Shown piece after piece: positions 1 to 64,000 of a stretch of DNA of 64,000 nt. The notes beneath the pieces are model-generated. The model did not search any database and was not told the origin of the DNA. It saw only the letters and a list, made by a program, of their open reading frames with translations. Made by a program: the position numbers and the translations under genes. Location of the stretch: assembly GCF_003918875.1 (NCBI RefSeq), contig NW_025764891.1:2418001-2482000 (forward strand), in the 5' to 3' direction. Source of the DNA: Haliotis rubra (Eukaryota). Position 1 is the stretch's first letter. Each line of letters starts with the position of its first letter.

Positions 1-315
1 TCAATCTACTGATTGGAAACTGATGACATATGTCAACCAAGTCGGCGAGCCTGACCACCCGATCTTGTTAGTCGCTTCTTACGGCAAGCAGGGTGGTGGG
101 GTAGCCTAGTGGTTAAAGCGTTGACTCGTCACGCCGATGACCCAGGTTCGAATCCCCACATGGGTAAAATGTGTGAAGCCCAATTCTGGTGTCCCCCGCC
201 GTGATGTTGCTGGAATATTGCTAAAAGCGGCGTAAAACCAAACTCAGTCAGTCAGTCAGTCTTACGGCAAGCATGGGAAACTGAAGATCAACTCTAACCC
301 GGATCTTCACAGGTT
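1..315 (-). mobile_element. Family B SINE-like retroposon (host of the nested family A copy), cut by the window edge
   Basis: Matches the copy at 18656-18933 (gatgacat..gtcaaccaagtc..ctgaccacccgatc..ggatcttcac). Confidence 0.8.
91..259 (+). mobile_element. tRNA-derived SINE (family A) nested in a family B element
   Basis: A-box-like GGTAGCCTAGTGG, B-box GGTTCGAATCC and (CAGT)n tail. 14-bp TSD tcttacggcaagca at 77-90 and 260-273. Confidence 0.9.
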
Positions 316-1172
316 CATAAGATCAAAGACTACAATACACCAGACTATAGTGATATGACATTTTATACATTTTGTACAAGTTTTTACAGATGGTTAAGCT
401 GCACTACATGAATCTCCATGTTGTCTGGAATGAACACTCAGGTGATAGACAAAGGTGAGAGAAAACAGATCCACTAGTACTAACAATAGGACAGAAGACA
501 GGACATTGACTAGACTTCACTAGTTCACTATTACATTCACAACCAAATTTGATTATCATATATATCTTTTCATACAACATCCTGCCTTGCAATATCTGAA
601 CTATTCTTTGACTTCAGTTTTGAAACACAATTAGAACTATTTCATTACATTTTCTTATCTAAACAAGTAAGTTGACATTCTTAATATTAAAAATAGAACT
701 ACATATTATATATTGCAACAAAATCAAAAATAAAAATTTATCTGATAATGGTCATATAATATTCCTCTTTTGAACATCACAATTGAACATGACAAACATT
801 GTGTTAGTATTGCACAGAGATGAGTAACCTACCAGCTATATATTCATGTTCTCAGTACAGAATTGTATTCATGATTGAAAATTGATTTGTTGAAGCAGGT
901 GCCTGTAGCCGAGGTGTACGGTTTATATGCGGAATGTACATTATATATACAAGGAAATGTGTCAATCTAAAACACACTAAAACATACCTGTACAACATTT
1001 AAATATCCTCCGTTACATAAATGCCCTTATATCATGTTTTGCCAAAACATAACAAAATGTCATAATTTATACAGCATAAAACATTTTAAAAGGTTTATTG
1101 TAAAATATGTTAATAAAATAAAGCACTATACTTTCAGAGACATTTCAACAATTGCATGAAATATTTTTACAA

Positions 1173-4100
1173 TTATATGCCAGTCTGAAGGAAGTTTCTC
1201 GTGCCCAACGGTTTTCTTGTCACCTGAAACAATAAAGGCAAAAATCGGTAAAATGTCATGAAAAGGATCACACATATATATTTCTACAAAAGTTAAGACA
1301 TAAGAATTCTGTTTTATAATTCAGTAGGTATCACCAGATTAAAACTGTCTAACTAGACTTCTGGAATACTGTTTAAAATGAAGTCCTGATTTTCAGTACA
1401 TTCAGATATACAAAAAAGCTACCTAACAAGAAATGTGGTTTCAGCGTGCCTGATGTTTGGATACAAGGACCAAGTTCCTGTTGTTTGGTTTACTTCATGG
1501 ACAGCTATATTCCATCATTGTCATGGGTGACAGCAAACATTTCAACCTTGGCTTGGCACCATATTTGTTGATTTCAAAATGTCCCATTTTAAGGGTACTC
1601 AGTTGATCACAGGGTCTTGCCACCTATCACCATTAGAGTTAGCTCTTTTGGGAATCATTAGGTACTGGGGACCTAGCTCCTACTGAGTATTTAACATGTT
1701 ACAGTGGAATGGACGAAGTTGGATGACAAGTGTTGTAAAAAAGAAGTGAAACATCATTCTCTTCCCACAGAGGTTACTCCTGTCATATCTTCCTACATAA
1801 CCTCTGTTCTAATACGACCCTTTCTTGGTGTCAGCGTTCAAGGCTCGTGATTGGAGACAAGCCGATTTAGTTGTGCAATCAGCGACGTTGTTTCAAAAGT
1901 GATCATTCGCAAGGCCTCGGTAATTTCCGTATGCTTCGGGAAAACTAGAACCTCTTCCCGAGCGCGATGCGCAAACGTTTCTTCTAGACAGAACTCAGTC
2001 ATGTAATGGCGTATCAATGGCGTCTCCATCGCCCTCGTTGACAATGGACAAGCTAGCCATTAAACGTCTTGTGTGTAACATCAACACAATTCCCCGGCAG
2101 ATGGGGGATATTTGTGGCCCCCGCATTTGCTTGTGTTAGTCAAATTGAATCTAAGTCGATGTAACACGTGTTCTGATTGGATAGAAAGAAGGGAGATAAT
2201 TCGTGTTGCGATCTTTTGCCGCTAGGGGATTTTACGAGGACCGGGAAATATGGCCGTATTAGAACAGAGGTTATGTAGGAAGATATGACAGGAGTAACCT
2301 CTGTGGGAAGAGAATGATGAAACATGTAAACAGTGCAATCTTTCACCAACTGTGATGAGTTAGGAGTGCGTATTTCTCTTGAACACATGCATGACTGGAT
2401 ACACACTGTGCCACACGTTATAAGAGGATGCAACGAGGTTTACAGCAATATGATGCCCACCCACACTGCCATGAACCATCCAACAGAAGGTCACTGACAT
2501 ACCCCCAAAACTGCTAAATCAAACCCTGCCCTGCCCTGCCCTGCCCAACAAAAGGTCACAGTGATGCCCCTAAACTGCTCTTACAGCACTTCCCTCCGGA
2601 ACCAAGTAAACTGTACCTCACCCATACAGATCAGTCCACAACCTACAAAACTGCCCTGCCCCAAAACACCCACCCCAACCCCAGAGATCACTGCCAGATC
2701 CCTCCCTAAACTGCCAACACCATCAAACACTGTGCACATGCCAGACAACCACAAACAATTAAAAGAATACAAGAAATACTACCGATGGTTTTTGTGTCGC
2801 CTAGGCTACAAGCACAGAATTGAGAAATGAGATGAGAACCCCCTAGTAGGTTCAGTCTAGGCATCACACACATCCAATAAACAGACATCATGGAGGACAT
2901 GTGGTGAGCTCAACACCTGTCCCAAATTAAAGTAAGTATCTTATCTTCATCTGACAAAATAATAATCATGAAAATAATGACTTATGGGATCTGGATTATG
3001 AATTTTGTTATATTTCAATATATATATATATATGTTGACCATATAAATGAAGCTGACAGACATGTCTTCCAACAAACAGCAAATATAGCACTATATCATT
3101 ATTAACACATGCCAACATAACCAAAACACTATAAAACAAAATCTTTTTTTTCCCACAAACTTTTTTTTCCTTTTCTGTTTTATTTCATCATGTTACAAAG
3201 ACAATAACTATTCACAAAACTGGTGAAACTGGGTATAAACATGTCCTCTAACATAAGGACCAAGTCTCCCTCTAAAGAAGCAGATGTGTGTGGAATTGCC
3301 ATTCCTGGGACCAGATTGACAAATCATTGGTAGCACTACGTGATTCACAAGCCAGAGTTATGATGGATTGAAACGCTAGGAATGTTTTGTGGATGGTGAC
3401 TGTTTAAGATACTGAAACAAAATGATACGATGGTATTCAGTAAGCATTATCGTTTCTGACTTTGTTGTGAGGGAACAGTTTCCTCGGCGTCTTCAGTTTG
3501 ACCATGAACATGGAGACCTTCTTGATGGGTGTTTTAATGAGGGTTTTCCGGTGACCCTCGAACATGTGGATCAGCTTACTCACCTGGCTCTTCTTCTCCT
3601 CTGGCTGCTTCTGAATGAAGCCCGTCTGGCGCTTCATGCCGCGACTCATCCCCTGGTTGTGTACAGGGGAGAAGCCGATGCTAAAGGATACTCTCTCGTC
3701 GGTCAGACTGCAAACAAAAGGATCATCTTTTCAGCAAACAAAACACATCATTTGGGGTTCAGTCAGAATTCCAGCACATTATTATTGTACTATTGAACAT
3801 TTTCTAAGAACCACACCTTTGACTAAAGATAGCTATTTGACAGTAGTCTGTAAATGATACACAAAGAGGCTATTAATGACATCCATCATTTGACAGGATT
3901 GTTTCGTAGTTTAACAGTCGATGACTACATGAACAACATGATGATGTCATTAAGACTTGGAAGTGTGTCGAGGCCACTCAAAGTTGTGGTCCTTTGCAAT
4001 GTTGACATAGTCAAAATATCTCTACTTTGACAAACAATATGACTTCATCCTTCAAAGATCTTAGGGCCCACAAATGAAATCTCAGTACTATGAGGAAAAG

Positions 4101-7100
4101 TTTCTGGTGTGACACATAATTACAATTTGACATAGCAAACTTGTCTGAAGAATTTACATGAAATGATATTAATTAATATTAATTTTATGTTTGACGTAAA
4201 AATATAGTTATATTCTGCCGAAATGTTTAGAGAGTATCATTGTGAATATCTTTTATCCATAACCCTGCAACTCTTTGTCTGCCTACCAGTTTAGCCGGAG
4301 CTTTATTTTCACTATCCCACCGAGGTGAGTGTGCAGTTCGTGGTGACACTCCCTTTGGAGTGCGTCTGAGAGTGCCTCGTGGTGTACGAGAGTTAGACCT
4401 CGACTTCCTCCGGGTGCTGACCGGTGTCTTTGGACTCTGGTTGAGACGTCCGGAGCTCCGCCGTGTCATGGAGTGACCATTGGCCGGTGTTGGTGGACCA
4501 GGACGCTGATACACAGTGCCATACCGAGCCTGGAACCAGACCCACACATTTACCTACTCACACAATTACCTGAGGGCACTGGTCAGTGATACAAACATTA
4601 CCCAACTAGGGCTTGCTTATGATTATAAATCCTATTTAGCTGAGTTGGAGTGAATGAGAGGGTAGGATTTTACATTGTTCTAGCAATACTCCAGCCATAT
4701 CAAAGCATGGAGATACCAGAAATGGTGTCCACACATTTTAACCATATGTGGAATCAACCGGATCCTCGGCGAGACAATCCAAAGCCGTACCCACTAGGCT
4801 ACCCCCCACACAGTAAGAGGAGCAAATGATAAGGAAAACAGGTTAATACCTGGTACCATGTCAACTTTAACTGCAGTGTTATCACAGCTGAATGTAAACA
4901 CTTAAAACGTATTTTCGTCTTGGGACTTCAAGCCAGAAAGGTGTCTCCTGGATCTCCAGTTCCAAGAACTATTACACACATCAACATCAGAAGCTACAAC
5001 AAAGGAAGCTAATCTGTAACTGTGTAATCAAGAAGCTGCAGGTGACTCACATGTTTTCTGTGGTCTTCAGGTAAGGTTTTTGATGGACCGTCATCTACGT
5101 CCATTGTGTTGGGCTTCCTCTTCTTTGAGAGAAAGGAAGCATCGGACACACGCTTGAAGCCATCATCTTCAAACTTCTTGTTTTCACATGACTGGGTCTC
5201 GACCGGGTAGGACGACTTCATGTGAGGTAAACACAGTGTATTCCGTCTCTTCAGCTCACTCAGGCGGTTCCACTCAAAGTCCAGCGGAGGTTCGTCCTCA
5301 CACGAGAACAACTTTCCAGTCCCCACTTAAAGTTTACAGAATACCTCTTTATCAAGACATTTTGTATACTATCAAATTATGTAAGTTAATGCAAACATAT
5401 TCAGTGGTTGTTAACTTCGAGTAGAAGACAGGAAGAGAAGTGTTATGATCTTTATCCATTTGTATCAAAGCCAAAGTCATAGTACTGTTTTGAGATACAG
5501 ATTGCAAAGCAGGCATGGCAAAACAGAGTTCGTTCTGGAGCAGAGCTGTTAATATATACTACCCATCAAAAGTTTAGACTCACTGAAAGCACTCACTATA
5601 TGTTATGTATATGTATGTGGTTACATCGAAGATGAATTTCTCCACCAACTTGGGGAAACCAACTGAAAACCTTATGCAGATGAATTGCACAAGGATGATG
5701 CTTCAAATTGCGAAAGGCATGAGCAAATGTCGTGCATGTGAACAGATGCGTTTTGGTGTAAAGTTTTGTTAAGAATTCGCCAATTTTCACAGATTTTAAT
5801 CATTTACTGAACTCATGACAATAATCTTTTCAATGTTACGAATATGTTTTACAATACACCAGTTCATAACTAAACAGTACCTTTAAACAGTATGGAATAT
5901 TTTGCAAAAAGCTAGTTTAGAACAGTGGACAAGTAAGTGGCTACATTTACACTAGTGAGTCTAAACTTTTGATGGGTAGTATATATAAATCAATCTCATG
6001 ACAAAAAAGTACCCAGGTGAAGGTCCACAATGTACTTACAGGGCAGTCCAAACGCTGTGCCAGTGGAGTTGAGTCTGTCGCTGGAGATGCTGCGGAGGGA
6101 TGCTCGGCTGTTGCTGGAGCGGAGAGACAGGGAGGAGCAGCTCGGAGTGAGGCCAGATGAGGAGTTTGAGGAGCTACGAGGCTAGAGGAGAGGAACATGC
6201 CAAGTCAGTATGGGACAAACTGCGCAGCATGCATGAATAGAAAATCATTTACCATTGGCAGTGTGCAGGTAGTCAGTATTGAAACGACATTAACTTGACA
6301 TGATTGATACATTCAGCATGTACCTGGTCTTTATCTAGTGGTCAATTATCAGCTCAATCTAAAACCTTTAATATCTATTCCATCATCCTGTCTTTAACTA
6401 CTATAATAATCACAACAAACACAGGCTATTACAGCATGATATTAAGACGCTGATTCCAAGCTGTTGTTACCTGGATTGGGAGATGGTGACAAGGGGCTTC
6501 CTATCCAGTGAGCTATGGGAACTGGAGCGAAGGTATTACTTGAGCCCAGCGAGTCATCCAGGATTACAAATTCAGCACTACTCCATCAGTTGTTACCATC
6601 AGCAACTGAGAGATGGTGACAACTCCATCAGGGGCTTGACCCCCTCCTCCATCAGCAACATTCTATCATCAGTGACTCCTATGGCAACATTCAACACTAC
6701 TCCATCAGCAACATTCAACACTACTTGATCAGCAACATTCAACACTACTCCATCAGCGAGTCATCCAGGCTCCCTCCTCAGCAACATTCAGCACTACTCC
6801 ATCAGCAACATTCAATCAGCAACATTCAACACTACTCATCAGCAACACACTCCATCAGCAACATTCAACACTACTCCATCAGCAACATTCACACTCCTCC
6901 ATCAGCAACACTACTCCATCAGAACATTCAAGCAGCAACATTCAACACTACTCCATTCAGCAACATTCAACACAACATTCAACAACTCAAGCAGCAACAT
7001 TCAACACACTCCTCCTTCAGCAACAACATTCAACACTCCTTCAGCAACATTACTCCATCAGCAACATTGAACACTACTCCATCAGCAACATTGCATACTC

Positions 7101-10100
7101 CTCCATCAGCAACATTCAGAACTCCTCCATCAAACACTCAAGTATATGCTATACCATTTTGAAAAGACAATGCCAGTTTAGCAGATCAACAACTTGTCTC
7201 ACCTGTATCACCACCACTGTGGCTGCCGATGTCAATGTTGAGACTGTCGTTGGCGCTGAGCTCCATGTGTCTCTGGAAGGCGTTGGTATCCCCCAGGAGA
7301 GCCGTGCCTGCCTGATCCAGCTGATGTCTATACTCTCGAACTTGGCGGTCAGCAAACTCCAGCTGGTTCTCCAGGGTACGGACTTTGGACGCTGCAAGAA
7401 CCTCTTGATTAGACCACACACGAAACATTGACTAAACCCATTTTTCAGGTGGATGGGTGGTGTTTCTCTACAAACTAAATAACTTTGATGATAAAAACCA
7501 ATCATGACCTAACTCATCAAGTGGCCCCCAATAGTTGATTTGCTCACTGCACAGCAATGAATTAATTTAACAACAATCAACTTCAACAAGTGTTTGCCAC
7601 TAATATGGCAATGTCCCCCGCCGCTAAAGAATGGAATATTCATAACATATTTACTACTTTTTATTTTTTGCTCACATACAAGATGCCTGAAATCACATGT
7701 GTCTGCATAATCCCCCAATGTAGGCTGTCGACATAATTGAAGACATTGGGTACAACAGTTCATGAGATATCACGTTAACAACAGTTTGAAAAGTGGTCAA
7801 AGTGTCGTGGTGACCTTGAAAATAAGGTCAAGGTCACCCAAGTCGACTGGTGTCTGTGTAATCCCCCAATGTAGGCTGTCACCAAATTTGAAGACATTGG
7901 GTACAACAGTTCATGAGATATTGCGTTAACAAGAAATAGGACGGACGTGGACGGACGCCACTGAATACATAGTCCCCCATTCAGCAAGTGAAACAATATT
8001 CACAGCATGTCATAAATGCCAACGAACAACCAAGGTTAAAAACCTGTTACCCAGCCAGGACCCTGTTCCACAAAATGATCTTAGAACTAAGATGCCTAAG
8101 ATGACTAAGAATACTTCAGCACAAAGGGACTTACAACAGACATAGAACTATGGATGCTTCATGGAACAGCCCTGGCCCGAGCATACTTCAATGCCCTGAG
8201 CACTCCATCACAGTGCATGACTCACCCAGTGACTTGGCCTGTGCATTCTCCTCCCTCATCTTACACATGTCTGCGTCCAGTTTCTCAGATCGCTGTCTGT
8301 GTTTCTCGGCCGTGTGTCGCTGTGTCTCCAGAGCCTTGGTCATGGTCTCCATGCTCTCCTTGTACTTGCTGTATTTGTCTTGGTACTGGCGCACCTGTTC
8401 CACCAGCCTCTGATGCTCGTCATTGGACTACAACAGACACAGAACATCATGTTACTACAACATAATGTACCTGGTTTGTGATGTCATACTTGGACAGGAT
8501 CATAAGGGAAATGTGAAGAAACTACAGGAATCAATAGTAATGAACAACTTGCTCAGATACCTAATTAATGCGTCTAAAAAGTAGTTGCTTATATCAGTAC
8601 TAACATCAGCAGAACCTAAACATCTTAATCTGTTTGTTCATTGTTCAGTGCCAAACCCAGCAATATTCAAGCTATAATGTGGCATTATAATATAAGCATG
8701 TCTGTACCAAACAAACATGACTGATATAAGCAGCTGTCCATTCTTTGAGTGCAATAACAGTCACCAACCCAGTATTTAACTTTTTAAATTCAAGGCAACT
8801 CACACTATGAGAAGACTTTTGCAGGTCCATGATCTGAGTCTTATACTTCTCAGCTTGTTTCTGGAGCTTGGCGTTCAGCTCGGATGCCACTGTGATCTCA
8901 TGCTTGTGGTCCCGCACCATCTTCTGCTCACGTTCCATTTGATTCTGCAGCTTCTGTACCAACTCCTTGCACTTCTCCTCGATCTTTGCCTTCTGGCTGC
9001 GGTGCTTCTCATTGTCAGTCTTCAGGTTATGCTCGCGTTCGGTCAGCTCCGACAGACGATGGTCCATCTCATGACACTGACTCTCAAAGTGCTGACATCG
9101 ACTGGCATATTTGCTTATTTCCTGGGCCAGGTCCGACATCTTACTTGCCGTTAGTTCCTAGAAGGAAAAATACATACAGGATATACACAGACATACAAAA
9201 TAAGTTACAGATACAGTGAGTGAGTTGGGTCTTATGCCATTTTTAGCAAAGGAAGACAAACAAGTGGAATGTGGGACCATTTCTTGACGTAGTGAGAGAG
9301 TGAGTGAGATTTTACGACACTTTTAGCAATATTCCAGCAATATCATGGTGGGGGACACAAGAAATGGGCTTCACACACTGTGGCCATGTGGGGAATCGAA
9401 CCTGGGTCTTCAGTGTGACGAGCAAACGCCTTAACCACTAGGCTACACCACCGCCCCTACAGATACAGACTTCATGTTATTATTCCATGTAAAGTATGGT
9501 AAGATAGTTTTTTAAGTTTTAACAAAATAATAATCAAGAGCTAAACAAATTGTTCACAACATGATTAACACTACATATTGTCAATACACCTACAACTAGG
9601 TCACACATTGACTTTCAGGTAGGTCAACTTTAATGAGTGAGGTGACTGGGACCTTGTTTAGCTGGATAAGTCACCATATCAGGTATGTTTATAGCACCAA
9701 GATCTTCACAAGTGAGCAATACCTGAATTTGTGGTTTAGATAAACAGCATGCCAAGTAGTTTAGCAAACAAAGCCAGAATATCATTATGAACCTTGCAGG
9801 ACTATCCGTCACCTCTACTGATCTGAAATAATAGCATCACTCTCCCCTCATCCTCACCTTCTTCTGCTGGAGTATCTCCACCTGGGTCTGCAGGCTGTCC
9901 TTCTCCATCCTGAGAGCTCGGACATCGGCGTCAGTGTGGCGCCGGGCTGAGGACAGCTCTCGCTCATGATGCGCCATCAGTGCCTCCTTCTCCTTGTCCA
10001 CCATCTCCTTCTCCTCCTCCACAGCTGCCAGCTGCAACAGCAACCGCAGAATTGGTCAGACACATTATACTGCTTGAACCTGAAAATGCTTTGAGAAAAT

Positions 10101-13100
10101 ATATATTCTTAGCTATTCAGGTTTTTGTTTAATTAGGTTCCACATACCTGCTGCTTGAGGCTCATCATCTCTGCTTCATAGCGGGAAACAGTTTCCGATG
10201 TGCTCTGTTTGAGAGAATCCTGCAACATCAAGCAAACCAATGATCTTAGAGTCAGTTTGACGTTGAATAGCGCAATCGATTTTTCTTGTCACAGATATAT
10301 CAAAACCATAACAATCAGTAATTCATTTGAAAGGGAATTCATATACAGATTTAAGAATGCAATCACAGCCCTCACCTTTTTAGTTAGCGAGTCTAGTCTT
10401 AAGCCACTTTTAGCAATATTCCAGCAATATCACAGTGGCCTCTTAGTTAGCCATGGATAGATGATGTCAGATGATGTTGAATCGTATCTATGGCCAAACC
10501 ATATGATGTCAGAGTGTCAGCCTGATGTTGAACTACGGTCATTCATTTGAAAGTAAATTACCAGATTAAGAAAACCATCATTGACCTTACCCTTGTAGTG
10601 GAATAATCTGTCTTCAGACTGTGGATCTCGTACTTGAGACAGTTCATCTGTTCTTCATACACTGCCCTCTCCGACTCTAGCTGACAGGCAAACTCAGACT
10701 CAGCTGATTCCAGTTCCTGCTTGAGCTGCATGGCCTTCTGCACAGCTGACATACACGCTCCTCCTGCACCTGTTGCAGCTGCACACTCATTTCCATGACC
10801 TGGGCCTTCAGATCAGTCACTTCACCTCCTGACCCGACTGCTCAGTCTGCTGTTCCTGCTGCAGCAGCTGCTGTCTGACTTCGGCAACATTCTGTTCGTG
10901 CTGTTGCTGCTGCTGTGCAAGCTTGTCCTCATACTCCTGCTGCCTGGTCTCCTGCAAGCTCTCCAGCTCTGCAACCTTTCCCTCCTTCTCCTCAACCACC
11001 TGTGCCATCTTCATCTCATACTCCCTCTGCACAGCAAGGATAGCATCCTCCTTGGCAATTTGCTCCTCAACCATCTTTTCTTCCAACTCTCTGTTCCTCT
11101 CTGTTAAGCAAGTTTCTAGATGTTTTGTCTTTTCTCGGTTTTCATCCAGGTTGCTTTTCATCTCTCGCTGGCTCTGAGCCATCTCCTTCAAGCAGGTATG
11201 CAGATGTGCCAACTTACTCTTGTGATCTTCTTCCATACTGGACACAGCTTGCTCACCCTCTTCTTTCATCTTCAACAGTTTCTCCTCATAATCAGCCTTC
11301 TGTCTCTCCATCATGCCCTTCAAGTCTGAAATGGTCTCCTCAAGCACAGCCTTCTGACTGAGAAGAGACCCTTCATGCTCATCCATCAAAGAAGAAATCT
11401 TATCTTCCTGACGAGTTAGCTCTTCTTTATACTGGTTCTCAAAGCTGGTCTTTCGTTCAGCCATAGCATCATCAAACTCCTCCTGTAGGGTGGACAGTTG
11501 CATGGTCCAGTAGTTTTCACACTCCTGAACCCTACTGTTGTAGTCCTCCTCCAGAGTCTTCTGTCTCTCCTTGAGTTCCTTGATGGTGTCCTCATAGTCT
11601 GTCTGTCTCCCCCGGAATGTGGTGATGCTTTCCTTAGTGGCCATCACAGCACTAGTGGCTGTAGCAATCTGAGATTCATGGCTTCGGATCAATGAGGCTT
11701 TCTCCTCCTCAAAACTCTTTCGAAGTTTCTTCATGTTTTCACTCTGACTTGACTCAAGAACTGCAATCTTCCCCTCAAAGTTATTCTGAAGAAGTGCCAG
11801 TTCTTCCTCTTTTTCATCCTCAATACTTTCAATGACTGTTTTATGTTCCTCCTTTAATGTGTTAACCATTTCTTCATACTGACACAGCTGCTGTTGAAGT
11901 TCAGCAGTTGCAGCCTTACTGTTCTTGACATCAGCTTCACACTTCTCCACCAACACTTTCCGTTCCTCCTCACTGCTCTGAGCCAGCCTCTCCATCTCAA
12001 CAACCTTCTGCTGAAGCTCCTCCACCATCTTCTCCTTCACACAGACTGTGTCCGAGAGGGACTGGATGGTATCAGTTTCAGTCTCCACCTCAGCCCTGAG
12101 AGACTGAAGCTGCTCCATCATCTCATTCTGCTGACTAACCTGCTCTCTCTTCACCTCCTCAAGATTGGCCTCCAAATCTCCGACTTTGCTTTCCAGCAAG
12201 CTTATCTCAGACACAAGGTACTGCTCCCTGGATGTAAACTGCTCCTTTTGAGAGTCCTGGTTTATGGTAGCCTCCTCAACGGTGTGTTCCAGCTGACAGA
12301 TCTTCTCCTGCAGCTCCTTCTCCCGCTGCACATATCCTTCCACTTCAGACTTCAGCTCATGCTTCAGATCCTCTATCTTGTCCTTGAACTCAGCCAGATT
12401 AGAATTAAGTTTCTGTTCCTTCAGCACAAAGTCCCGGGTCTCTCCATCCTTCAGAGAAGCCACCTCCTCCAGCTGCACCTGCATCTCAGCAACTCTGACA
12501 TCCATCTTCTGTTGCAGTGATGCCTGTTCCTGCTGCTTCACCTCAAGCTGCTTCTTCAGATCACCAACTGTTTTTTCCATAGATGTCTCACTTGCCTTCA
12601 GCTGCAGAAGAAGGTCTTCCTTATCCCCACTAACACAGGCAAGCTGTTGCCTCAGATCTTCCTCAGCCTGCTGAGCTTTTGTTGTGATCACATCCATATC
12701 TAGCCTCATTGCCACAAGTTCCTCATCTCTCTCCCTGAGTCGACTCTCACATTGCTGTTGTTCCTCTTGTGCTGAGCAAAGCAGCTGTTCTTTCTCCAAC
12801 AGCATCTTTTGGTGCTGCTCAATGGTAACAGTAAACTGTCTAATGCTTTCAGCATGCTCTGCTAATGTTGAATCTTTTTCAGTAATAGTGTCAAATAATG
12901 TCTTTTTTTCACTCGTCATGTCATTTATTTTTTCTGAAAGGTTAGTAACAAGAGATTCTTTCTCAGCAATTGTCAGTTTGCACTGTTCCATCTCAACTCC
13001 TAACATCTGTATCTGAGACTTTGCCTCAGCCAGGACTGTCTCAGTTTCTGCTATAACACTCTGCTGTGTGTCAACATTAGAGGACAGGGTTTCAACCATA

Positions 13101-16100
13101 CTATGGAGCTCCTCTAATTCAGACTCTTTCAAAGCAACTAGGGTTTGTTGCTGGGCAGCATCATGAGTCAGACTCTCAACCTTTTCCATCAGCTCTCTCA
13201 CAGAGGCATCCTTCTCTGCCAAGGAAAGCTGTTGATGTTGGAGTTTCTCAGTCAATTCACTGACATGTGTCTCCCTTTCTGACAGTGTCGCCTGCTGTTC
13301 TTGAACCTGCTGTGACAATAGGGTTACATTAGTTTTCAAACTTATCACATCACTGTCACGCTCACTGAGACCTGCTTCATGTTGTTCAAGACAAACAGAC
13401 ATGTCTGACAAAGCAGCATCCTTCTGTCTTATCTCCTCTTGGTGTTTCTGCAGGAGCTCAGTCTGTGCTTGCAGAAGATCTTCCTTCTCCCTGATCACCT
13501 GCTGGTGTTTCTCAACGAGCTGAGCCTGTGCTTGCTGAAGCTCTTCCTTCTCCCTGATTGCCTGCTGCTGTTCTTCCAGGAGTTGAGCCTGTGCTTGCTG
13601 AAGCTCTTCCTTCTCCCTGATCTCCTGCTGGTGTTTCTCAAGGAGCTCAGCCTGAGCTTGCTGAAGCTCTTCCTTCTCCCGGATCTCCTGTTGGTGTTCC
13701 TCCAGGAGTTGAGCCTGTGCTTGCTGAAGATCTTCCTTCTCCCTGATTGCCTGCTGCTGTTCTTCCAGGAGTTGAGCCTGTGCTTGCTGAAGCTCTTCCT
13801 TCTCCCTGATCTCCTGCTGGTGTTTCTCAAGGAGCTCAGCCTGAGCTTGCTGAAGCTCTTCCTTCTCCCTGATTGCCTGCTGCTGTTCCTCCAGGAGTTG
13901 AGCCTGTGCTTGCTGAAGATCTTCCTTCTCTTTGATCACCTGCTGGTGTTTCTCAAGGAGCTCAGCCTGAGCTTGCTGAAGCTCTTCCTTCTCCCTGATT
14001 GCCTGCTGCTGTTCCTCCAGGAGTTGAGCCTGTGCTTGCTGAAGATCTTCCTTCTCCCTGATTGCCTGCTGCTGTTCTTCCAGGAGTTGAGCCTGTGCTT
14101 GCTGAAGCTCTTCCTTCTCCCTGATCTCCTGCTGGTGTTTCTCAAGGAGTTGAGTCTGTGCTTGCTGAAGCTCTTCCTTCTCTTTTATCTCCTGCTGGTG
14201 TTTCTCAAGGAGTTGAGTGTGTGCTTGCTGAAGATCTTCCTTCTCCCTGATTGCCTGCTGCTGTTCTTCCAGGAGTTGAGCCTGTGTTTGCTGAAGCTCT
14301 TCCTTCTCCCGGATCTCCTGCTGGTGTTTCTCAAGGAGTTGAGCCTGTGCTTGCTGAAGCTCTTCCTTCTCCCTGATCTTCTGCTGGTGTTCTTTGAGGA
14401 GCTGAGCCTTTGTCTGCTGCAGTTCTTCATTTTCCTGCAAAACCTGCGTCAGAGAGGATGTCTTACTTTGCAACTCTGTTTCCAGGATTTCTTGCTTCTG
14501 TTCACTTGAGGTTCTGACTTCAGTCAATTTCTGCATCAAACTTTCCACCTCCGTCGACTTTTCAGCAATTTCACTTTCAAGTTCCTGTGTGACTTTTACC
14601 TTTTCTGTTTGGAGCTCAGCCAGATTTTGACTCAAGATTGAGGCTTCATTCTGTTTCTCAATGACCACCTGCTCATGTTTCAGGGTTATTTGCTTAATTT
14701 CAGATCCCATGTCTGCAAGCTGAGTGGTCAGGTCCTCCACCTTTTGATCCCGATCTGATAGGGTCATCTCATACTTGTGGGCAGTGTCCTCAGCTTCAGT
14801 CTCAAGATTTCGGATACGTTCATTAAGTTTGACTTCTCCACTTCTCTGCTTACTGAGATTCTCTTGAAGACTGGTACACTCTTCCTTCATAGCACATATT
14901 TCCTGCAAGATATGACAAACATATCACAAAAATACCAAATGCGCAAAAATGTTTAACCATAACCATTCACAACTGATTACATAACATATACTTTGTCAAA
15001 ATTTATCTAAATCATGATTGAACAGGCGAAAACACAAATTACAATCTGATTGAAGTATTTCTTTCAAAATTTGATCTGATATCACATACAAAAAATGACA
15101 CAGGTGAACTGATTTACCGTATTAGCCAGATTGAGGTCTGTCCTGGACTTGTTGAGGTCTGTTTCAAGAGCCGTGATGTTCTCCAGGTTGGAGTCTGTCA
15201 GTGTGGTGAGTTTCTGCACCTCCAGCTGGGACTGGGCCAGGACCTGAGCCTGGCTGCGGAACTGGGCCTGCAGCTCACGCCGAGACTCTGTCAGCTGTGT
15301 CACTTCACTCTCATACTTCTCCAGCTGAAACTTGAGCTCTGCTATCTGGTCCTCAGTTTCCAGGAGGCTCTTCCTTGCAGCCAGGTAGTTTTGCTATAAC
15401 ACAATCACAAGTGAGTGAGTGAGTGAGTTTGGTTTTACGCCGCTTTTAGCAATATTCCAGCAATATTACGGCAGGGGACACCAGAAATGGGCTTCACACA
15501 TAGTGCCCATGTGGGGAATCGAACCGGGGTCTTCTGCGTGACGAGTGAACGCCTTAACCACTAGGCTACCGCACCTCCCCCACAATCACAAGAGCTATAC
15601 ACACTATGCATACTATCATTCAACTCATGTATGAAGGTTTTCTGTTAGAAGCATTTTGAAAGACATCCTGTTTCTGAAAAAGAATATTTCAGAGGATCAA
15701 TATGATCATGTTAAGTGATATCCAGGGTTTTACACAGACTTTTAAAAATGGGAGTCATGGTGACTCACAATATTTATTTTGGGGAGACATTTTCAATATT
15801 TGGGAGTCATGAAAATTTTAATATTTCTTTGTGTTAATCATTCTTACAATGAGGGCCACCCATAAAACTTGCGTCAAGCTTGACTCGTAAGATAATATTT
15901 TGAGAGTCGTTTACAAAATTGTTGCGTCAAATACGCAGGAATCACGCGTCATGTAAAACCCTGGATATCATTATCATTGTGTGCCAGAAACTTAAACTTG
16001 ATGGCAGAGTGAAAGCTGGCAGGAGCTCCCATGGATCTCAGGGAAGGTATCAAAGAGGTATCCTATCATAGCATCTGACTTTGATCAGAAAGTTCAACAG

Positions 16101-19100
16101 CTCTCAAAGCTTCAATGAGAAGGCTGACATCTCTAGTACCTCAAATGCATCTCGGGTGCGAGTCATCTCCTCCAAGTGGGACATGGTTGACTTGTGGGTG
16201 TCCAAGGCAACTGTTGTTTCCTGCAGACGGGAAAGCTCAGCCTCCAACTCTGTGATGCGTTTGTCAGACACCACAGACATAGACTCCCCAACCGCAGGGG
16301 CTGAAATACACCAACATTACACTGCTTGAGTCATGTAACTCCTTAAATGACCATTCCCACTTCAATTTTCACATCACGGCTTCTGACACAAACCATGACT
16401 GGCTGAGGTACTTTACTGTCTCAATTTACAAGTAATGTTACTTGGAAGAGTGAAAAAAAAATGGGAATAGTTATGGTGCCCTAAGCAGACAAAGCTTTTG
16501 TCATTTACTCCATCATGTTTACATTAACACATACTGGACATACATTTAAAGATAGTGTAGGACTGATGATCTCCCTCCCTCTCACCTGTGAGAACATCCT
16601 CGAGGTCTTCCTTCTGACGGGAGATGATCTCGCGAGCCTGGTCAAGCTGGTGTTGCAGGGACTCCTGTTCTAAAGCCACCTTCTTCCTCTCTTCTTCTCT
16701 CTGAAGCAGCTGTTTCTCCAACTCGTCGACATGCAGCGTCAGACGGTGGTTCCGGATCCGGTAGTCCTCGTTCCCAGCCTGTATGGACTCCATCGTGCGC
16801 AGCTGCATGTACCATACACAGAATGTGCTCATTACTTCAAGTAACTTCCGTCATTCTCATAAGTATGATGAGTGAGTAGGGGTTTCTGCCACTTTTACTA
16901 GTTTTAGCAATATTTAGGCAACATGATGACAGGGGACACCAGAAATGGGCACACATTGCACCTTAGTTGGGTGAGCGAACAGTTTAACCACAAGGCGAAC
17001 CACCATCCCTGCTGTCATAAGTATGAAATAAATAGTTGCATGTTTACCAATTGTTAAATAACAGAAGAGAATAAACAGTTGTGTATCTGAAGTTCCTTAC
17101 ATCATTCTTGTTCTTGCTGTTTTCTTCCATGAGTGACTTGATTTCCTTTTCCTGGTAGGCACACTGAGATCTGAGGTCAGACATCTGCTCAAGCTTGGAC
17201 TTGTACCTGGCATAAACAGTTCAGGGGTTTAGAGCAATTTTTTTTCGCAACAAATAATTTCAGAATAAATAAGCAAAATTTGCAACAAACTATTTCTGAT
17301 AAAGAATAAATAAGCAAAATTTGTTGTACAATTGTGTCCACACAATGTGTTCCTCTGATAAATTCACCTACCTGTCCATCTCTTTTTGCATCAGGTCGTT
17401 CTCAGCCCTCAGTGTGTCCAACTCGTCCAGGTGGTCACGCAGTTTCCTCATCTCTTGCAACTGTTTCTGGAGATCACGGATCTTGCTTTCTGAAACAACA
17501 CAATTCCACAAATATAAATAACGGACTACACAAGATTTTTCAGATAATTGAAATTCTTCAAAATTAAGGGAAAGCTTTAGAATTTAGTGATCCCCCAAAT
17601 CGGTCTTCTAACAATAGTAACATAGGGGTTGTAACAAGAAATGAATGATTTTTAAACTGATCTGCAGATACTGCATACCAAAGGAAATGTTGGCTTGTAT
17701 TGGCATTACACATTTTGACATATAGTGAGTAAATTGTGACCCCTTTGCTTACCTCTGTTGTCAATGTCCATGGACTTCTCCTTGAGATCCAGCTCAAGTT
17801 CCTGGCGAAGATGGGCTTCATTTTTCAGTGCCACTTCCAGCCTCTTCATCTCCTGCTCCTTTTGCCGCAGCATCACCTACAACAAGCAAATCTCCAACAT
17901 CAGATACAGAAAGCATCACCTTCAACAGACTACCTACCTGAGCCCTCTCATGCAGAAACATCCAACTTGTTTGAACACATTACAAATAACAATTGTTTGG
18001 GTTATTTTATTAAAATACATTATTTGTCCAGCTGCTCTAGATGTAAGCTTCTATTGACAATATCTGTCCAAAAGCTTTGTCTTTGGCAGTGTTAGAATGT
18101 ACAGTAGGCTGACATAATCTCACACAATCATACAACAGACTGCATTCCACAAACAAGCAGGGGTTTGGAGAAGCTGCATACATCAATGTTTGTAGCCGAT
18201 CTACATGTACTGATAATTGCAGTGAGATGAAGCAGAGATGAGAGATGTTCAGTAACTTATGAAATAACCATGATTACAGCTCACCTAACACATCCATGAT
18301 TGTAAACCAAAAGTCACTGTGTTCTTTAATCTGATTGGTTGAAAAACATGATGTATTTGTAAGACTATTCGCTGCGTATTCATACATACAAATAACGCAC
18401 ACAGTTGTATTGTTGCGTAGTCAGCAGTAGTGATGTCATTCAAGACATATTGTAAACCAAAAGTCACTGTGTTCTTTAATCTGATTGGTTGAAAAACGTG
18501 ATCAAATGGTATTTGATTCCCGGAAATTCTATGCGTATTAATACATACAAACATCGCTCACACCATTGCATTGTTACGTCGTCAGCTGTGATGACGTCAT
18601 TGAAATCATATTGTGACGTAAAGTCGGAATGACGTCACAAATGAGCAGTTCCAGAGTGAGTGAGTGAGTGAGTGAGTTGAGTTTTACGCCGCACTCAGCA
18701 ATATTCCAGCTATATGGCGGCGGTCTGTAAATAATCGAGTCTGGACCAGACAATCCAGTGATCAACAGCATGAGCATCGATCTGCACAATTGGGAACCGA
18801 TGACATGTGTCAACCAAGTCAGCGAAACTGACCACCCGATCCCGTTAGTCGCCTCTTACGACAAGATAGTCGCCTTTTTATGGCAAGCACATGGGTTGCT
18901 GAAGACCTATTCTACCCCGGATCTTCACGGGTCGAGCAGTTCCAGATGCTACCATGAGAGACAGCCGAAACGGCCGGTTGATGACATTTCACTGCTGTAC
19001 CCGTACACGATGTCAATGAGTGCAGACACAAAACGTGTGTGGACCTTTTGGTTTACTTTTGTGTTTACAATGTCATTAAACATCATGTGTTGGCCAATTT

Positions 19101-22100
19101 CCGGGTGTTATTGAGTATTTGAAGCACGGGAATTAATTTGGAACCGACGGCTTAATTGTGACGTAAAGTTGGAATGACGTTACAAATGAGAAGTTCCAGA
19201 TGCTACCATGGGAAACAGCGTGAAACAGCCAGCTGATGACACCTTACTACTATACCCGTACTCGATGTCAATGAATGCAGACTGAACGTGTGTGGACCTT
19301 TTGGTTTGCATGTGTGTTTACAATGTCATTTTACATCATGTGTTGGGCAATTTCCGGGTGTTATTGAGTATTTGAAGCACGGGAATATTTAATATGAAAT
19401 ATTCCCGTCCTTCAAATACTCAATAACACCCGGAAATTGCCCAACACTTGTATCTCCTAAATGTTTCCGACACACATACTGCACCATCAGTAACACCTAA
19501 TGCTGAGTATGTTCAAATATTCAGCAAACTTCTGTTGGAGTTTGTTTCAGCTGCTTAGTTTGCAGCTTTCTATCCAAACTATGACAGGGTGTGATAGGAA
19601 TAAAAACACAATTCTCAAAAGAATTTTCAATAACTTTTCCCCTCCATATATTGTTAGGAGTCAAATTGGAAACAATACATGAATTCAGGAGGTTATTACC
19701 ATTCTTAAATAATAACCTAATTTTGTTTTGTTATTTCATTATTGAAATACATTGACATACCAGGCCCTAAGCAAACTAAATATATCTTTCAAAACTATAT
19801 TCCATATCTCTTCAGTTCTGTAACTGAATCTGTAAATCAATAAATTAGAAGAAATGACTTAGTTATTTTGTGAGTGGTTAGCTTTCTGTGAACAATGAAG
19901 TTGTGCAATGTGATTATAAACATGTTGAACAATGTTAGATCAATGTGGTTACATCGGATTATACAGGCATGACAGGGACATATGTATATCAAACAAGACA
20001 GCGCATTAGGATGGGTGAGTTGATGAACGAATCAAAGAATGAGAGGATGCATGGATGGATTGACAAAGAAACAGATGGACAGGGGGTTGTAACGGAGCTA
20101 TTGTAGGGATGCATACAGGGGTCACCAAGTTACCTCGAGCTTACTTCTCTGATCCTTCTCCCTCTGTAGAATCTAGAAACAAGTGTAAGTAGTGGACACC
20201 TACTGTAGTACAGGTCAAGCTGTTATACCAGGTATAACACAGGTCAAGCAGATACACAGAAATGTAACCCCTTACCAATATACCATATAGACCACAGGAA
20301 ACGACTGACGAGGAACCTTGCTTAAGTTAATCAGTGGCCAAAGATGTTTGGAAGTGTATTCAAAAATCAGGATGAGTTTGTTGCCAGAATATAAATGAAT
20401 TTGTTGACAGGATATGAATGAACTCAATTAATGCTGCAGGTGCAATGATGACATATTTTATTGTGGTAATGTGCATCTTGATAGCAACATGAAGGATGGA
20501 CTCTATTGGTCATATCTCATTGGTCTTCAGGTCATTATGCACTGGTAGCTTGTCATGTAAGTAGAACACAGGGGGAAATAACATATGATTTTCATAGCTA
20601 CACTTTTGGTTGTGTCTATTCCTCAACATGGTGACACATGACAACCATACCCTGTACATCAACTTATGTTGGCTTGGGAACTCGTGTTCATACCATAAAA
20701 GAATAGATTTCTTATTTCATTACAAATCTACTTCTCATGATTTGCATTGATTCGAGTTGATTCACAACTTCAGAGTTTTGCACTCATATTGTGGCATAGC
20801 CTCTGTCGACGCTGATTAGTGAATGGCTGGCATTGGCTGCAGCCCCAGATGTTTTCCACCCAGGTTTACAACACCAGGTGTACTCTCTGAGTAGTAAACC
20901 CATGTAATTGTCAACTGCAGAATGTACACCACACAACAAGGAAGCAGTGAGTCTATCACAGCTACTAGAGAAGGCTAACAACATCAACAGCTCTACAATG
21001 GCTTGCATAAAACAAATGCATTATCACTAGTCAACAATACATTGCAAATTGTCACAAAAATATTTTTCTCTAATTGAGATGGTGTTGAGCTTAATGATGG
21101 ATGCATCAATTAACTCACTTATGAAAAGATGTGTTTGGAATTGTTACACATTTTGGATAAGTTGTAACACAAGTACAATGTTGACCTTTGAAAATGTTCA
21201 CTTTGTTTTGTGCAAGCCACTGTTGCCTCATAAATTAATTTCATTTACCTTGAATGACATCTACAAAAGAGACAAAAGTGAAGCTTATAAAAAAGTCAAT
21301 GTCTACAAAAAATAAGGAACAAGTGTCTTCCTGCAAAGAGTATGAATACTGAGATCTTATTTGATAGACACCTACCTTGTGTGTGAGGTGGGGGGACTGC
21401 ATGAACTCCCCGATGGGGGAGCTAGCCAGGGTCAGCATACGCAGTGGGGATGATATGTCACGCACTGAACAGACGCTGGTGTTAGCAATACGTGACAACT
21501 GTGGACTTTGTTTCAAGTCTCCCACTGAAACAAGTATAGAAATACTTTCACTTTATAGAAAAATCTTTCATGGAAAAATTGTACTCAAGCACTTAAAAAA
21601 GCATAAACAGAAAAGCAAGCATCACATAGATATTGGAGAAAATCCTTCAGTGTTGCTGATTAGTAATTCCACCAAGACTTGTGATAATTCCACCAAGACT
21701 TGTGAACATTATCACTCTACTGCTTTTCAAGTATGAATATTTCTGTTAAAAACATTTAGGCATAGTCTTGTTTTTATCAATTGTTCTTCATTAATCCAAT
21801 TCAAACATTCAATCTGCCTTATTACATGAACACTGACACAAGGTCTTACAGGAGACTGTTGATTAACTTTAAAGCAACATGCAGACATTTTGAAAATCCC
21901 CAACCAAGAACCATATGAACATGACTTGAATTATTTGCAGTAAATGTATAAACTTTCAACAAGAAAGAAACACAAGAACTGTTAAACAAGCAGGGCAAGG
22001 CTTTTGTTGGAGAAAGTTGTCAAAAAAAACATTTGTGACTTAGAAGAATCATATTAAGCAAGTCGAGTTTTAAAGAACTGCAAAGCAAAAGTATTTTACA

Positions 22101-25100
22101 ACACACACGAACAAGGAACGTTATACTTGCTGTGTGCACTTGAAGTGCAGGCAAAGCATAAGACAGGGTAAGTGCCAAGGACACAAACGTGTTGGGGAGA
22201 ACACACAGTTGTAATTGGTAACCATGGTAACCTACTTGCACTAAAGCTACCACTGTAGTTGAAAGACTGGTCAACCACGGGCGTAGTCGGGAAGCCCTGT
22301 GCCACTAGTCGAAAGAAAAGAGTAGCATCGCGATGAGCGTGACTGTTGTCTACGAAGCGAAAATAAAGAAACAAGTGTCACAACCTCTCGCACTGTACAC
22401 ACAGCGAGTCAAGGCAAGTCACATGCAGATTTGGATTTGGAAACACATGCTTTTAGATCGATGTTTTCACTTGTGATTTAATATCACAAAATGTCCAAAA
22501 ATTACTTGTCGCCTTAAACGGGTTACTTATCGCCTAAAACAGGTTAAACAGGCTAAATAAAAATGTATTAAAGGTGTGTCTAACATGTCAAATGCAGAAT
22601 AGGGAAGAATCCCATTAACAAGGCTTGATATATAGCCCAAGATATACAAATGCAATGTATGTCATTGTTTTGTTATTTGCATGACTGACAAATGACAAAG
22701 AAATCACCATATTTTGACAGAAGCCAAATATTTTACCAAGAAATGACAACCCCTTTCTCCCTTAAAAACATCCTTCATAAAAATTTAAGCCAAGATAATT
22801 TCTTTCTGAGAGGCTTTCCAATGAATATTTACGACTTCAAACACCAAAATCTGCATGTCACTTTACAACACTTACATAAGATATTCCCTACATGAGGGAC
22901 ATAATCACTGTACCTAAGGTGATGCTGGTAACGTGCTTCACCAGCATCACAACATGGCGGCAGACAAGATCGCTCGGCGATTATTCCCTTGAATTAGCAG
23001 TCTTCCACGTGTATACAGTCAACACTATTTAGCACACTGATAAACTTTGATGGTGCGAATACATTGAATGCACTGAATTTGATTATTTATATCTATGTGT
23101 TGAAGAATAAGCATTTTTAAAATCGCGAGAGGATGTCGGTAACTCAAAGTCTGGATGTCGGTAACGTGCAATGAATGATGCTGGTAAAACATACTGTCCT
23201 GTTTTAGTCGGTAAACAGAAATACAAAGGAGATACTATAGTGCTGTCGGAAATAGAAACAAAACTGTTTTTTAGGCTGTTACTCTGTATCCCTAAAATTT
23301 ACACAATTGCAAATAGCATATGTCGAAATAACCCACTTCGGCCTAACTGGGCGTTCAGTGGGATGCGTAATACGATATCCAGAAAAGCACGTTTTCTCGT
23401 AAAATCGGGCAAAACTTAGAAAAAAAAACGAATAGCTGCTGGAAACAATAGATCAGACTATAGATGGCAATAAGGTCGCTCAGCCAGGTGTGACGACGGA
23501 CCGTCAACTCACCGGGCATGAAATGCACGTGCTGCCTACAGGCACAAGGGGCCATCTCAAAGATATTTTGTGCTTTTTCATGTGTGTTGACTATGTCTCA
23601 TCCATTGATTAACATCTAACGTGTCTTTCTTTCATATAGTTTCATATAGTTTATGTTGAGATATGTAAAAGAGTATGACACCCGAAAACCATAGAAACGC
23701 ATCGTAGTATATAGGTGGCATGACCACCCGAAGATAGACAGGACTGGATATTATTTGTAAATTGTTATGACGTGCCGTGTACCTCCCCTGCCCTCTAAAG
23801 GATTATCTTATCTTAGCTGATATCTCTATCCCCAAGCCCGACCCCATGTTTTGCTTTGAGACAACCCTCCTATCTGTTTCTTTTATAGTGACAGTGAGAC
23901 TGCATGGTAGCTACGTCCTTAATAGTTTCGCATAAAAGTTATCATTTTTTACGTCAGCTATCGTTCATAATGAATCTACGTCTAATTTCAAATTGGGCAT
24001 TTAAAAAGTGTCCTTTGTAATACAATATCGTCGCACACTAATTTGCATAAAACCATGGCCTGTTCCAAATAAGTCTTTTTGGACGAAAAAAACCCATTGC
24101 TCATTTCTGCACTAATTTCCCCTCAGTAAAGTCCCTTTTCTCCATTTCCTATCTCTCTACCACTGAGACTGTAGTTAGGCTGAACTTAGATTAACAGATA
24201 TTTCACACTTTCACATATCAACTACATAAATTGTAGAGATAAATGAGAAAATACAGTTTTTTTCTATTTCCGACAGTACTTTAATATCAGTTCTTATGTT
24301 TTACACAGATGTGTACTGCTGCTACATTAACAGTATGAGCAACTATTTCTGTGCACCGAGAGTTGTTGCTTGCCTTGAAGCAGGGTGTGTTTAATCACAC
24401 TATTTATGTGGCGTTTCATTGAACTTGAACGGATTTAGATGTGTGTGCCCATTGTTCATTACAATGAGAGCTTTTTCTCTGTCATCCTAACTTTAGGCAC
24501 TGCATATTTTCCCAGTATTTTTTTTTGTTATTCGTTTCACTGTAAAAGTGTTCACATGTACCTTCATGTTTCTCCGTGACCTCAAGAACCTATTATTAAT
24601 ATCAGGGTGACAGCCTATTCAAAAAGTTACCTATTTATTTAGTTACCCCCGATATTTTCATATTGCCATGAAACTGAGCAACCATTACCATTAGTATGTA
24701 TACTGGAAAGCTTAAACTCCATTGTTTCCTGAAAGTTTACATTTTGGACTAAACAATAACAACAAATCATGAAAATTTGCAATATGTTAATTTACAAAAT
24801 GATATGAAAACATCAACGATGTTTTGTCAACAAAATGTATCCCTGTACAACTATGGGGCTGCAGAGTTCCAAGATGGGAGAGGTGAGAGTCTCTCAGTCT
24901 GAAAATGTTCTCTGTTATCTTCAGACAACAAATCACATGAAAAATGTTTAATAGCGTGCATATCCACCTTGTGCACGGATGACTGCTTTGACCTTCCTCC
25001 TTATGCTTGTCGCAAGTCACCGGATTCGCTCTAGAGGCAGCTGCTGCTACTCCTGGTGCAAAGTTGCCTCCAAACATGCCAAATCTTGTACAGGCGGATC

Positions 25101-28100
25101 CAGTGCTTGCACTCGGCATCCAAGAATGATCCAGACAGGCTCCAATGGGTTCAGATCCGGGCTCATAGCAGGCCATGGAAGTTTGGTTACAGTGTTGTTG
25201 GAGAAAAATTGTCACGAGTCGGGAACGATGTGGTCGGGCGTTGTCATCCATAAATACAGACCGAGTGGCTATTGGGTGGTTATCAAAACGTGGCACAAGA
25301 ACAGGATCCAGAATGAGATTCTTGAGAGGCATTTAGAAGTTGGTGAATATATAAGACAAGTATATGGATGGCAACTTCTTGCTTATTGTATAACAATGTT
25401 TCTGGGCTACTTCTTCCCCTTGTTCAGGTGATTAAAGACATTTATCCAGCCTCCTGTAAGAATGTCGAGTTTTGATTGGTTCACTTGACTCTGATAAAAT
25501 ACCATGTACACCCGTCACGATCCACGAGCAGGGAGTACTAAAGTCATATTATCCCGCCACACCTCAGTGACCACGTGAGAAAAGCGTGCATCGCCAAGCC
25601 TTTGGTAACGTGCGCTGCATTGAGGTCAATCGATCAGCTGGTGTCAACATGGCAGCAAGGAAACGTTTTGACACAACAACTGAGAATGAAATTGATGTGT
25701 ATTGTTTTCTTTTGATTTAGTAAAAACATTCGGCTAGATAAATGCGTTATCACATCGTGTCTCGGGAAATACGGGGTTTTATCAGTCCCTCGTAAGGTTG
25801 TATTCCCCTCGCCAGACTTATAATGTAGAAAGCAAACTATATATACCAGATTTACTGGAAGCCAGATATGTACATGTATATACAATCAATCACAGAGGAC
25901 CCATCAAGAGCAGTTATAAGAACAATTAAAATTGGGATATGGTAAAGACAGTTGACACAAATAAGGAACAGATGTTCTTAGGCTCACAGGCACTGTTCTT
26001 GGTCCCCTAGACTCACTGACGCCCGTCTGTGACGTGCAATAAAAAATGACTCATATCCGACCAATGCACCTTCCTCCCTGACGTCAAATTCTAATGACAT
26101 CTGATTTAAACACCACTCCAAGTGAGCTCTCTTGTGAAGATTGGTCAAGGCTGGACGCTTGGTCACCCTTCTTGCCCCTCATCCCATGTGCCTTTATACT
26201 GTTTCTTACATTCCTATTGTCTGTTGGGGAGCCATAGGTGCTTCAGGACGCCACTGGTAGCGAAAGGCTGACGTCTCGCATCCCGATCCTTAACTTTATT
26301 TCCAATTTGTATTTCAGTACACCAGGGTTACATGTTTGTACAGTTAGGGTTGTTAGTGTGGATTCTGTTACGGTTTCTTTAAGTGTAATTGGCTCTTCAA
26401 GTATATCGAATAAATCTTCTTTCATTTCCGGAGTATCTGTTGTTTATAGTATGTTTTCAGCTATCTCATGGTCAGTTTCAGTTTGCTCAGCATATAATGT
26501 CTCATAAAAAAGTTTTAATTCATTTCTTATTTCTTTTCTATCAGTTATTATACAGTTATTACTATCTATCTATCCTTAACTCTCTTCTTTGGGGGTTGAC
26601 CTGGCCTTGGTCAGTCCATAACCTTGTTGGTTTGATGGTGTTTTCGACTTATGACAGTGTGGTGAATGTCAAGCTGTCGCCCAATAGCCCTGTATAGTGC
26701 ATGAGAATGTTGTGATGCTGGTAAAGACCTTAGGTACAGTGATAACACATACTACTCTCCTAGATACAACACTAACTCGCAAAGAACATGCACAAACAGA
26801 CAAAAATGTCATGCACTGAAACCAAGGAAAAATTTGCTAATCAAAACTAATCAGAAACAGGTCCCACAGCTTTAGAACTAATCATGCTGATACTACCTAT
26901 GTCAAAGAGATACTGCAGGAGTCCACATAAACATTAACCACTGTGTCAATCTGGATTCTCATTACCCACCCTAAAGTAGCTTCAGGAGCTATCAGTTAAC
27001 ACTAATGGTTGCATCCTCAAGAAACATGCAATTTACATCTGACAAATTCCTGGGACAACAGCAAATTATGAAATATCAAAAATGTTATTTCATTTTCATT
27101 CTGATTTTAGTTTTCTAATGTTGGTCACAGTTTCAATAACCAATTTAAACAAATGAAACCCCTTAGAACATTGCTGACTATATCAAAGCAGTGCATAAAT
27201 GAATAAAGAAAGGTAATCCTGAAGTCTGTCCTACCATCACCATTCTCTTCCCACAGAGGTTACTTGTCATATCTTCCTACGAACCTCTGTTCTAATACGG
27301 CCATATTTCCTGGTTCTCGTAAAATCCCCTAGCGGCAAAAGATCGCAACACGAATTATCTCCCTTCTTTCTATCCAATCAGAACACGTGTTACATCGACT
27401 TAGATTCAACTTGACTAACACAAGCAAATGCGGGGCCACAAATATCCCCCATCTGCTGGGGAATTGTGTTGATGTTACACACAAGACATTTAATGGCTAG
27501 CTTGTCCGTTGTCAACGAGGGCGATGGAGACGCCACTGATCCGCCATAACATGACTGAGTTCTGTCTAGAAAAACATTTGCGCGCGCGGGGAAGAAATTT
27601 AGTTTTTCTCGAAGCATATGGAAATTACCGAGGCCTTGCGAATGATCACTTTTGAAACAACGTCGCTGATTGCACAACTAAATCTGATTGCCTCCAATCA
27701 CAAGTCTTGAACGCTCACACCATGAAAGGGCCGTATTATAACAGAGGTTACGTAGGAAGATATGACAGGAGTAACCTCTGTGGGAAGAGAATGTACCATC
27801 ACCGGACAGTCTAAATAAAACTGACAAGCATGAACAGATAAAGCTTGTGTTGTTGGTGGGTAAACATAGGATACATTGACTACAGAGTATAGGGAGACAG
27901 GGACGAGGATGTAGTTACCTGTTGTCCGAGTGAGGATGTCAACAAAGTCCGGGGGCAGGATACTCTCCGAGCTGGCTGACGACAGCATGGATTCTAGAAC
28001 CTCCTTGATGTTCAGCTGAATAAACTCACTGAGATTCATGGCAGGCACCACAAACAGTTGACAGTTGGCATCCTGCACTGCCATCCCAAACACGGCCAGT

Positions 28101-30120
28101 AGAACCTAGATCCAGAACAGGATTAAACAGAGTAGTGAGTTGGATTTCACAGAAGTACCAACGTGGGAATTAAACCTGGGACTTTAGTGTGATAAGGCTA
28201 CAAGTTCACCACTTGGCTATTCAACCTACTGCACATAAAATGACTGAGTGGTACCATAATCATGAATACCGATCTGATAATATTACTGAAACTAACTAAA
28301 AAAATCTAATCTAATAACAGATTGTTAATGCATTCAGAAAAGCACATCAGATTCACTAAACTGTATATTCACAGTAACTTGCCTCTTAGTCCAAATAGCA
28401 ACATCCAGGCAATGCTAGATGGAATAGTTGTCTATCCCAAAGTTTACTTTTTTTCACACAATCACCAGTCCAAAATGATTTGGGTACTAGCTGAATATGA
28501 ACTTATTACAGATATCCAGTGTGTTGGGTTATATCTTTCTTTAACATTTCAAATCCTTGATCATTAATTGAAAACAGCTCATATAGGCTGAGGATTCAGA
28601 TACTTGCAACCACAAAACCATTGGTACACAAAAATACAACAGGCTACATACCTTTGCCAGTTCAAATTCAATGTGTTCATCTTCCTTGTCACCAGATGAC
28701 AAAATCAGATCAAAATCAATCAGTTTCGATTCCACAAAGTTTACTTTGAAAACACCTGTAAGAAATGGTCATATCATTGTTATAATTTTATAAACTCCAC
28801 TGAATACATGTACACAGCACAAAATATGTACAAAAACCATAGGAAACATGCATATATTGCTTGCTTCAACATGAATTCAATGAAAAAATATTTTCAACTT
28901 GGCCAGTGATAACTTGATTGTGACAAGGGAAAACATTTTGACCAATGTAGCACTTGTTTTCACAATTCTTGAAAAAAGTTTGAAAATATTACAGACAGTA
29001 ACTTATGACATTAGCCCTTAATAGTTTCTTCAGAAAGACTTCCCCCCGTATTCCCCCCTTAAATTTCATATCACCTAAATATATATTCCTCATCTGATAA
29101 GGGTGACTTTTAACATGTTTCTTTAATTGTATCTGAACTAATGAAAGACATAACCAACTTCAAAAAATGCCACTCAAAGGAATTGTTCCTCATATTTAAA
29201 ATTTAAGGGGAATACAGGTGAAGTCTTACTGTTTCTTCAACCAAGCAAACAGGTTAACAATATCACCAACATTTCCGCAGACTGGAACACCTATACACAC
29301 ACATACATTACTTACCTTCTAAAACCTCACGGATGAAGTCTAGTCGCTGTTTTACTTCAGTTATTTCTTCCTTACACTCAAACTGTTCCCTGTGCAAGTA
29401 GATACATATGAACCATGTAAACAATACAGATTTATGTGATAGCATGTGGGTTTAGATTTAGAATAGAAATATTATTGTTAGCATCCAATCTATTAGCTAT
29501 CAACTATCAAGAATTCCAATTTATTTCAATTGCTCTGGTTATTAATACTGAACTAAATGCTTCTAAGTGATGTCATAGAAAAATGATAACAGCACTTACA
29601 ATAATTTCAGTAAATCAAAAAGTCGCTTTCCATCTCGTAGATCAAACAAAGATTTGATCTGCTTTTCTTCATCCACAGAATTAACCTGAAACAGTCAACA
29701 AAACTTCATAGAATTAACAAAACCGCTTAGATAGTTCACTCTGGGAAGATGTGCAATACAGAGCTTTTCAAGAGGCAAATACTTGGCCCCCAGTCTGCAC
29801 CAAAACATGCTTGGTTGGAATTAGAAGGTTCTACTTGATGCTATGCAAGAAATGCTTGTTTCATGACTGAAGGCTTTCTATGCCAACAGGACCAATAAAG
29901 TGGAAGAGGATTTTATGATTAGTTTTATGTTGCCTGCATTCAATGTAATGTTAAATTAAAATACACCTGAAATGATTTAAAATCCCACTTTGTTTCTCCC
30001 AACAAGTATGAAACTACTACACCTTGTACGAGACTGGGTGTTGTTTTCAACATTGATGATTGAACAGTCTTCAGACATACTTACCCACTCAATGAGTGTT
30101 GTTCTCTTTGCTGGATCCAT
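1173..30120 (-). CDS. NUMA1: Nuclear mitotic apparatus protein 1 (NuMA) orthologue, multi-exon, roughly 2,700 aa; several apparent frameshifts in this sequence
   Basis: Coding exons read on the minus strand with GT-AG ends and matching phases except where noted: 30120-30085 (MDPAKRTTLIEW), 29685-29600 (VNSVDEEKQIKSLFDLRDGKRLFDLLKL), 29389-29316 (..QRLDFIREVLE), 28755-28652 (..EFELAK), 28105-27919, 22349/22304-22236 (tentative), 21524-21376 (..SSPIGEFMQSP), 20172-20134 (tentative), 17876-17753, 17489-17372, 17206-17101, 16802-16586, 16300-16140 (GESMSVVSD, Spindly-like), 15393-15118, 14902-10591 (frameshifted), 10219-10148, 10031-9858, 9157-8804, 8427-8226, 7391-7203 (KVRTLENQLEFADRQVRE), ~6560-6471 (garbled), 6181-6040, 5325-5051 (CEDEPPLDFEWNRLSELKRRNTLCLPHMKSSYPVETQ), 4529-4287 (PGPPTP), 3707-~3458/3437 (SDRRES..FSIGFSP, frameshifted), 1223-1173. 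These motifs match my recollection of human NuMA in order: LLSWVNS, ERLDF, ELELAK, SPMGDILQTP, QVRSLEAQVAHADQQLR, CQDEPEQLDDWNRIAELQQRNRVCPPHLKTCYPLE, DRRQSMAFSILNTP. Confidence 0.9.
1755..2316. mobile_element. MITE with about 65-bp TIRs and 9-bp TSD (copy 1)
   Basis: TIR CATTCTCTTCCCACAGAGGTTACTCCTGTCATATCTTCCTACATAACCTCTGTTCTAATACG and its reverse complement ending at 2316. Flanks gtgaaacat / atgaaacat. Confidence 0.9.
5559..5979. mobile_element. Tc1/mariner-type MITE
   Basis: Perfect 26-bp TIR CTACCCATCAAAAGTTTAGACTCACT with TA on both sides. Confidence 0.85.
6570..7135. repeat. Degenerate 24-bp minisatellite (ATCAGCAACATTCAACACTACTCC) mixed with exon fragments
   Basis: The unit recurs many times in irregular, truncated form. 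Confidence 0.85.
7585..7997 (+). mobile_element. DINE/HINE-like (non-autonomous Helentron-type) element
   Basis: Starts AACAAG. Two tandem cores about 152 bp apart (tcccccaatgtaggctgtc..catgagatat), internal palindrome gtgaccttga..tcaaggtcac, (GGAC)n microsatellite, then atagtccccc. This is the layout typical of these elements. Confidence 0.55.
9217..9457 (-). mobile_element. Family A SINE with an extra partial tail segment
   Basis: Reverse complement of the family A consensus. TSD tacagatacag at 9206-9216 and 9458-9468. Confidence 0.8.
10591..14902 (-). CDS. NUMA1: Giant coiled-coil exon of NuMA (4312 nt)
   Basis: Overlaps ORF 10817-14908 (1363 aa, E/Q/K/L-rich heptads). Acceptor ttgcag at 14903-14908 and donor AGG|gtaagg at 10591/10590. 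Two frameshifts near 10830 and 10754 separate the main ORF from ORF 10558-10752. Confidence 0.88.
13427..14434 (-). repeat. Coding tandem repeat, 16 x 63 bp (21-aa unit EKEELQQAQAQLLEKHQQEIR / ..EEQQQAIR)
   Basis: 16 consecutive 21-aa units counted in the translation, from ENEELQQTKAQ to EKEDLLQAQTELLQKHQEEIR. The DNA units are near-identical. Confidence 0.95.
15412..15580 (-). mobile_element. Family A SINE just upstream of a NuMA splice acceptor
   Basis: Full-length copy. TSD cacaatcacaag at 15400-15411 and 15581-15592. Confidence 0.9.
15723..15963. mobile_element. MITE with CAGGG termini (hAT-like)
   Basis: CAGGGTTTTACA ... TGTAAAACCCTG with gatatc on both sides. Confidence 0.65.
18295..19447. 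repeat. Complex repeat: 150-bp tandem duplication, a second duplicated unit of about 250 bp, and a terminal 51-bp-arm hairpin
   Basis: tgtaaaccaaaagtcactgtgttctttaatctgattggttgaaaa at 18301 and 18451. ttgtgacgtaaagt..ggaatgacgt at 18611 and 19156. Inverted arms at 19340-19390 and 19397-19447. Confidence 0.8.
18656..18933 (-). mobile_element. Family B SINE-like retroposon, full length
   Basis: (ACTC)n tail and 13-bp TSD gagcagttccaga (18643-18655, 18934-18946). Homologous copies lie near 1, 39215, 41035, 43979, 45680, 52122 and 61003. Confidence 0.88.
23239..24280. mobile_element. Nested MITE, possibly Kolobok-type
   Basis: About 28-bp imperfect TIR: AGTGCTGTCGGAAATAGAAACAAAACTGT vs ACAGTTTTTTTCTATTTCCGACAGTACT. 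TTAA follows the right end; the left flank is not TTAA. Confidence 0.55.
25441..25820 (+). mobile_element. Insert in the Tc1 remnant, possibly an internally deleted Crypton-like element
   Basis: Breaks Tc1 homology. The short ORF start MAARKRFDTTTENEID at 25649 resembles N-termini of Crypton-type tyrosine-recombinase proteins (from memory only). Confidence 0.3.
26365..26570 (-). mobile_element. L1/Tx1-type LINE ORF2 fragment
   Basis: Translates as ITDRKEIRNELKLFYETLY..MKEDLFDILEEPITLKE, which resembles the region just before the RT domain of L1/Tx1 ORF2. One in-frame stop. Confidence 0.55.
27241..27793. mobile_element. Same MITE family, copy 2, in the opposite orientation
   Basis: Same TIRs; the interior is the reverse complement of 1820-2250. 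Perfect 9-bp TSD taccatcac at 27232-27240 and 27794-27802. Confidence 0.92.
29031..29231. mobile_element. Small MITE with CAG termini
   Basis: About 33-bp imperfect TIR: CAGAAAGACTTCCCCCCGTATTCCCCCCTTAAATTT vs AAATTTAAGGGGAATACAGGTGAAGTCTTACTG. tttctt flanks both sides. Confidence 0.65.
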
Positions 30121-30925
30121 TGCTGCATCTACAGTCTAAACTGAAAAATGTATGTATGTTAGTTGCATTGGTTTTAATCTTGGGTACGAAACCCCTACAT
30201 CCCTGGGACAATGTGATTGACCTAGTCCGTTAGTTATTTGCAAAGACCAAAAAGCAAAGGGGGTGGTGTTATTTACAGTATACAGTTACACACCTATAAG
30301 ATGCACAGCACTGCCACAAACGTTTCACTTCATTAGGACGCTATCTGGCAATGGTTACACCTATAAGATGCACAGCTATAGCACTGCCAAAAAAGTTACT
30401 TCCAAAATTTACTGAAAAAATCTGTACAAAATCTACAATTATGCATGCACGGCTCCGTGAGTGTTGTGTAGATTCTAGATGAATTACCATCATTAGAAGG
30501 TGCACAAGTACCATATATCACCGAATCATTAACGATTTGACCAATCCGTTCAAATAAAATCGCACATTACTAATGTGTGTTCAAGTGATCCTAACATAGA
30601 TGCCGTGGTTGAACAGGTTCTTTCAAATGTGTTGAATCCTAAATAGTGGTAGATCAAATATATGATCTTAATATTTCATATCGAACAGTCATACAAGACC
30701 AATAGATCTGAGAAGAGGTTTGGCTTCACATTAAGCACGCAAAAATCCAGGTGACCTAGATTGCAATCAAAACAGACACTGAAACCGACATCACTTGTCC
30801 AGCGAAGAATCACGAAATCACACACGTATTCAAACGGCTGTCCACACATATATCCGGACAAAACATTGTAGATAAACGTGCAATTCATAAATTGTAGTTT
30901 ATATTTCATATGGTTAGTTCCTTAC

Positions 30926-31165
30926 CTTAAACTAGCCTCATATTGTTTATCATCGTCAATGTTTATGGAAATTATCACGTCTTCCTATGAGGACAGCGAC
31001 TGACTTCTTTCCTTTGTAACTTCAAATTCAGCGGCTTCAATTTCGGCGAATCCCGTGATAGGACCGGATATCACCGAGGCCGGCTCGCGGGAGGCTTCTC
31101 ATCAGTCGAGTGAACACGAGTGTCGCTCGGCTGTTCCCGGTGGTAAAAGTCGCCAATTTCGAATT
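30926..31165 (-). promoter_or_regulatory. Putative NuMA non-coding first exon and promoter
   Basis: Minus-strand donor AAG|gtaagg at 30926/30925 upstream of the ATG exon (acceptor at 30141-30143). Local CpG-rich patch at about 31030-31160. CHR-like TTTGAA (minus, 31021-31026), CCAAT at 31153-31157 and TTCGAA at 31158-31163. Confidence 0.45.
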
Positions 31166-31394
31166 GTTTTGATCACAAGTACTACTTTACTTACGACTGC
31201 ATTCTTTTAACAGAAGTGTTAATGAACATCAGTTGATTGATGAAAACAAAATGTTAAAAAAACAACTATTCTTTGTTCAAAAATCAGAATCTACAGGATT
31301 TCAAAGTTGATGGAAAACGCTGAAAAACAGAAATATATAAAAATATGTTTGATTGTCAGATGGTAATGTCACGGTTCAATATAGACGAATGTAA

Positions 31395-31874
31395 GGGACC
31401 GTTCATGATTTATGCCTACAGGGTGATGATGATTCTGATGGAGAAGCATGTACAATGTGAATGACCTCCCTAAAAAAATTATGTACAAGGTAAGTGCGCT
31501 CCCCCTCCCTCCCATGTCATGTAAAAATGAACATACGCACACACATGTAGCAGGGCGTGTTGTCATCCCACAGATGACATCCTTACCTTGTCAGCTTGCT
31601 GACAGGGTTAACCTCTTTGAACAAGGCGTCCGACTTCGGATTAGAAGGTCCGTTGTTAGAATCCCAGCACGGGACTCGGAAATTTTATGGCCGCTACACA
31701 CACCCTTTCCCATATTTGTTAAGCATTATTATGTACATAATTGCTGACCCCCCCTAGAGTATGTGTACAAAATTGATCACCCCCTACCTCCCAGAACCAC
31801 GCGCACACACACAGAACCAGACACACACACACACACCCCGACACCCCCAAAAGCCATAAATTATGAATGGTCCC
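31395..31874. mobile_element. PIF/Harbinger-type MITE
   Basis: GGGACCGTTCATGATTTATG ... CATAAATTATGAATGGTCCC with a TAA TSD on both sides. Confidence 0.8.
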
Positions 31875-34721
31875 TAAACATTCTGCTGTCGGCATTTATT
31901 AACAGAAATTTAAATAAGTAGAGTTCATTAAAATGAGGTTTGTGCACTGGTTCCAACTTCTCTTTAAACTTCAACGGTACTAATGTTTCTGTACAAACTG
32001 ATCTAACCTATTATTATAATAATAATAATGATAATAATAGGCCATTTATATAGCGCCTAACCTATTCTTTCCCATTCAAGGGTTTACTTTCCCACATATT
32101 CCAGTTCAAACACAGTGATAAACGGGAAAATGTTCGAACCATGAGCACTCCATCATTGTACTTCAATGTATCCGTATCCTCAGATCAGTTCGGTGCATAT
32201 ACTTGGTCATGTTAATAAACATTCCAGAGAAATTCCTATTAATAATACACGTGACACATTTTAACCGTAATCTATTTTGTGTGTTACAAAGCCACAAGAA
32301 ACAGCTGTAAAATTGAACCAAGTCCTGATGCCATCCATCGTTGATCATATCTGATAACGTCCATGTTAGTTATATAAACGTTTTGTTCATTTCTGCTACG
32401 GGCCGATCTTGTCGACCACGCAAGTCCACGATATGTATATTTGGTTATGTTGTTTTAACCGACGACAAATGAAAAATTGTTTTTCACAAATACATTCTCA
32501 GGTACGAAATATAGATTCGAACCGTTGAAATACATTAAGAGAAATATATAATAATATTGCAACTGGTGCTAAGTCAGTGTTGTTGGAAAAGATTGATACA
32601 GACGAAGTAGGGTCGAAAAATGTTAGATTTGGGTTTATAGTCACAACGAATTTTTTCACCACATTAGAAATCTTAACAACTAAACCCACCCGGCAAGAAA
32701 TATAAACCCAAAACAACACGCGGTTGAGTTACCTCTGAACTCTTCAATGCCTAAATGTCCAAGTCTAATAGGTCTTTAGAAACTAACACCAACTATACTT
32801 CATGTCTGTTCTTTTTCGTGTGGTCTTTGAACATTTTGTTTGTGGTCATTTAATTGGACCTTTAATTTGGACCATTCTGACTCATTTTGACATTTTGTTG
32901 TGTGGCAGTTATTATTTTGGTGTCTTTGGACATTTTAAGTAAGTATATCTGGTTATTTGAGTGTCTATAACCATTCTGACGTGTTCGCCGTTTGATTTTC
33001 TGCCAATGCAGTTGGTATCCATGAAACAGACGTTTGTATATCGGATCTGACACATGACTTTGCCGTCGTTTAGTATGTACATGATTTTAGTACAGTGTGC
33101 TCAACATCATGATTGCCGCAATAAAATATTATTTACCTTATATTTACAAATACAACGTATTTTGGGGTATTTTTCCAATTTAATTTATTTTCAGCCATTT
33201 TACAATATTGCACAGATTCCACATAGTTTCTTGACAGTAGGGGTATATAAATTCAAGGTTTGGTAGGTCAGAATCGTTTTTGTTTTAAAGAGATGTTCCA
33301 TACCAGCTGGTATCGGCAATAAAGCAATTATTATTCAACCGACTGTTGCAAACTTTTCGACTTTAGTGATCAGAAATATTGCAAATATATCTGTTGATTA
33401 CAGTTTTGATTACAGTTTCGGCTTTGATATGTCTATAGATAATACTAATTGTGGGTATGCAAATGTTCTCCCTGTGATATGTTATCTATTGTTTCATATA
33501 TTCGTATACTTGACATGAGAGAATCAAAGTGTTGTACACATTCCCTGATGATTCGAACGGGAAATCTTTATGGTCATGTTCATCATAGGAAACTATACAA
33601 AACAGTGATCTATACCATATGTAAACCATAGTATACGCATTTTGTTATCAGCTTGTTATCGGGTTCTGGACGATGGAAGGTCGTGAAATATGTAATAAGG
33701 TGTAAAGAAATAGTATACCACTGTTTTTAAGTTAAAGCTCTCAACAGCGGAAATGCGCTCCCTACGTATTTTGAATGATTGAACAGCGCTGTAGAGGAGC
33801 ATTGGCAGTGTTTCCAAAAATAACTTCAGCTTCAACTCTTTCAGCCGTTGTCCCCAGTAACCAACATGGCTGGAGGTTGAGAGTACGGTTGAAAGAGATT
33901 TAGCCCAACATATCCTGCGCCATCTCTTGAAATAACACCTCTATGTTGAAGATGTCGGGGACAAGGTACTCATGAGCCCATTTTCGGTGATTTTGGTTAA
34001 AAGCTCCTAATTTTGGTGATGACTTACGCGTATATTCATTTTCAAATTTTGAAGTTTGCCATGAGTTCACAGTCTCATTGTTCAAATCCTTTCTTGACAG
34101 GTGGTACAGGGCATGTCGTATTTGACTTTGACACCTCCTTTAAGTCGGCTATTTTTGGCCTAATGGCAAACGTATAACCGAATGCATAAATCCAAAGCCG
34201 AAGACGCCTGGTATTTCATTTTAGACACTAGAAACATTTTTTGTGTGTTTTGTTTTCAAAACTGGCTGGCTTGGGAATAGGTATTTCCTGTATGGTACCA
34301 TGAAAGTAAACATGATTCCAATGTGAAAAGTTACCTCTTTTAGCCTATATAGGTGCCCCTGGTCAATTACATCTTTTGTTCAAAAAAATACATTTTATTT
34401 TTAAAAAAAATATTCAGGTCATGTTGACATATGTAAGCCCAGGGGGGAGGAAGGGGGCATCAACGGACAGGTTGCGATAACAACTTATTTGGGAACTTCT
34501 TTTATTAACCACTTTATCATTAATATCAATGTTTCAGTGGTTAGATTTTCAACATTTTTGTGATGGTCGGCAGTCATAATATTCAAGAGTTAAATTGAGG
34601 ATTTTGAAAAATAGTGGATGGGGTTGCACATTATACCCACGTCAAGATTTACCTGCAACACACCCTTGGATCCTCTAGTGATGTTAATTTCTGTCAAGTA
34701 AAATTCTTAATCTCTTGACCA

Positions 34722-34790
34722 CTCTCTCTCTCTCTCTCTATCTCGCTCTTCCTCCTCTCTCTTCCTCCTCTCCCTCTCTCTCTCTCTCTC
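34722..34790. repeat. (CT)n-rich microsatellite
   Basis: Interrupted CT/CCT run visible directly. Confidence 0.9.
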
Positions 34791-35310
34791 CAACAGCTTT
34801 CTGTCACAAAACGACCCGATGATTTTTATGAAAGCATAAAAATCACCGCCTGACGTCAACCGTTTTCAGTCCATGCCATATCGGCTCATTCCACAACACA
34901 CAGTAACTTGTAGATTACGGAATGGTACGAGTGTGCCAAATGGCATCGGAGCCTTTCTGCAATTGTCCGTAAATCACAAGACACCAAATCTATTGTCCAT
35001 GACCTATTCAACTCTTTATGTTCATTTCCGTAACATCACAGAAATGACTAGATAAATTTGCACATTGTGTAACAGTGTGGACATAGCTTAGTCGGTTAGC
35101 TGTCGGGGTAACAATCCGAAGGTCATGGATTTGTGTCCGACGGATTCTGAAAAACTGGTTGTTTGTCTTAGTGACATGTGACCTACGTCAGAGAATGTCC
35201 TCACGAGAGGTTGTGGTGTGCTGAATTCTGAAGGTGCTCCTACATTTTTAACATTTTGTGTGTCCAGGCTAACTCATCAGTTTGCATGTATGTCATTTGT
35301 TTTCTCGCAG

Positions 35311-37036
35311 CGTTGTGCCGTACTCTCCTCGACAGAAGAAAGCCACCACCCTTGCAGCCATTGACACAAGTAACGACAGTGTACCTCCATTAGATTTCTC
35401 CTTCTACAAACTGGCAAGTGTACAAGGCAAGTGTCTTAATTGATTCTCAGCCAACATTGTGTTCTGTCACTCTACATTGTACTGAAAATGATGTCTAGAA
35501 TCAAGTTACACACCAATTGTTACAGTTTCATGTTAATATTTTCACATTTTGCTAAACATGAACAATCGTTTTTTGTGTGGTCAATTCAGATGTTTATGAT
35601 GAGGAACCCCGTGCTGTAACCTGCAAGAAGGGTGAGTCAAGTCCCCGTGTGAGTAAAGAGAACAAGTCCAAGGCGCAGTGTCTCCGCCTCAACAACAACC
35701 AGCTGTCTGACATCAAGCTGCTGTTGGAGGTGACAGAAAGCCTGTTCACCAACCCTGGGGCTCTCGGCTGGATTGACTTATCTTTCAATGATCTTACTGT
35801 TATAGATCCTGTAAGTATTGGGTGTTATACAAGGGTAGATACACCCTCTGTCTTCAGTTGCATTGTATATCTATGTCTATCAGCATAAATGTTCTGGACC
35901 CATTCAGAAATTTCTCTTCCAGTGGTAGGAGAGATGGTGATGAAGCTATGTGATGAATGCTTGAATTTTGCTTAGTATGGCTTTTAATAAATAATTTAAA
36001 CCATTTTAAGATTAAAAAATACAAGCATGGAATAAGTTTGACAGTGTGGATTTTTCCAATAACAAACATTAACAAGGAATCTTTTGGATTTGTAACATAT
36101 TTGAAATTATGCATGATATCCCTGCATTTGGATAATTGGGGCGAACAAAAGACATCTTAGTTGATTTTCATTTACTTCTAGGTACTAACAGAGTTTGAGA
36201 ATTTAGAAATCCTGTATCTCCATGGCAACAATATAGCAAAGATCCAGGAGGTGGACAAACTGCAGAGTTTAAGAAGCTTGCGTAAACTGACTCTGCATGG
36301 CAACCCTGTCGAGGAGTTCAAGGTGAGTGAAATCTCAGCTGCACCACTTGTCAGACTGATCCAAACACCATATATGTGGTTAATCTATGCCTGACTTGCC
36401 TGAAAAACATAAATCACTTTCAGTTGTCAAAAGACAACTGTAGAATTTAATACTCCTTCATTATGTTTTGAGTAGTAGTTAAATAACTTATATACAACTT
36501 TATGGAATATATATAACTTTATATGAGTGTAAACATCAAGAGCAGAACAAATCCAGCTGACTGCAGTGTATTGTTATTCTCTTGTTTATATTTTGCTCAT
36601 GCTCAAGACAAGGTCTGAAGTTGGTTGTTCAGTGTACCATATTTTAAGAGTGAGTGAGTTTAGATTTACACTGCTTTTAGCAATACTCCAGCAATATCAC
36701 GGCAGGGGACACCAGAAATGGGCTTCACACATTGTGCACATGTAGGCCATATTTTAAGAAGAAATGCAGTCCACACAATCTCCTGAAAACATGTGGTGTT
36801 TGTTTGATTATGGCTGTGCAGTAATGTGGTATTTAACTCAGATAGTGTCATGTTGTATATGCTGACACAATTGCTGTCCATTTCAGGGTTACAAGCAATA
36901 CATCCTGTCTCTTATGCCCTGGCTCCTGGGACTTGACTTCTTCCGCATAACCAAAGCCGACCTGAAAACTGCTGAGACCTGGAACAAAATGAGCAACAAG
37001 GGCAAGCCGAAAAAGAAGTCAGATGCTGAAGATTAA
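35311..37036 (+). CDS. LRRC51: Leucine-rich repeat-containing protein 51; start-codon exon not located
   Basis: Exons 35311-35426 (..VPPLDFSFYKLASVQ, GC donor), 35590-35810 (DVYDEEPR..LRLNNNQL..LGWIDLSFNDLTVIDP), 36182-36322 (VLTEFENLEILYLHGNNI..LRKLTLHGNPVEEFK), 36887-37036 (GYKQYILSL..TKADLKTAETW..AED*). Collinear with recalled LRRC51 motifs PPLDYSF, EEPR, WIDLSFNDLTSIDPVL, LYLHGN, LTLHGNP, GYRQYV, TKADRTTAEVW. Confidence 0.9.
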
Positions 37037-38538
37037 ACCACATTCCCACCAGGTCTCATAACTCCAGTTTGTCTGTTCCCATGGTTACCTGTAAACAACA
37101 GGTGACTGGTTCATCGCTGTTGTCCATCCTGCTTATCAGGAGCACATGCCAAGATGACTGCAATGAATGAAGTTTACAGCGAGACTTCAGCTTCCGTCCA
37201 CTCGGTGAAGGTTGTTGTTTGAACTCCAGATCATTGATGTGCTAATTTGTCATTATGGATATATTTGTTGAATGCAAAATGTATTTGTTGAATGCAGATG
37301 ACCAGCAATAATGTTCATGATTAAAAGGCATTCCTCTTGTACATCAGCAAGATGATGTTAAATTGTTTAGTTTTATTATCTGATCTGTGAAATCACAGGA
37401 TAATGAACAGACTGGTCAGTCAAAATGTTTTTATGAGAAATGTTTTATGTATTTGTTTTTAACCATACTTCATTATTTTAGTTTGAATTATGATTTGTTT
37501 AGTTGTCAGTTGGTCAGAAAGTTACTGCAGTTCATGATAAATTGCACAGGCACATGGTTCATCAAACAAATACATTTCAGAAAAGCTAAAAATTGTTAAA
37601 GTGTGTTGTTTAGGTCTAATGTTCAAGAAATGTGTTTAATTCAAACCAAAAATCTGACCTTGTGATAAATAATGACACTGAATAAAGAACTAGATACATT
37701 CCATAATTTAAATTCCTTTGACTCCTGCGACCTGGGTATGGTTTCATTTTTTTGGGGGGGTGAATGTTCAATTGGAATTGATTGGAGATTATTAATGTAA
37801 GCTGGTCAGTCTTCGACCTACTGGTATATGATTTCTGGAGATGATTATGCAATGGGAACAATCAGCTATGATGTGATACATGTATTTTATTTATAGAAAT
37901 CCTTGTACATGTACCTTCTATTTCCTACGTGTTCCCAACTGTGTGTATCAATTACAATACTGGACCTTCCATCCCTGATCACTGTGGCACCTGTAGCCAG
38001 AAGTTAAGCATAACAGATGGCAGACAGTTTGGATGAAGAAATGAGAGAGTTGTTTGTAGCAAGTCTGCAAGCTCGACTTTTCCTGCTTATCTTTGAATAT
38101 CTACCTGTGACTGTCTGAATTTACTAAATAGTCATAAAATGTCTAGCATATGGTTTTGTTGTTGTTTGTCATCAGATGATTCAAGTTGTACTAGAGTTGT
38201 ACTAGAGCTTTCATCTACACGAACTACAACCAAAGGGCGCCCATATCTATAAAATCACAGATCGTCACCTAAAATCACAGATCGTTCACCATTTGCACAA
38301 GGTCACAGAAATGGTTTCACACCATGATGTACTTCTTGTCTCATTACATGCTGTTTGAGGAAACACATGCCCACCAACATAACATGAAAGTTGATTCAAA
38401 TACCATGCGAGAAATATGAATACATCCCTACTGATCTGAGAAAACATAACATAAAACCTGAAATTTTTCCTCATGCTATGTTGACATGAATTTCAGTGTA
38501 ATACATTGCATATCTCTGAGAAGCTTCAAATGTAAAAA

Positions 38539-38702
38539 GGGGCGGTGGTGTATCCTAGAGATTAAAGCGTTCGCTCTTCTCGCCGAAGACCCGGGTTCTA
38601 TTCCCCACATGGGTACAATGTGTGAAGCCCATTTCTGGTGTCCCCTGCCGTGATATTGCTGGAATATTGCAAAAGGCGGCATAAAACCATATTCACTCAC
38701 TC
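38539..38702 (+). mobile_element. Family A SINE
   Basis: Matches the family A consensus from head to (ACTC)n tail. Confidence 0.85.
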
Positions 38703-40114
38703 AAATGAAAAATATGTCTAAAGCAGTGAGCCTTTAATACAAAATCCCATGCCTCCAGTTAGCTTTCTGAGCGGGTTACAGGTACTTCCATTTAATGGAA
38801 AAGCATGCCAGAAATCAGGGCAACTTAAAATCAGAAATCCTTTAGCTGTATGGACTTATATTTACAACTTAACTGTGTACACTGTTTGAAGTCTGTGTCC
38901 CTGGTTGGTATGTGCCTGGAATGTTGCATAATGTGGTATAAAATTAGGCCCTCACTCGCTGTAAGGGAAACCACTTCTAATGCTCAACTTATAGATAAGG
39001 TTTCACCTTAAGCTACACTTGAGACAGGTACAAGTATGTACATTGAGAATAATGACCTAGACCCCCAATTTCACTTATGGTTACTAGTGTTTCTGTTTGT
39101 GAACACCTCTCACAAACATGTTCAAGGTAAGACATGATTACAAGGTCCTTAGAGAAGTGAGAATGGAGAATTATTTGGGGGTTTCAACAACATTACGTGA
39201 CCCATCATGTTGATTGGTTGGTTTGGGGTTTTTATCACTGCAATCTTCCAGCTATAGGTTGTGGTCTGTAAATAATCGAATTTGGACCAGGCAATCCAGT
39301 GATCAATAGCATGATCATTTACCTATGCAATTGGGATATAATGACATGTGTCGATTAAGTCAGCAAGCCTGAGTACCTGATCCTATTTCAAGCAAGAATG
39401 AGTGAGTGGGGAAGATCAGCTTAATGTCTGAGGCAAGTCCTAAGTGATGTGATACTCAAAGGGCTAAAATCTCAGTCAGCTGATTCTGGCACACCTAAGG
39501 GACAGAACTCTGCACAGCAAATTACAATATAAAGGACTGGGCATCCTGTGTTCCAAACACCTGAAGGCGATAAAACAGTTGTACTTATGATTTGCCCAAA
39601 GATGTCCAAGCACTGCAAAGTTGAATATAAAAAAACAGTAGAAGCAGAGGAAATACTTTTTATTCTTGCACAGATATCTCATAGCTGTACAAATGTGAAA
39701 TTGAGAGGAACTTCACTGACACTGATATGAAGGGCTTTACAGTCTACATATAGCACCTTTGCAGCTGCACTGATCATACCAGTAACCTTGTGCATGTTAT
39801 GTTGTAGAAATCTGTTATTATAGTCCATGAATCTCCTTCGTACACAGGAGTGAGTTGGGTTCAACACTGCCTCAAACAGTATTCCAGCTATATCACAGCA
39901 TGTCAGCTTAACGTATGAAAATACAAACTGATGCAGGTTTCTGACTTTCAAAACTTATGACAAACCCACAAGCATGAGTATGGTGCTGACAAACCTAGAA
40001 TATGGGGTTCGAACCCAGAATGTGACGTGTCCATGGTTTGCAATTCTGCACAGTGAAATGTTTCACCTTAAACAAGTAAGCCCCCATGAGTAACCATCCA
40101 CTACCCACTTCAGA

Positions 40115-40279
40115 CTGACTGACTGAGTTTAGTTTTACGCCGCTTTTAGCTATATTCCAGCAATATCACGGCAGGGGACACCAGAAATGGGCTTAACATA
40201 TTGTGCCCATGTGGGGAATCGAACCCGGGTCTTCGACGTGACGAGCCAATGCTTTAACCACTAGGCTACCCCACCACCC
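40115..40279 (-). mobile_element. Family A SINE, (AGTC)n tail
   Basis: TSD ctacccacttcaga at 40101-40114 and 40280-40293. Confidence 0.9.
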
Positions 40280-40782
40280 CTACCCACTTCAGATGTTAAA
40301 GATGGAGAAGGATGGAGTATGGACGCTTCTTGTGCCCTGGAATCACCACAGACGTACATAATGTGGCCCTCGTGACAAACCACAGGTGAAGATAACTGAT
40401 GTTAATCTCATAATACTTGTAGGCTGTGACAAATGTCTGAACACTCAGAACAGTTTCAACCATCTTCTTCAGGAGCTCAGTTCTTATCCTGCAGATACAA
40501 CTTCCACTGTCCTGAAGGAGGGACGGAACAACTCTACCCAGGCTGTATAGCCTTGTGACTAAAATCCACATTTCAATCTGAAATCAGAATTAAAATGTGA
40601 TTAACTATTTTCAAGACAGAAAATTGACACTGTCAAACATTGTACAGTCATAAGAAAAATACAACTGCAATATGAGATGGCTTATCATACAGTGAGACAC
40701 ACACTTGTTCACTTGTCTGAGTGAACTTTCTAGACTACTTGGTCGTTGTTTTCTCCTTTACACTATCGCTTGTTTGATATGA

Positions 40783-40948
40783 CTGACTGACTGAGTTTAG
40801 TTTTACGCCGCTTTTAGCAATATTCCAGCAATATCACGGCGGGGGACACCAGAAATGGGCTTAACACATTGTGCCCATGTGGGGAATCGAACCCGGGTCT
40901 TCGGCGTGACGAGCCAACGCTTTAACCACTAGGCTACCCCACCGCCCC
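40783..40948 (-). mobile_element. Family A SINE, (AGTC)n tail
   Basis: TSD cttgtttgatatga at 40769-40782 and 40949-40962. Confidence 0.9.
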
Positions 40949-41034
40949 CTTGTTTGATATGAGCTACAGATTAGTTGGATATGACCCCACGGTGTCCACA
41001 CTTGTTAAAATAATAATAGAAATTAAGGGAATCT

Positions 41035-41246
41035 GGTTTGGTTTGTTGCACTCTGCTATATAGTGGTGGTCTGTAAATAATCGTGTCTGGACCAGACAAT
41101 CCAGTGATCAACACCATGAGCATCAATCTTCACAATTGGGATATGTGTCAACCAAGACAGCAAGTCTGACCACCTGATCACGTTAGTCGCCTCTTACAAC
41201 AAGCATGAGTTAATGAACACCAATTCTAACCCGAATCTTCATGGGT
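41035..41246 (-). mobile_element. Family B element, diverged
   Basis: Homologous to 18656-18933. Confidence 0.8.
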
Positions 41247-41436
41247 GTAAGGGACATTGAGTCTTAGGGGGTTGATGGTAAAATGTTCCATAATTTTATT
41301 CCAACTACTTACTAAACAAAGACATATAACATAATGGGCAATGACAGCGAAATCATTCAATTCTACATTTCTAGGATTGAATAGAAATTTGTATGAAAAT
41401 ACACATCAGTAATTTCAGAGTTATAGAAGTACATAT

Positions 41437-43426
41437 CTACAAATCATTTGCTTTGTCACACATACATGTGCTTGCATCATCAGCTGAATCCCTGTCATCC
41501 ATCATGTCGGTGTCCATGCCATCATCGTTGGTGTCACTGTCATCATCATCATCACCCTCGTCATCCTCTTCTTCGTCATCGTCATCATCTAGATGCTACA
41601 AGTGACACCTTCCATATATTATGATACATGGAAACAAAACAATCAATGCAGTATTCAACAATGAAATTAAGATATTCAAACAAACTTTATTCTGTAAAAT
41701 CAATTTAATGACACTGAGTGAGTTTGGGTACACACAGCTTTCAACAATATTCCAGCAATATGACAGTCAAATCTGCTCTTCATTTTGGGCCTAGGAGTAT
41801 CAAACCAGATGAGTGATCTCTTGAACTACTTGGCTAAGTCGCTGTCCGTTAGTTTGAGTACTCTCTACATGCTGTTACACTACAGCAAGCCGAGTTAAAA
41901 TTTATCATCATATTGGCAGTATGTCTGCCATCTAGTGACGGGCGATTACATTAGATTATTTTCCATAATAATATTCCTTTTTGGAGGCATAGAAATCAGA
42001 CAATTTGTACAAAGAGTTTGCAAGGGTTGATACGGAATGGCTGATTAGAAAGTTCACCTGACAGTGACATGACCTCTTGGAGGTCCTCAGATCTTCATGC
42101 ATATGTGCAAGAAGATAACAGTTCTACACATCCTATCATAAACTGCAAAATACCCACCTCTGACGTCTTTCCTATTGGCACAATGTTGTTGTCTTTGTCA
42201 GCTATACTTTGATGCTAAAAAGTTAAAAACAGCGCATGGTAACAAGAGCGGAGTGGAGTGCGTGTGTGAAGTGAGTGAGTGAGAGAGACATCTGGTACAG
42301 ATACTTTGAAATTCAGCAATAGACCATCATCAATACTTCAGTTTTGAATGCACTTGATTCCTTTCTCATCGAAGACTATATACAGCCTTTTGCAGTTTAT
42401 TCACTATTTGTAACCAACAAATCAAGCCACATCCTAGTGTCAGCAAAAGGTATATATATCATGGATTTATATTAAATATTCATTATATCAACTCATTAAA
42501 AGAGATGATATATCAAACCAATATCCCAAAGTTCTGCACCCAAAAATAGCACAACACCAATTTCAGTCAAAATCAAATTTGTTGCCATGGAAAAGCAAAA
42601 AGTATTTTATTCAGATATCCAAAACTACCAAAAGGCACCAGTTCACCAACAGACATATCTTTGTGCCAAGTTTGGTGAAGAAATATTGAACGTTTGTTTA
42701 TATTGTGCCATACTCTGATGAATTTGCACGGAGTGCCGGACGCACGGACGGAGTCCATTATAATTGCTTATTGATTTATTAGCTGATGCTCTACCTATGG
42801 ACCACAAAAGCAATCAGTGCATTGTTAGTCAAAATATTCATTGTTACGGGCAGATGTCTTTCCGAATACACTACTCAACACAGTGAGTGAGTTTAGTTTT
42901 ACGCTGCTTTCAGCAATATTGCAGCAATGTCACAGCAGGAGACACCAGAAATGAGCTTCACACATTGTACCCATGTAGTGAATCGTGCCCTAACTTAAAT
43001 TTTGGACTTTTAATCCTTTTGTGAGTTCTCTAGTTATTGTTGTGTTAAGTTTTGTTTATAATTCTAGAATATTTATACATATTATTTGGGATGGAGGAGC
43101 GGGAGGAACTCTTACCGACGAGCGTACGATTTAACCACTCAGCCACCCCAGCGACCTTACTTAACAAAGTGACAGCTCAGCTACAAAATCCTTGAATCCT
43201 TTGAGCAATCGAAAACACTAATTGTCTAATGTTAATAATATTGTTATGTGATCAAGTTATGCACTCTTGGTCTGAAGTGTGTCCATAAGTACATCGAACC
43301 CACCCATGACTGGTATTCTTCTTCTAATTTTGACAGTTCATTTTCATCATCACATGGCTTATCAACAGTGAACCATAACTTGTCAACTTCTCTCGGAGCA
43401 AGAGATGGGAACAAGGGAGCAGACAT
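41437..43426 (-). CDS. ANAPC15: Anaphase-promoting complex subunit 15
   Basis: Exons 43426-43304 (MSAPLFPSLAPREVDKLWFTVDKPCDDENELSKLEEEYQSW), 42214-42158 (HQSIADKDNNIVPIGKTSE), and from 41595 (HLDDDDDEEEDDEGDDDD.. acidic tail). Matches recalled APC15 (LFPSLFPR..LWF.LDRPC..W LQSIAEKDNNLVPIGK, then D/E tract). The 3' end is uncertain: read-through stop at 41437-41439, or splicing to an acceptor at about 40578. Confidence 0.9.
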
Positions 43427-43699
43427 TTTGTAAACTTTTCAAATTGTCAGCATCAGTTTCGAATTAATGAGAAACTCACATTGATATGTAGTATTGTTAC
43501 TAACTGGGACATAATACTCTAATTAACATTTATATCAAATATTCGTGTAAAATATATTGTGTATCGGTAAGAATTTTATACGGTAAAATATCATAGCAAA
43601 GGGAGAATACCAACTTTGCATAACATTGAAATCAACTTCCGTTTCCGGTGTTGATCCACACGTGCAATGTTTTGAGATATTTGTTCGGGAACAGCCAAG
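43427..43699. promoter_or_regulatory. Bidirectional promoter between ANAPC15 and SDAD1
   Basis: The two start codons diverge with 273 bp between them. The interval has tandem ETS-type cores ACTTCCGTTTCCGG (43635-43648) and an E-box CACGTG (43659-43664). Confidence 0.7.
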
Positions 43700-46600
43700 A
43701 TGACAGATCGAAATCGGAATAAATTACCAACCAATCTTCCACAGCTTCAGAATCTTATCAAAAGAGATTCTGAATCTTACAAAGATGAAGTAAGAATTAA
43801 CAAGACTGTCATTTATCTAACTACAGAAATATAAGCTTATAAACGACCAGGTGGCTATGATAATATTTCAGGTTCTTGTTGACGAATGATTTAGCAACAA
43901 CATTTGTCCACGGAGCCTTTAGAAACGTTGTCTTTGATATGATTATCAAATGTATAATGTTTTCATCATTGTTTGAAACTAAGCGTATCCCAATGCGTAG
44001 ATCGATGTTCATGCTGTTGATCACTGGATTGTCTGGTCTCGATTATTTACAGACCGCCGCTTTATAGCTGGAATATTGCTGAGTGCAGCGTAGAAACTAA
44101 ACTCACTCAGTCACTCATTGTTTGAAATTGCAATCCTTGGAAACATTTTGGAAAGCTTTTTTTTTATCATTCTATGCCTAAGAATAGTTGTTTTTTATAA
44201 CAAAAACCTAACCCTAAACCTAAACCCTCGAAATAATCCTAATAAATAGAATACATTTCAAGTGGGGGTCATGGGTGGAATTCTTACCCAATCCTTTTGC
44301 TTAAGTACACTTATCCAGTAGTGAGTGTAATGGAGAAAATTATTCTGCCTGTCAGGTTTTTGAAAATACCTACATATTAAGCAAGCAGCTATATAAACAG
44401 TAGTCAGTAAAGCTGTATGGTGTCTGTTGCAGTATGGTTACAATGATTTGGTTCTTTGCTTGTCAAATAATTTCTTCTATACTTATATTGTTATTGTTAT
44501 GTTTCAAGATTACAAGGGCCAAATCCTAAACAAACCTTCAAAGCAACCTCACTGAAGTAAAAGGTATATCAGTGTGTGAGTTTAGTTAATGTCCTTTTCA
44601 ACTCTTCCAGTTTGATGTTGAGGGCAAGGGAGACATGATGCAGGCTTTAGATTTTCAGCATTTCAGATAAACTCAGGTGCATGGGAATGGCCAAAAGCTA
44701 ATGACATATCTTTTGTATTTTCAGTTTCTGCAGCAGTACCGACACTATCAATCAAATCTGCAGCTGTTCCAGCTAAAACCATCAGCGTTTTCTAAAACCT
44801 TAGAAGAACTGTTGATATTTCTGGCACAGGTGGGTAACTTCTTTTAGTGGCATAGAGAAGTTGGTGTGATAAACAAGGGAGATAGTTCTATGGATATGCA
44901 AGTTCTTTATTGCAGTATTTACGACATTTTGGTGTAGATACTAACACTGTTGGCACTTGCTTGATAATGGTGTAAGCTCTAACCACTGAACCATGGAAGC
45001 TGTCTTCAGGGGTTAGACTTGGAGAATTGTTTCATTATATGTAATCCCAATTCATGATCCCATGTTCATGATGCTGGCTGAGTGAATGAATGCTTGCGAT
45101 GACAATCACTGGATTATCTTTTCTTTTCCAAACTTGATTATTTGCGTTTGGCATTATCAACATTGAAGATAGGTACCCAAGTTGCCCTGAGTCAGGAATT
45201 TACAGGCTGCCATAATAGAGCTAGAATATTGCTCACAGCAGTGTGAACCAACATTCTTTTCTTATTGTGATACTGTCCATTGTAACAGCTTAATGACAGC
45301 CTGCTTTGAACTTGATTGTTCAACGATGTGCTCTCATGATTCATGAAAATAGATTAATAATTTAGAGAAATTAAATTTAAAGGAACCTTTCATATTGATT
45401 GCCATGAATAATTGAAATGAATGTATCAAGAGGTCTGAAGAAGGATTATCATGATTATTAGGATGTATCAATATTTAATCATATCTATTTGTCTGATGAC
45501 ACCAGGTGTCCCACTGTTACCCTGCCGACCTGTCCGAGTTTCCCCAGCAGTTGCGAGACCTCCTACACAGACATGCCACAGCACTGGACCCAACAATGAG
45601 ACTGGTAATGGCAGTTCTTCTATCCATGGTTTGTTAGCAGCATTCTTGTGGGTTTCAGCCAAGCATTCTGCAGCATCATAGATCGATGCTCATGCCGTTG
45701 ATGACTAGATTGTCTGGTCCAGAAATGATTATTTACAGACCTCCGCCATATCGCTGAAACATTGTTGAGTGCGGCGTTAAACAACAAACCAACCAACCAC
45801 ATCAGGTGAACCCTGATAGACCTTTGACTTCCCAATTTACATGAACATGATGAAGGAAGTGTAGTTCTTGGGCCAATCAGATGTCAGCTTTCTAACATGA
45901 TTAGGTTTCATTAGGGTTCCACCTTGATTATTTATTTTAACAAACAACTAAGGGGTGGTGGGGTCATTACGCCGAAGACATTAAATCCCCTCATTGGCAC
46001 AATGTGTGAAGCCCATTTCTAGTGTCTCTTGCTATGATATTGCTGGAATATTGCCAAAAGTGACGTAAAATTGTATTCACTCTCCAGCATACAACCAAAA
46101 TATTTCTTCAAAGATACTTTGTAAAATGCCATGGTGCTTAGATACATGCTTTAGTATCAACAGCAATATATTCTTAGATACAACATATCCAAGTTAGTAA
46201 TGGTGCTGAAGTTTCTTTACACATGGAACAAGCTGGTTCATTTCTTTCTCAAGAATCACTCACAATCACCTGAAGGATTGGATTAATATATCTAATGTCT
46301 CAACAAATAAGCTGCACAAATGTAGTTGTGGTGGATAGTGGTTACTTGAGACAATTGTGCCAGTTGTAATGAAAAAACGTATGTAAAACCAGACATTTAA
46401 GAGATAACATATTAAGATACCATACTTAATGGGACTATGAATATGATGTTGTCTTGAAGATGCCATGTCTTCATTTATATGACTGTGTTTGTGTCTGCAG
46501 TCAATGGTGAAGTCCCTGATCCTTTTACGAAACAAAGGCTTGATACCAGCAACCAGCATCCTGGAACTGTTTTTTGGACTGTTCCGTTGTCAAGACAAGC

Positions 46601-49600
46601 TACTGAGAAAAACACTCTACAAGTACATTGTCACAGACATAAAGAACGTCAACTCCAAGCGCAAGAATATGCAGCTCAATTCGGTAAGAACACAGCAACA
46701 GTATGATTGTATTTGTAAGGATGTCCCTAGGCTATTGGTTAAAACGTCCGCTCGTCACGGACTTTCTAGTGTCCGCCGCTGTAATATTGCTGGAATATTG
46801 CTAAAAGCAGTGGAAAACCAAACTCACTCGTTCACTTTAATCTGATGACTGAAGTACTGTCACTCAATGAATTTTGGTTGACAATTAAATATAGTGCAAC
46901 TTTATTGTCTCAAACATATTTTGCTCTGTTTAAACAATATACTGGTAATTACAATGTTGTCATGCATATATCATTATCAACTATGGAAAGCTATATTCAG
47001 ATTGCACCCAGAGCTCCAAATCTTCCTCTAGCTGTTTAAGTGATGTCTAGGGTTTCTGTATCAGGTTGTGAAGCAAATATGTCTAATAATTTTGGTATTA
47101 AATGAGATTTGTGACAGTCATTCGTAATGTTCTTTATGTTCCAGACTCTTCAGAGTTTTATGTACACGATGTTGACAGATAAAAGCCCTGTTGCAGCCAA
47201 AATGTCCTTGGTAAGATCCTCATCAGTATTAGCATTCAATAATTTTATGAGCAGGTTTTTATCCTCTACTCCTACTGTAGTGAAAGATTGGTTGTAGAAG
47301 ACATAACAGTGTTGAATCTTTGACCACATGAGGCTGCTCATATCAAGCCAACGCAAAGCTATGTAGTAAGTCGTAATAATATACTTAGAAGTATCACAAC
47401 AGTTTGAGGCATTTTTGCAGCCTCTTATTTATCAGCCCTGTCAAGATTGTAATGTAGCTGAGATGTGACGTTGAGCCTCTGTGTTCCAGGATGTTATGAT
47501 TGATTTGTACAAGAAGAATGTGTGGAACGATGCCAAGACTGTCAACGTCATAACAACAGCATGCTTCTCCAAGCATGCCAAGGTCAGTAATCACTGGCTC
47601 AACTGTCTTAAAATGTACAGTCACTTGACAATCTAAATGGTGGGTGATTTGAGTTCAGTGCCACTTTGAATAATATTTTAGCTAAGATGTCATGCAAGCT
47701 TATGAGGGAGAAAGCTCAAAGTTGACAGAGCCACCCATTATTACATTTGCCATATAAGTATTCCTTGAGGGTCATTTTGTCAAGGTAGTAAGTTTATTTC
47801 AGGTGTGGATATGTTCCTTTACGGTAACATTAATACTAGGAAACATATGGGGTGTTGCGGTACTCTTTTCCATGTGTGTCTGTTCACTAAAGGGGCGGTG
47901 GGGTAGCCTAGTGGTTAAAGCGTCCGCTCGTCACGCCGAAGACCTGGGTTCGAATCCCCACATGGGTACAATGTGTGAAGCTCATTTCTGGTGTCACCCG
48001 CCGTGATATTGCTGGAATATTGCTAAAAGCGGCGTAAAACCAAACTCACTCACTCACTGTTCACTAAAATTAAATTTAAAAAATTGAAATTGATATGAAT
48101 TTTATTCCTTTATAAATATCATGTTATTGTTCTTCCTCCTTCTTGGGCAGTTAATGGAAGACCTCGGGCTTCTGCAAATGATAATGCCCTCAAAAATAGC
48201 ATTACCGTTATTATTGATAAAATACATGGAATTTGTGTTGAAAAGAAAAAGGAAACAATGAAGGAATTTGACTGTAGGTTTACTCAAAACCAACTTCTGA
48301 TGGGGTTGACTGACCAAATGTAATTCGAACAATTCAAGTGACGTCACAACAGAACGTGACAATATTCGACCTTGGCCTTTGACAAGACCATGGCCTGCAG
48401 CATGTCAAACTATGTCAGACACAACGTCAGTTGTCAGTGTTCGGTTTGGTCCAACAACAACATTAATAGTGCAATTGTTAAAGGCCGGGGTTCAAACCTA
48501 TACACAGATGGGGTGTGGCCTCCTGCCTTGCCAAGCTGTCTTTCAATGCAAAGCAATGCAGTATTCAAGTACATTCCATGAAATATCACAAAATTGACTT
48601 ACCGGTTCTTCATGAAATTAAGCCATAGTGTAACCAAGTATGTTATGAAGACACACTTCAAAAAGGGTTGATGCGGACAGTGTACAAAACCTGCATATTA
48701 AAAATATATAATCTCTTTTTGAAATCCAGATTTGAATTTGCCAGTGTATCAGTCAGGAGGCCAGAGAAGGTGCGTCTCCCTAGAAACAGACCTCTGAGTG
48801 GAAGTTAAAAAGCTTCATTCAGGGTTTCATATTTCACTTTCTTCCCAGGCAGTCAGTGAAACTGATGCCCTCCTCCACTCCCCTGACCCCCAGCTGTGCG
48901 GGTTGTACACTGATTTGACTCTTGGCACTGAGTGGAACTCTTGATTCCCCCCAGAGGGGTGATATTGGCTTGATATCCTTGTTATTATTATCAACACATC
49001 AAGTAGGCAAATTTAATTATCTTCTATAGTAAACCTTTGATGTCCTAGATTCTTTATAATAACATAAGATTCCCTAAAATGCAGTAATAACATAACATTC
49101 TGTACTTTTCAAAACCCAAACCCGTAAAGCCTGAAATGAACCTTGCTTAGTTTTAGTATGCTAACTTGTGGGTCAGACCACACTTCATTGACTTGTACTA
49201 TCGGAATAAACTTGACATCTCTCATTATCTGGCTGACCATACTGATTTCCTCACAAGATGGATCCAAGTAAGCGAAGTGCTCGTTTTACAATCGAAATAC
49301 CTGGTGACCAAGAAGTCAAGCAAGGTATTCTCCAAAATCTGAAACAAGTGAAAGCACACCTAAAAGCAGAGACAAGCAAGCCTGCTAATAATGCATGAGT
49401 CTGTCATGTTTGTCTTCATGAAATGAAGGGAAGGGTTGTTGGACATTTACTGTCAGGCACATGTTTGTTCTAGTAGTAAGTTCCAAGCTTAACCTATGAC
49501 ATCCCTAGACTCCCATCAGGCTCTTGCCAGGCACCCATAGCCATTACAGTCCCGTCACTCATGGGCAGATAACATCTACACTGCTGAGGAGTAGCCAATG

Positions 49601-52600
49601 GGGGGACTATTTGGGAACCCACTGGGGATTTGGAGGTTTGCGCACCGGCCTTTAAGGTTAGCACCAGCAAGAAAGCCAATATTACCGCTATTAAAGCGGG
49701 AATTCGGGTTGCTTTGACTTGTTTGCCCCAGAATATCTGCCAGTCCAAAGCCAAAGTCGAATGAACCGACACACCCGCTATGACGTCACTTGACAACAGA
49801 ACTGATAGTGGCCCGTCGTTAAGGTTAAGCGGTCCAATATCATTTGCAGCGGCCTGCAAATTTCTGATAATGGGAGGGCAGTTTCATGATAATTCCATGT
49901 GTTTTAGCTATATACCTTTATAAATATCATTTTACTGTTCTTCCAGATACTTGTTGCTGCCCTGAAGTTTTTCCTAGGAAGAGATGAGCTTGATCAGAAG
50001 GCTGAGAGTGACAGTGATGATGATGATGACAACGTGAGTCATGGGCAGAGTTATCTTTCCTTGATCTGTGGAATGTTTGACTACATGAGGCTGCTCATAT
50101 CAACAACACAAAGTTGTGCATGCTTTACATGTAGAAACATACGTTTAATGAAGCAATTTCCTTTATCAATATAGAACACACTTTATGGATGCATCTTTTT
50201 TTTGACATGTATACAAATTCTTGTACCGTATTTTCAAGCATCTGTTTAATGAAGCTTCTTGCAATTTCCTTATCCTTTACCATTTATTAACAAAATTCTT
50301 CTGTTTTATTGGCATTTTATGTGTGGTTGATTGGTTATGAATTGCTATGTTTGCAGAATGCATCTAAGAAAACAGCAAGAGAGTTATCACTCGCCTACAG
50401 AGTAGGGAAGAAAACTAAAAACAGGGAAAGAAAACTGAAGAGAGCACTGGCTGTTCTGAAGGTGAGTAGACCAGGCTGTGAGTGTCATGTTGACAGGTCA
50501 ACTGACCTGTAATTTGTATCTTTTGGCCTGATGTTTTGTGTTAAGAAGGTGTGAAATTTTGTATTGTATGTTGAAAAACTGCACTATGTACCCAATTATC
50601 AATGTGGAATTCAACGTGTATGGGGTCATATTATTTTTGAAAAATTCTTGTTTTCCTTTGTAGAAATATGACCCTTTCTGATCTATATTTCAAATGTATT
50701 GGTAACCACCTTGTTGTTTAATCCTCTAATCATTTAACTTATTTCAGAAACAAGGGAGCAAAAAGAAAAAGGCTGAAGTTTTTAACTTCTCAGCTCTACA
50801 CTTGATCCACGATCCTCAAGGTAATCCACTGTAAACACATTGTAATAACAAAATTCCAAAATGTTTCTGAGGATGAGAGACTGATGATTAGTTTTGTGTT
50901 TCTGACTGAAATGTTTTGCCATAATAAGCAATGTTCCAGTGATATGGGAGAAGCAGCCAGCTGTGGTTAATTTGGCTATGAGTTATCTCCCTTCATCAAT
51001 TTTTCAGGATATTCTCGTGGCATAGATGTCCAACATACTAAGGTTCTGCCATTGTACTGTTTATGGTGTTATCTACAGCTCGGTCCATTGTTGCTTGTTT
51101 AAAAGTTAATGAATGTTTTTATGGATATGCAGGGTTTTTGTGTTTTTTATAGAATTTAGTGAGAAGCTGTTCAAGAAACTTGAGTCGTCAAATGAAAGGT
51201 TTGAAGTCAAACTGTTGATGATGGATCTGATTTCAAGACTTATAGGAATACACCAGGTATAGTTTCTGAATTTTTCTAGTGTCTACCAGTCATGTTTCAC
51301 TGACTTTAATGAGATGACAAATCATTACACAATATTCAGTGCAATGATCGATTGTTAGAAATGGATTTTTGATTGAAGTATTATGGGATGAAATATGTTT
51401 ATTATAAATGTCATTTATTAAATCTCCACATACTTACACATACTTGGCAATGAATAGCACTTTGATTTAATGGAAAAGAGTTGCAACTATTCTTGATAAT
51501 TGATGTGATTGATCAACTGGATCACTTATCATGAGTATTTGAACAATTGGAACTTATTTATGTCAGCAATGTTACTTAGCTGTTTTTGTTTTGTTACAGC
51601 TGTTCCTGTTTAACTTTTACCCATTCTTGAAACGATTCCTTCAGCCGCATCAGAGAGGTAACTGCTTCAGATTGCTTTGACGTTAACTTGAACTTTTTTA
51701 GAGAAAAATATTTCATTGCAACAAAAAAACAATGGTTTTGAACATGTCTACTATGAAATTCTATTACAAGATGATTTATTAACCCTTAAAGTGACTGTTG
51801 ATGATAGGTATCACGTTTTATCACAGCCTGTGTATTGGTATGTTAAGATGCAGCAAGGAACTACATGAGCTTGTCCCTACACCTGGCAATATTTTTAGAC
51901 ATCTGTTGAAACAGATATTTCAGATAATTTTTGTTTCTTGTTTCAGAGGTTACCAAATTGCTGTTGTATGTTGCACAAGCTAGTCATGAGTTAGTTCCCC
52001 CTGATGTGAGTAAACTTTAGACTTAAGAGTTGTTCCCCCTTGACATGTGTTTATAGACGCAGATGATGTGCCCTCACTCCACTGAGCAATGTTTGTGTGA
52101 TCGGTTCACTTCATAATGACAGACCCGTGAAGATCCGAGTTATAATTTTGACTTCAGTCACCCATGCTTGTCGTAAGAGGCGACTAACAGGATCAGCTGA
52201 TCAGGCTCGCTGATTGTGTTGATACATGTCATCATGTACTATCTGTGTTGATTGTTGTTCATGCTGTTGATCACTGAATTGTCTGGTACAGACTCAACTA
52301 TTTACAGTGAGTGAGTTAGTTTAGTTTTACGCCGCAGTCAGCAATATTCTAGCTATATGGTGGCGGTCTGTAAATAATCGAGTCTGGACCAGACAATCCA
52401 GTAATCAACAGCATGAGCATTGATCTGCGCAACTGGGAACCGATGACATGTGTCAACAAAGTCAGCGAGCCTGACCAGCAGATCCTGTTAGTCGCCTCTT
52501 ACGACAAGCATGGGTTACTGAAGATCAATATTCTAACCCGGACTATTTACAGACCTCTGTCATATAACTGGAATATTGTTAAGAGTGGCATTAAACGGCA

Positions 52601-55600
52601 AAAAACAAATCATTATGACAACATATAACGTCACACACTAATTGCAATAACTTGAGTTAAAGGACATCGGGGTAGCTGAGTGGTTGTGGCATTACACCAA
52701 AGTGGTTTGATTCCCAACATGGGTACTCTGCTATGATGTTGCTGGAATGTTAGTAAATGCAGCATCAAACCAAAATCACTCACTCAGTCCCTTGACAAAT
52801 GTGCAGTAGACTTAAAGCTAAGTCATACTAAGAGACTAGAAGAACTGTTGTAAAATATGCTAACAAATCACACTAGTATTCCCCTTTTGCACAGATGAGA
52901 ACAACATCTTGATTGTAACATATGTTATATTTGGGATTACACTTTCTTAGTAAAGTACAGATTCTAGTACTTTTGATGGGTTGAGTCCCATCCGGGATTC
53001 GAACCCACACCCTCAGAATCAGGCACCTAATCGCCAGCACACAAAGTCAGCCGCCCAACCCACTCAGCCACCGTAACTTCCACAAAAGTGGAAGTCGGAC
53101 AACTGGTAGTCTAGATTGTGGACTTTGTGTACCCCTCTGATAAGTGTTAATTGGCAAGGCTCCCGTGGCTGAAAGTAATCAACATCTTAATTAAACAATT
53201 TTAAAACCAGTTTACAGAGAACACAGTGTAGACAAGATTAAGTCCAAAACTAAAGATTGTTTAATTAATTTTCATTGATGATGTTTTGGGATATATTTCT
53301 TGTATTTCTTTTACCATTTCTCTTTGTTGATGATCTAATGTTTCTTGTTCAGGTAATGGAAGAGGTTTTGGTAACGATCTCCAACAACTTCATCACAGAG
53401 AGGAACTCAAGGGAGGTAATGGCTGTGGGGTAGGTGTGATGGTTTCCACAAAACTAACTCTGTTTACTAACTCTGTGAAAAGTTTTGGCTAAAACACTCA
53501 CCCTTTCTTTTCAAGTATATTGGCATATTGACAAAAACAAATGGAAACTGAAAATATGTCTCTTCTTTTTGCACCTATTTCAGCAGTGAATAATTACCGG
53601 TATATATGTTATAGAAATGAGTACACATGTGCCAAGTCTGACATCCCATTATCTCAGACTTTACACGTTGCAAGATAAGCTTTACTTACAAGGTAGATGT
53701 GTAAGCTGTGACATATGTCCTGCCTGTGATTTTAATAAAGGTGTTCAAAGAACACAGTAACACTCCTCCAGAGAGTTGGTTGTGAATGTGATTTCAACGC
53801 AGTATCTGATGCATTTAAAAGATTAACGGAAAGTGGGGTGCAGTTTTTTATCGGAATTTAGCATACAAGTGCAAGATGGACACAAATAATTTGACTTTTG
53901 AAAACACTATAAGCTGGAGCTCAAGCTCAAATTGGGCAATGCAATTGTTTAAAGAGACATTTTCATGAGTCGAATATTGAATGTTTTGAATTATGTTCAT
54001 AATGCCCTTTGACTGTGAACTTTCTATTTGAATGTGTTGAAAATGGAAAATTGTAGGCATGTCAATCTTTCAAGGACAGGACAACGTATCAAGTTCATGT
54101 TCATAATGTTCATGCCATATTTAGTTTTCTTGGTTCAGGGTATGAGTTAGATACATGTACTCGCATTAGTAACGTAATTACCTATGGAAACATTGCCATC
54201 TTCTCCAGACTGAATTCCGTGCGCGAGGTGTGTGCAAGGTGTCCACTGGCTATAGGGGAGGATTTGCTGGGAGACCTCGTACAGTACAAGTCACACAGAG
54301 ACAAGAGTAGGTGGCAGACCTGTAGCCCTGACAGACCTAAACTTTGAATGTTGTAGACATGTAGCACATGGAAACCTGGACCCTTAGTGGAACTGTAGTA
54401 GTTATGTAGTACACCTATCATAGAATGTAGCAGAGCTGTAGTGGTCCTTTACCAGGCCTGCAGTGGAACTGTAGTAGGAATGTAGCAGGCCTGTAGTAGA
54501 ATGTAGTGGAGTTATAGTAGGCCCTTACCAGTCCTGTAGTGGAACTGTAGTAGGAATGTAGTTGACCTGTAGTAGAATGTAGTGGAGTTGTAGGCCTTTA
54601 TCAGTCCTGTAGTGGAACTGTAGTAGAATGTAGTGGAGTTATAGTAGAAGTAGTGGAGTTGTAGCCATTTACCAGTCCTGTAGTGGAACTGTAGTAGAAT
54701 GTAGTGGAGTTTTAGTAGAATGTAGTGGAGTTGTAGGCCTATACCAGTCCTGTAGTGGAACTGTAGTAGGAATGTAGCAGGCCTGTAGTAGAATGTAGTG
54801 GAGTTATAGTAGGCCTTTACCATTCCTGTAGTGGAACTGTAGTCAGAATGTAGCAGGCCTGTAGTAGAATGTAGTGTAGTTATAGTAGCCCTTTACCAGT
54901 CCTATAGTGGAACTAGTCAGAATGTAGCAGGCCTGTAGTAGAATGTAGTGGAGTTGTAGGCCTTTACCATTCCTGTAGTGGAACTGTAGTCAGAATGTAG
55001 CAGGCCTGTAGTAGAATGTAGTGGAGTTATAGCAGGCCTGTACCAGACCTGTAGTGGAACTGTAGTTGGAATCTAGCAGGCCTGTAGTAGAATGTAGTTG
55101 AGTTATAACAGGCCTGTACCAGACCTGTAGTGGAACTGTAGTCGGAATGTAGCAGGCCTGTAGTAGAATGTAGTGGAGTTATAGCAGGCCTTTACCAGAC
55201 CTGTAGTGGAACTGTAGTCGGAATGTAGCAGGCCTGTAGTAGAATGTAGTGGAGTTATAGCAGGCCTGTAATGGAACTGTAGTCAGAATGTAGCAGGCCT
55301 GTAGTAGAATGTAGTGGAGTTAAAGTAGGCCTTTACCAGTTGACTGTATTTAAACTATCGTAGTAGGTGTGTTGTAAACCTTTGAAACTGTTGATTTTTC
55401 AGCTGTGATGATGGCAGCTCGGGCCCTGATCCACGTGTACAGACAGCACAACCCTGCACTTCTACACAAGAAAGATAGGGTAAGTTTCAAAGATAACCAG
55501 CTCTAGGGTACAGCTGGCAGAGTGTATTTACAAATCAGCATCGGACGCGTTCACCAAGATCCATCAGAGTTTTCTAGTAATTTGTTCAGCTAATCATGCT

Positions 55601-56692
55601 GTTTTACCATAGTTTCACCACACTGTTAAGTAGACAACTATACACAGATGTCTGCCGTACTGTTGGTGTAACTGTCTGGTTGTGTTTCAGGGCCGACCGT
55701 CAGATGCGAAGAATGAGCACATCGCGTTGAAGTACGGTGAAAGAGACACCAAGGACTATATCCCTGGGGCTGAGGCGTTGGAGGAGATGGAAGAGGATGG
55801 AGCACATAAACCTCAAGATGGAGATGGTAGAGTTAATGTTTTTCATTAAAAAATGGAAATAAGTTCTGACTGTCCCACTAAAAAGGCTTTTGCTGTTATA
55901 TAGCCCAGTTGTCAAGTGTACTGGTCATCACCATAGCTGAGTTTTGTTTGCATTTATGTTTTATGATGCTCATTGACAAGACGATTCTGAAGTTTCTCAA
56001 CTGGTTTGGACTTGATGCACTGATGGTGCAAATCATTGTTCAAAATATCAATCACTGGATTGTCTCATCATTACAGGGCTCCAGATAAGGGCCGTATCGG
56101 CGTATGTACGGATAAATAATATGCACGATACGGTAGGAAATAATTTAGAAAATGTAGCAGATACGCACCACAGCAATGGTGTACGGTCTTAGAATCATTT
56201 ACATACGTATGTATCTGAAAAGTATTGTTTTGTTTATTCATTGACCTGTTTCCAGTGGTGTGGTGCATATTGAAAGAAAATCACTCCATTAATTTCCATT
56301 CAGTACTCTAAATGTACACTGATCTGTATTGAGAAACATTATACCCTGAGCCCTGAAATTACTCTTATTGTCATTACCAACTGCAGTCACTCATATAGCT
56401 GCAATATTGCTGAATACATCCTTAAACGCCGAGCAAACAAAATATTTCAATCAACCAATTGCAATAAAATATGAAATATTTTCTTGGCAATGATATGTGT
56501 GTCCCTTTGTTGATGCTGTTTGGGAGATAAAGATCTTGAAATGTGAAAACTAATTATATATACCCGAAAGTTGTTTGAGAGCATTCTGTGACGGTCTGTT
56601 GGTCAGATTGGCAGTCGTGCAGTGAAGGGAGGATGATGAAGACAGCGATGGAGAGTGGGTCACTGCGGCATCATTCCTCCGACGAGGAACAG
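43700..56692 (+). CDS. SDAD1: Protein SDA1 homolog (60S ribosome biogenesis), exons 1-17; 3' exons absent from the window
   Basis: Exons 43700-43789 ([23 protein letters not shown]), 44725-44829, 45506-45604, 46501-46683, 47145-47210, 47490-47582 ([10 protein letters not shown]), 49947-50033, 50357-50461, 50748-50820 ([13 protein letters not shown]), 51153-51256, 51600-51657 (FLQPHQRE), 51947-52005, 53353-53429, 54209-54306 (ARCPLA), 55403-55479, 55691-55826 (DYIPGAE), 56607-56692 (HSSDEEQ). All GT-AG and phase-consistent, and collinear with recalled SDAD1. Confidence 0.95.
43979..44114 (+). mobile_element. 5'-truncated family B element
   Basis: 3' half plus (ACTC)n tail. TSD tcattgtttgaaa at 43966-43978 and 44115-44127. 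Confidence 0.8.
47892..48056 (+). mobile_element. Family A SINE
   Basis: Full length. TSD ctgttcactaaa at 47880-47891 and 48057-48068. Confidence 0.9.
48482..49651. mobile_element. Kolobok-like DNA transposon remnant in SDAD1 intron 6
   Basis: TTAA|AGGCCGGGGTTCAAACCT ... AGGTTTGCGCACCGGCCT|TTAA (15/18 TIR match, AG termini, TTAA TSD). Short [42 protein letters not shown] at 49258-49398 (+). Confidence 0.6.
52122..52605. mobile_element. Family B element inserted antisense into another family B element
   Basis: The plus copy (52122-52307 and 52544-52605) is split by a minus copy (52308-52540). actatttacag is duplicated at both junctions. The same structure recurs at about 61003-61505. Confidence 0.75.
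52985..53072 (-). mobile_element. tRNA-like head of a third SINE family (or tRNA pseudogene)
   Basis: Minus strand GGTGGCTGAGTGG (A box) ... GGTTCGAATCCC (B box), but no clean anticodon arm. Duplicate at about 61870-61951. Confidence 0.55.
54385..55340. repeat. About 76-bp minisatellite built from TGTAG sub-repeats, SDAD1 intron 14
   Basis: ggcctgtagtagaatgtagtggagttatagcaggcctttaccagacctgtagtggaactgtagtcggaatgtagca recurs with a 76-bp period (for example 55155 and 55231). Confidence 0.92.
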
Positions 56693-57157
56693 GTCAGTCC
56701 CAAAACAAATCTCACATATCAGTTGTCTGGGATTCACCAGTACTTATCCTTTACCTGAATGTCTCACTATGTATAGAGGAGAGTCTCTCTTATGAATGGT
56801 GTGCTGTGTAACTGCTGAAATTACATTTACTCAGGGATGAGAGTTTTCTATAGATATACAGATTGTTTTTTGTCATGGGTATCCTTTGTTGAACAATTTG
56901 TGCATAAATCATATAGTACCCTAGATCTCCTAGATAAAAATCATGCCTATCCTTGTTTGACAATCAGAAATATCCCAGAATGCAGTTAGGGTATTGTTGT
57001 TTTCTTTACAACCTAAAATAACATGTATCAAATCAGAATAGTCTCCCTTACTAGATGCCCAGCTTTAGAGGCAACCGCGAGTGAGGATTTGATGATGAGA
57101 CTGTGGCCAGATTGATTGTTGTCATAGTAACCTGATAGCTGGGGTTTTAATGTTGCT

Positions 57158-60100
57158 TAAAATACATGGAATTTGTGTTGAAAAAGAAAGGAAACAATGA
57201 AGGAATTTGACTGTGGTGGTTTACCTCTAAAACCAAACTTCTGATGGGGTTGACTGACCAAATGCAATTCGAATACCTCCAAGAGATCGCCACAACAGAA
57301 CGTGATCGATATTCGACCTTTGGCCTTCTGAAACGCTCTTCCTTTGACAAGACCATGGCCTGCAACATGTCAAACTATGTCAGACACAACGTCAGTGTTC
57401 GGTTTTGGTCCAACAACAACGTTAATAGTACAATTGTTAAAGGCCGGGGTTCAACCTATACACAGATGGGGTGTGGCCTCCTGCCTTGCCAAAGCTGTCA
57501 TTTAATGCAAAGCAATGCAGTATTCAAGTACATTCCATGAAATATCACAAAATTGACTTACCGGTTCTTGATGAAATGAAGCCATAGTGTAAACAAGACA
57601 CACTGCAAAAAGGGATGATGCAGACAGTGTACAAAACCTGCATTTTTAAAATATATAATCTCTTTTTGAAATCCAGATTTGAATTCGCCAGTGTATCTAG
57701 AAACAGACCTCTGAGTGGAAGTTAAAGCTTCATTCAGGGTTTCATATTTCACTTTCTTCCCAGGCAGTCAGTGAAACTGATGTCTCCTCCTCCTCCATTT
57801 CTGGACCCCCTAGCTAAGCGGGTTGTACACTGATTTGACTCTCTTAAGTAATTGAGTGGAACTTTGATTCCTCTCCAGAGGGGTGATATTGGCTTGATAT
57901 CCTTGTTATTGTTTATCAACACATCAAGAAGTCAAATTTAATTATCTTCTATTAGTAAACCTTGGATGTCCTAGATTCTTTATAATAACATAAGATTCTC
58001 TAAAATGCAGTAATAACGTGTAGCCATTCTGTACTTTTCAAAACTCCAAACCCGTGAAAGCCTGAAATGAACCTTTTGCTTTAGCTCTTTAGTATCGCTT
58101 AACTTGTGGTCAGACCACACTTCCATTGACTCCTACTATCGGAATAAACTTGACATCTCTTAATATCTCGCTGACGATACTGATTTCCTCACACAAGATG
58201 GATCCAAGTAAGCCGGCGTTTCGCTATTAACCTAAAATACCTGGTGACCAAGAAGTCAAGCAAGGTATTCTCCAAAATCTGAAACAAGTGAAAGCACACC
58301 TAAAAGCAGAGACAAGCAAGCCTGCTAATAATGGCATGAGTCTGTCAGTGTTTGTCTTCATGAAATGAAGGGAAGGGTTGTTGGACATTTACTGTCAGGC
58401 ATTACATGTTTGTTCTAGTAGTAAGTCTCCCAAGCTTAACCTATGACATCCCTAGACTCCCATCAGGCTCTTCTTGCCAGGGCACCCATAGGCCATTACA
58501 GTCCTGCCATGTATGGGCAGATAACATCTACACTGCTGAGGAGAAGCCAAATGGGGGACTATTTGGGAACCCACTGGGGATTTGGGAGGTTTGCGACCGG
58601 CCTTTGCTAGGTTAGCACCAGCAAGAAAGCAATATTACCTGCGCCATTAAAGCCGGGAGTTCGTTGTTTTGACTTGTTTGCCCTGCAGAATATCTGCCAG
58701 TCCAAAGTCAAGCTCTAATGAACCAACACACCCGCTTATGACGCCATTACTACTGGCAACAGAAGGCGATAGTGGCCCGTCAGTTGTAAGTTAAGCAGTT
58801 CAATATCATTTGCAGCGGCCTGCAAATTTCTGATTATTGGAGGGCAGTTTCATGATAATTCCATCTGTTTTAGCTATATACCTTTATAAATATCATTTTA
58901 CTGTTCTTCCAGATACTTGTTGCTGCCCTGAAGTTTTTCCTGGGAAGAGATGAGCTTGATCAGAAGGCTGAGAGTGACAGTGATGATGATGATGACAATG
59001 TGAGTCATGGGCAGAGTTATCTTTCCTTGATCTGTGGAATGTTTGACTACATGAGGCTGCTCATATCAAGCCAACACAAAGTTGTGCATCTTTTTACATG
59101 TAGAAACATATTTTTCGTTTAATGAATTGCAATTTCCTTATCCTTTACCATTTATTAACAAAATTCTTCTGTTTTATTGGCATTTTATGTGTGGTTGATT
59201 GGTTATGAATTGCTATGTTTGCAGAATGCATCTAAGAAAACAGCAAGAGAGTTATCACTCGCTTACAGAGTTGGGAAGAAAACTAAAAACAGGGAAAGAA
59301 AACTGAAGAGAGCACTGGCTGTTCTTGAAGGTGAGCAGACCAGGCTGTGAGTAAGTCATGTTGACAGGTCAACTTGACCTGTAATTTGTATCTTTGGCCT
59401 GATGTTTTGTGTTAAGAAGGTGTGAAATTTTGTATTGTATGTTGAAAACTGCACTATGTACCCAATTATCAATGTGGAATTCAACGCAGTATAGTCAAGT
59501 ATTATTTTGAAAAATTCTTGTTTTCTCTTTGTAGAAATATGACCCTTTCTGATCTATATTTCAGATGTATTGGTAACCACCTTGTTGTTTAATCCTCTAA
59601 TCATATTTGCAAAACAAGGAAGCAAAAAAAGAAAAAGGCTGAAGTTTTAACTTCAGCTCTACACTTGATCCACGAGATCCTCGGTTGTAATCCACTGTAA
59701 AACACATTGTAATAACAAAATTCCAAAATGTTTCTGAGGATGAGAGACTGATGATTAGTTTTGTGTTTCTTGACTGAAATGTTTTGCCATAATAAGCAAT
59801 GTTCCAGTGATATGGGAGAAGCAGCCAGCTGGGGTTAATTTGGCTATGAGTTATCTCCCTTCATCAATTTTTTCAGATATTCTCGCGGGCATAGATGTCC
59901 AACATACTGGGTTGTCTCTGCCATTGTACTGTTTATGATGTTATCTACAGCTCGGGCCATTGTTGCTTGTTTAAAAGTTAATGAATGTTTTTATGAATAT
60001 GCAGGGTTTTCTTGTGGTTTTTTTATAGAATTTAGTGAGAAGCTGTTCAAGAAACTTGAGTCGTCAAATGAAAGGTTTGAAGTCAAACTGTTGATGATGG

Positions 60101-63100
60101 ATCTGATTTCAAGACTTATAGGAATACACCAGGTATAGTTTCTGAATTTTTCTAGTGTCTACCAGTCATGTTTCACTGACTTTAATGTGATGACAAATCA
60201 TTACACAATATTCAGTGCAATGATCGATTGTTAAAAAATGGGTTTTTGATTGAAGTATTATGGGATGAAATATATTTATTATAAATGTCATTTATTAAAT
60301 CTCCACATACTTACATATACTTGGCAATGAATAGCACTTTGATTTAATGGAAAAGAGTTGCAACTATTCTTGATAATTGATGTGATTGATCAACTGGATC
60401 ACTTATCATGAGTATTTGAACAATTGGAACTTATTTATGTCAGCAATGTTACTTAGCTGTTTTTGTTTTGTTACAGCTGTTCCTGTTTAACTTTTACCCA
60501 TTCTTGAAACGATTCCTTCAGCCGCATCAGAGAGGTAACTGCTTCAGATTGCTTTGACGTTAACTTGAACTTTTTTAGAGAAAAATATTTCATTGCAACA
60601 AAAAAACAATGGTTTTGAACATGTCTACTATGAAATTCTATTAAAAGATGATTTATTAACCTTCTTAAAGTGACTGTTGATGATGAGGTATCACGCTTTA
60701 TCACAGCCTGTGTATTGATATGTTAAGATGCAGGAAGGAACTACATGAGCTTGTCCCTACACCTGGCATATATTTTTAGACATCTGTTGAAACAGATATT
60801 TCAGATAATTTTTGTTTCTTGTTTCAGAGGTTACCAAATTGCTGTTGTATGTTGCACAAGCTAGTCATGAGTTAGTTCCCCCTGATGTGAGTAAACTTTA
60901 GACTTAAGAGTTGTTCCCCCTTGACATGTGTTTATAGACGCAGATGATGTGCTCTCACTCCACTGAGCAATGTTTGTGTGATCGGTTCACTTCATAATGA
61001 CAGACCCGTGAAGATCCGAGTTATAATTTTGTCTTCAGTCACCCATGCTTGTCGTAAGAGGTGACTAACAGGATCAGCTGATCAGGCTCGCTGATTGTGT
61101 TGATACTGTCATCATGTACTATCTGTGTAGATCGATGTTCATGCTGTTGATCACCGGATTGTCTGGTACAGACTCAACTATTTACATTGAGTGAGTGAGT
61201 TCAGTTTTACGCCACAGTCAGCAATATTCTAGCTATATGGTGGCGGTCTGTAAATAATCGAGTCTGGACCAGACAATCCGGTAATCAACAGCATGAGCAT
61301 TGATCTGCGAAACTGGGAACCGATGACATGTGATAACAAAGTCAGCGAGCCTGACCAGCAGATCCCGTTAGTCCCCTCTTACGACAAGCGTGGGTTACTG
61401 AAGATCAATATTCTAACCCGGACCTTCACGGGTCTGACTATTTACAGACCTCTGTCATATAACTGGAATATTGTTAAGAGTGACATTAAACGACAAACAA
61501 ACAAATCATAGTGACAACATATAACGTCACACACTACTTGCAATAACTTAAGTTAAAGGGCAGTGGGGTAGCTCAGTGGTTGTGGCATTACACCAAAGTG
61601 GTTTGATTCCCAACATGGGTACTCTGCTATGATGTTGCTGGAATGTTAGTAAATGCAGCATAAAACCAAAATCACTCACTCAAATGTGCATAAGACTTAA
61701 AGCTGAGTCATACTAAGAGACTAGAAGAACTGTAAAATATGCTCACAAATCGCACTAGTATTCCCCTTTTGCACAGATAATGAGAACAACATCTTGATTG
61801 TAACATATGTTATATTTGGGATTACACTTTCTTAGTAAAGTACAGATTCTAATACTTTTGTTGAGTTGAGTCCCATCCGGGATTTGAACCCACACCCTCA
61901 GTCAGGCACCTAATCGCCAGCACACACAGTCAGCTGCCTAACCCACTCAGCAAGTGCTACTTCCACAAAAGTGGTAGTCTAGATTGTGGACTTTGTGTAC
62001 CCCTCTGATAAGTGTTAATTGGCACGGCTCCCACGGATGAAAGTAATCAACATCTTAATTAAACAATTATAAATTACAGAGAACACAGTGTAGACAAGAT
62101 TAAGTGCAAAACTAAAGATTTTTTAATTAATTTTGATTGATGATGTTTTGGGATATATTTCTTGTATTTCTTTTACCATTTCTCTTTGTTGATGATCTAA
62201 TGTTTCTTGTTCAGGTAATGGAAGAGGTTTTGGTAACGATCTCCAACAACTTCATCACAGAGAGGAACTCAAGGGAGGTAATGGCTGTGGGGTAGGTGTG
62301 ATGGTTTCCACAAAACTAACTCTTTACTAACTCTGTGAAAAGTTTTATAAAACACTCACCCTTTCTTTTCAAGTATATTGGCATATTGACAAAACAAATG
62401 GAAACTGAAAATATGTCTTTTCTTTTTGCACCTATTTCAGCAGTGAATAATTATATATGTTATAGAAATGAGTACACATGTGCCAAGTCTGACATCCCAT
62501 TATCTCAGACTTTACACATGTTGCAAGATAAGCTTTATATAAAAGGTAGATGTGTAAGCTGTGACATATGTCCTGCCTGTGATTTTAATAAAGGTGTTCA
62601 AAGAACCCAGTAAAACTCCTCCAGAGAGTTGGTTGTGAATTTGATTTCAACGCAGTATCTGGTGCATTTAAGAGATTAATGGAAAGTGGGGCGCAGTTAT
62701 TTATCGGAATTTAGCATACAAGTGCAAGATGGACACAAATAATTTGACTTTTGGTGTTTTTGTTGAAAACACTAATATGGAGCTCAGGCTCAAATTGGTT
62801 AATGCACTTGTTCAAAGAGACATTTTCATGAGTCGAAGATTGAATGTTTTGAATTATGTTTATAATGTCCTTTGACTGTGAAGTTTTTATTTGAACGTGT
62901 TGAAAATTGAAAATTGTAGGCATGTACTGTAAAACGAGAAAATTTTGCGAGCAGGATATTTTTCACGAACTTTGGCGCTTTGTCCTGACCTCCGCCAAGA
63001 AAAGTTTTAAGAACAGCAGAAACAGCAACGAATTTTCGTGGTTTTTTAAAACTTTATTCCATATTATACCATAATGTAACATATTTAAAAACAATGCAGC

Positions 63101-64000
63101 ATACTTAAAACATATTGTCTCTAAACACTATCCTTTATTAGAACATTATCAACACTGTCTTCTCAACGATTCACTCAGTCACTTGCCTGCAGACATTTCG
63201 TCAAGGAGCCCGGATGCTCGCAAGCAACGCACAACAGTCTCTTTGTTTTTTTTCACTTGGTCATAGCTGGACACTACTCATCGAGCATGGATCGGCTTTA
63301 TCACACTAATCCTTAAATCAACATGTTTGTCGGTCTTGTCCTTCAAGTTCTTTGTCACGCTGTCAGCGTACCACTGTGTGAACTGAGCTTTCCTGGCTGT
63401 CTTGAACTTGGCATTCACTGACAAGTCCATTGGTTGTAGCTCGCCGGTGCAGCCAGCCGGAACAAACTTGACCAGGAAGTTAGGTTGTTTTAACAAGTTG
63501 AGGAATGACTCGCATCGGTGTGCAGTGAAAACATCAAAGATGACAAGTGATTTCTGGCGTAGTGGCAGTTTGAGTTGTTATTTTTGCGTAGATGGGTGCC
63601 TCTCGTAAACATAACACGTCGCAGAACCGGATGAGGTATCAAGGTCGCAAAATTTTAAAGGCGGGAAAATTTCTCGTTTTACCGTAATTCTTTCAAGGGC
63701 AGGTAATTTCAGATTAACAGTCATTGCTGACAAGGTATGAAGTTCATGTTCATAATGTTCATGTCATATGTTCTTGGTTCAGGGTATGGGTCAGATACAT
63801 GTACTCACATTAATAATGTAATTACCTATGGAAACATTGCCATCTTCTCCAGACTGAATTCCGTGCGAGAGGTGTGTGCGAGGTGTCCACTGGCTATAGG
63901 GGAGGATTTGCTGGGAGACCTCGTTCAGTACAAGTCACACAGAGACAAGAGTAGGTGGCAGACCTGTAGCCCTGAGAGACCTAAACTTTGAATGTTGTAG
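57158..64000 (+). other. SDAD1: Second copy of SDAD1 intron 6 to exon 14 (duplicate of about 48218-54360); probable alternate haplotype or misassembly, possibly a partial tandem duplication
   Basis: Identity resumes at taaaatacatggaatttgtgttg (48218 vs 57158). Exon copies: 58913-58999 (intact), 59225-59330 (+1 nt), ~59612-59685 (acceptor lost, indels), and 60029-60132, 60477-60534, 60828-60886, 62215-62291, 63853-63950 (all intact). Confidence 0.9.
62927..63684 (-). mobile_element. Internally deleted pogo/Tigger-like (DDE_1) transposon
   Basis: TA|CTGTAAAACGAGAAAATTTT ... AAAATTTCTCGTTTTACCG|TA. The minus strand encodes KSLVIFDVFTAHRCESFLNLLKQPNFLVKFVPAGCTGELQPMDLSVNAKFK (DDE_1 D..F..H and QP.D motifs). 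Absent from the other copy at about 54062. Confidence 0.85.

What the first reader, a model, noticed from the sequence alone, without database searches (positions are those of the whole stretch)
1173..43426. NUMA1(-) / LRRC51(+) / ANAPC15(-): same order and orientation as human 11q13.4
Seen: three adjacent genes identified from their translations, with NuMA and LRRC51 divergent and LRRC51 and ANAPC15 convergent. Established knowledge (recalled): in human, NUMA1 is head-to-head with LRRC51/LRTOMT, followed by LAMTOR1 and ANAPC15 on the opposite strand. Inference: this block dates to at least the bilaterian ancestor, and two mitotic regulators flanking one LRR gene may be held together by shared regulation. 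I found no LAMTOR1 or TOMT exons between 37036 and 41437, so those were gained or lost separately.
Basis: partly seen in the sequence, partly recalled or inferred. Interest (0 to 1): 0.72.

Follow-up and report, generated by a model that had tools for sequence, protein, structure and literature searches.

The report
Abalone NuMA–LRRC51–ANAPC15 conserved gene neighbourhood
In this abalone DNA the genes for NuMA, the cilia protein LRRC51 and ANAPC15 lie side by side much as in humans; the NuMA–LRRC51 head-to-head pair is truly ancient, but this is one more case of a known phenomenon and shared regulation is not shown.

Summary
The window is Haliotis rubra (100% identical to GCA_003918875.1 QXJH01000001.1). 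It carries NuMA (-, CDS 1173-30120), LRRC51 (+, CDS 33943-37036) and ANAPC15 (-, to 43426). All three identities hold:
- NuMA: its C-terminal exon retrieves NuMA orthologues from cnidarians to mammals.
- LRRC51: the annotated product matches solved LRRC51 (9FQR) at 1.6e-50; the next hit scores 63 bits.
- ANAPC15: Pfam PF15243 at 56 bits.

No LAMTOR1 or TOMT is in the window.

The NuMA/LRRC51 5'-5' pair also occurs in the acorn worm Ptychodera flava and the crinoid Anneissia japonica. Papers list NUMA1 next to LRTOMT in human. An origin in the bilaterian ancestor is therefore well supported. The pair is broken in the scallop Argopecten, the nemertean Tubulanus and the sea slug Elysia crispata.

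ANAPC15 next to LRRC51 was seen only in abalone, and in vertebrates with LAMTOR1 between. In Nematostella, LAMTOR1 sits head-to-head with NuMA, so LAMTOR1 was probably lost from the abalone block rather than gained in vertebrates.

"Shared regulation of two mitotic genes" is unsupported. LRRC51 is an axonemal protein with an X-box-like motif at its 5' end. The transcribed ends seen for NuMA and LRRC51 are about 2.9 kb apart. ANAPC15 itself sits 273 bp from SDAD1.

This is a new member of a known kind, conserved ancestral microsynteny.

The parts
1173..30140 (-). NuMA orthologue, coding region (stop 1173-1175, ATG 30120). More than 25 exons with large introns. The public annotation gives a 1958-aa product.
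   Evidence: Collinear tblastn to Sinanodonta, Argopecten, Aplysia, Biomphalaria and Elysia NuMA. Gene range from the annotated record.
30926..31008 (-). NuMA 5'UTR exon. It is the furthest upstream transcribed piece seen, and the contig ends there.
   Evidence: RNA contig joint 30140->30926 with CT..AC ends, in run X2 only.
27920..30140 (-). NuMA N-terminal hook-domain exons: 30083-30140, 29599-29683, about 29311-29390, about 28634-28765 and 27920-28105.
   Evidence: tblastn to the N-termini of mollusc NuMA proteins, which reach the Pfam PF21670 cut-off. Joint 29683->30083 in three RNA runs. Exon 29602-29685 alone scores 14.7 bits to PF21670.
10820..14923 (-). NuMA giant coiled-coil exon (open frame of 1368 aa). 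It includes 16 tandem copies of a 63-bp (21-aa) unit at 13419-14435.
   Evidence: 0% Pro; E+Q+L+K make up 55%.
5069..5323 (-). NuMA C-terminal exon with the LGN/Pins-binding peptide and the adjoining NuMA/LIN-5/Mud-type motif.
   Evidence: The top two PDB hits are NuMA peptides 6hc2_B and 3ro2_B. There are 184 hits in the 1.84-billion-protein library, and the named ones include NuMA from Nematostella to mammals. Alignment A2.
1176..4532 (-). NuMA basic C-terminal tail exons: about 4281-4532, about 3494-3697 and 1176-1226.
   Evidence: tblastn to the C-termini of mollusc NuMA proteins.
31009..33864 (.). Spacer between the outermost transcribed ends seen for NuMA and LRRC51 (2,856 bp). It holds a highly represented repeat at about 31422-31850.
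   Evidence: tables 2 and 8.
33847..33861 (+). X-box-like (RFX-type) motif with one mismatch to the consensus, just upstream of the LRRC51 5' end.
   Evidence: The same half-sites lie 5 bp upstream of the Elysia crispata LRRC51 CDS (L015 9982-9996). Sites with at most one mismatch occur at 0.23 per kb in the window.
33865..37036 (+). LRRC51 orthologue. Coding exons 33943-33963, 35309-35425, 35589-35813, 36182-36322 and about 36884-37036. Product P0250, 216 aa.
   Evidence: Joint 33963->35309 (GT..AG) in four RNA runs. PDB 9fqr_H3 LRRC51 at E 1.6e-50. Exon-by-exon match to mouse Lrrc51.
40573..43426 (-). ANAPC15 orthologue. ATG at 43426; exon frames 43247-43438, 42098-42214 and 41440-41595 (acidic tail with an in-frame stop at 41437-41439). 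The public annotation's CDS range runs on to a short terminal exon ending at 40573.
   Evidence: Pfam PF15243 at 56.1 bits (cut-off 27). Human APC15 chains at E 2e-10..
43700..64000 (+). SDAD1 orthologue, head-to-head with ANAPC15 (ATGs 273 bp apart). It is not part of the human 11q13.4 block.
   Evidence: Annotated neighbour with the SDA1 Pfam families..

Best explanation
The window is a stretch of the blacklip abalone (Haliotis rubra) genome.

The NuMA-LRRC51 head-to-head (5'-5') pair is inherited from at least the bilaterian ancestor. This makes it a conserved ancestral microsyntenic pair.

ANAPC15 in abalone and vertebrates, and LAMTOR1 in vertebrates and Nematostella, are most likely remnants of the same old neighbourhood. 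Abalone has lost LAMTOR1 from this place, and TOMT was never seen here.

The block persists in slowly rearranging genomes and has been broken in others. Retention is best explained by low rearrangement rates, perhaps with some 5'-5' regulatory entanglement of NuMA and LRRC51. Co-regulation of 'mitotic' genes does not explain it.

Shown: the gene identities, their positions, and the pair's recurrence in two other phyla.
Inferred: the ancestral state, the history of LAMTOR1 and ANAPC15, and the cause of retention.
For: Gene identities:
- NuMA.
- LRRC51.
- ANAPC15.

Species and annotation: locus L009 is 100% identical to the window and is annotated NuMA-like(-), LRRC51(+), ANAPC15(-), SDAD1(+).

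The same 5'-5' NuMA/LRRC51 pair in other phyla:
- Ptychodera flava.
- Anneissia japonica.
- In both, all four tested LRRC51 exon pieces match.

Other neighbours:
- Nematostella: LAMTOR1 head-to-head with NuMA.
- Mus caroli: LRRC51(+)/LAMTOR1(-).
- Human lists: PMC3561653 gives '...IL18BP, NUMA1, LRTOMT, FOLR3...'; PMC4657880 and PMC8884108.

Expression: both genes appear as spliced RNA contigs in the same RNA runs, LRRC51 in all four and NuMA in three.
Against: - The pair is absent within 10 kb in Argopecten irradians, where a zf-C2H2 gene lies upstream of NuMA.
- It is absent in Tubulanus polymorphus, where a WGG gene lies upstream.
- It is absent in Elysia crispata, where LRRC51 faces ALG6/8.
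- ANAPC15 was not found near LRRC51 in Elysia, Anneissia, Ptychodera (only 2.2 kb of flank seen) or any of 67 metagenome loci.
- Only 10-kb flanks could be seen, and only about ten species were sampled.
- The human strands rest on recall.
- The supplement of Irimia et al. 2012 could not be read, so prior listing of the pair is unknown.
Confidence: 0.75

Rival explanations
1. NuMA, LRRC51 and ANAPC15 are held together because they share regulatory input, for example a bidirectional NuMA/LRRC51 promoter or a common cell-cycle enhancer. Breaks are then selected against.
For: - The 5'-5' orientation is conserved in three invertebrate phyla.
- Conserved microsyntenic pairs are enriched for 5'-5' orientation and co-expression (PMC3514665).
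- Both genes appear as spliced contigs in the same RNA runs.
Against: - The outermost transcribed ends seen are 2,856 bp apart with a repeat between them. This is not the <1 kb signature of a bidirectional promoter.
- An X-box-like site sits at its own 5' end. That is a different programme from a mitotic gene.
- ANAPC15 is convergent to LRRC51 and shares its 273-bp upstream region with SDAD1.
- The pair is broken in three lineages.
- Contigs cannot measure co-expression.
Confidence: 0.15
2. Only NuMA-LRRC51 is ancestral. ANAPC15 came to lie beside LRRC51 in the abalone lineage independently of its position in vertebrates. This could be chance within a shared ancestral linkage group.
For: - ANAPC15 was not detected next to LRRC51 in Elysia crispata (10 kb downstream).
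- It was not detected in Anneissia, where the neighbour is PhyH, or in any metagenome locus.
- In vertebrates LAMTOR1 lies between them.
- In abalone ANAPC15 is tightly paired with SDAD1, which by recall lies on another human chromosome.
Against: - Being within two genes of LRRC51 in both abalone and vertebrates is improbable by chance. The rough figure is 4 in 20,000 genome-wide, or below 1% even within one linkage group (inference).
- LAMTOR1 beside NuMA in Nematostella shows that the wider neighbourhood is old.
Confidence: 0.35
3. An artefact: misassembly, or misidentified coiled-coil and LRR genes, so that the resemblance to 11q13.4 is spurious.
For: - Generic coiled-coil and LRR proteins are easily mis-called.
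- The first word search with the coiled-coil exon was blank.
- The matching public locus is the same assembly as the window, so it is not independent.
Against: - Specific non-coiled-coil NuMA motifs are present.
- LRRC51 scores 174.6 bits against 63.3 for the next LRR protein.
- ANAPC15 is above the Pfam cut-off.
- Independent genomes of two other phyla show the same pair.
- RNA contigs confirm the splice joints at both 5' ends.
Confidence: 0.02

Closest known systems
Human 11q13.4 segment NUMA1 - LRTOMT (LRRC51 + TOMT) - LAMTOR1 - ANAPC15
   Same: The same three orthologues are in the same relative order. NuMA and LRRC51 are adjacent (PMC3561653). LRRC51 is convergent with the next gene downstream (Mus caroli).
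   Different: - Abalone lacks LAMTOR1 and TOMT at this place.
- ANAPC15 is followed by SDAD1 rather than the FOLR genes.
- LRRC51 is not fused into a dual-reading-frame LRTOMT locus (PMC5462536).
Conserved ancestral microsyntenic pairs (CAMPs; Irimia et al. 2012, PMC3514665), e.g. HSPE1-HSPD1
   Same: These are non-paralogous neighbours kept across bilaterian phyla, in the 5'-5' orientation that is over-represented among such pairs.
   Different: - HSPE1-HSPD1 share a <1 kb bidirectional promoter and a common function.
- Here the ends seen are about 2.9 kb apart and the functions differ (spindle-pole dynein adaptor versus axonemal docking protein).
- Whether this pair is in the published list could not be checked, because the supplement is not held.
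Nematostella vectensis LAMTOR1-NuMA head-to-head pair (L010)
   Same: NuMA is paired 5'-5' with a small gene that belongs to the human 11q13.4 cluster.
   Different: The partner is LAMTOR1, not LRRC51. No LRRC51 or ANAPC15 was detected within the 39-kb locus.

Membership tests
NuMA (NUMA1 / Mud / LIN-5 family) | C-terminal LGN/Pins-binding peptide followed by the conserved NuMA-LIN-5-Mud type motif | tested here: met
   - For exon 5012-5326(-), the top two PDB hits are NuMA peptides, with weak E-values of 0.08-0.09 because the solved chains are short.
- There are 184 library hits at E<=1e-3. Many of the named full-length ones are called NuMA, from Nematostella to mammals, and the rest carry generic or coiled-coil names.
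- The 12-species alignment has invariant R, E, RN, H, Y and E columns.
NuMA (NUMA1 / Mud / LIN-5 family) | N-terminal hook domain (Pfam PF21670 HOOK_N_NuMA) | tested here: inconclusive
   - The exons were searched one by one. Only 29602-29685 hits PF21670, at 14.7 bits against a cut-off of 27.
- The exons are collinear with the N-termini of mollusc orthologues.
- Those orthologues do reach the cut-off, at 54, 34.5 and 30.2 bits.
NuMA (NUMA1 / Mud / LIN-5 family) | Very long central coiled coil | tested here: met
   - The 1368-aa exon has no proline, and E+Q+L+K make up 55%.
- The neighbouring coiled-coil exons give only weak matches to coiled-coil Pfam families; the 1368-aa exon itself matched no Pfam family.
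NuMA (NUMA1 / Mud / LIN-5 family) | Basic S/T-P-rich C-terminal tail (microtubule-binding region in vertebrates) | tested here: met
   - Exons at about 4281-4532, about 3494-3697 and 1176-1226 match the tails and the terminal motif of mollusc NuMA proteins.
- Microtubule binding itself is not testable here.
LRRC51 | Best and clearly separated match to LRRC51 among all LRR proteins | tested here: met
   - P0250, the annotated product of 33943-37036, matches 9fqr_H3 LRRC51 at E 1.6e-50 and 174.6 bits over residues 31-210. The next hit scores 63.3 bits.
- Exon 35589-35813 alone gives E 8e-11, and LRRC51 is its only hit.
- The profile search returns proteins named LRRC51.
LRRC51 | Conserved gene structure and N-terminal PPLD[FY]SF motif | tested here: met
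   - The four conserved coding exons match mouse, crinoid, acorn-worm and sea-slug LRRC51 exon for exon.
- Alignment A3.
ANAPC15 | Pfam PF15243 above the curated cut-off | tested here: met
   Exon 1 scores 56.1 bits against a cut-off of 27. Exon 2 continues the same profile, positions 41-58.
ANAPC15 | N-terminal segment as in human APC15 of solved APC/C structures, plus an acidic tail | tested here: met
   - E 2e-10 to 8tar_D, 5g04_D and 4ui9_D.
- The D/E-rich third exon lies at 41440-41595.
Conserved ancestral microsyntenic pair (NuMA-LRRC51) | Adjacency of the orthologues in several distant bilaterian lineages, with orientation kept | tested here: met
   - 5'-5' adjacency in Haliotis, Ptychodera and Anneissia.
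- Human adjacency comes from the literature.
- The pair is broken in Argopecten, Tubulanus and Elysia.
Conserved ancestral microsyntenic pair (LRRC51-ANAPC15) | Adjacency in several distant lineages | tested here: inconclusive
   - The two are directly adjacent only in Haliotis.
- In vertebrates LAMTOR1 lies between them.
- ANAPC15 was not found in Elysia, Anneissia or the metagenome loci.
Bidirectional-promoter gene pair | Transcription starts less than about 1 kb apart | tested here: inconclusive
   - The outermost RNA-contig ends are at 31008 (NuMA) and 33865 (LRRC51), which are 2,856 bp apart.
- Contigs cannot show true starts.

The most novel reading that the evidence does not exclude
The NuMA-LRRC51 5'-5' pair has been kept for more than 550 million years because the two genes share or compete for one regulatory region. 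NuMA is a cytoplasmic-dynein adaptor of the mitotic spindle. LRRC51 is a docking factor for an axonemal inner dynein arm. The shared region would couple the choice between cell division and motile ciliogenesis. LAMTOR1 and ANAPC15 would be further members of a pre-bilaterian neighbourhood.
Probability: 0.1. Interest if true: 0.6.

Novelty: new member of a known kind. Interest (0 to 1): 0.33.

Why it matters
The result gives a clean, checkable example of deep microsynteny. A 5'-5' pair of unrelated genes, a spindle-pole dynein adaptor and an axonemal dynein-docking protein, is kept in molluscs, echinoderms, hemichordates and vertebrates. A cnidarian hint suggests that LAMTOR1 belonged to the same neighbourhood.

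It helps with orthology assignment of fast-evolving coiled-coil NuMA genes in invertebrates. Several of these are annotated as 'golgin', 'COP1-interactive' or 'leucine-rich repeat DDB_G0290503' proteins. It also adds a marker for ancestral linkage studies.

It does not by itself reveal a new mechanism.

Tried and rejected
1. A word search with the 1368-aa coiled-coil exon was blank. The likely cause is that full-length relatives exceed the length window and coiled-coil words swamp the candidate list.
2. Pfam on single NuMA exons gave only noise or sub-threshold hits.
3. A PDB search with hook exon 28544-28768 gave no hit.
4. Two look-ups were wasted on shorter isoforms that are not on record.
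5. The ENA metagenome contigs L001 and L002 carry LRRC51 but no ANAPC15 or NuMA in 20 kb. L001 gives the same match statistics as Elysia crispata L015, so it adds no new lineage.
6. A scan of JGI metagenome contigs with an LRRC51 alignment found 67 loci. None was mammal-like, and none carried ANAPC15 or NuMA pieces. Most are short and of unknown origin.
7. Earlier findings of the scan held nothing relevant.
8. The supplement of Irimia et al. 2012 is not held, so prior listing of the pair could not be checked.
Exons were searched one by one by reference, and database proteins (P0250 and the NuMA orthologues) were used for full-length comparisons.
10. The window has no N runs. A human protein that appeared in one hit list was not used.


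Full report
**What the window is.** The window has no N runs and about 40% G+C, with long introns and many short open frames, as expected for an animal genome. A look-up of a homologous LRRC51 protein returned locus L009, from Haliotis rubra GCA_003918875.1, contig QXJH01000001.1. All tested exon pieces match L009 at 100% identity. Window position equals L009 position plus 23,942. The public gene calls there are a 1958-aa gene (-), LRRC51-like of 216 aa (+), ANAPC15 of 104 aa (-) and SDAD1 (+).

**ANAPC15.**
- Exon 1 (frame 43247-43438, ATG at 43426) scores 56.1 bits to Pfam PF15243, where the cut-off is 27.
- Exon 2 continues the same profile.
- Exon 1 matches human APC15 chains of solved APC/C structures at E 2e-10.
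- An acidic third exon (41440-41595) ends at a stop at 41437-41439.
- The public CDS range instead runs on to a short, unconserved terminal exon ending at 40573.

**LRRC51.**
- The annotated product P0250 maps to five coding exons: 33943-33963, 35309-35425, 35589-35813, 36182-36322 and about 36884-37036.
- Against all solved structures, P0250 hits chain 9fqr_H3, 'Leucine-rich repeat-containing protein 51', at E 1.6e-50 (174.6 bits) over almost its whole length. The next LRR protein scores 63.3 bits.
- Exon 35589-35813 alone finds only that chain, at E 8e-11.
- The four conserved exons match mouse Lrrc51 exon by exon.
- A profile search returns proteins named LRRC51 from mammals, reptiles and gastropods.
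[quoted passage not shown] It binds the doublet microtubule under inner dynein arm f.
- PMC4634137 lists Lrrc51 among putative RFX targets.

So the 'LRR gene' between the two mitotic genes is an axonemal gene.

**NuMA.**
- The 1368-aa exon (10820-14923) is proline-free, and E+Q+L+K make up 55% of it. It matches no Pfam family.
- A word search with it was blank. The protein is probably longer than the search's length window allows.
- The decisive piece is the C-terminal exon 5012-5326. Its two best PDB hits are the LGN-binding peptides of NuMA, 6hc2_B and 3ro2_B, at a weak E of about 0.08 because those chains are short.
- In the 1.84-billion-protein library it has 184 hits at E<=1e-3.
- The long named hits include NuMA of Aplysia, Elysia, Sinanodonta, Anneissia, Nematostella, shark, seahorse, coelacanth, toad and marsupial. 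In each the motif lies 150-550 residues before the C-terminus.
- A 12-species alignment shows the conserved core from cnidarian to mammal.
- Mollusc NuMA proteins align collinearly along the gene, from 30120 to 1176. This includes the conserved terminal motif just before the stop at 1173-1175.
- Their N-termini reach the Pfam PF21670 (HOOK_N_NuMA) cut-off.
- The abalone hook exons, searched singly, are too short. The best is 14.7 bits, for 29602-29685.

**The 5' ends.** Contigs of four runs were laid on 29550-35450. The runs are labelled RNA only by a guess, but their contigs carry canonical splice joints.
- LRRC51 exon 1 is joined to exon 2 (33963->35309, GT..AG) in all four runs, and the contigs reach 33865.
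- NuMA exon 2 is joined to exon 1 (29683->30083) in three runs.
- NuMA exon 1 is joined to a 5'UTR exon (30140->30926) in one run, and that contig ends at 31008.
- The two genes are therefore divergent, with at most 2,856 bp between the transcribed ends seen. A highly represented repeat (about 31422-31850) lies in that spacer.
- Contigs cannot give true starts or expression levels.

**Absence of LAMTOR1 and TOMT.**
- tblastx with the LAMTOR1 gene regions of Nematostella and Mus caroli found nothing in the 64 kb at E<=0.1. The two regions find each other at 4.7e-10.
- A primate LRTOMT-type protein with the O-methyltransferase domain matches only through its LRRC51 part. This search had no positive control.

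| Species | What lies beside NuMA or LRRC51 |
|---|---|
| Ptychodera flava (hemichordate) | 200-aa LRR gene head-to-head with NuMA; all four LRRC51 exon pieces match |
| Anneissia japonica (crinoid) | LRRC51 head-to-head with NuMA; NuMA there carries PF21670; a PhyH gene lies beyond LRRC51 |
| Nematostella vectensis | LAMTOR1 head-to-head with NuMA; no LRRC51 or ANAPC15 in 39 kb |
| Mus caroli | LRRC51(+) convergent with LAMTOR1(-) |
| Argopecten irradians (scallop) | zf-C2H2 gene upstream of NuMA; no LRRC51 |
| Tubulanus polymorphus (nemertean) | WGG gene upstream of NuMA |
| Elysia crispata (sea slug) | LRRC51 faces ALG6/8; no ANAPC15 in 10 kb downstream |
| 67 metagenome loci with LRRC51 | no ANAPC15 or NuMA piece |

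Papers place NUMA1 next to LRTOMT in the human gene order (PMC3561653). They place LAMTOR1 and ANAPC15 within 100 kb (PMC8884108 and PMC4657880). Chicken has the four genes in one 1-Mb window (PMC10976558).

**Reading.**
- By inference, a single shared adjacent pair between two genomes is expected by chance about twice genome-wide. The same pair in the same 5'-5' orientation in a mollusc, a hemichordate, an echinoderm and vertebrates is not chance. The pair therefore dates at least to the bilaterian ancestor.
- ANAPC15's place is probably, but not certainly, a remnant of the same neighbourhood.
- The Nematostella LAMTOR1-NuMA pair argues that LAMTOR1 was an old member that left this place in the abalone lineage.
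- The proposal of shared regulation of mitotic genes is not supported.
  - The middle gene is ciliary.
  - An X-box-like site sits at its 5' end (33847-33861). The same half-sites lie 5 bp before the Elysia LRRC51 CDS. Such sites occur at 0.23 per kb, so this is suggestive only.
  - ANAPC15's tight partner is SDAD1, 273 bp away.
  - The pair has been broken at least three times.
- Conserved 5'-5' pairs are a described class (PMC3514665). Whether this pair is in that paper's list could not be checked.

**Verdict.** This is a new member of a known kind, of modest interest.

Noticed in passing
window 43426-43700: ANAPC15 (-) and SDAD1 (+) are head-to-head with start codons only 273 bp apart. This looks more like a bidirectional promoter than the NuMA/LRRC51 spacer does. 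The pairing is not part of the human 11q13.4 block.
   Followed up: partly
window 48218-54356 and 57158-64000: A tandem duplication of about 9 kb at 87-94% identity includes SDAD1-like exons. It is either a real partial gene duplication or collapsed and expanded haplotypes in the assembly.
   Followed up: partly
window 13419-14435: There are 16 tandem copies of a 63-bp (21-aa) unit inside the NuMA coiled-coil exon, with 85% matches. This is a lineage-specific lengthening of the rod.
   Followed up: partly
window 33847-33861; L015 9982-9996: An X-box-like (RFX-type) motif with identical half-sites lies just upstream of LRRC51 in both Haliotis and Elysia crispata. This fits LRRC51 being an axonemal gene and a putative RFX target in mouse.
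   Followed up: partly
window 31422-31850: A short repeat in the NuMA/LRRC51 spacer lies in many RNA contigs at about 100-fold word depth. The contigs run on into unrelated sequence on both sides. It is probably a transcribed interspersed repeat.
   Followed up: no
window 40573-41439: The public ANAPC15 CDS range ends at a TGA at 40573, after a 19-codon unconserved open frame. The conserved acidic exon has its own in-frame stop at 41437. These may be alternative 3' ends or an annotation quirk.
   Followed up: no
L010 6644-10001 (Nematostella vectensis): LAMTOR1 (PF15454) lies head-to-head with NuMA. LAMTOR1 is a member of the human 11q13.4 cluster that is missing from the abalone block.
   Followed up: partly
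L014 8619-18454 (Tubulanus polymorphus): NuMA appears split into two gene models: a 184-aa HOOK_N_NuMA product and a 1977-aa rest. Several invertebrate NuMA orthologues carry misleading names such as golgin A4-like, COP1-interactive protein and LRR protein DDB_G0290503.
   Followed up: no
window 24790-25332 (-), inside a NuMA intron: An open frame of 181 aa looks by eye like a Tc1/mariner-type transposase remnant. Pfam gave no hit at E<=1, so this is unconfirmed.
   Followed up: no
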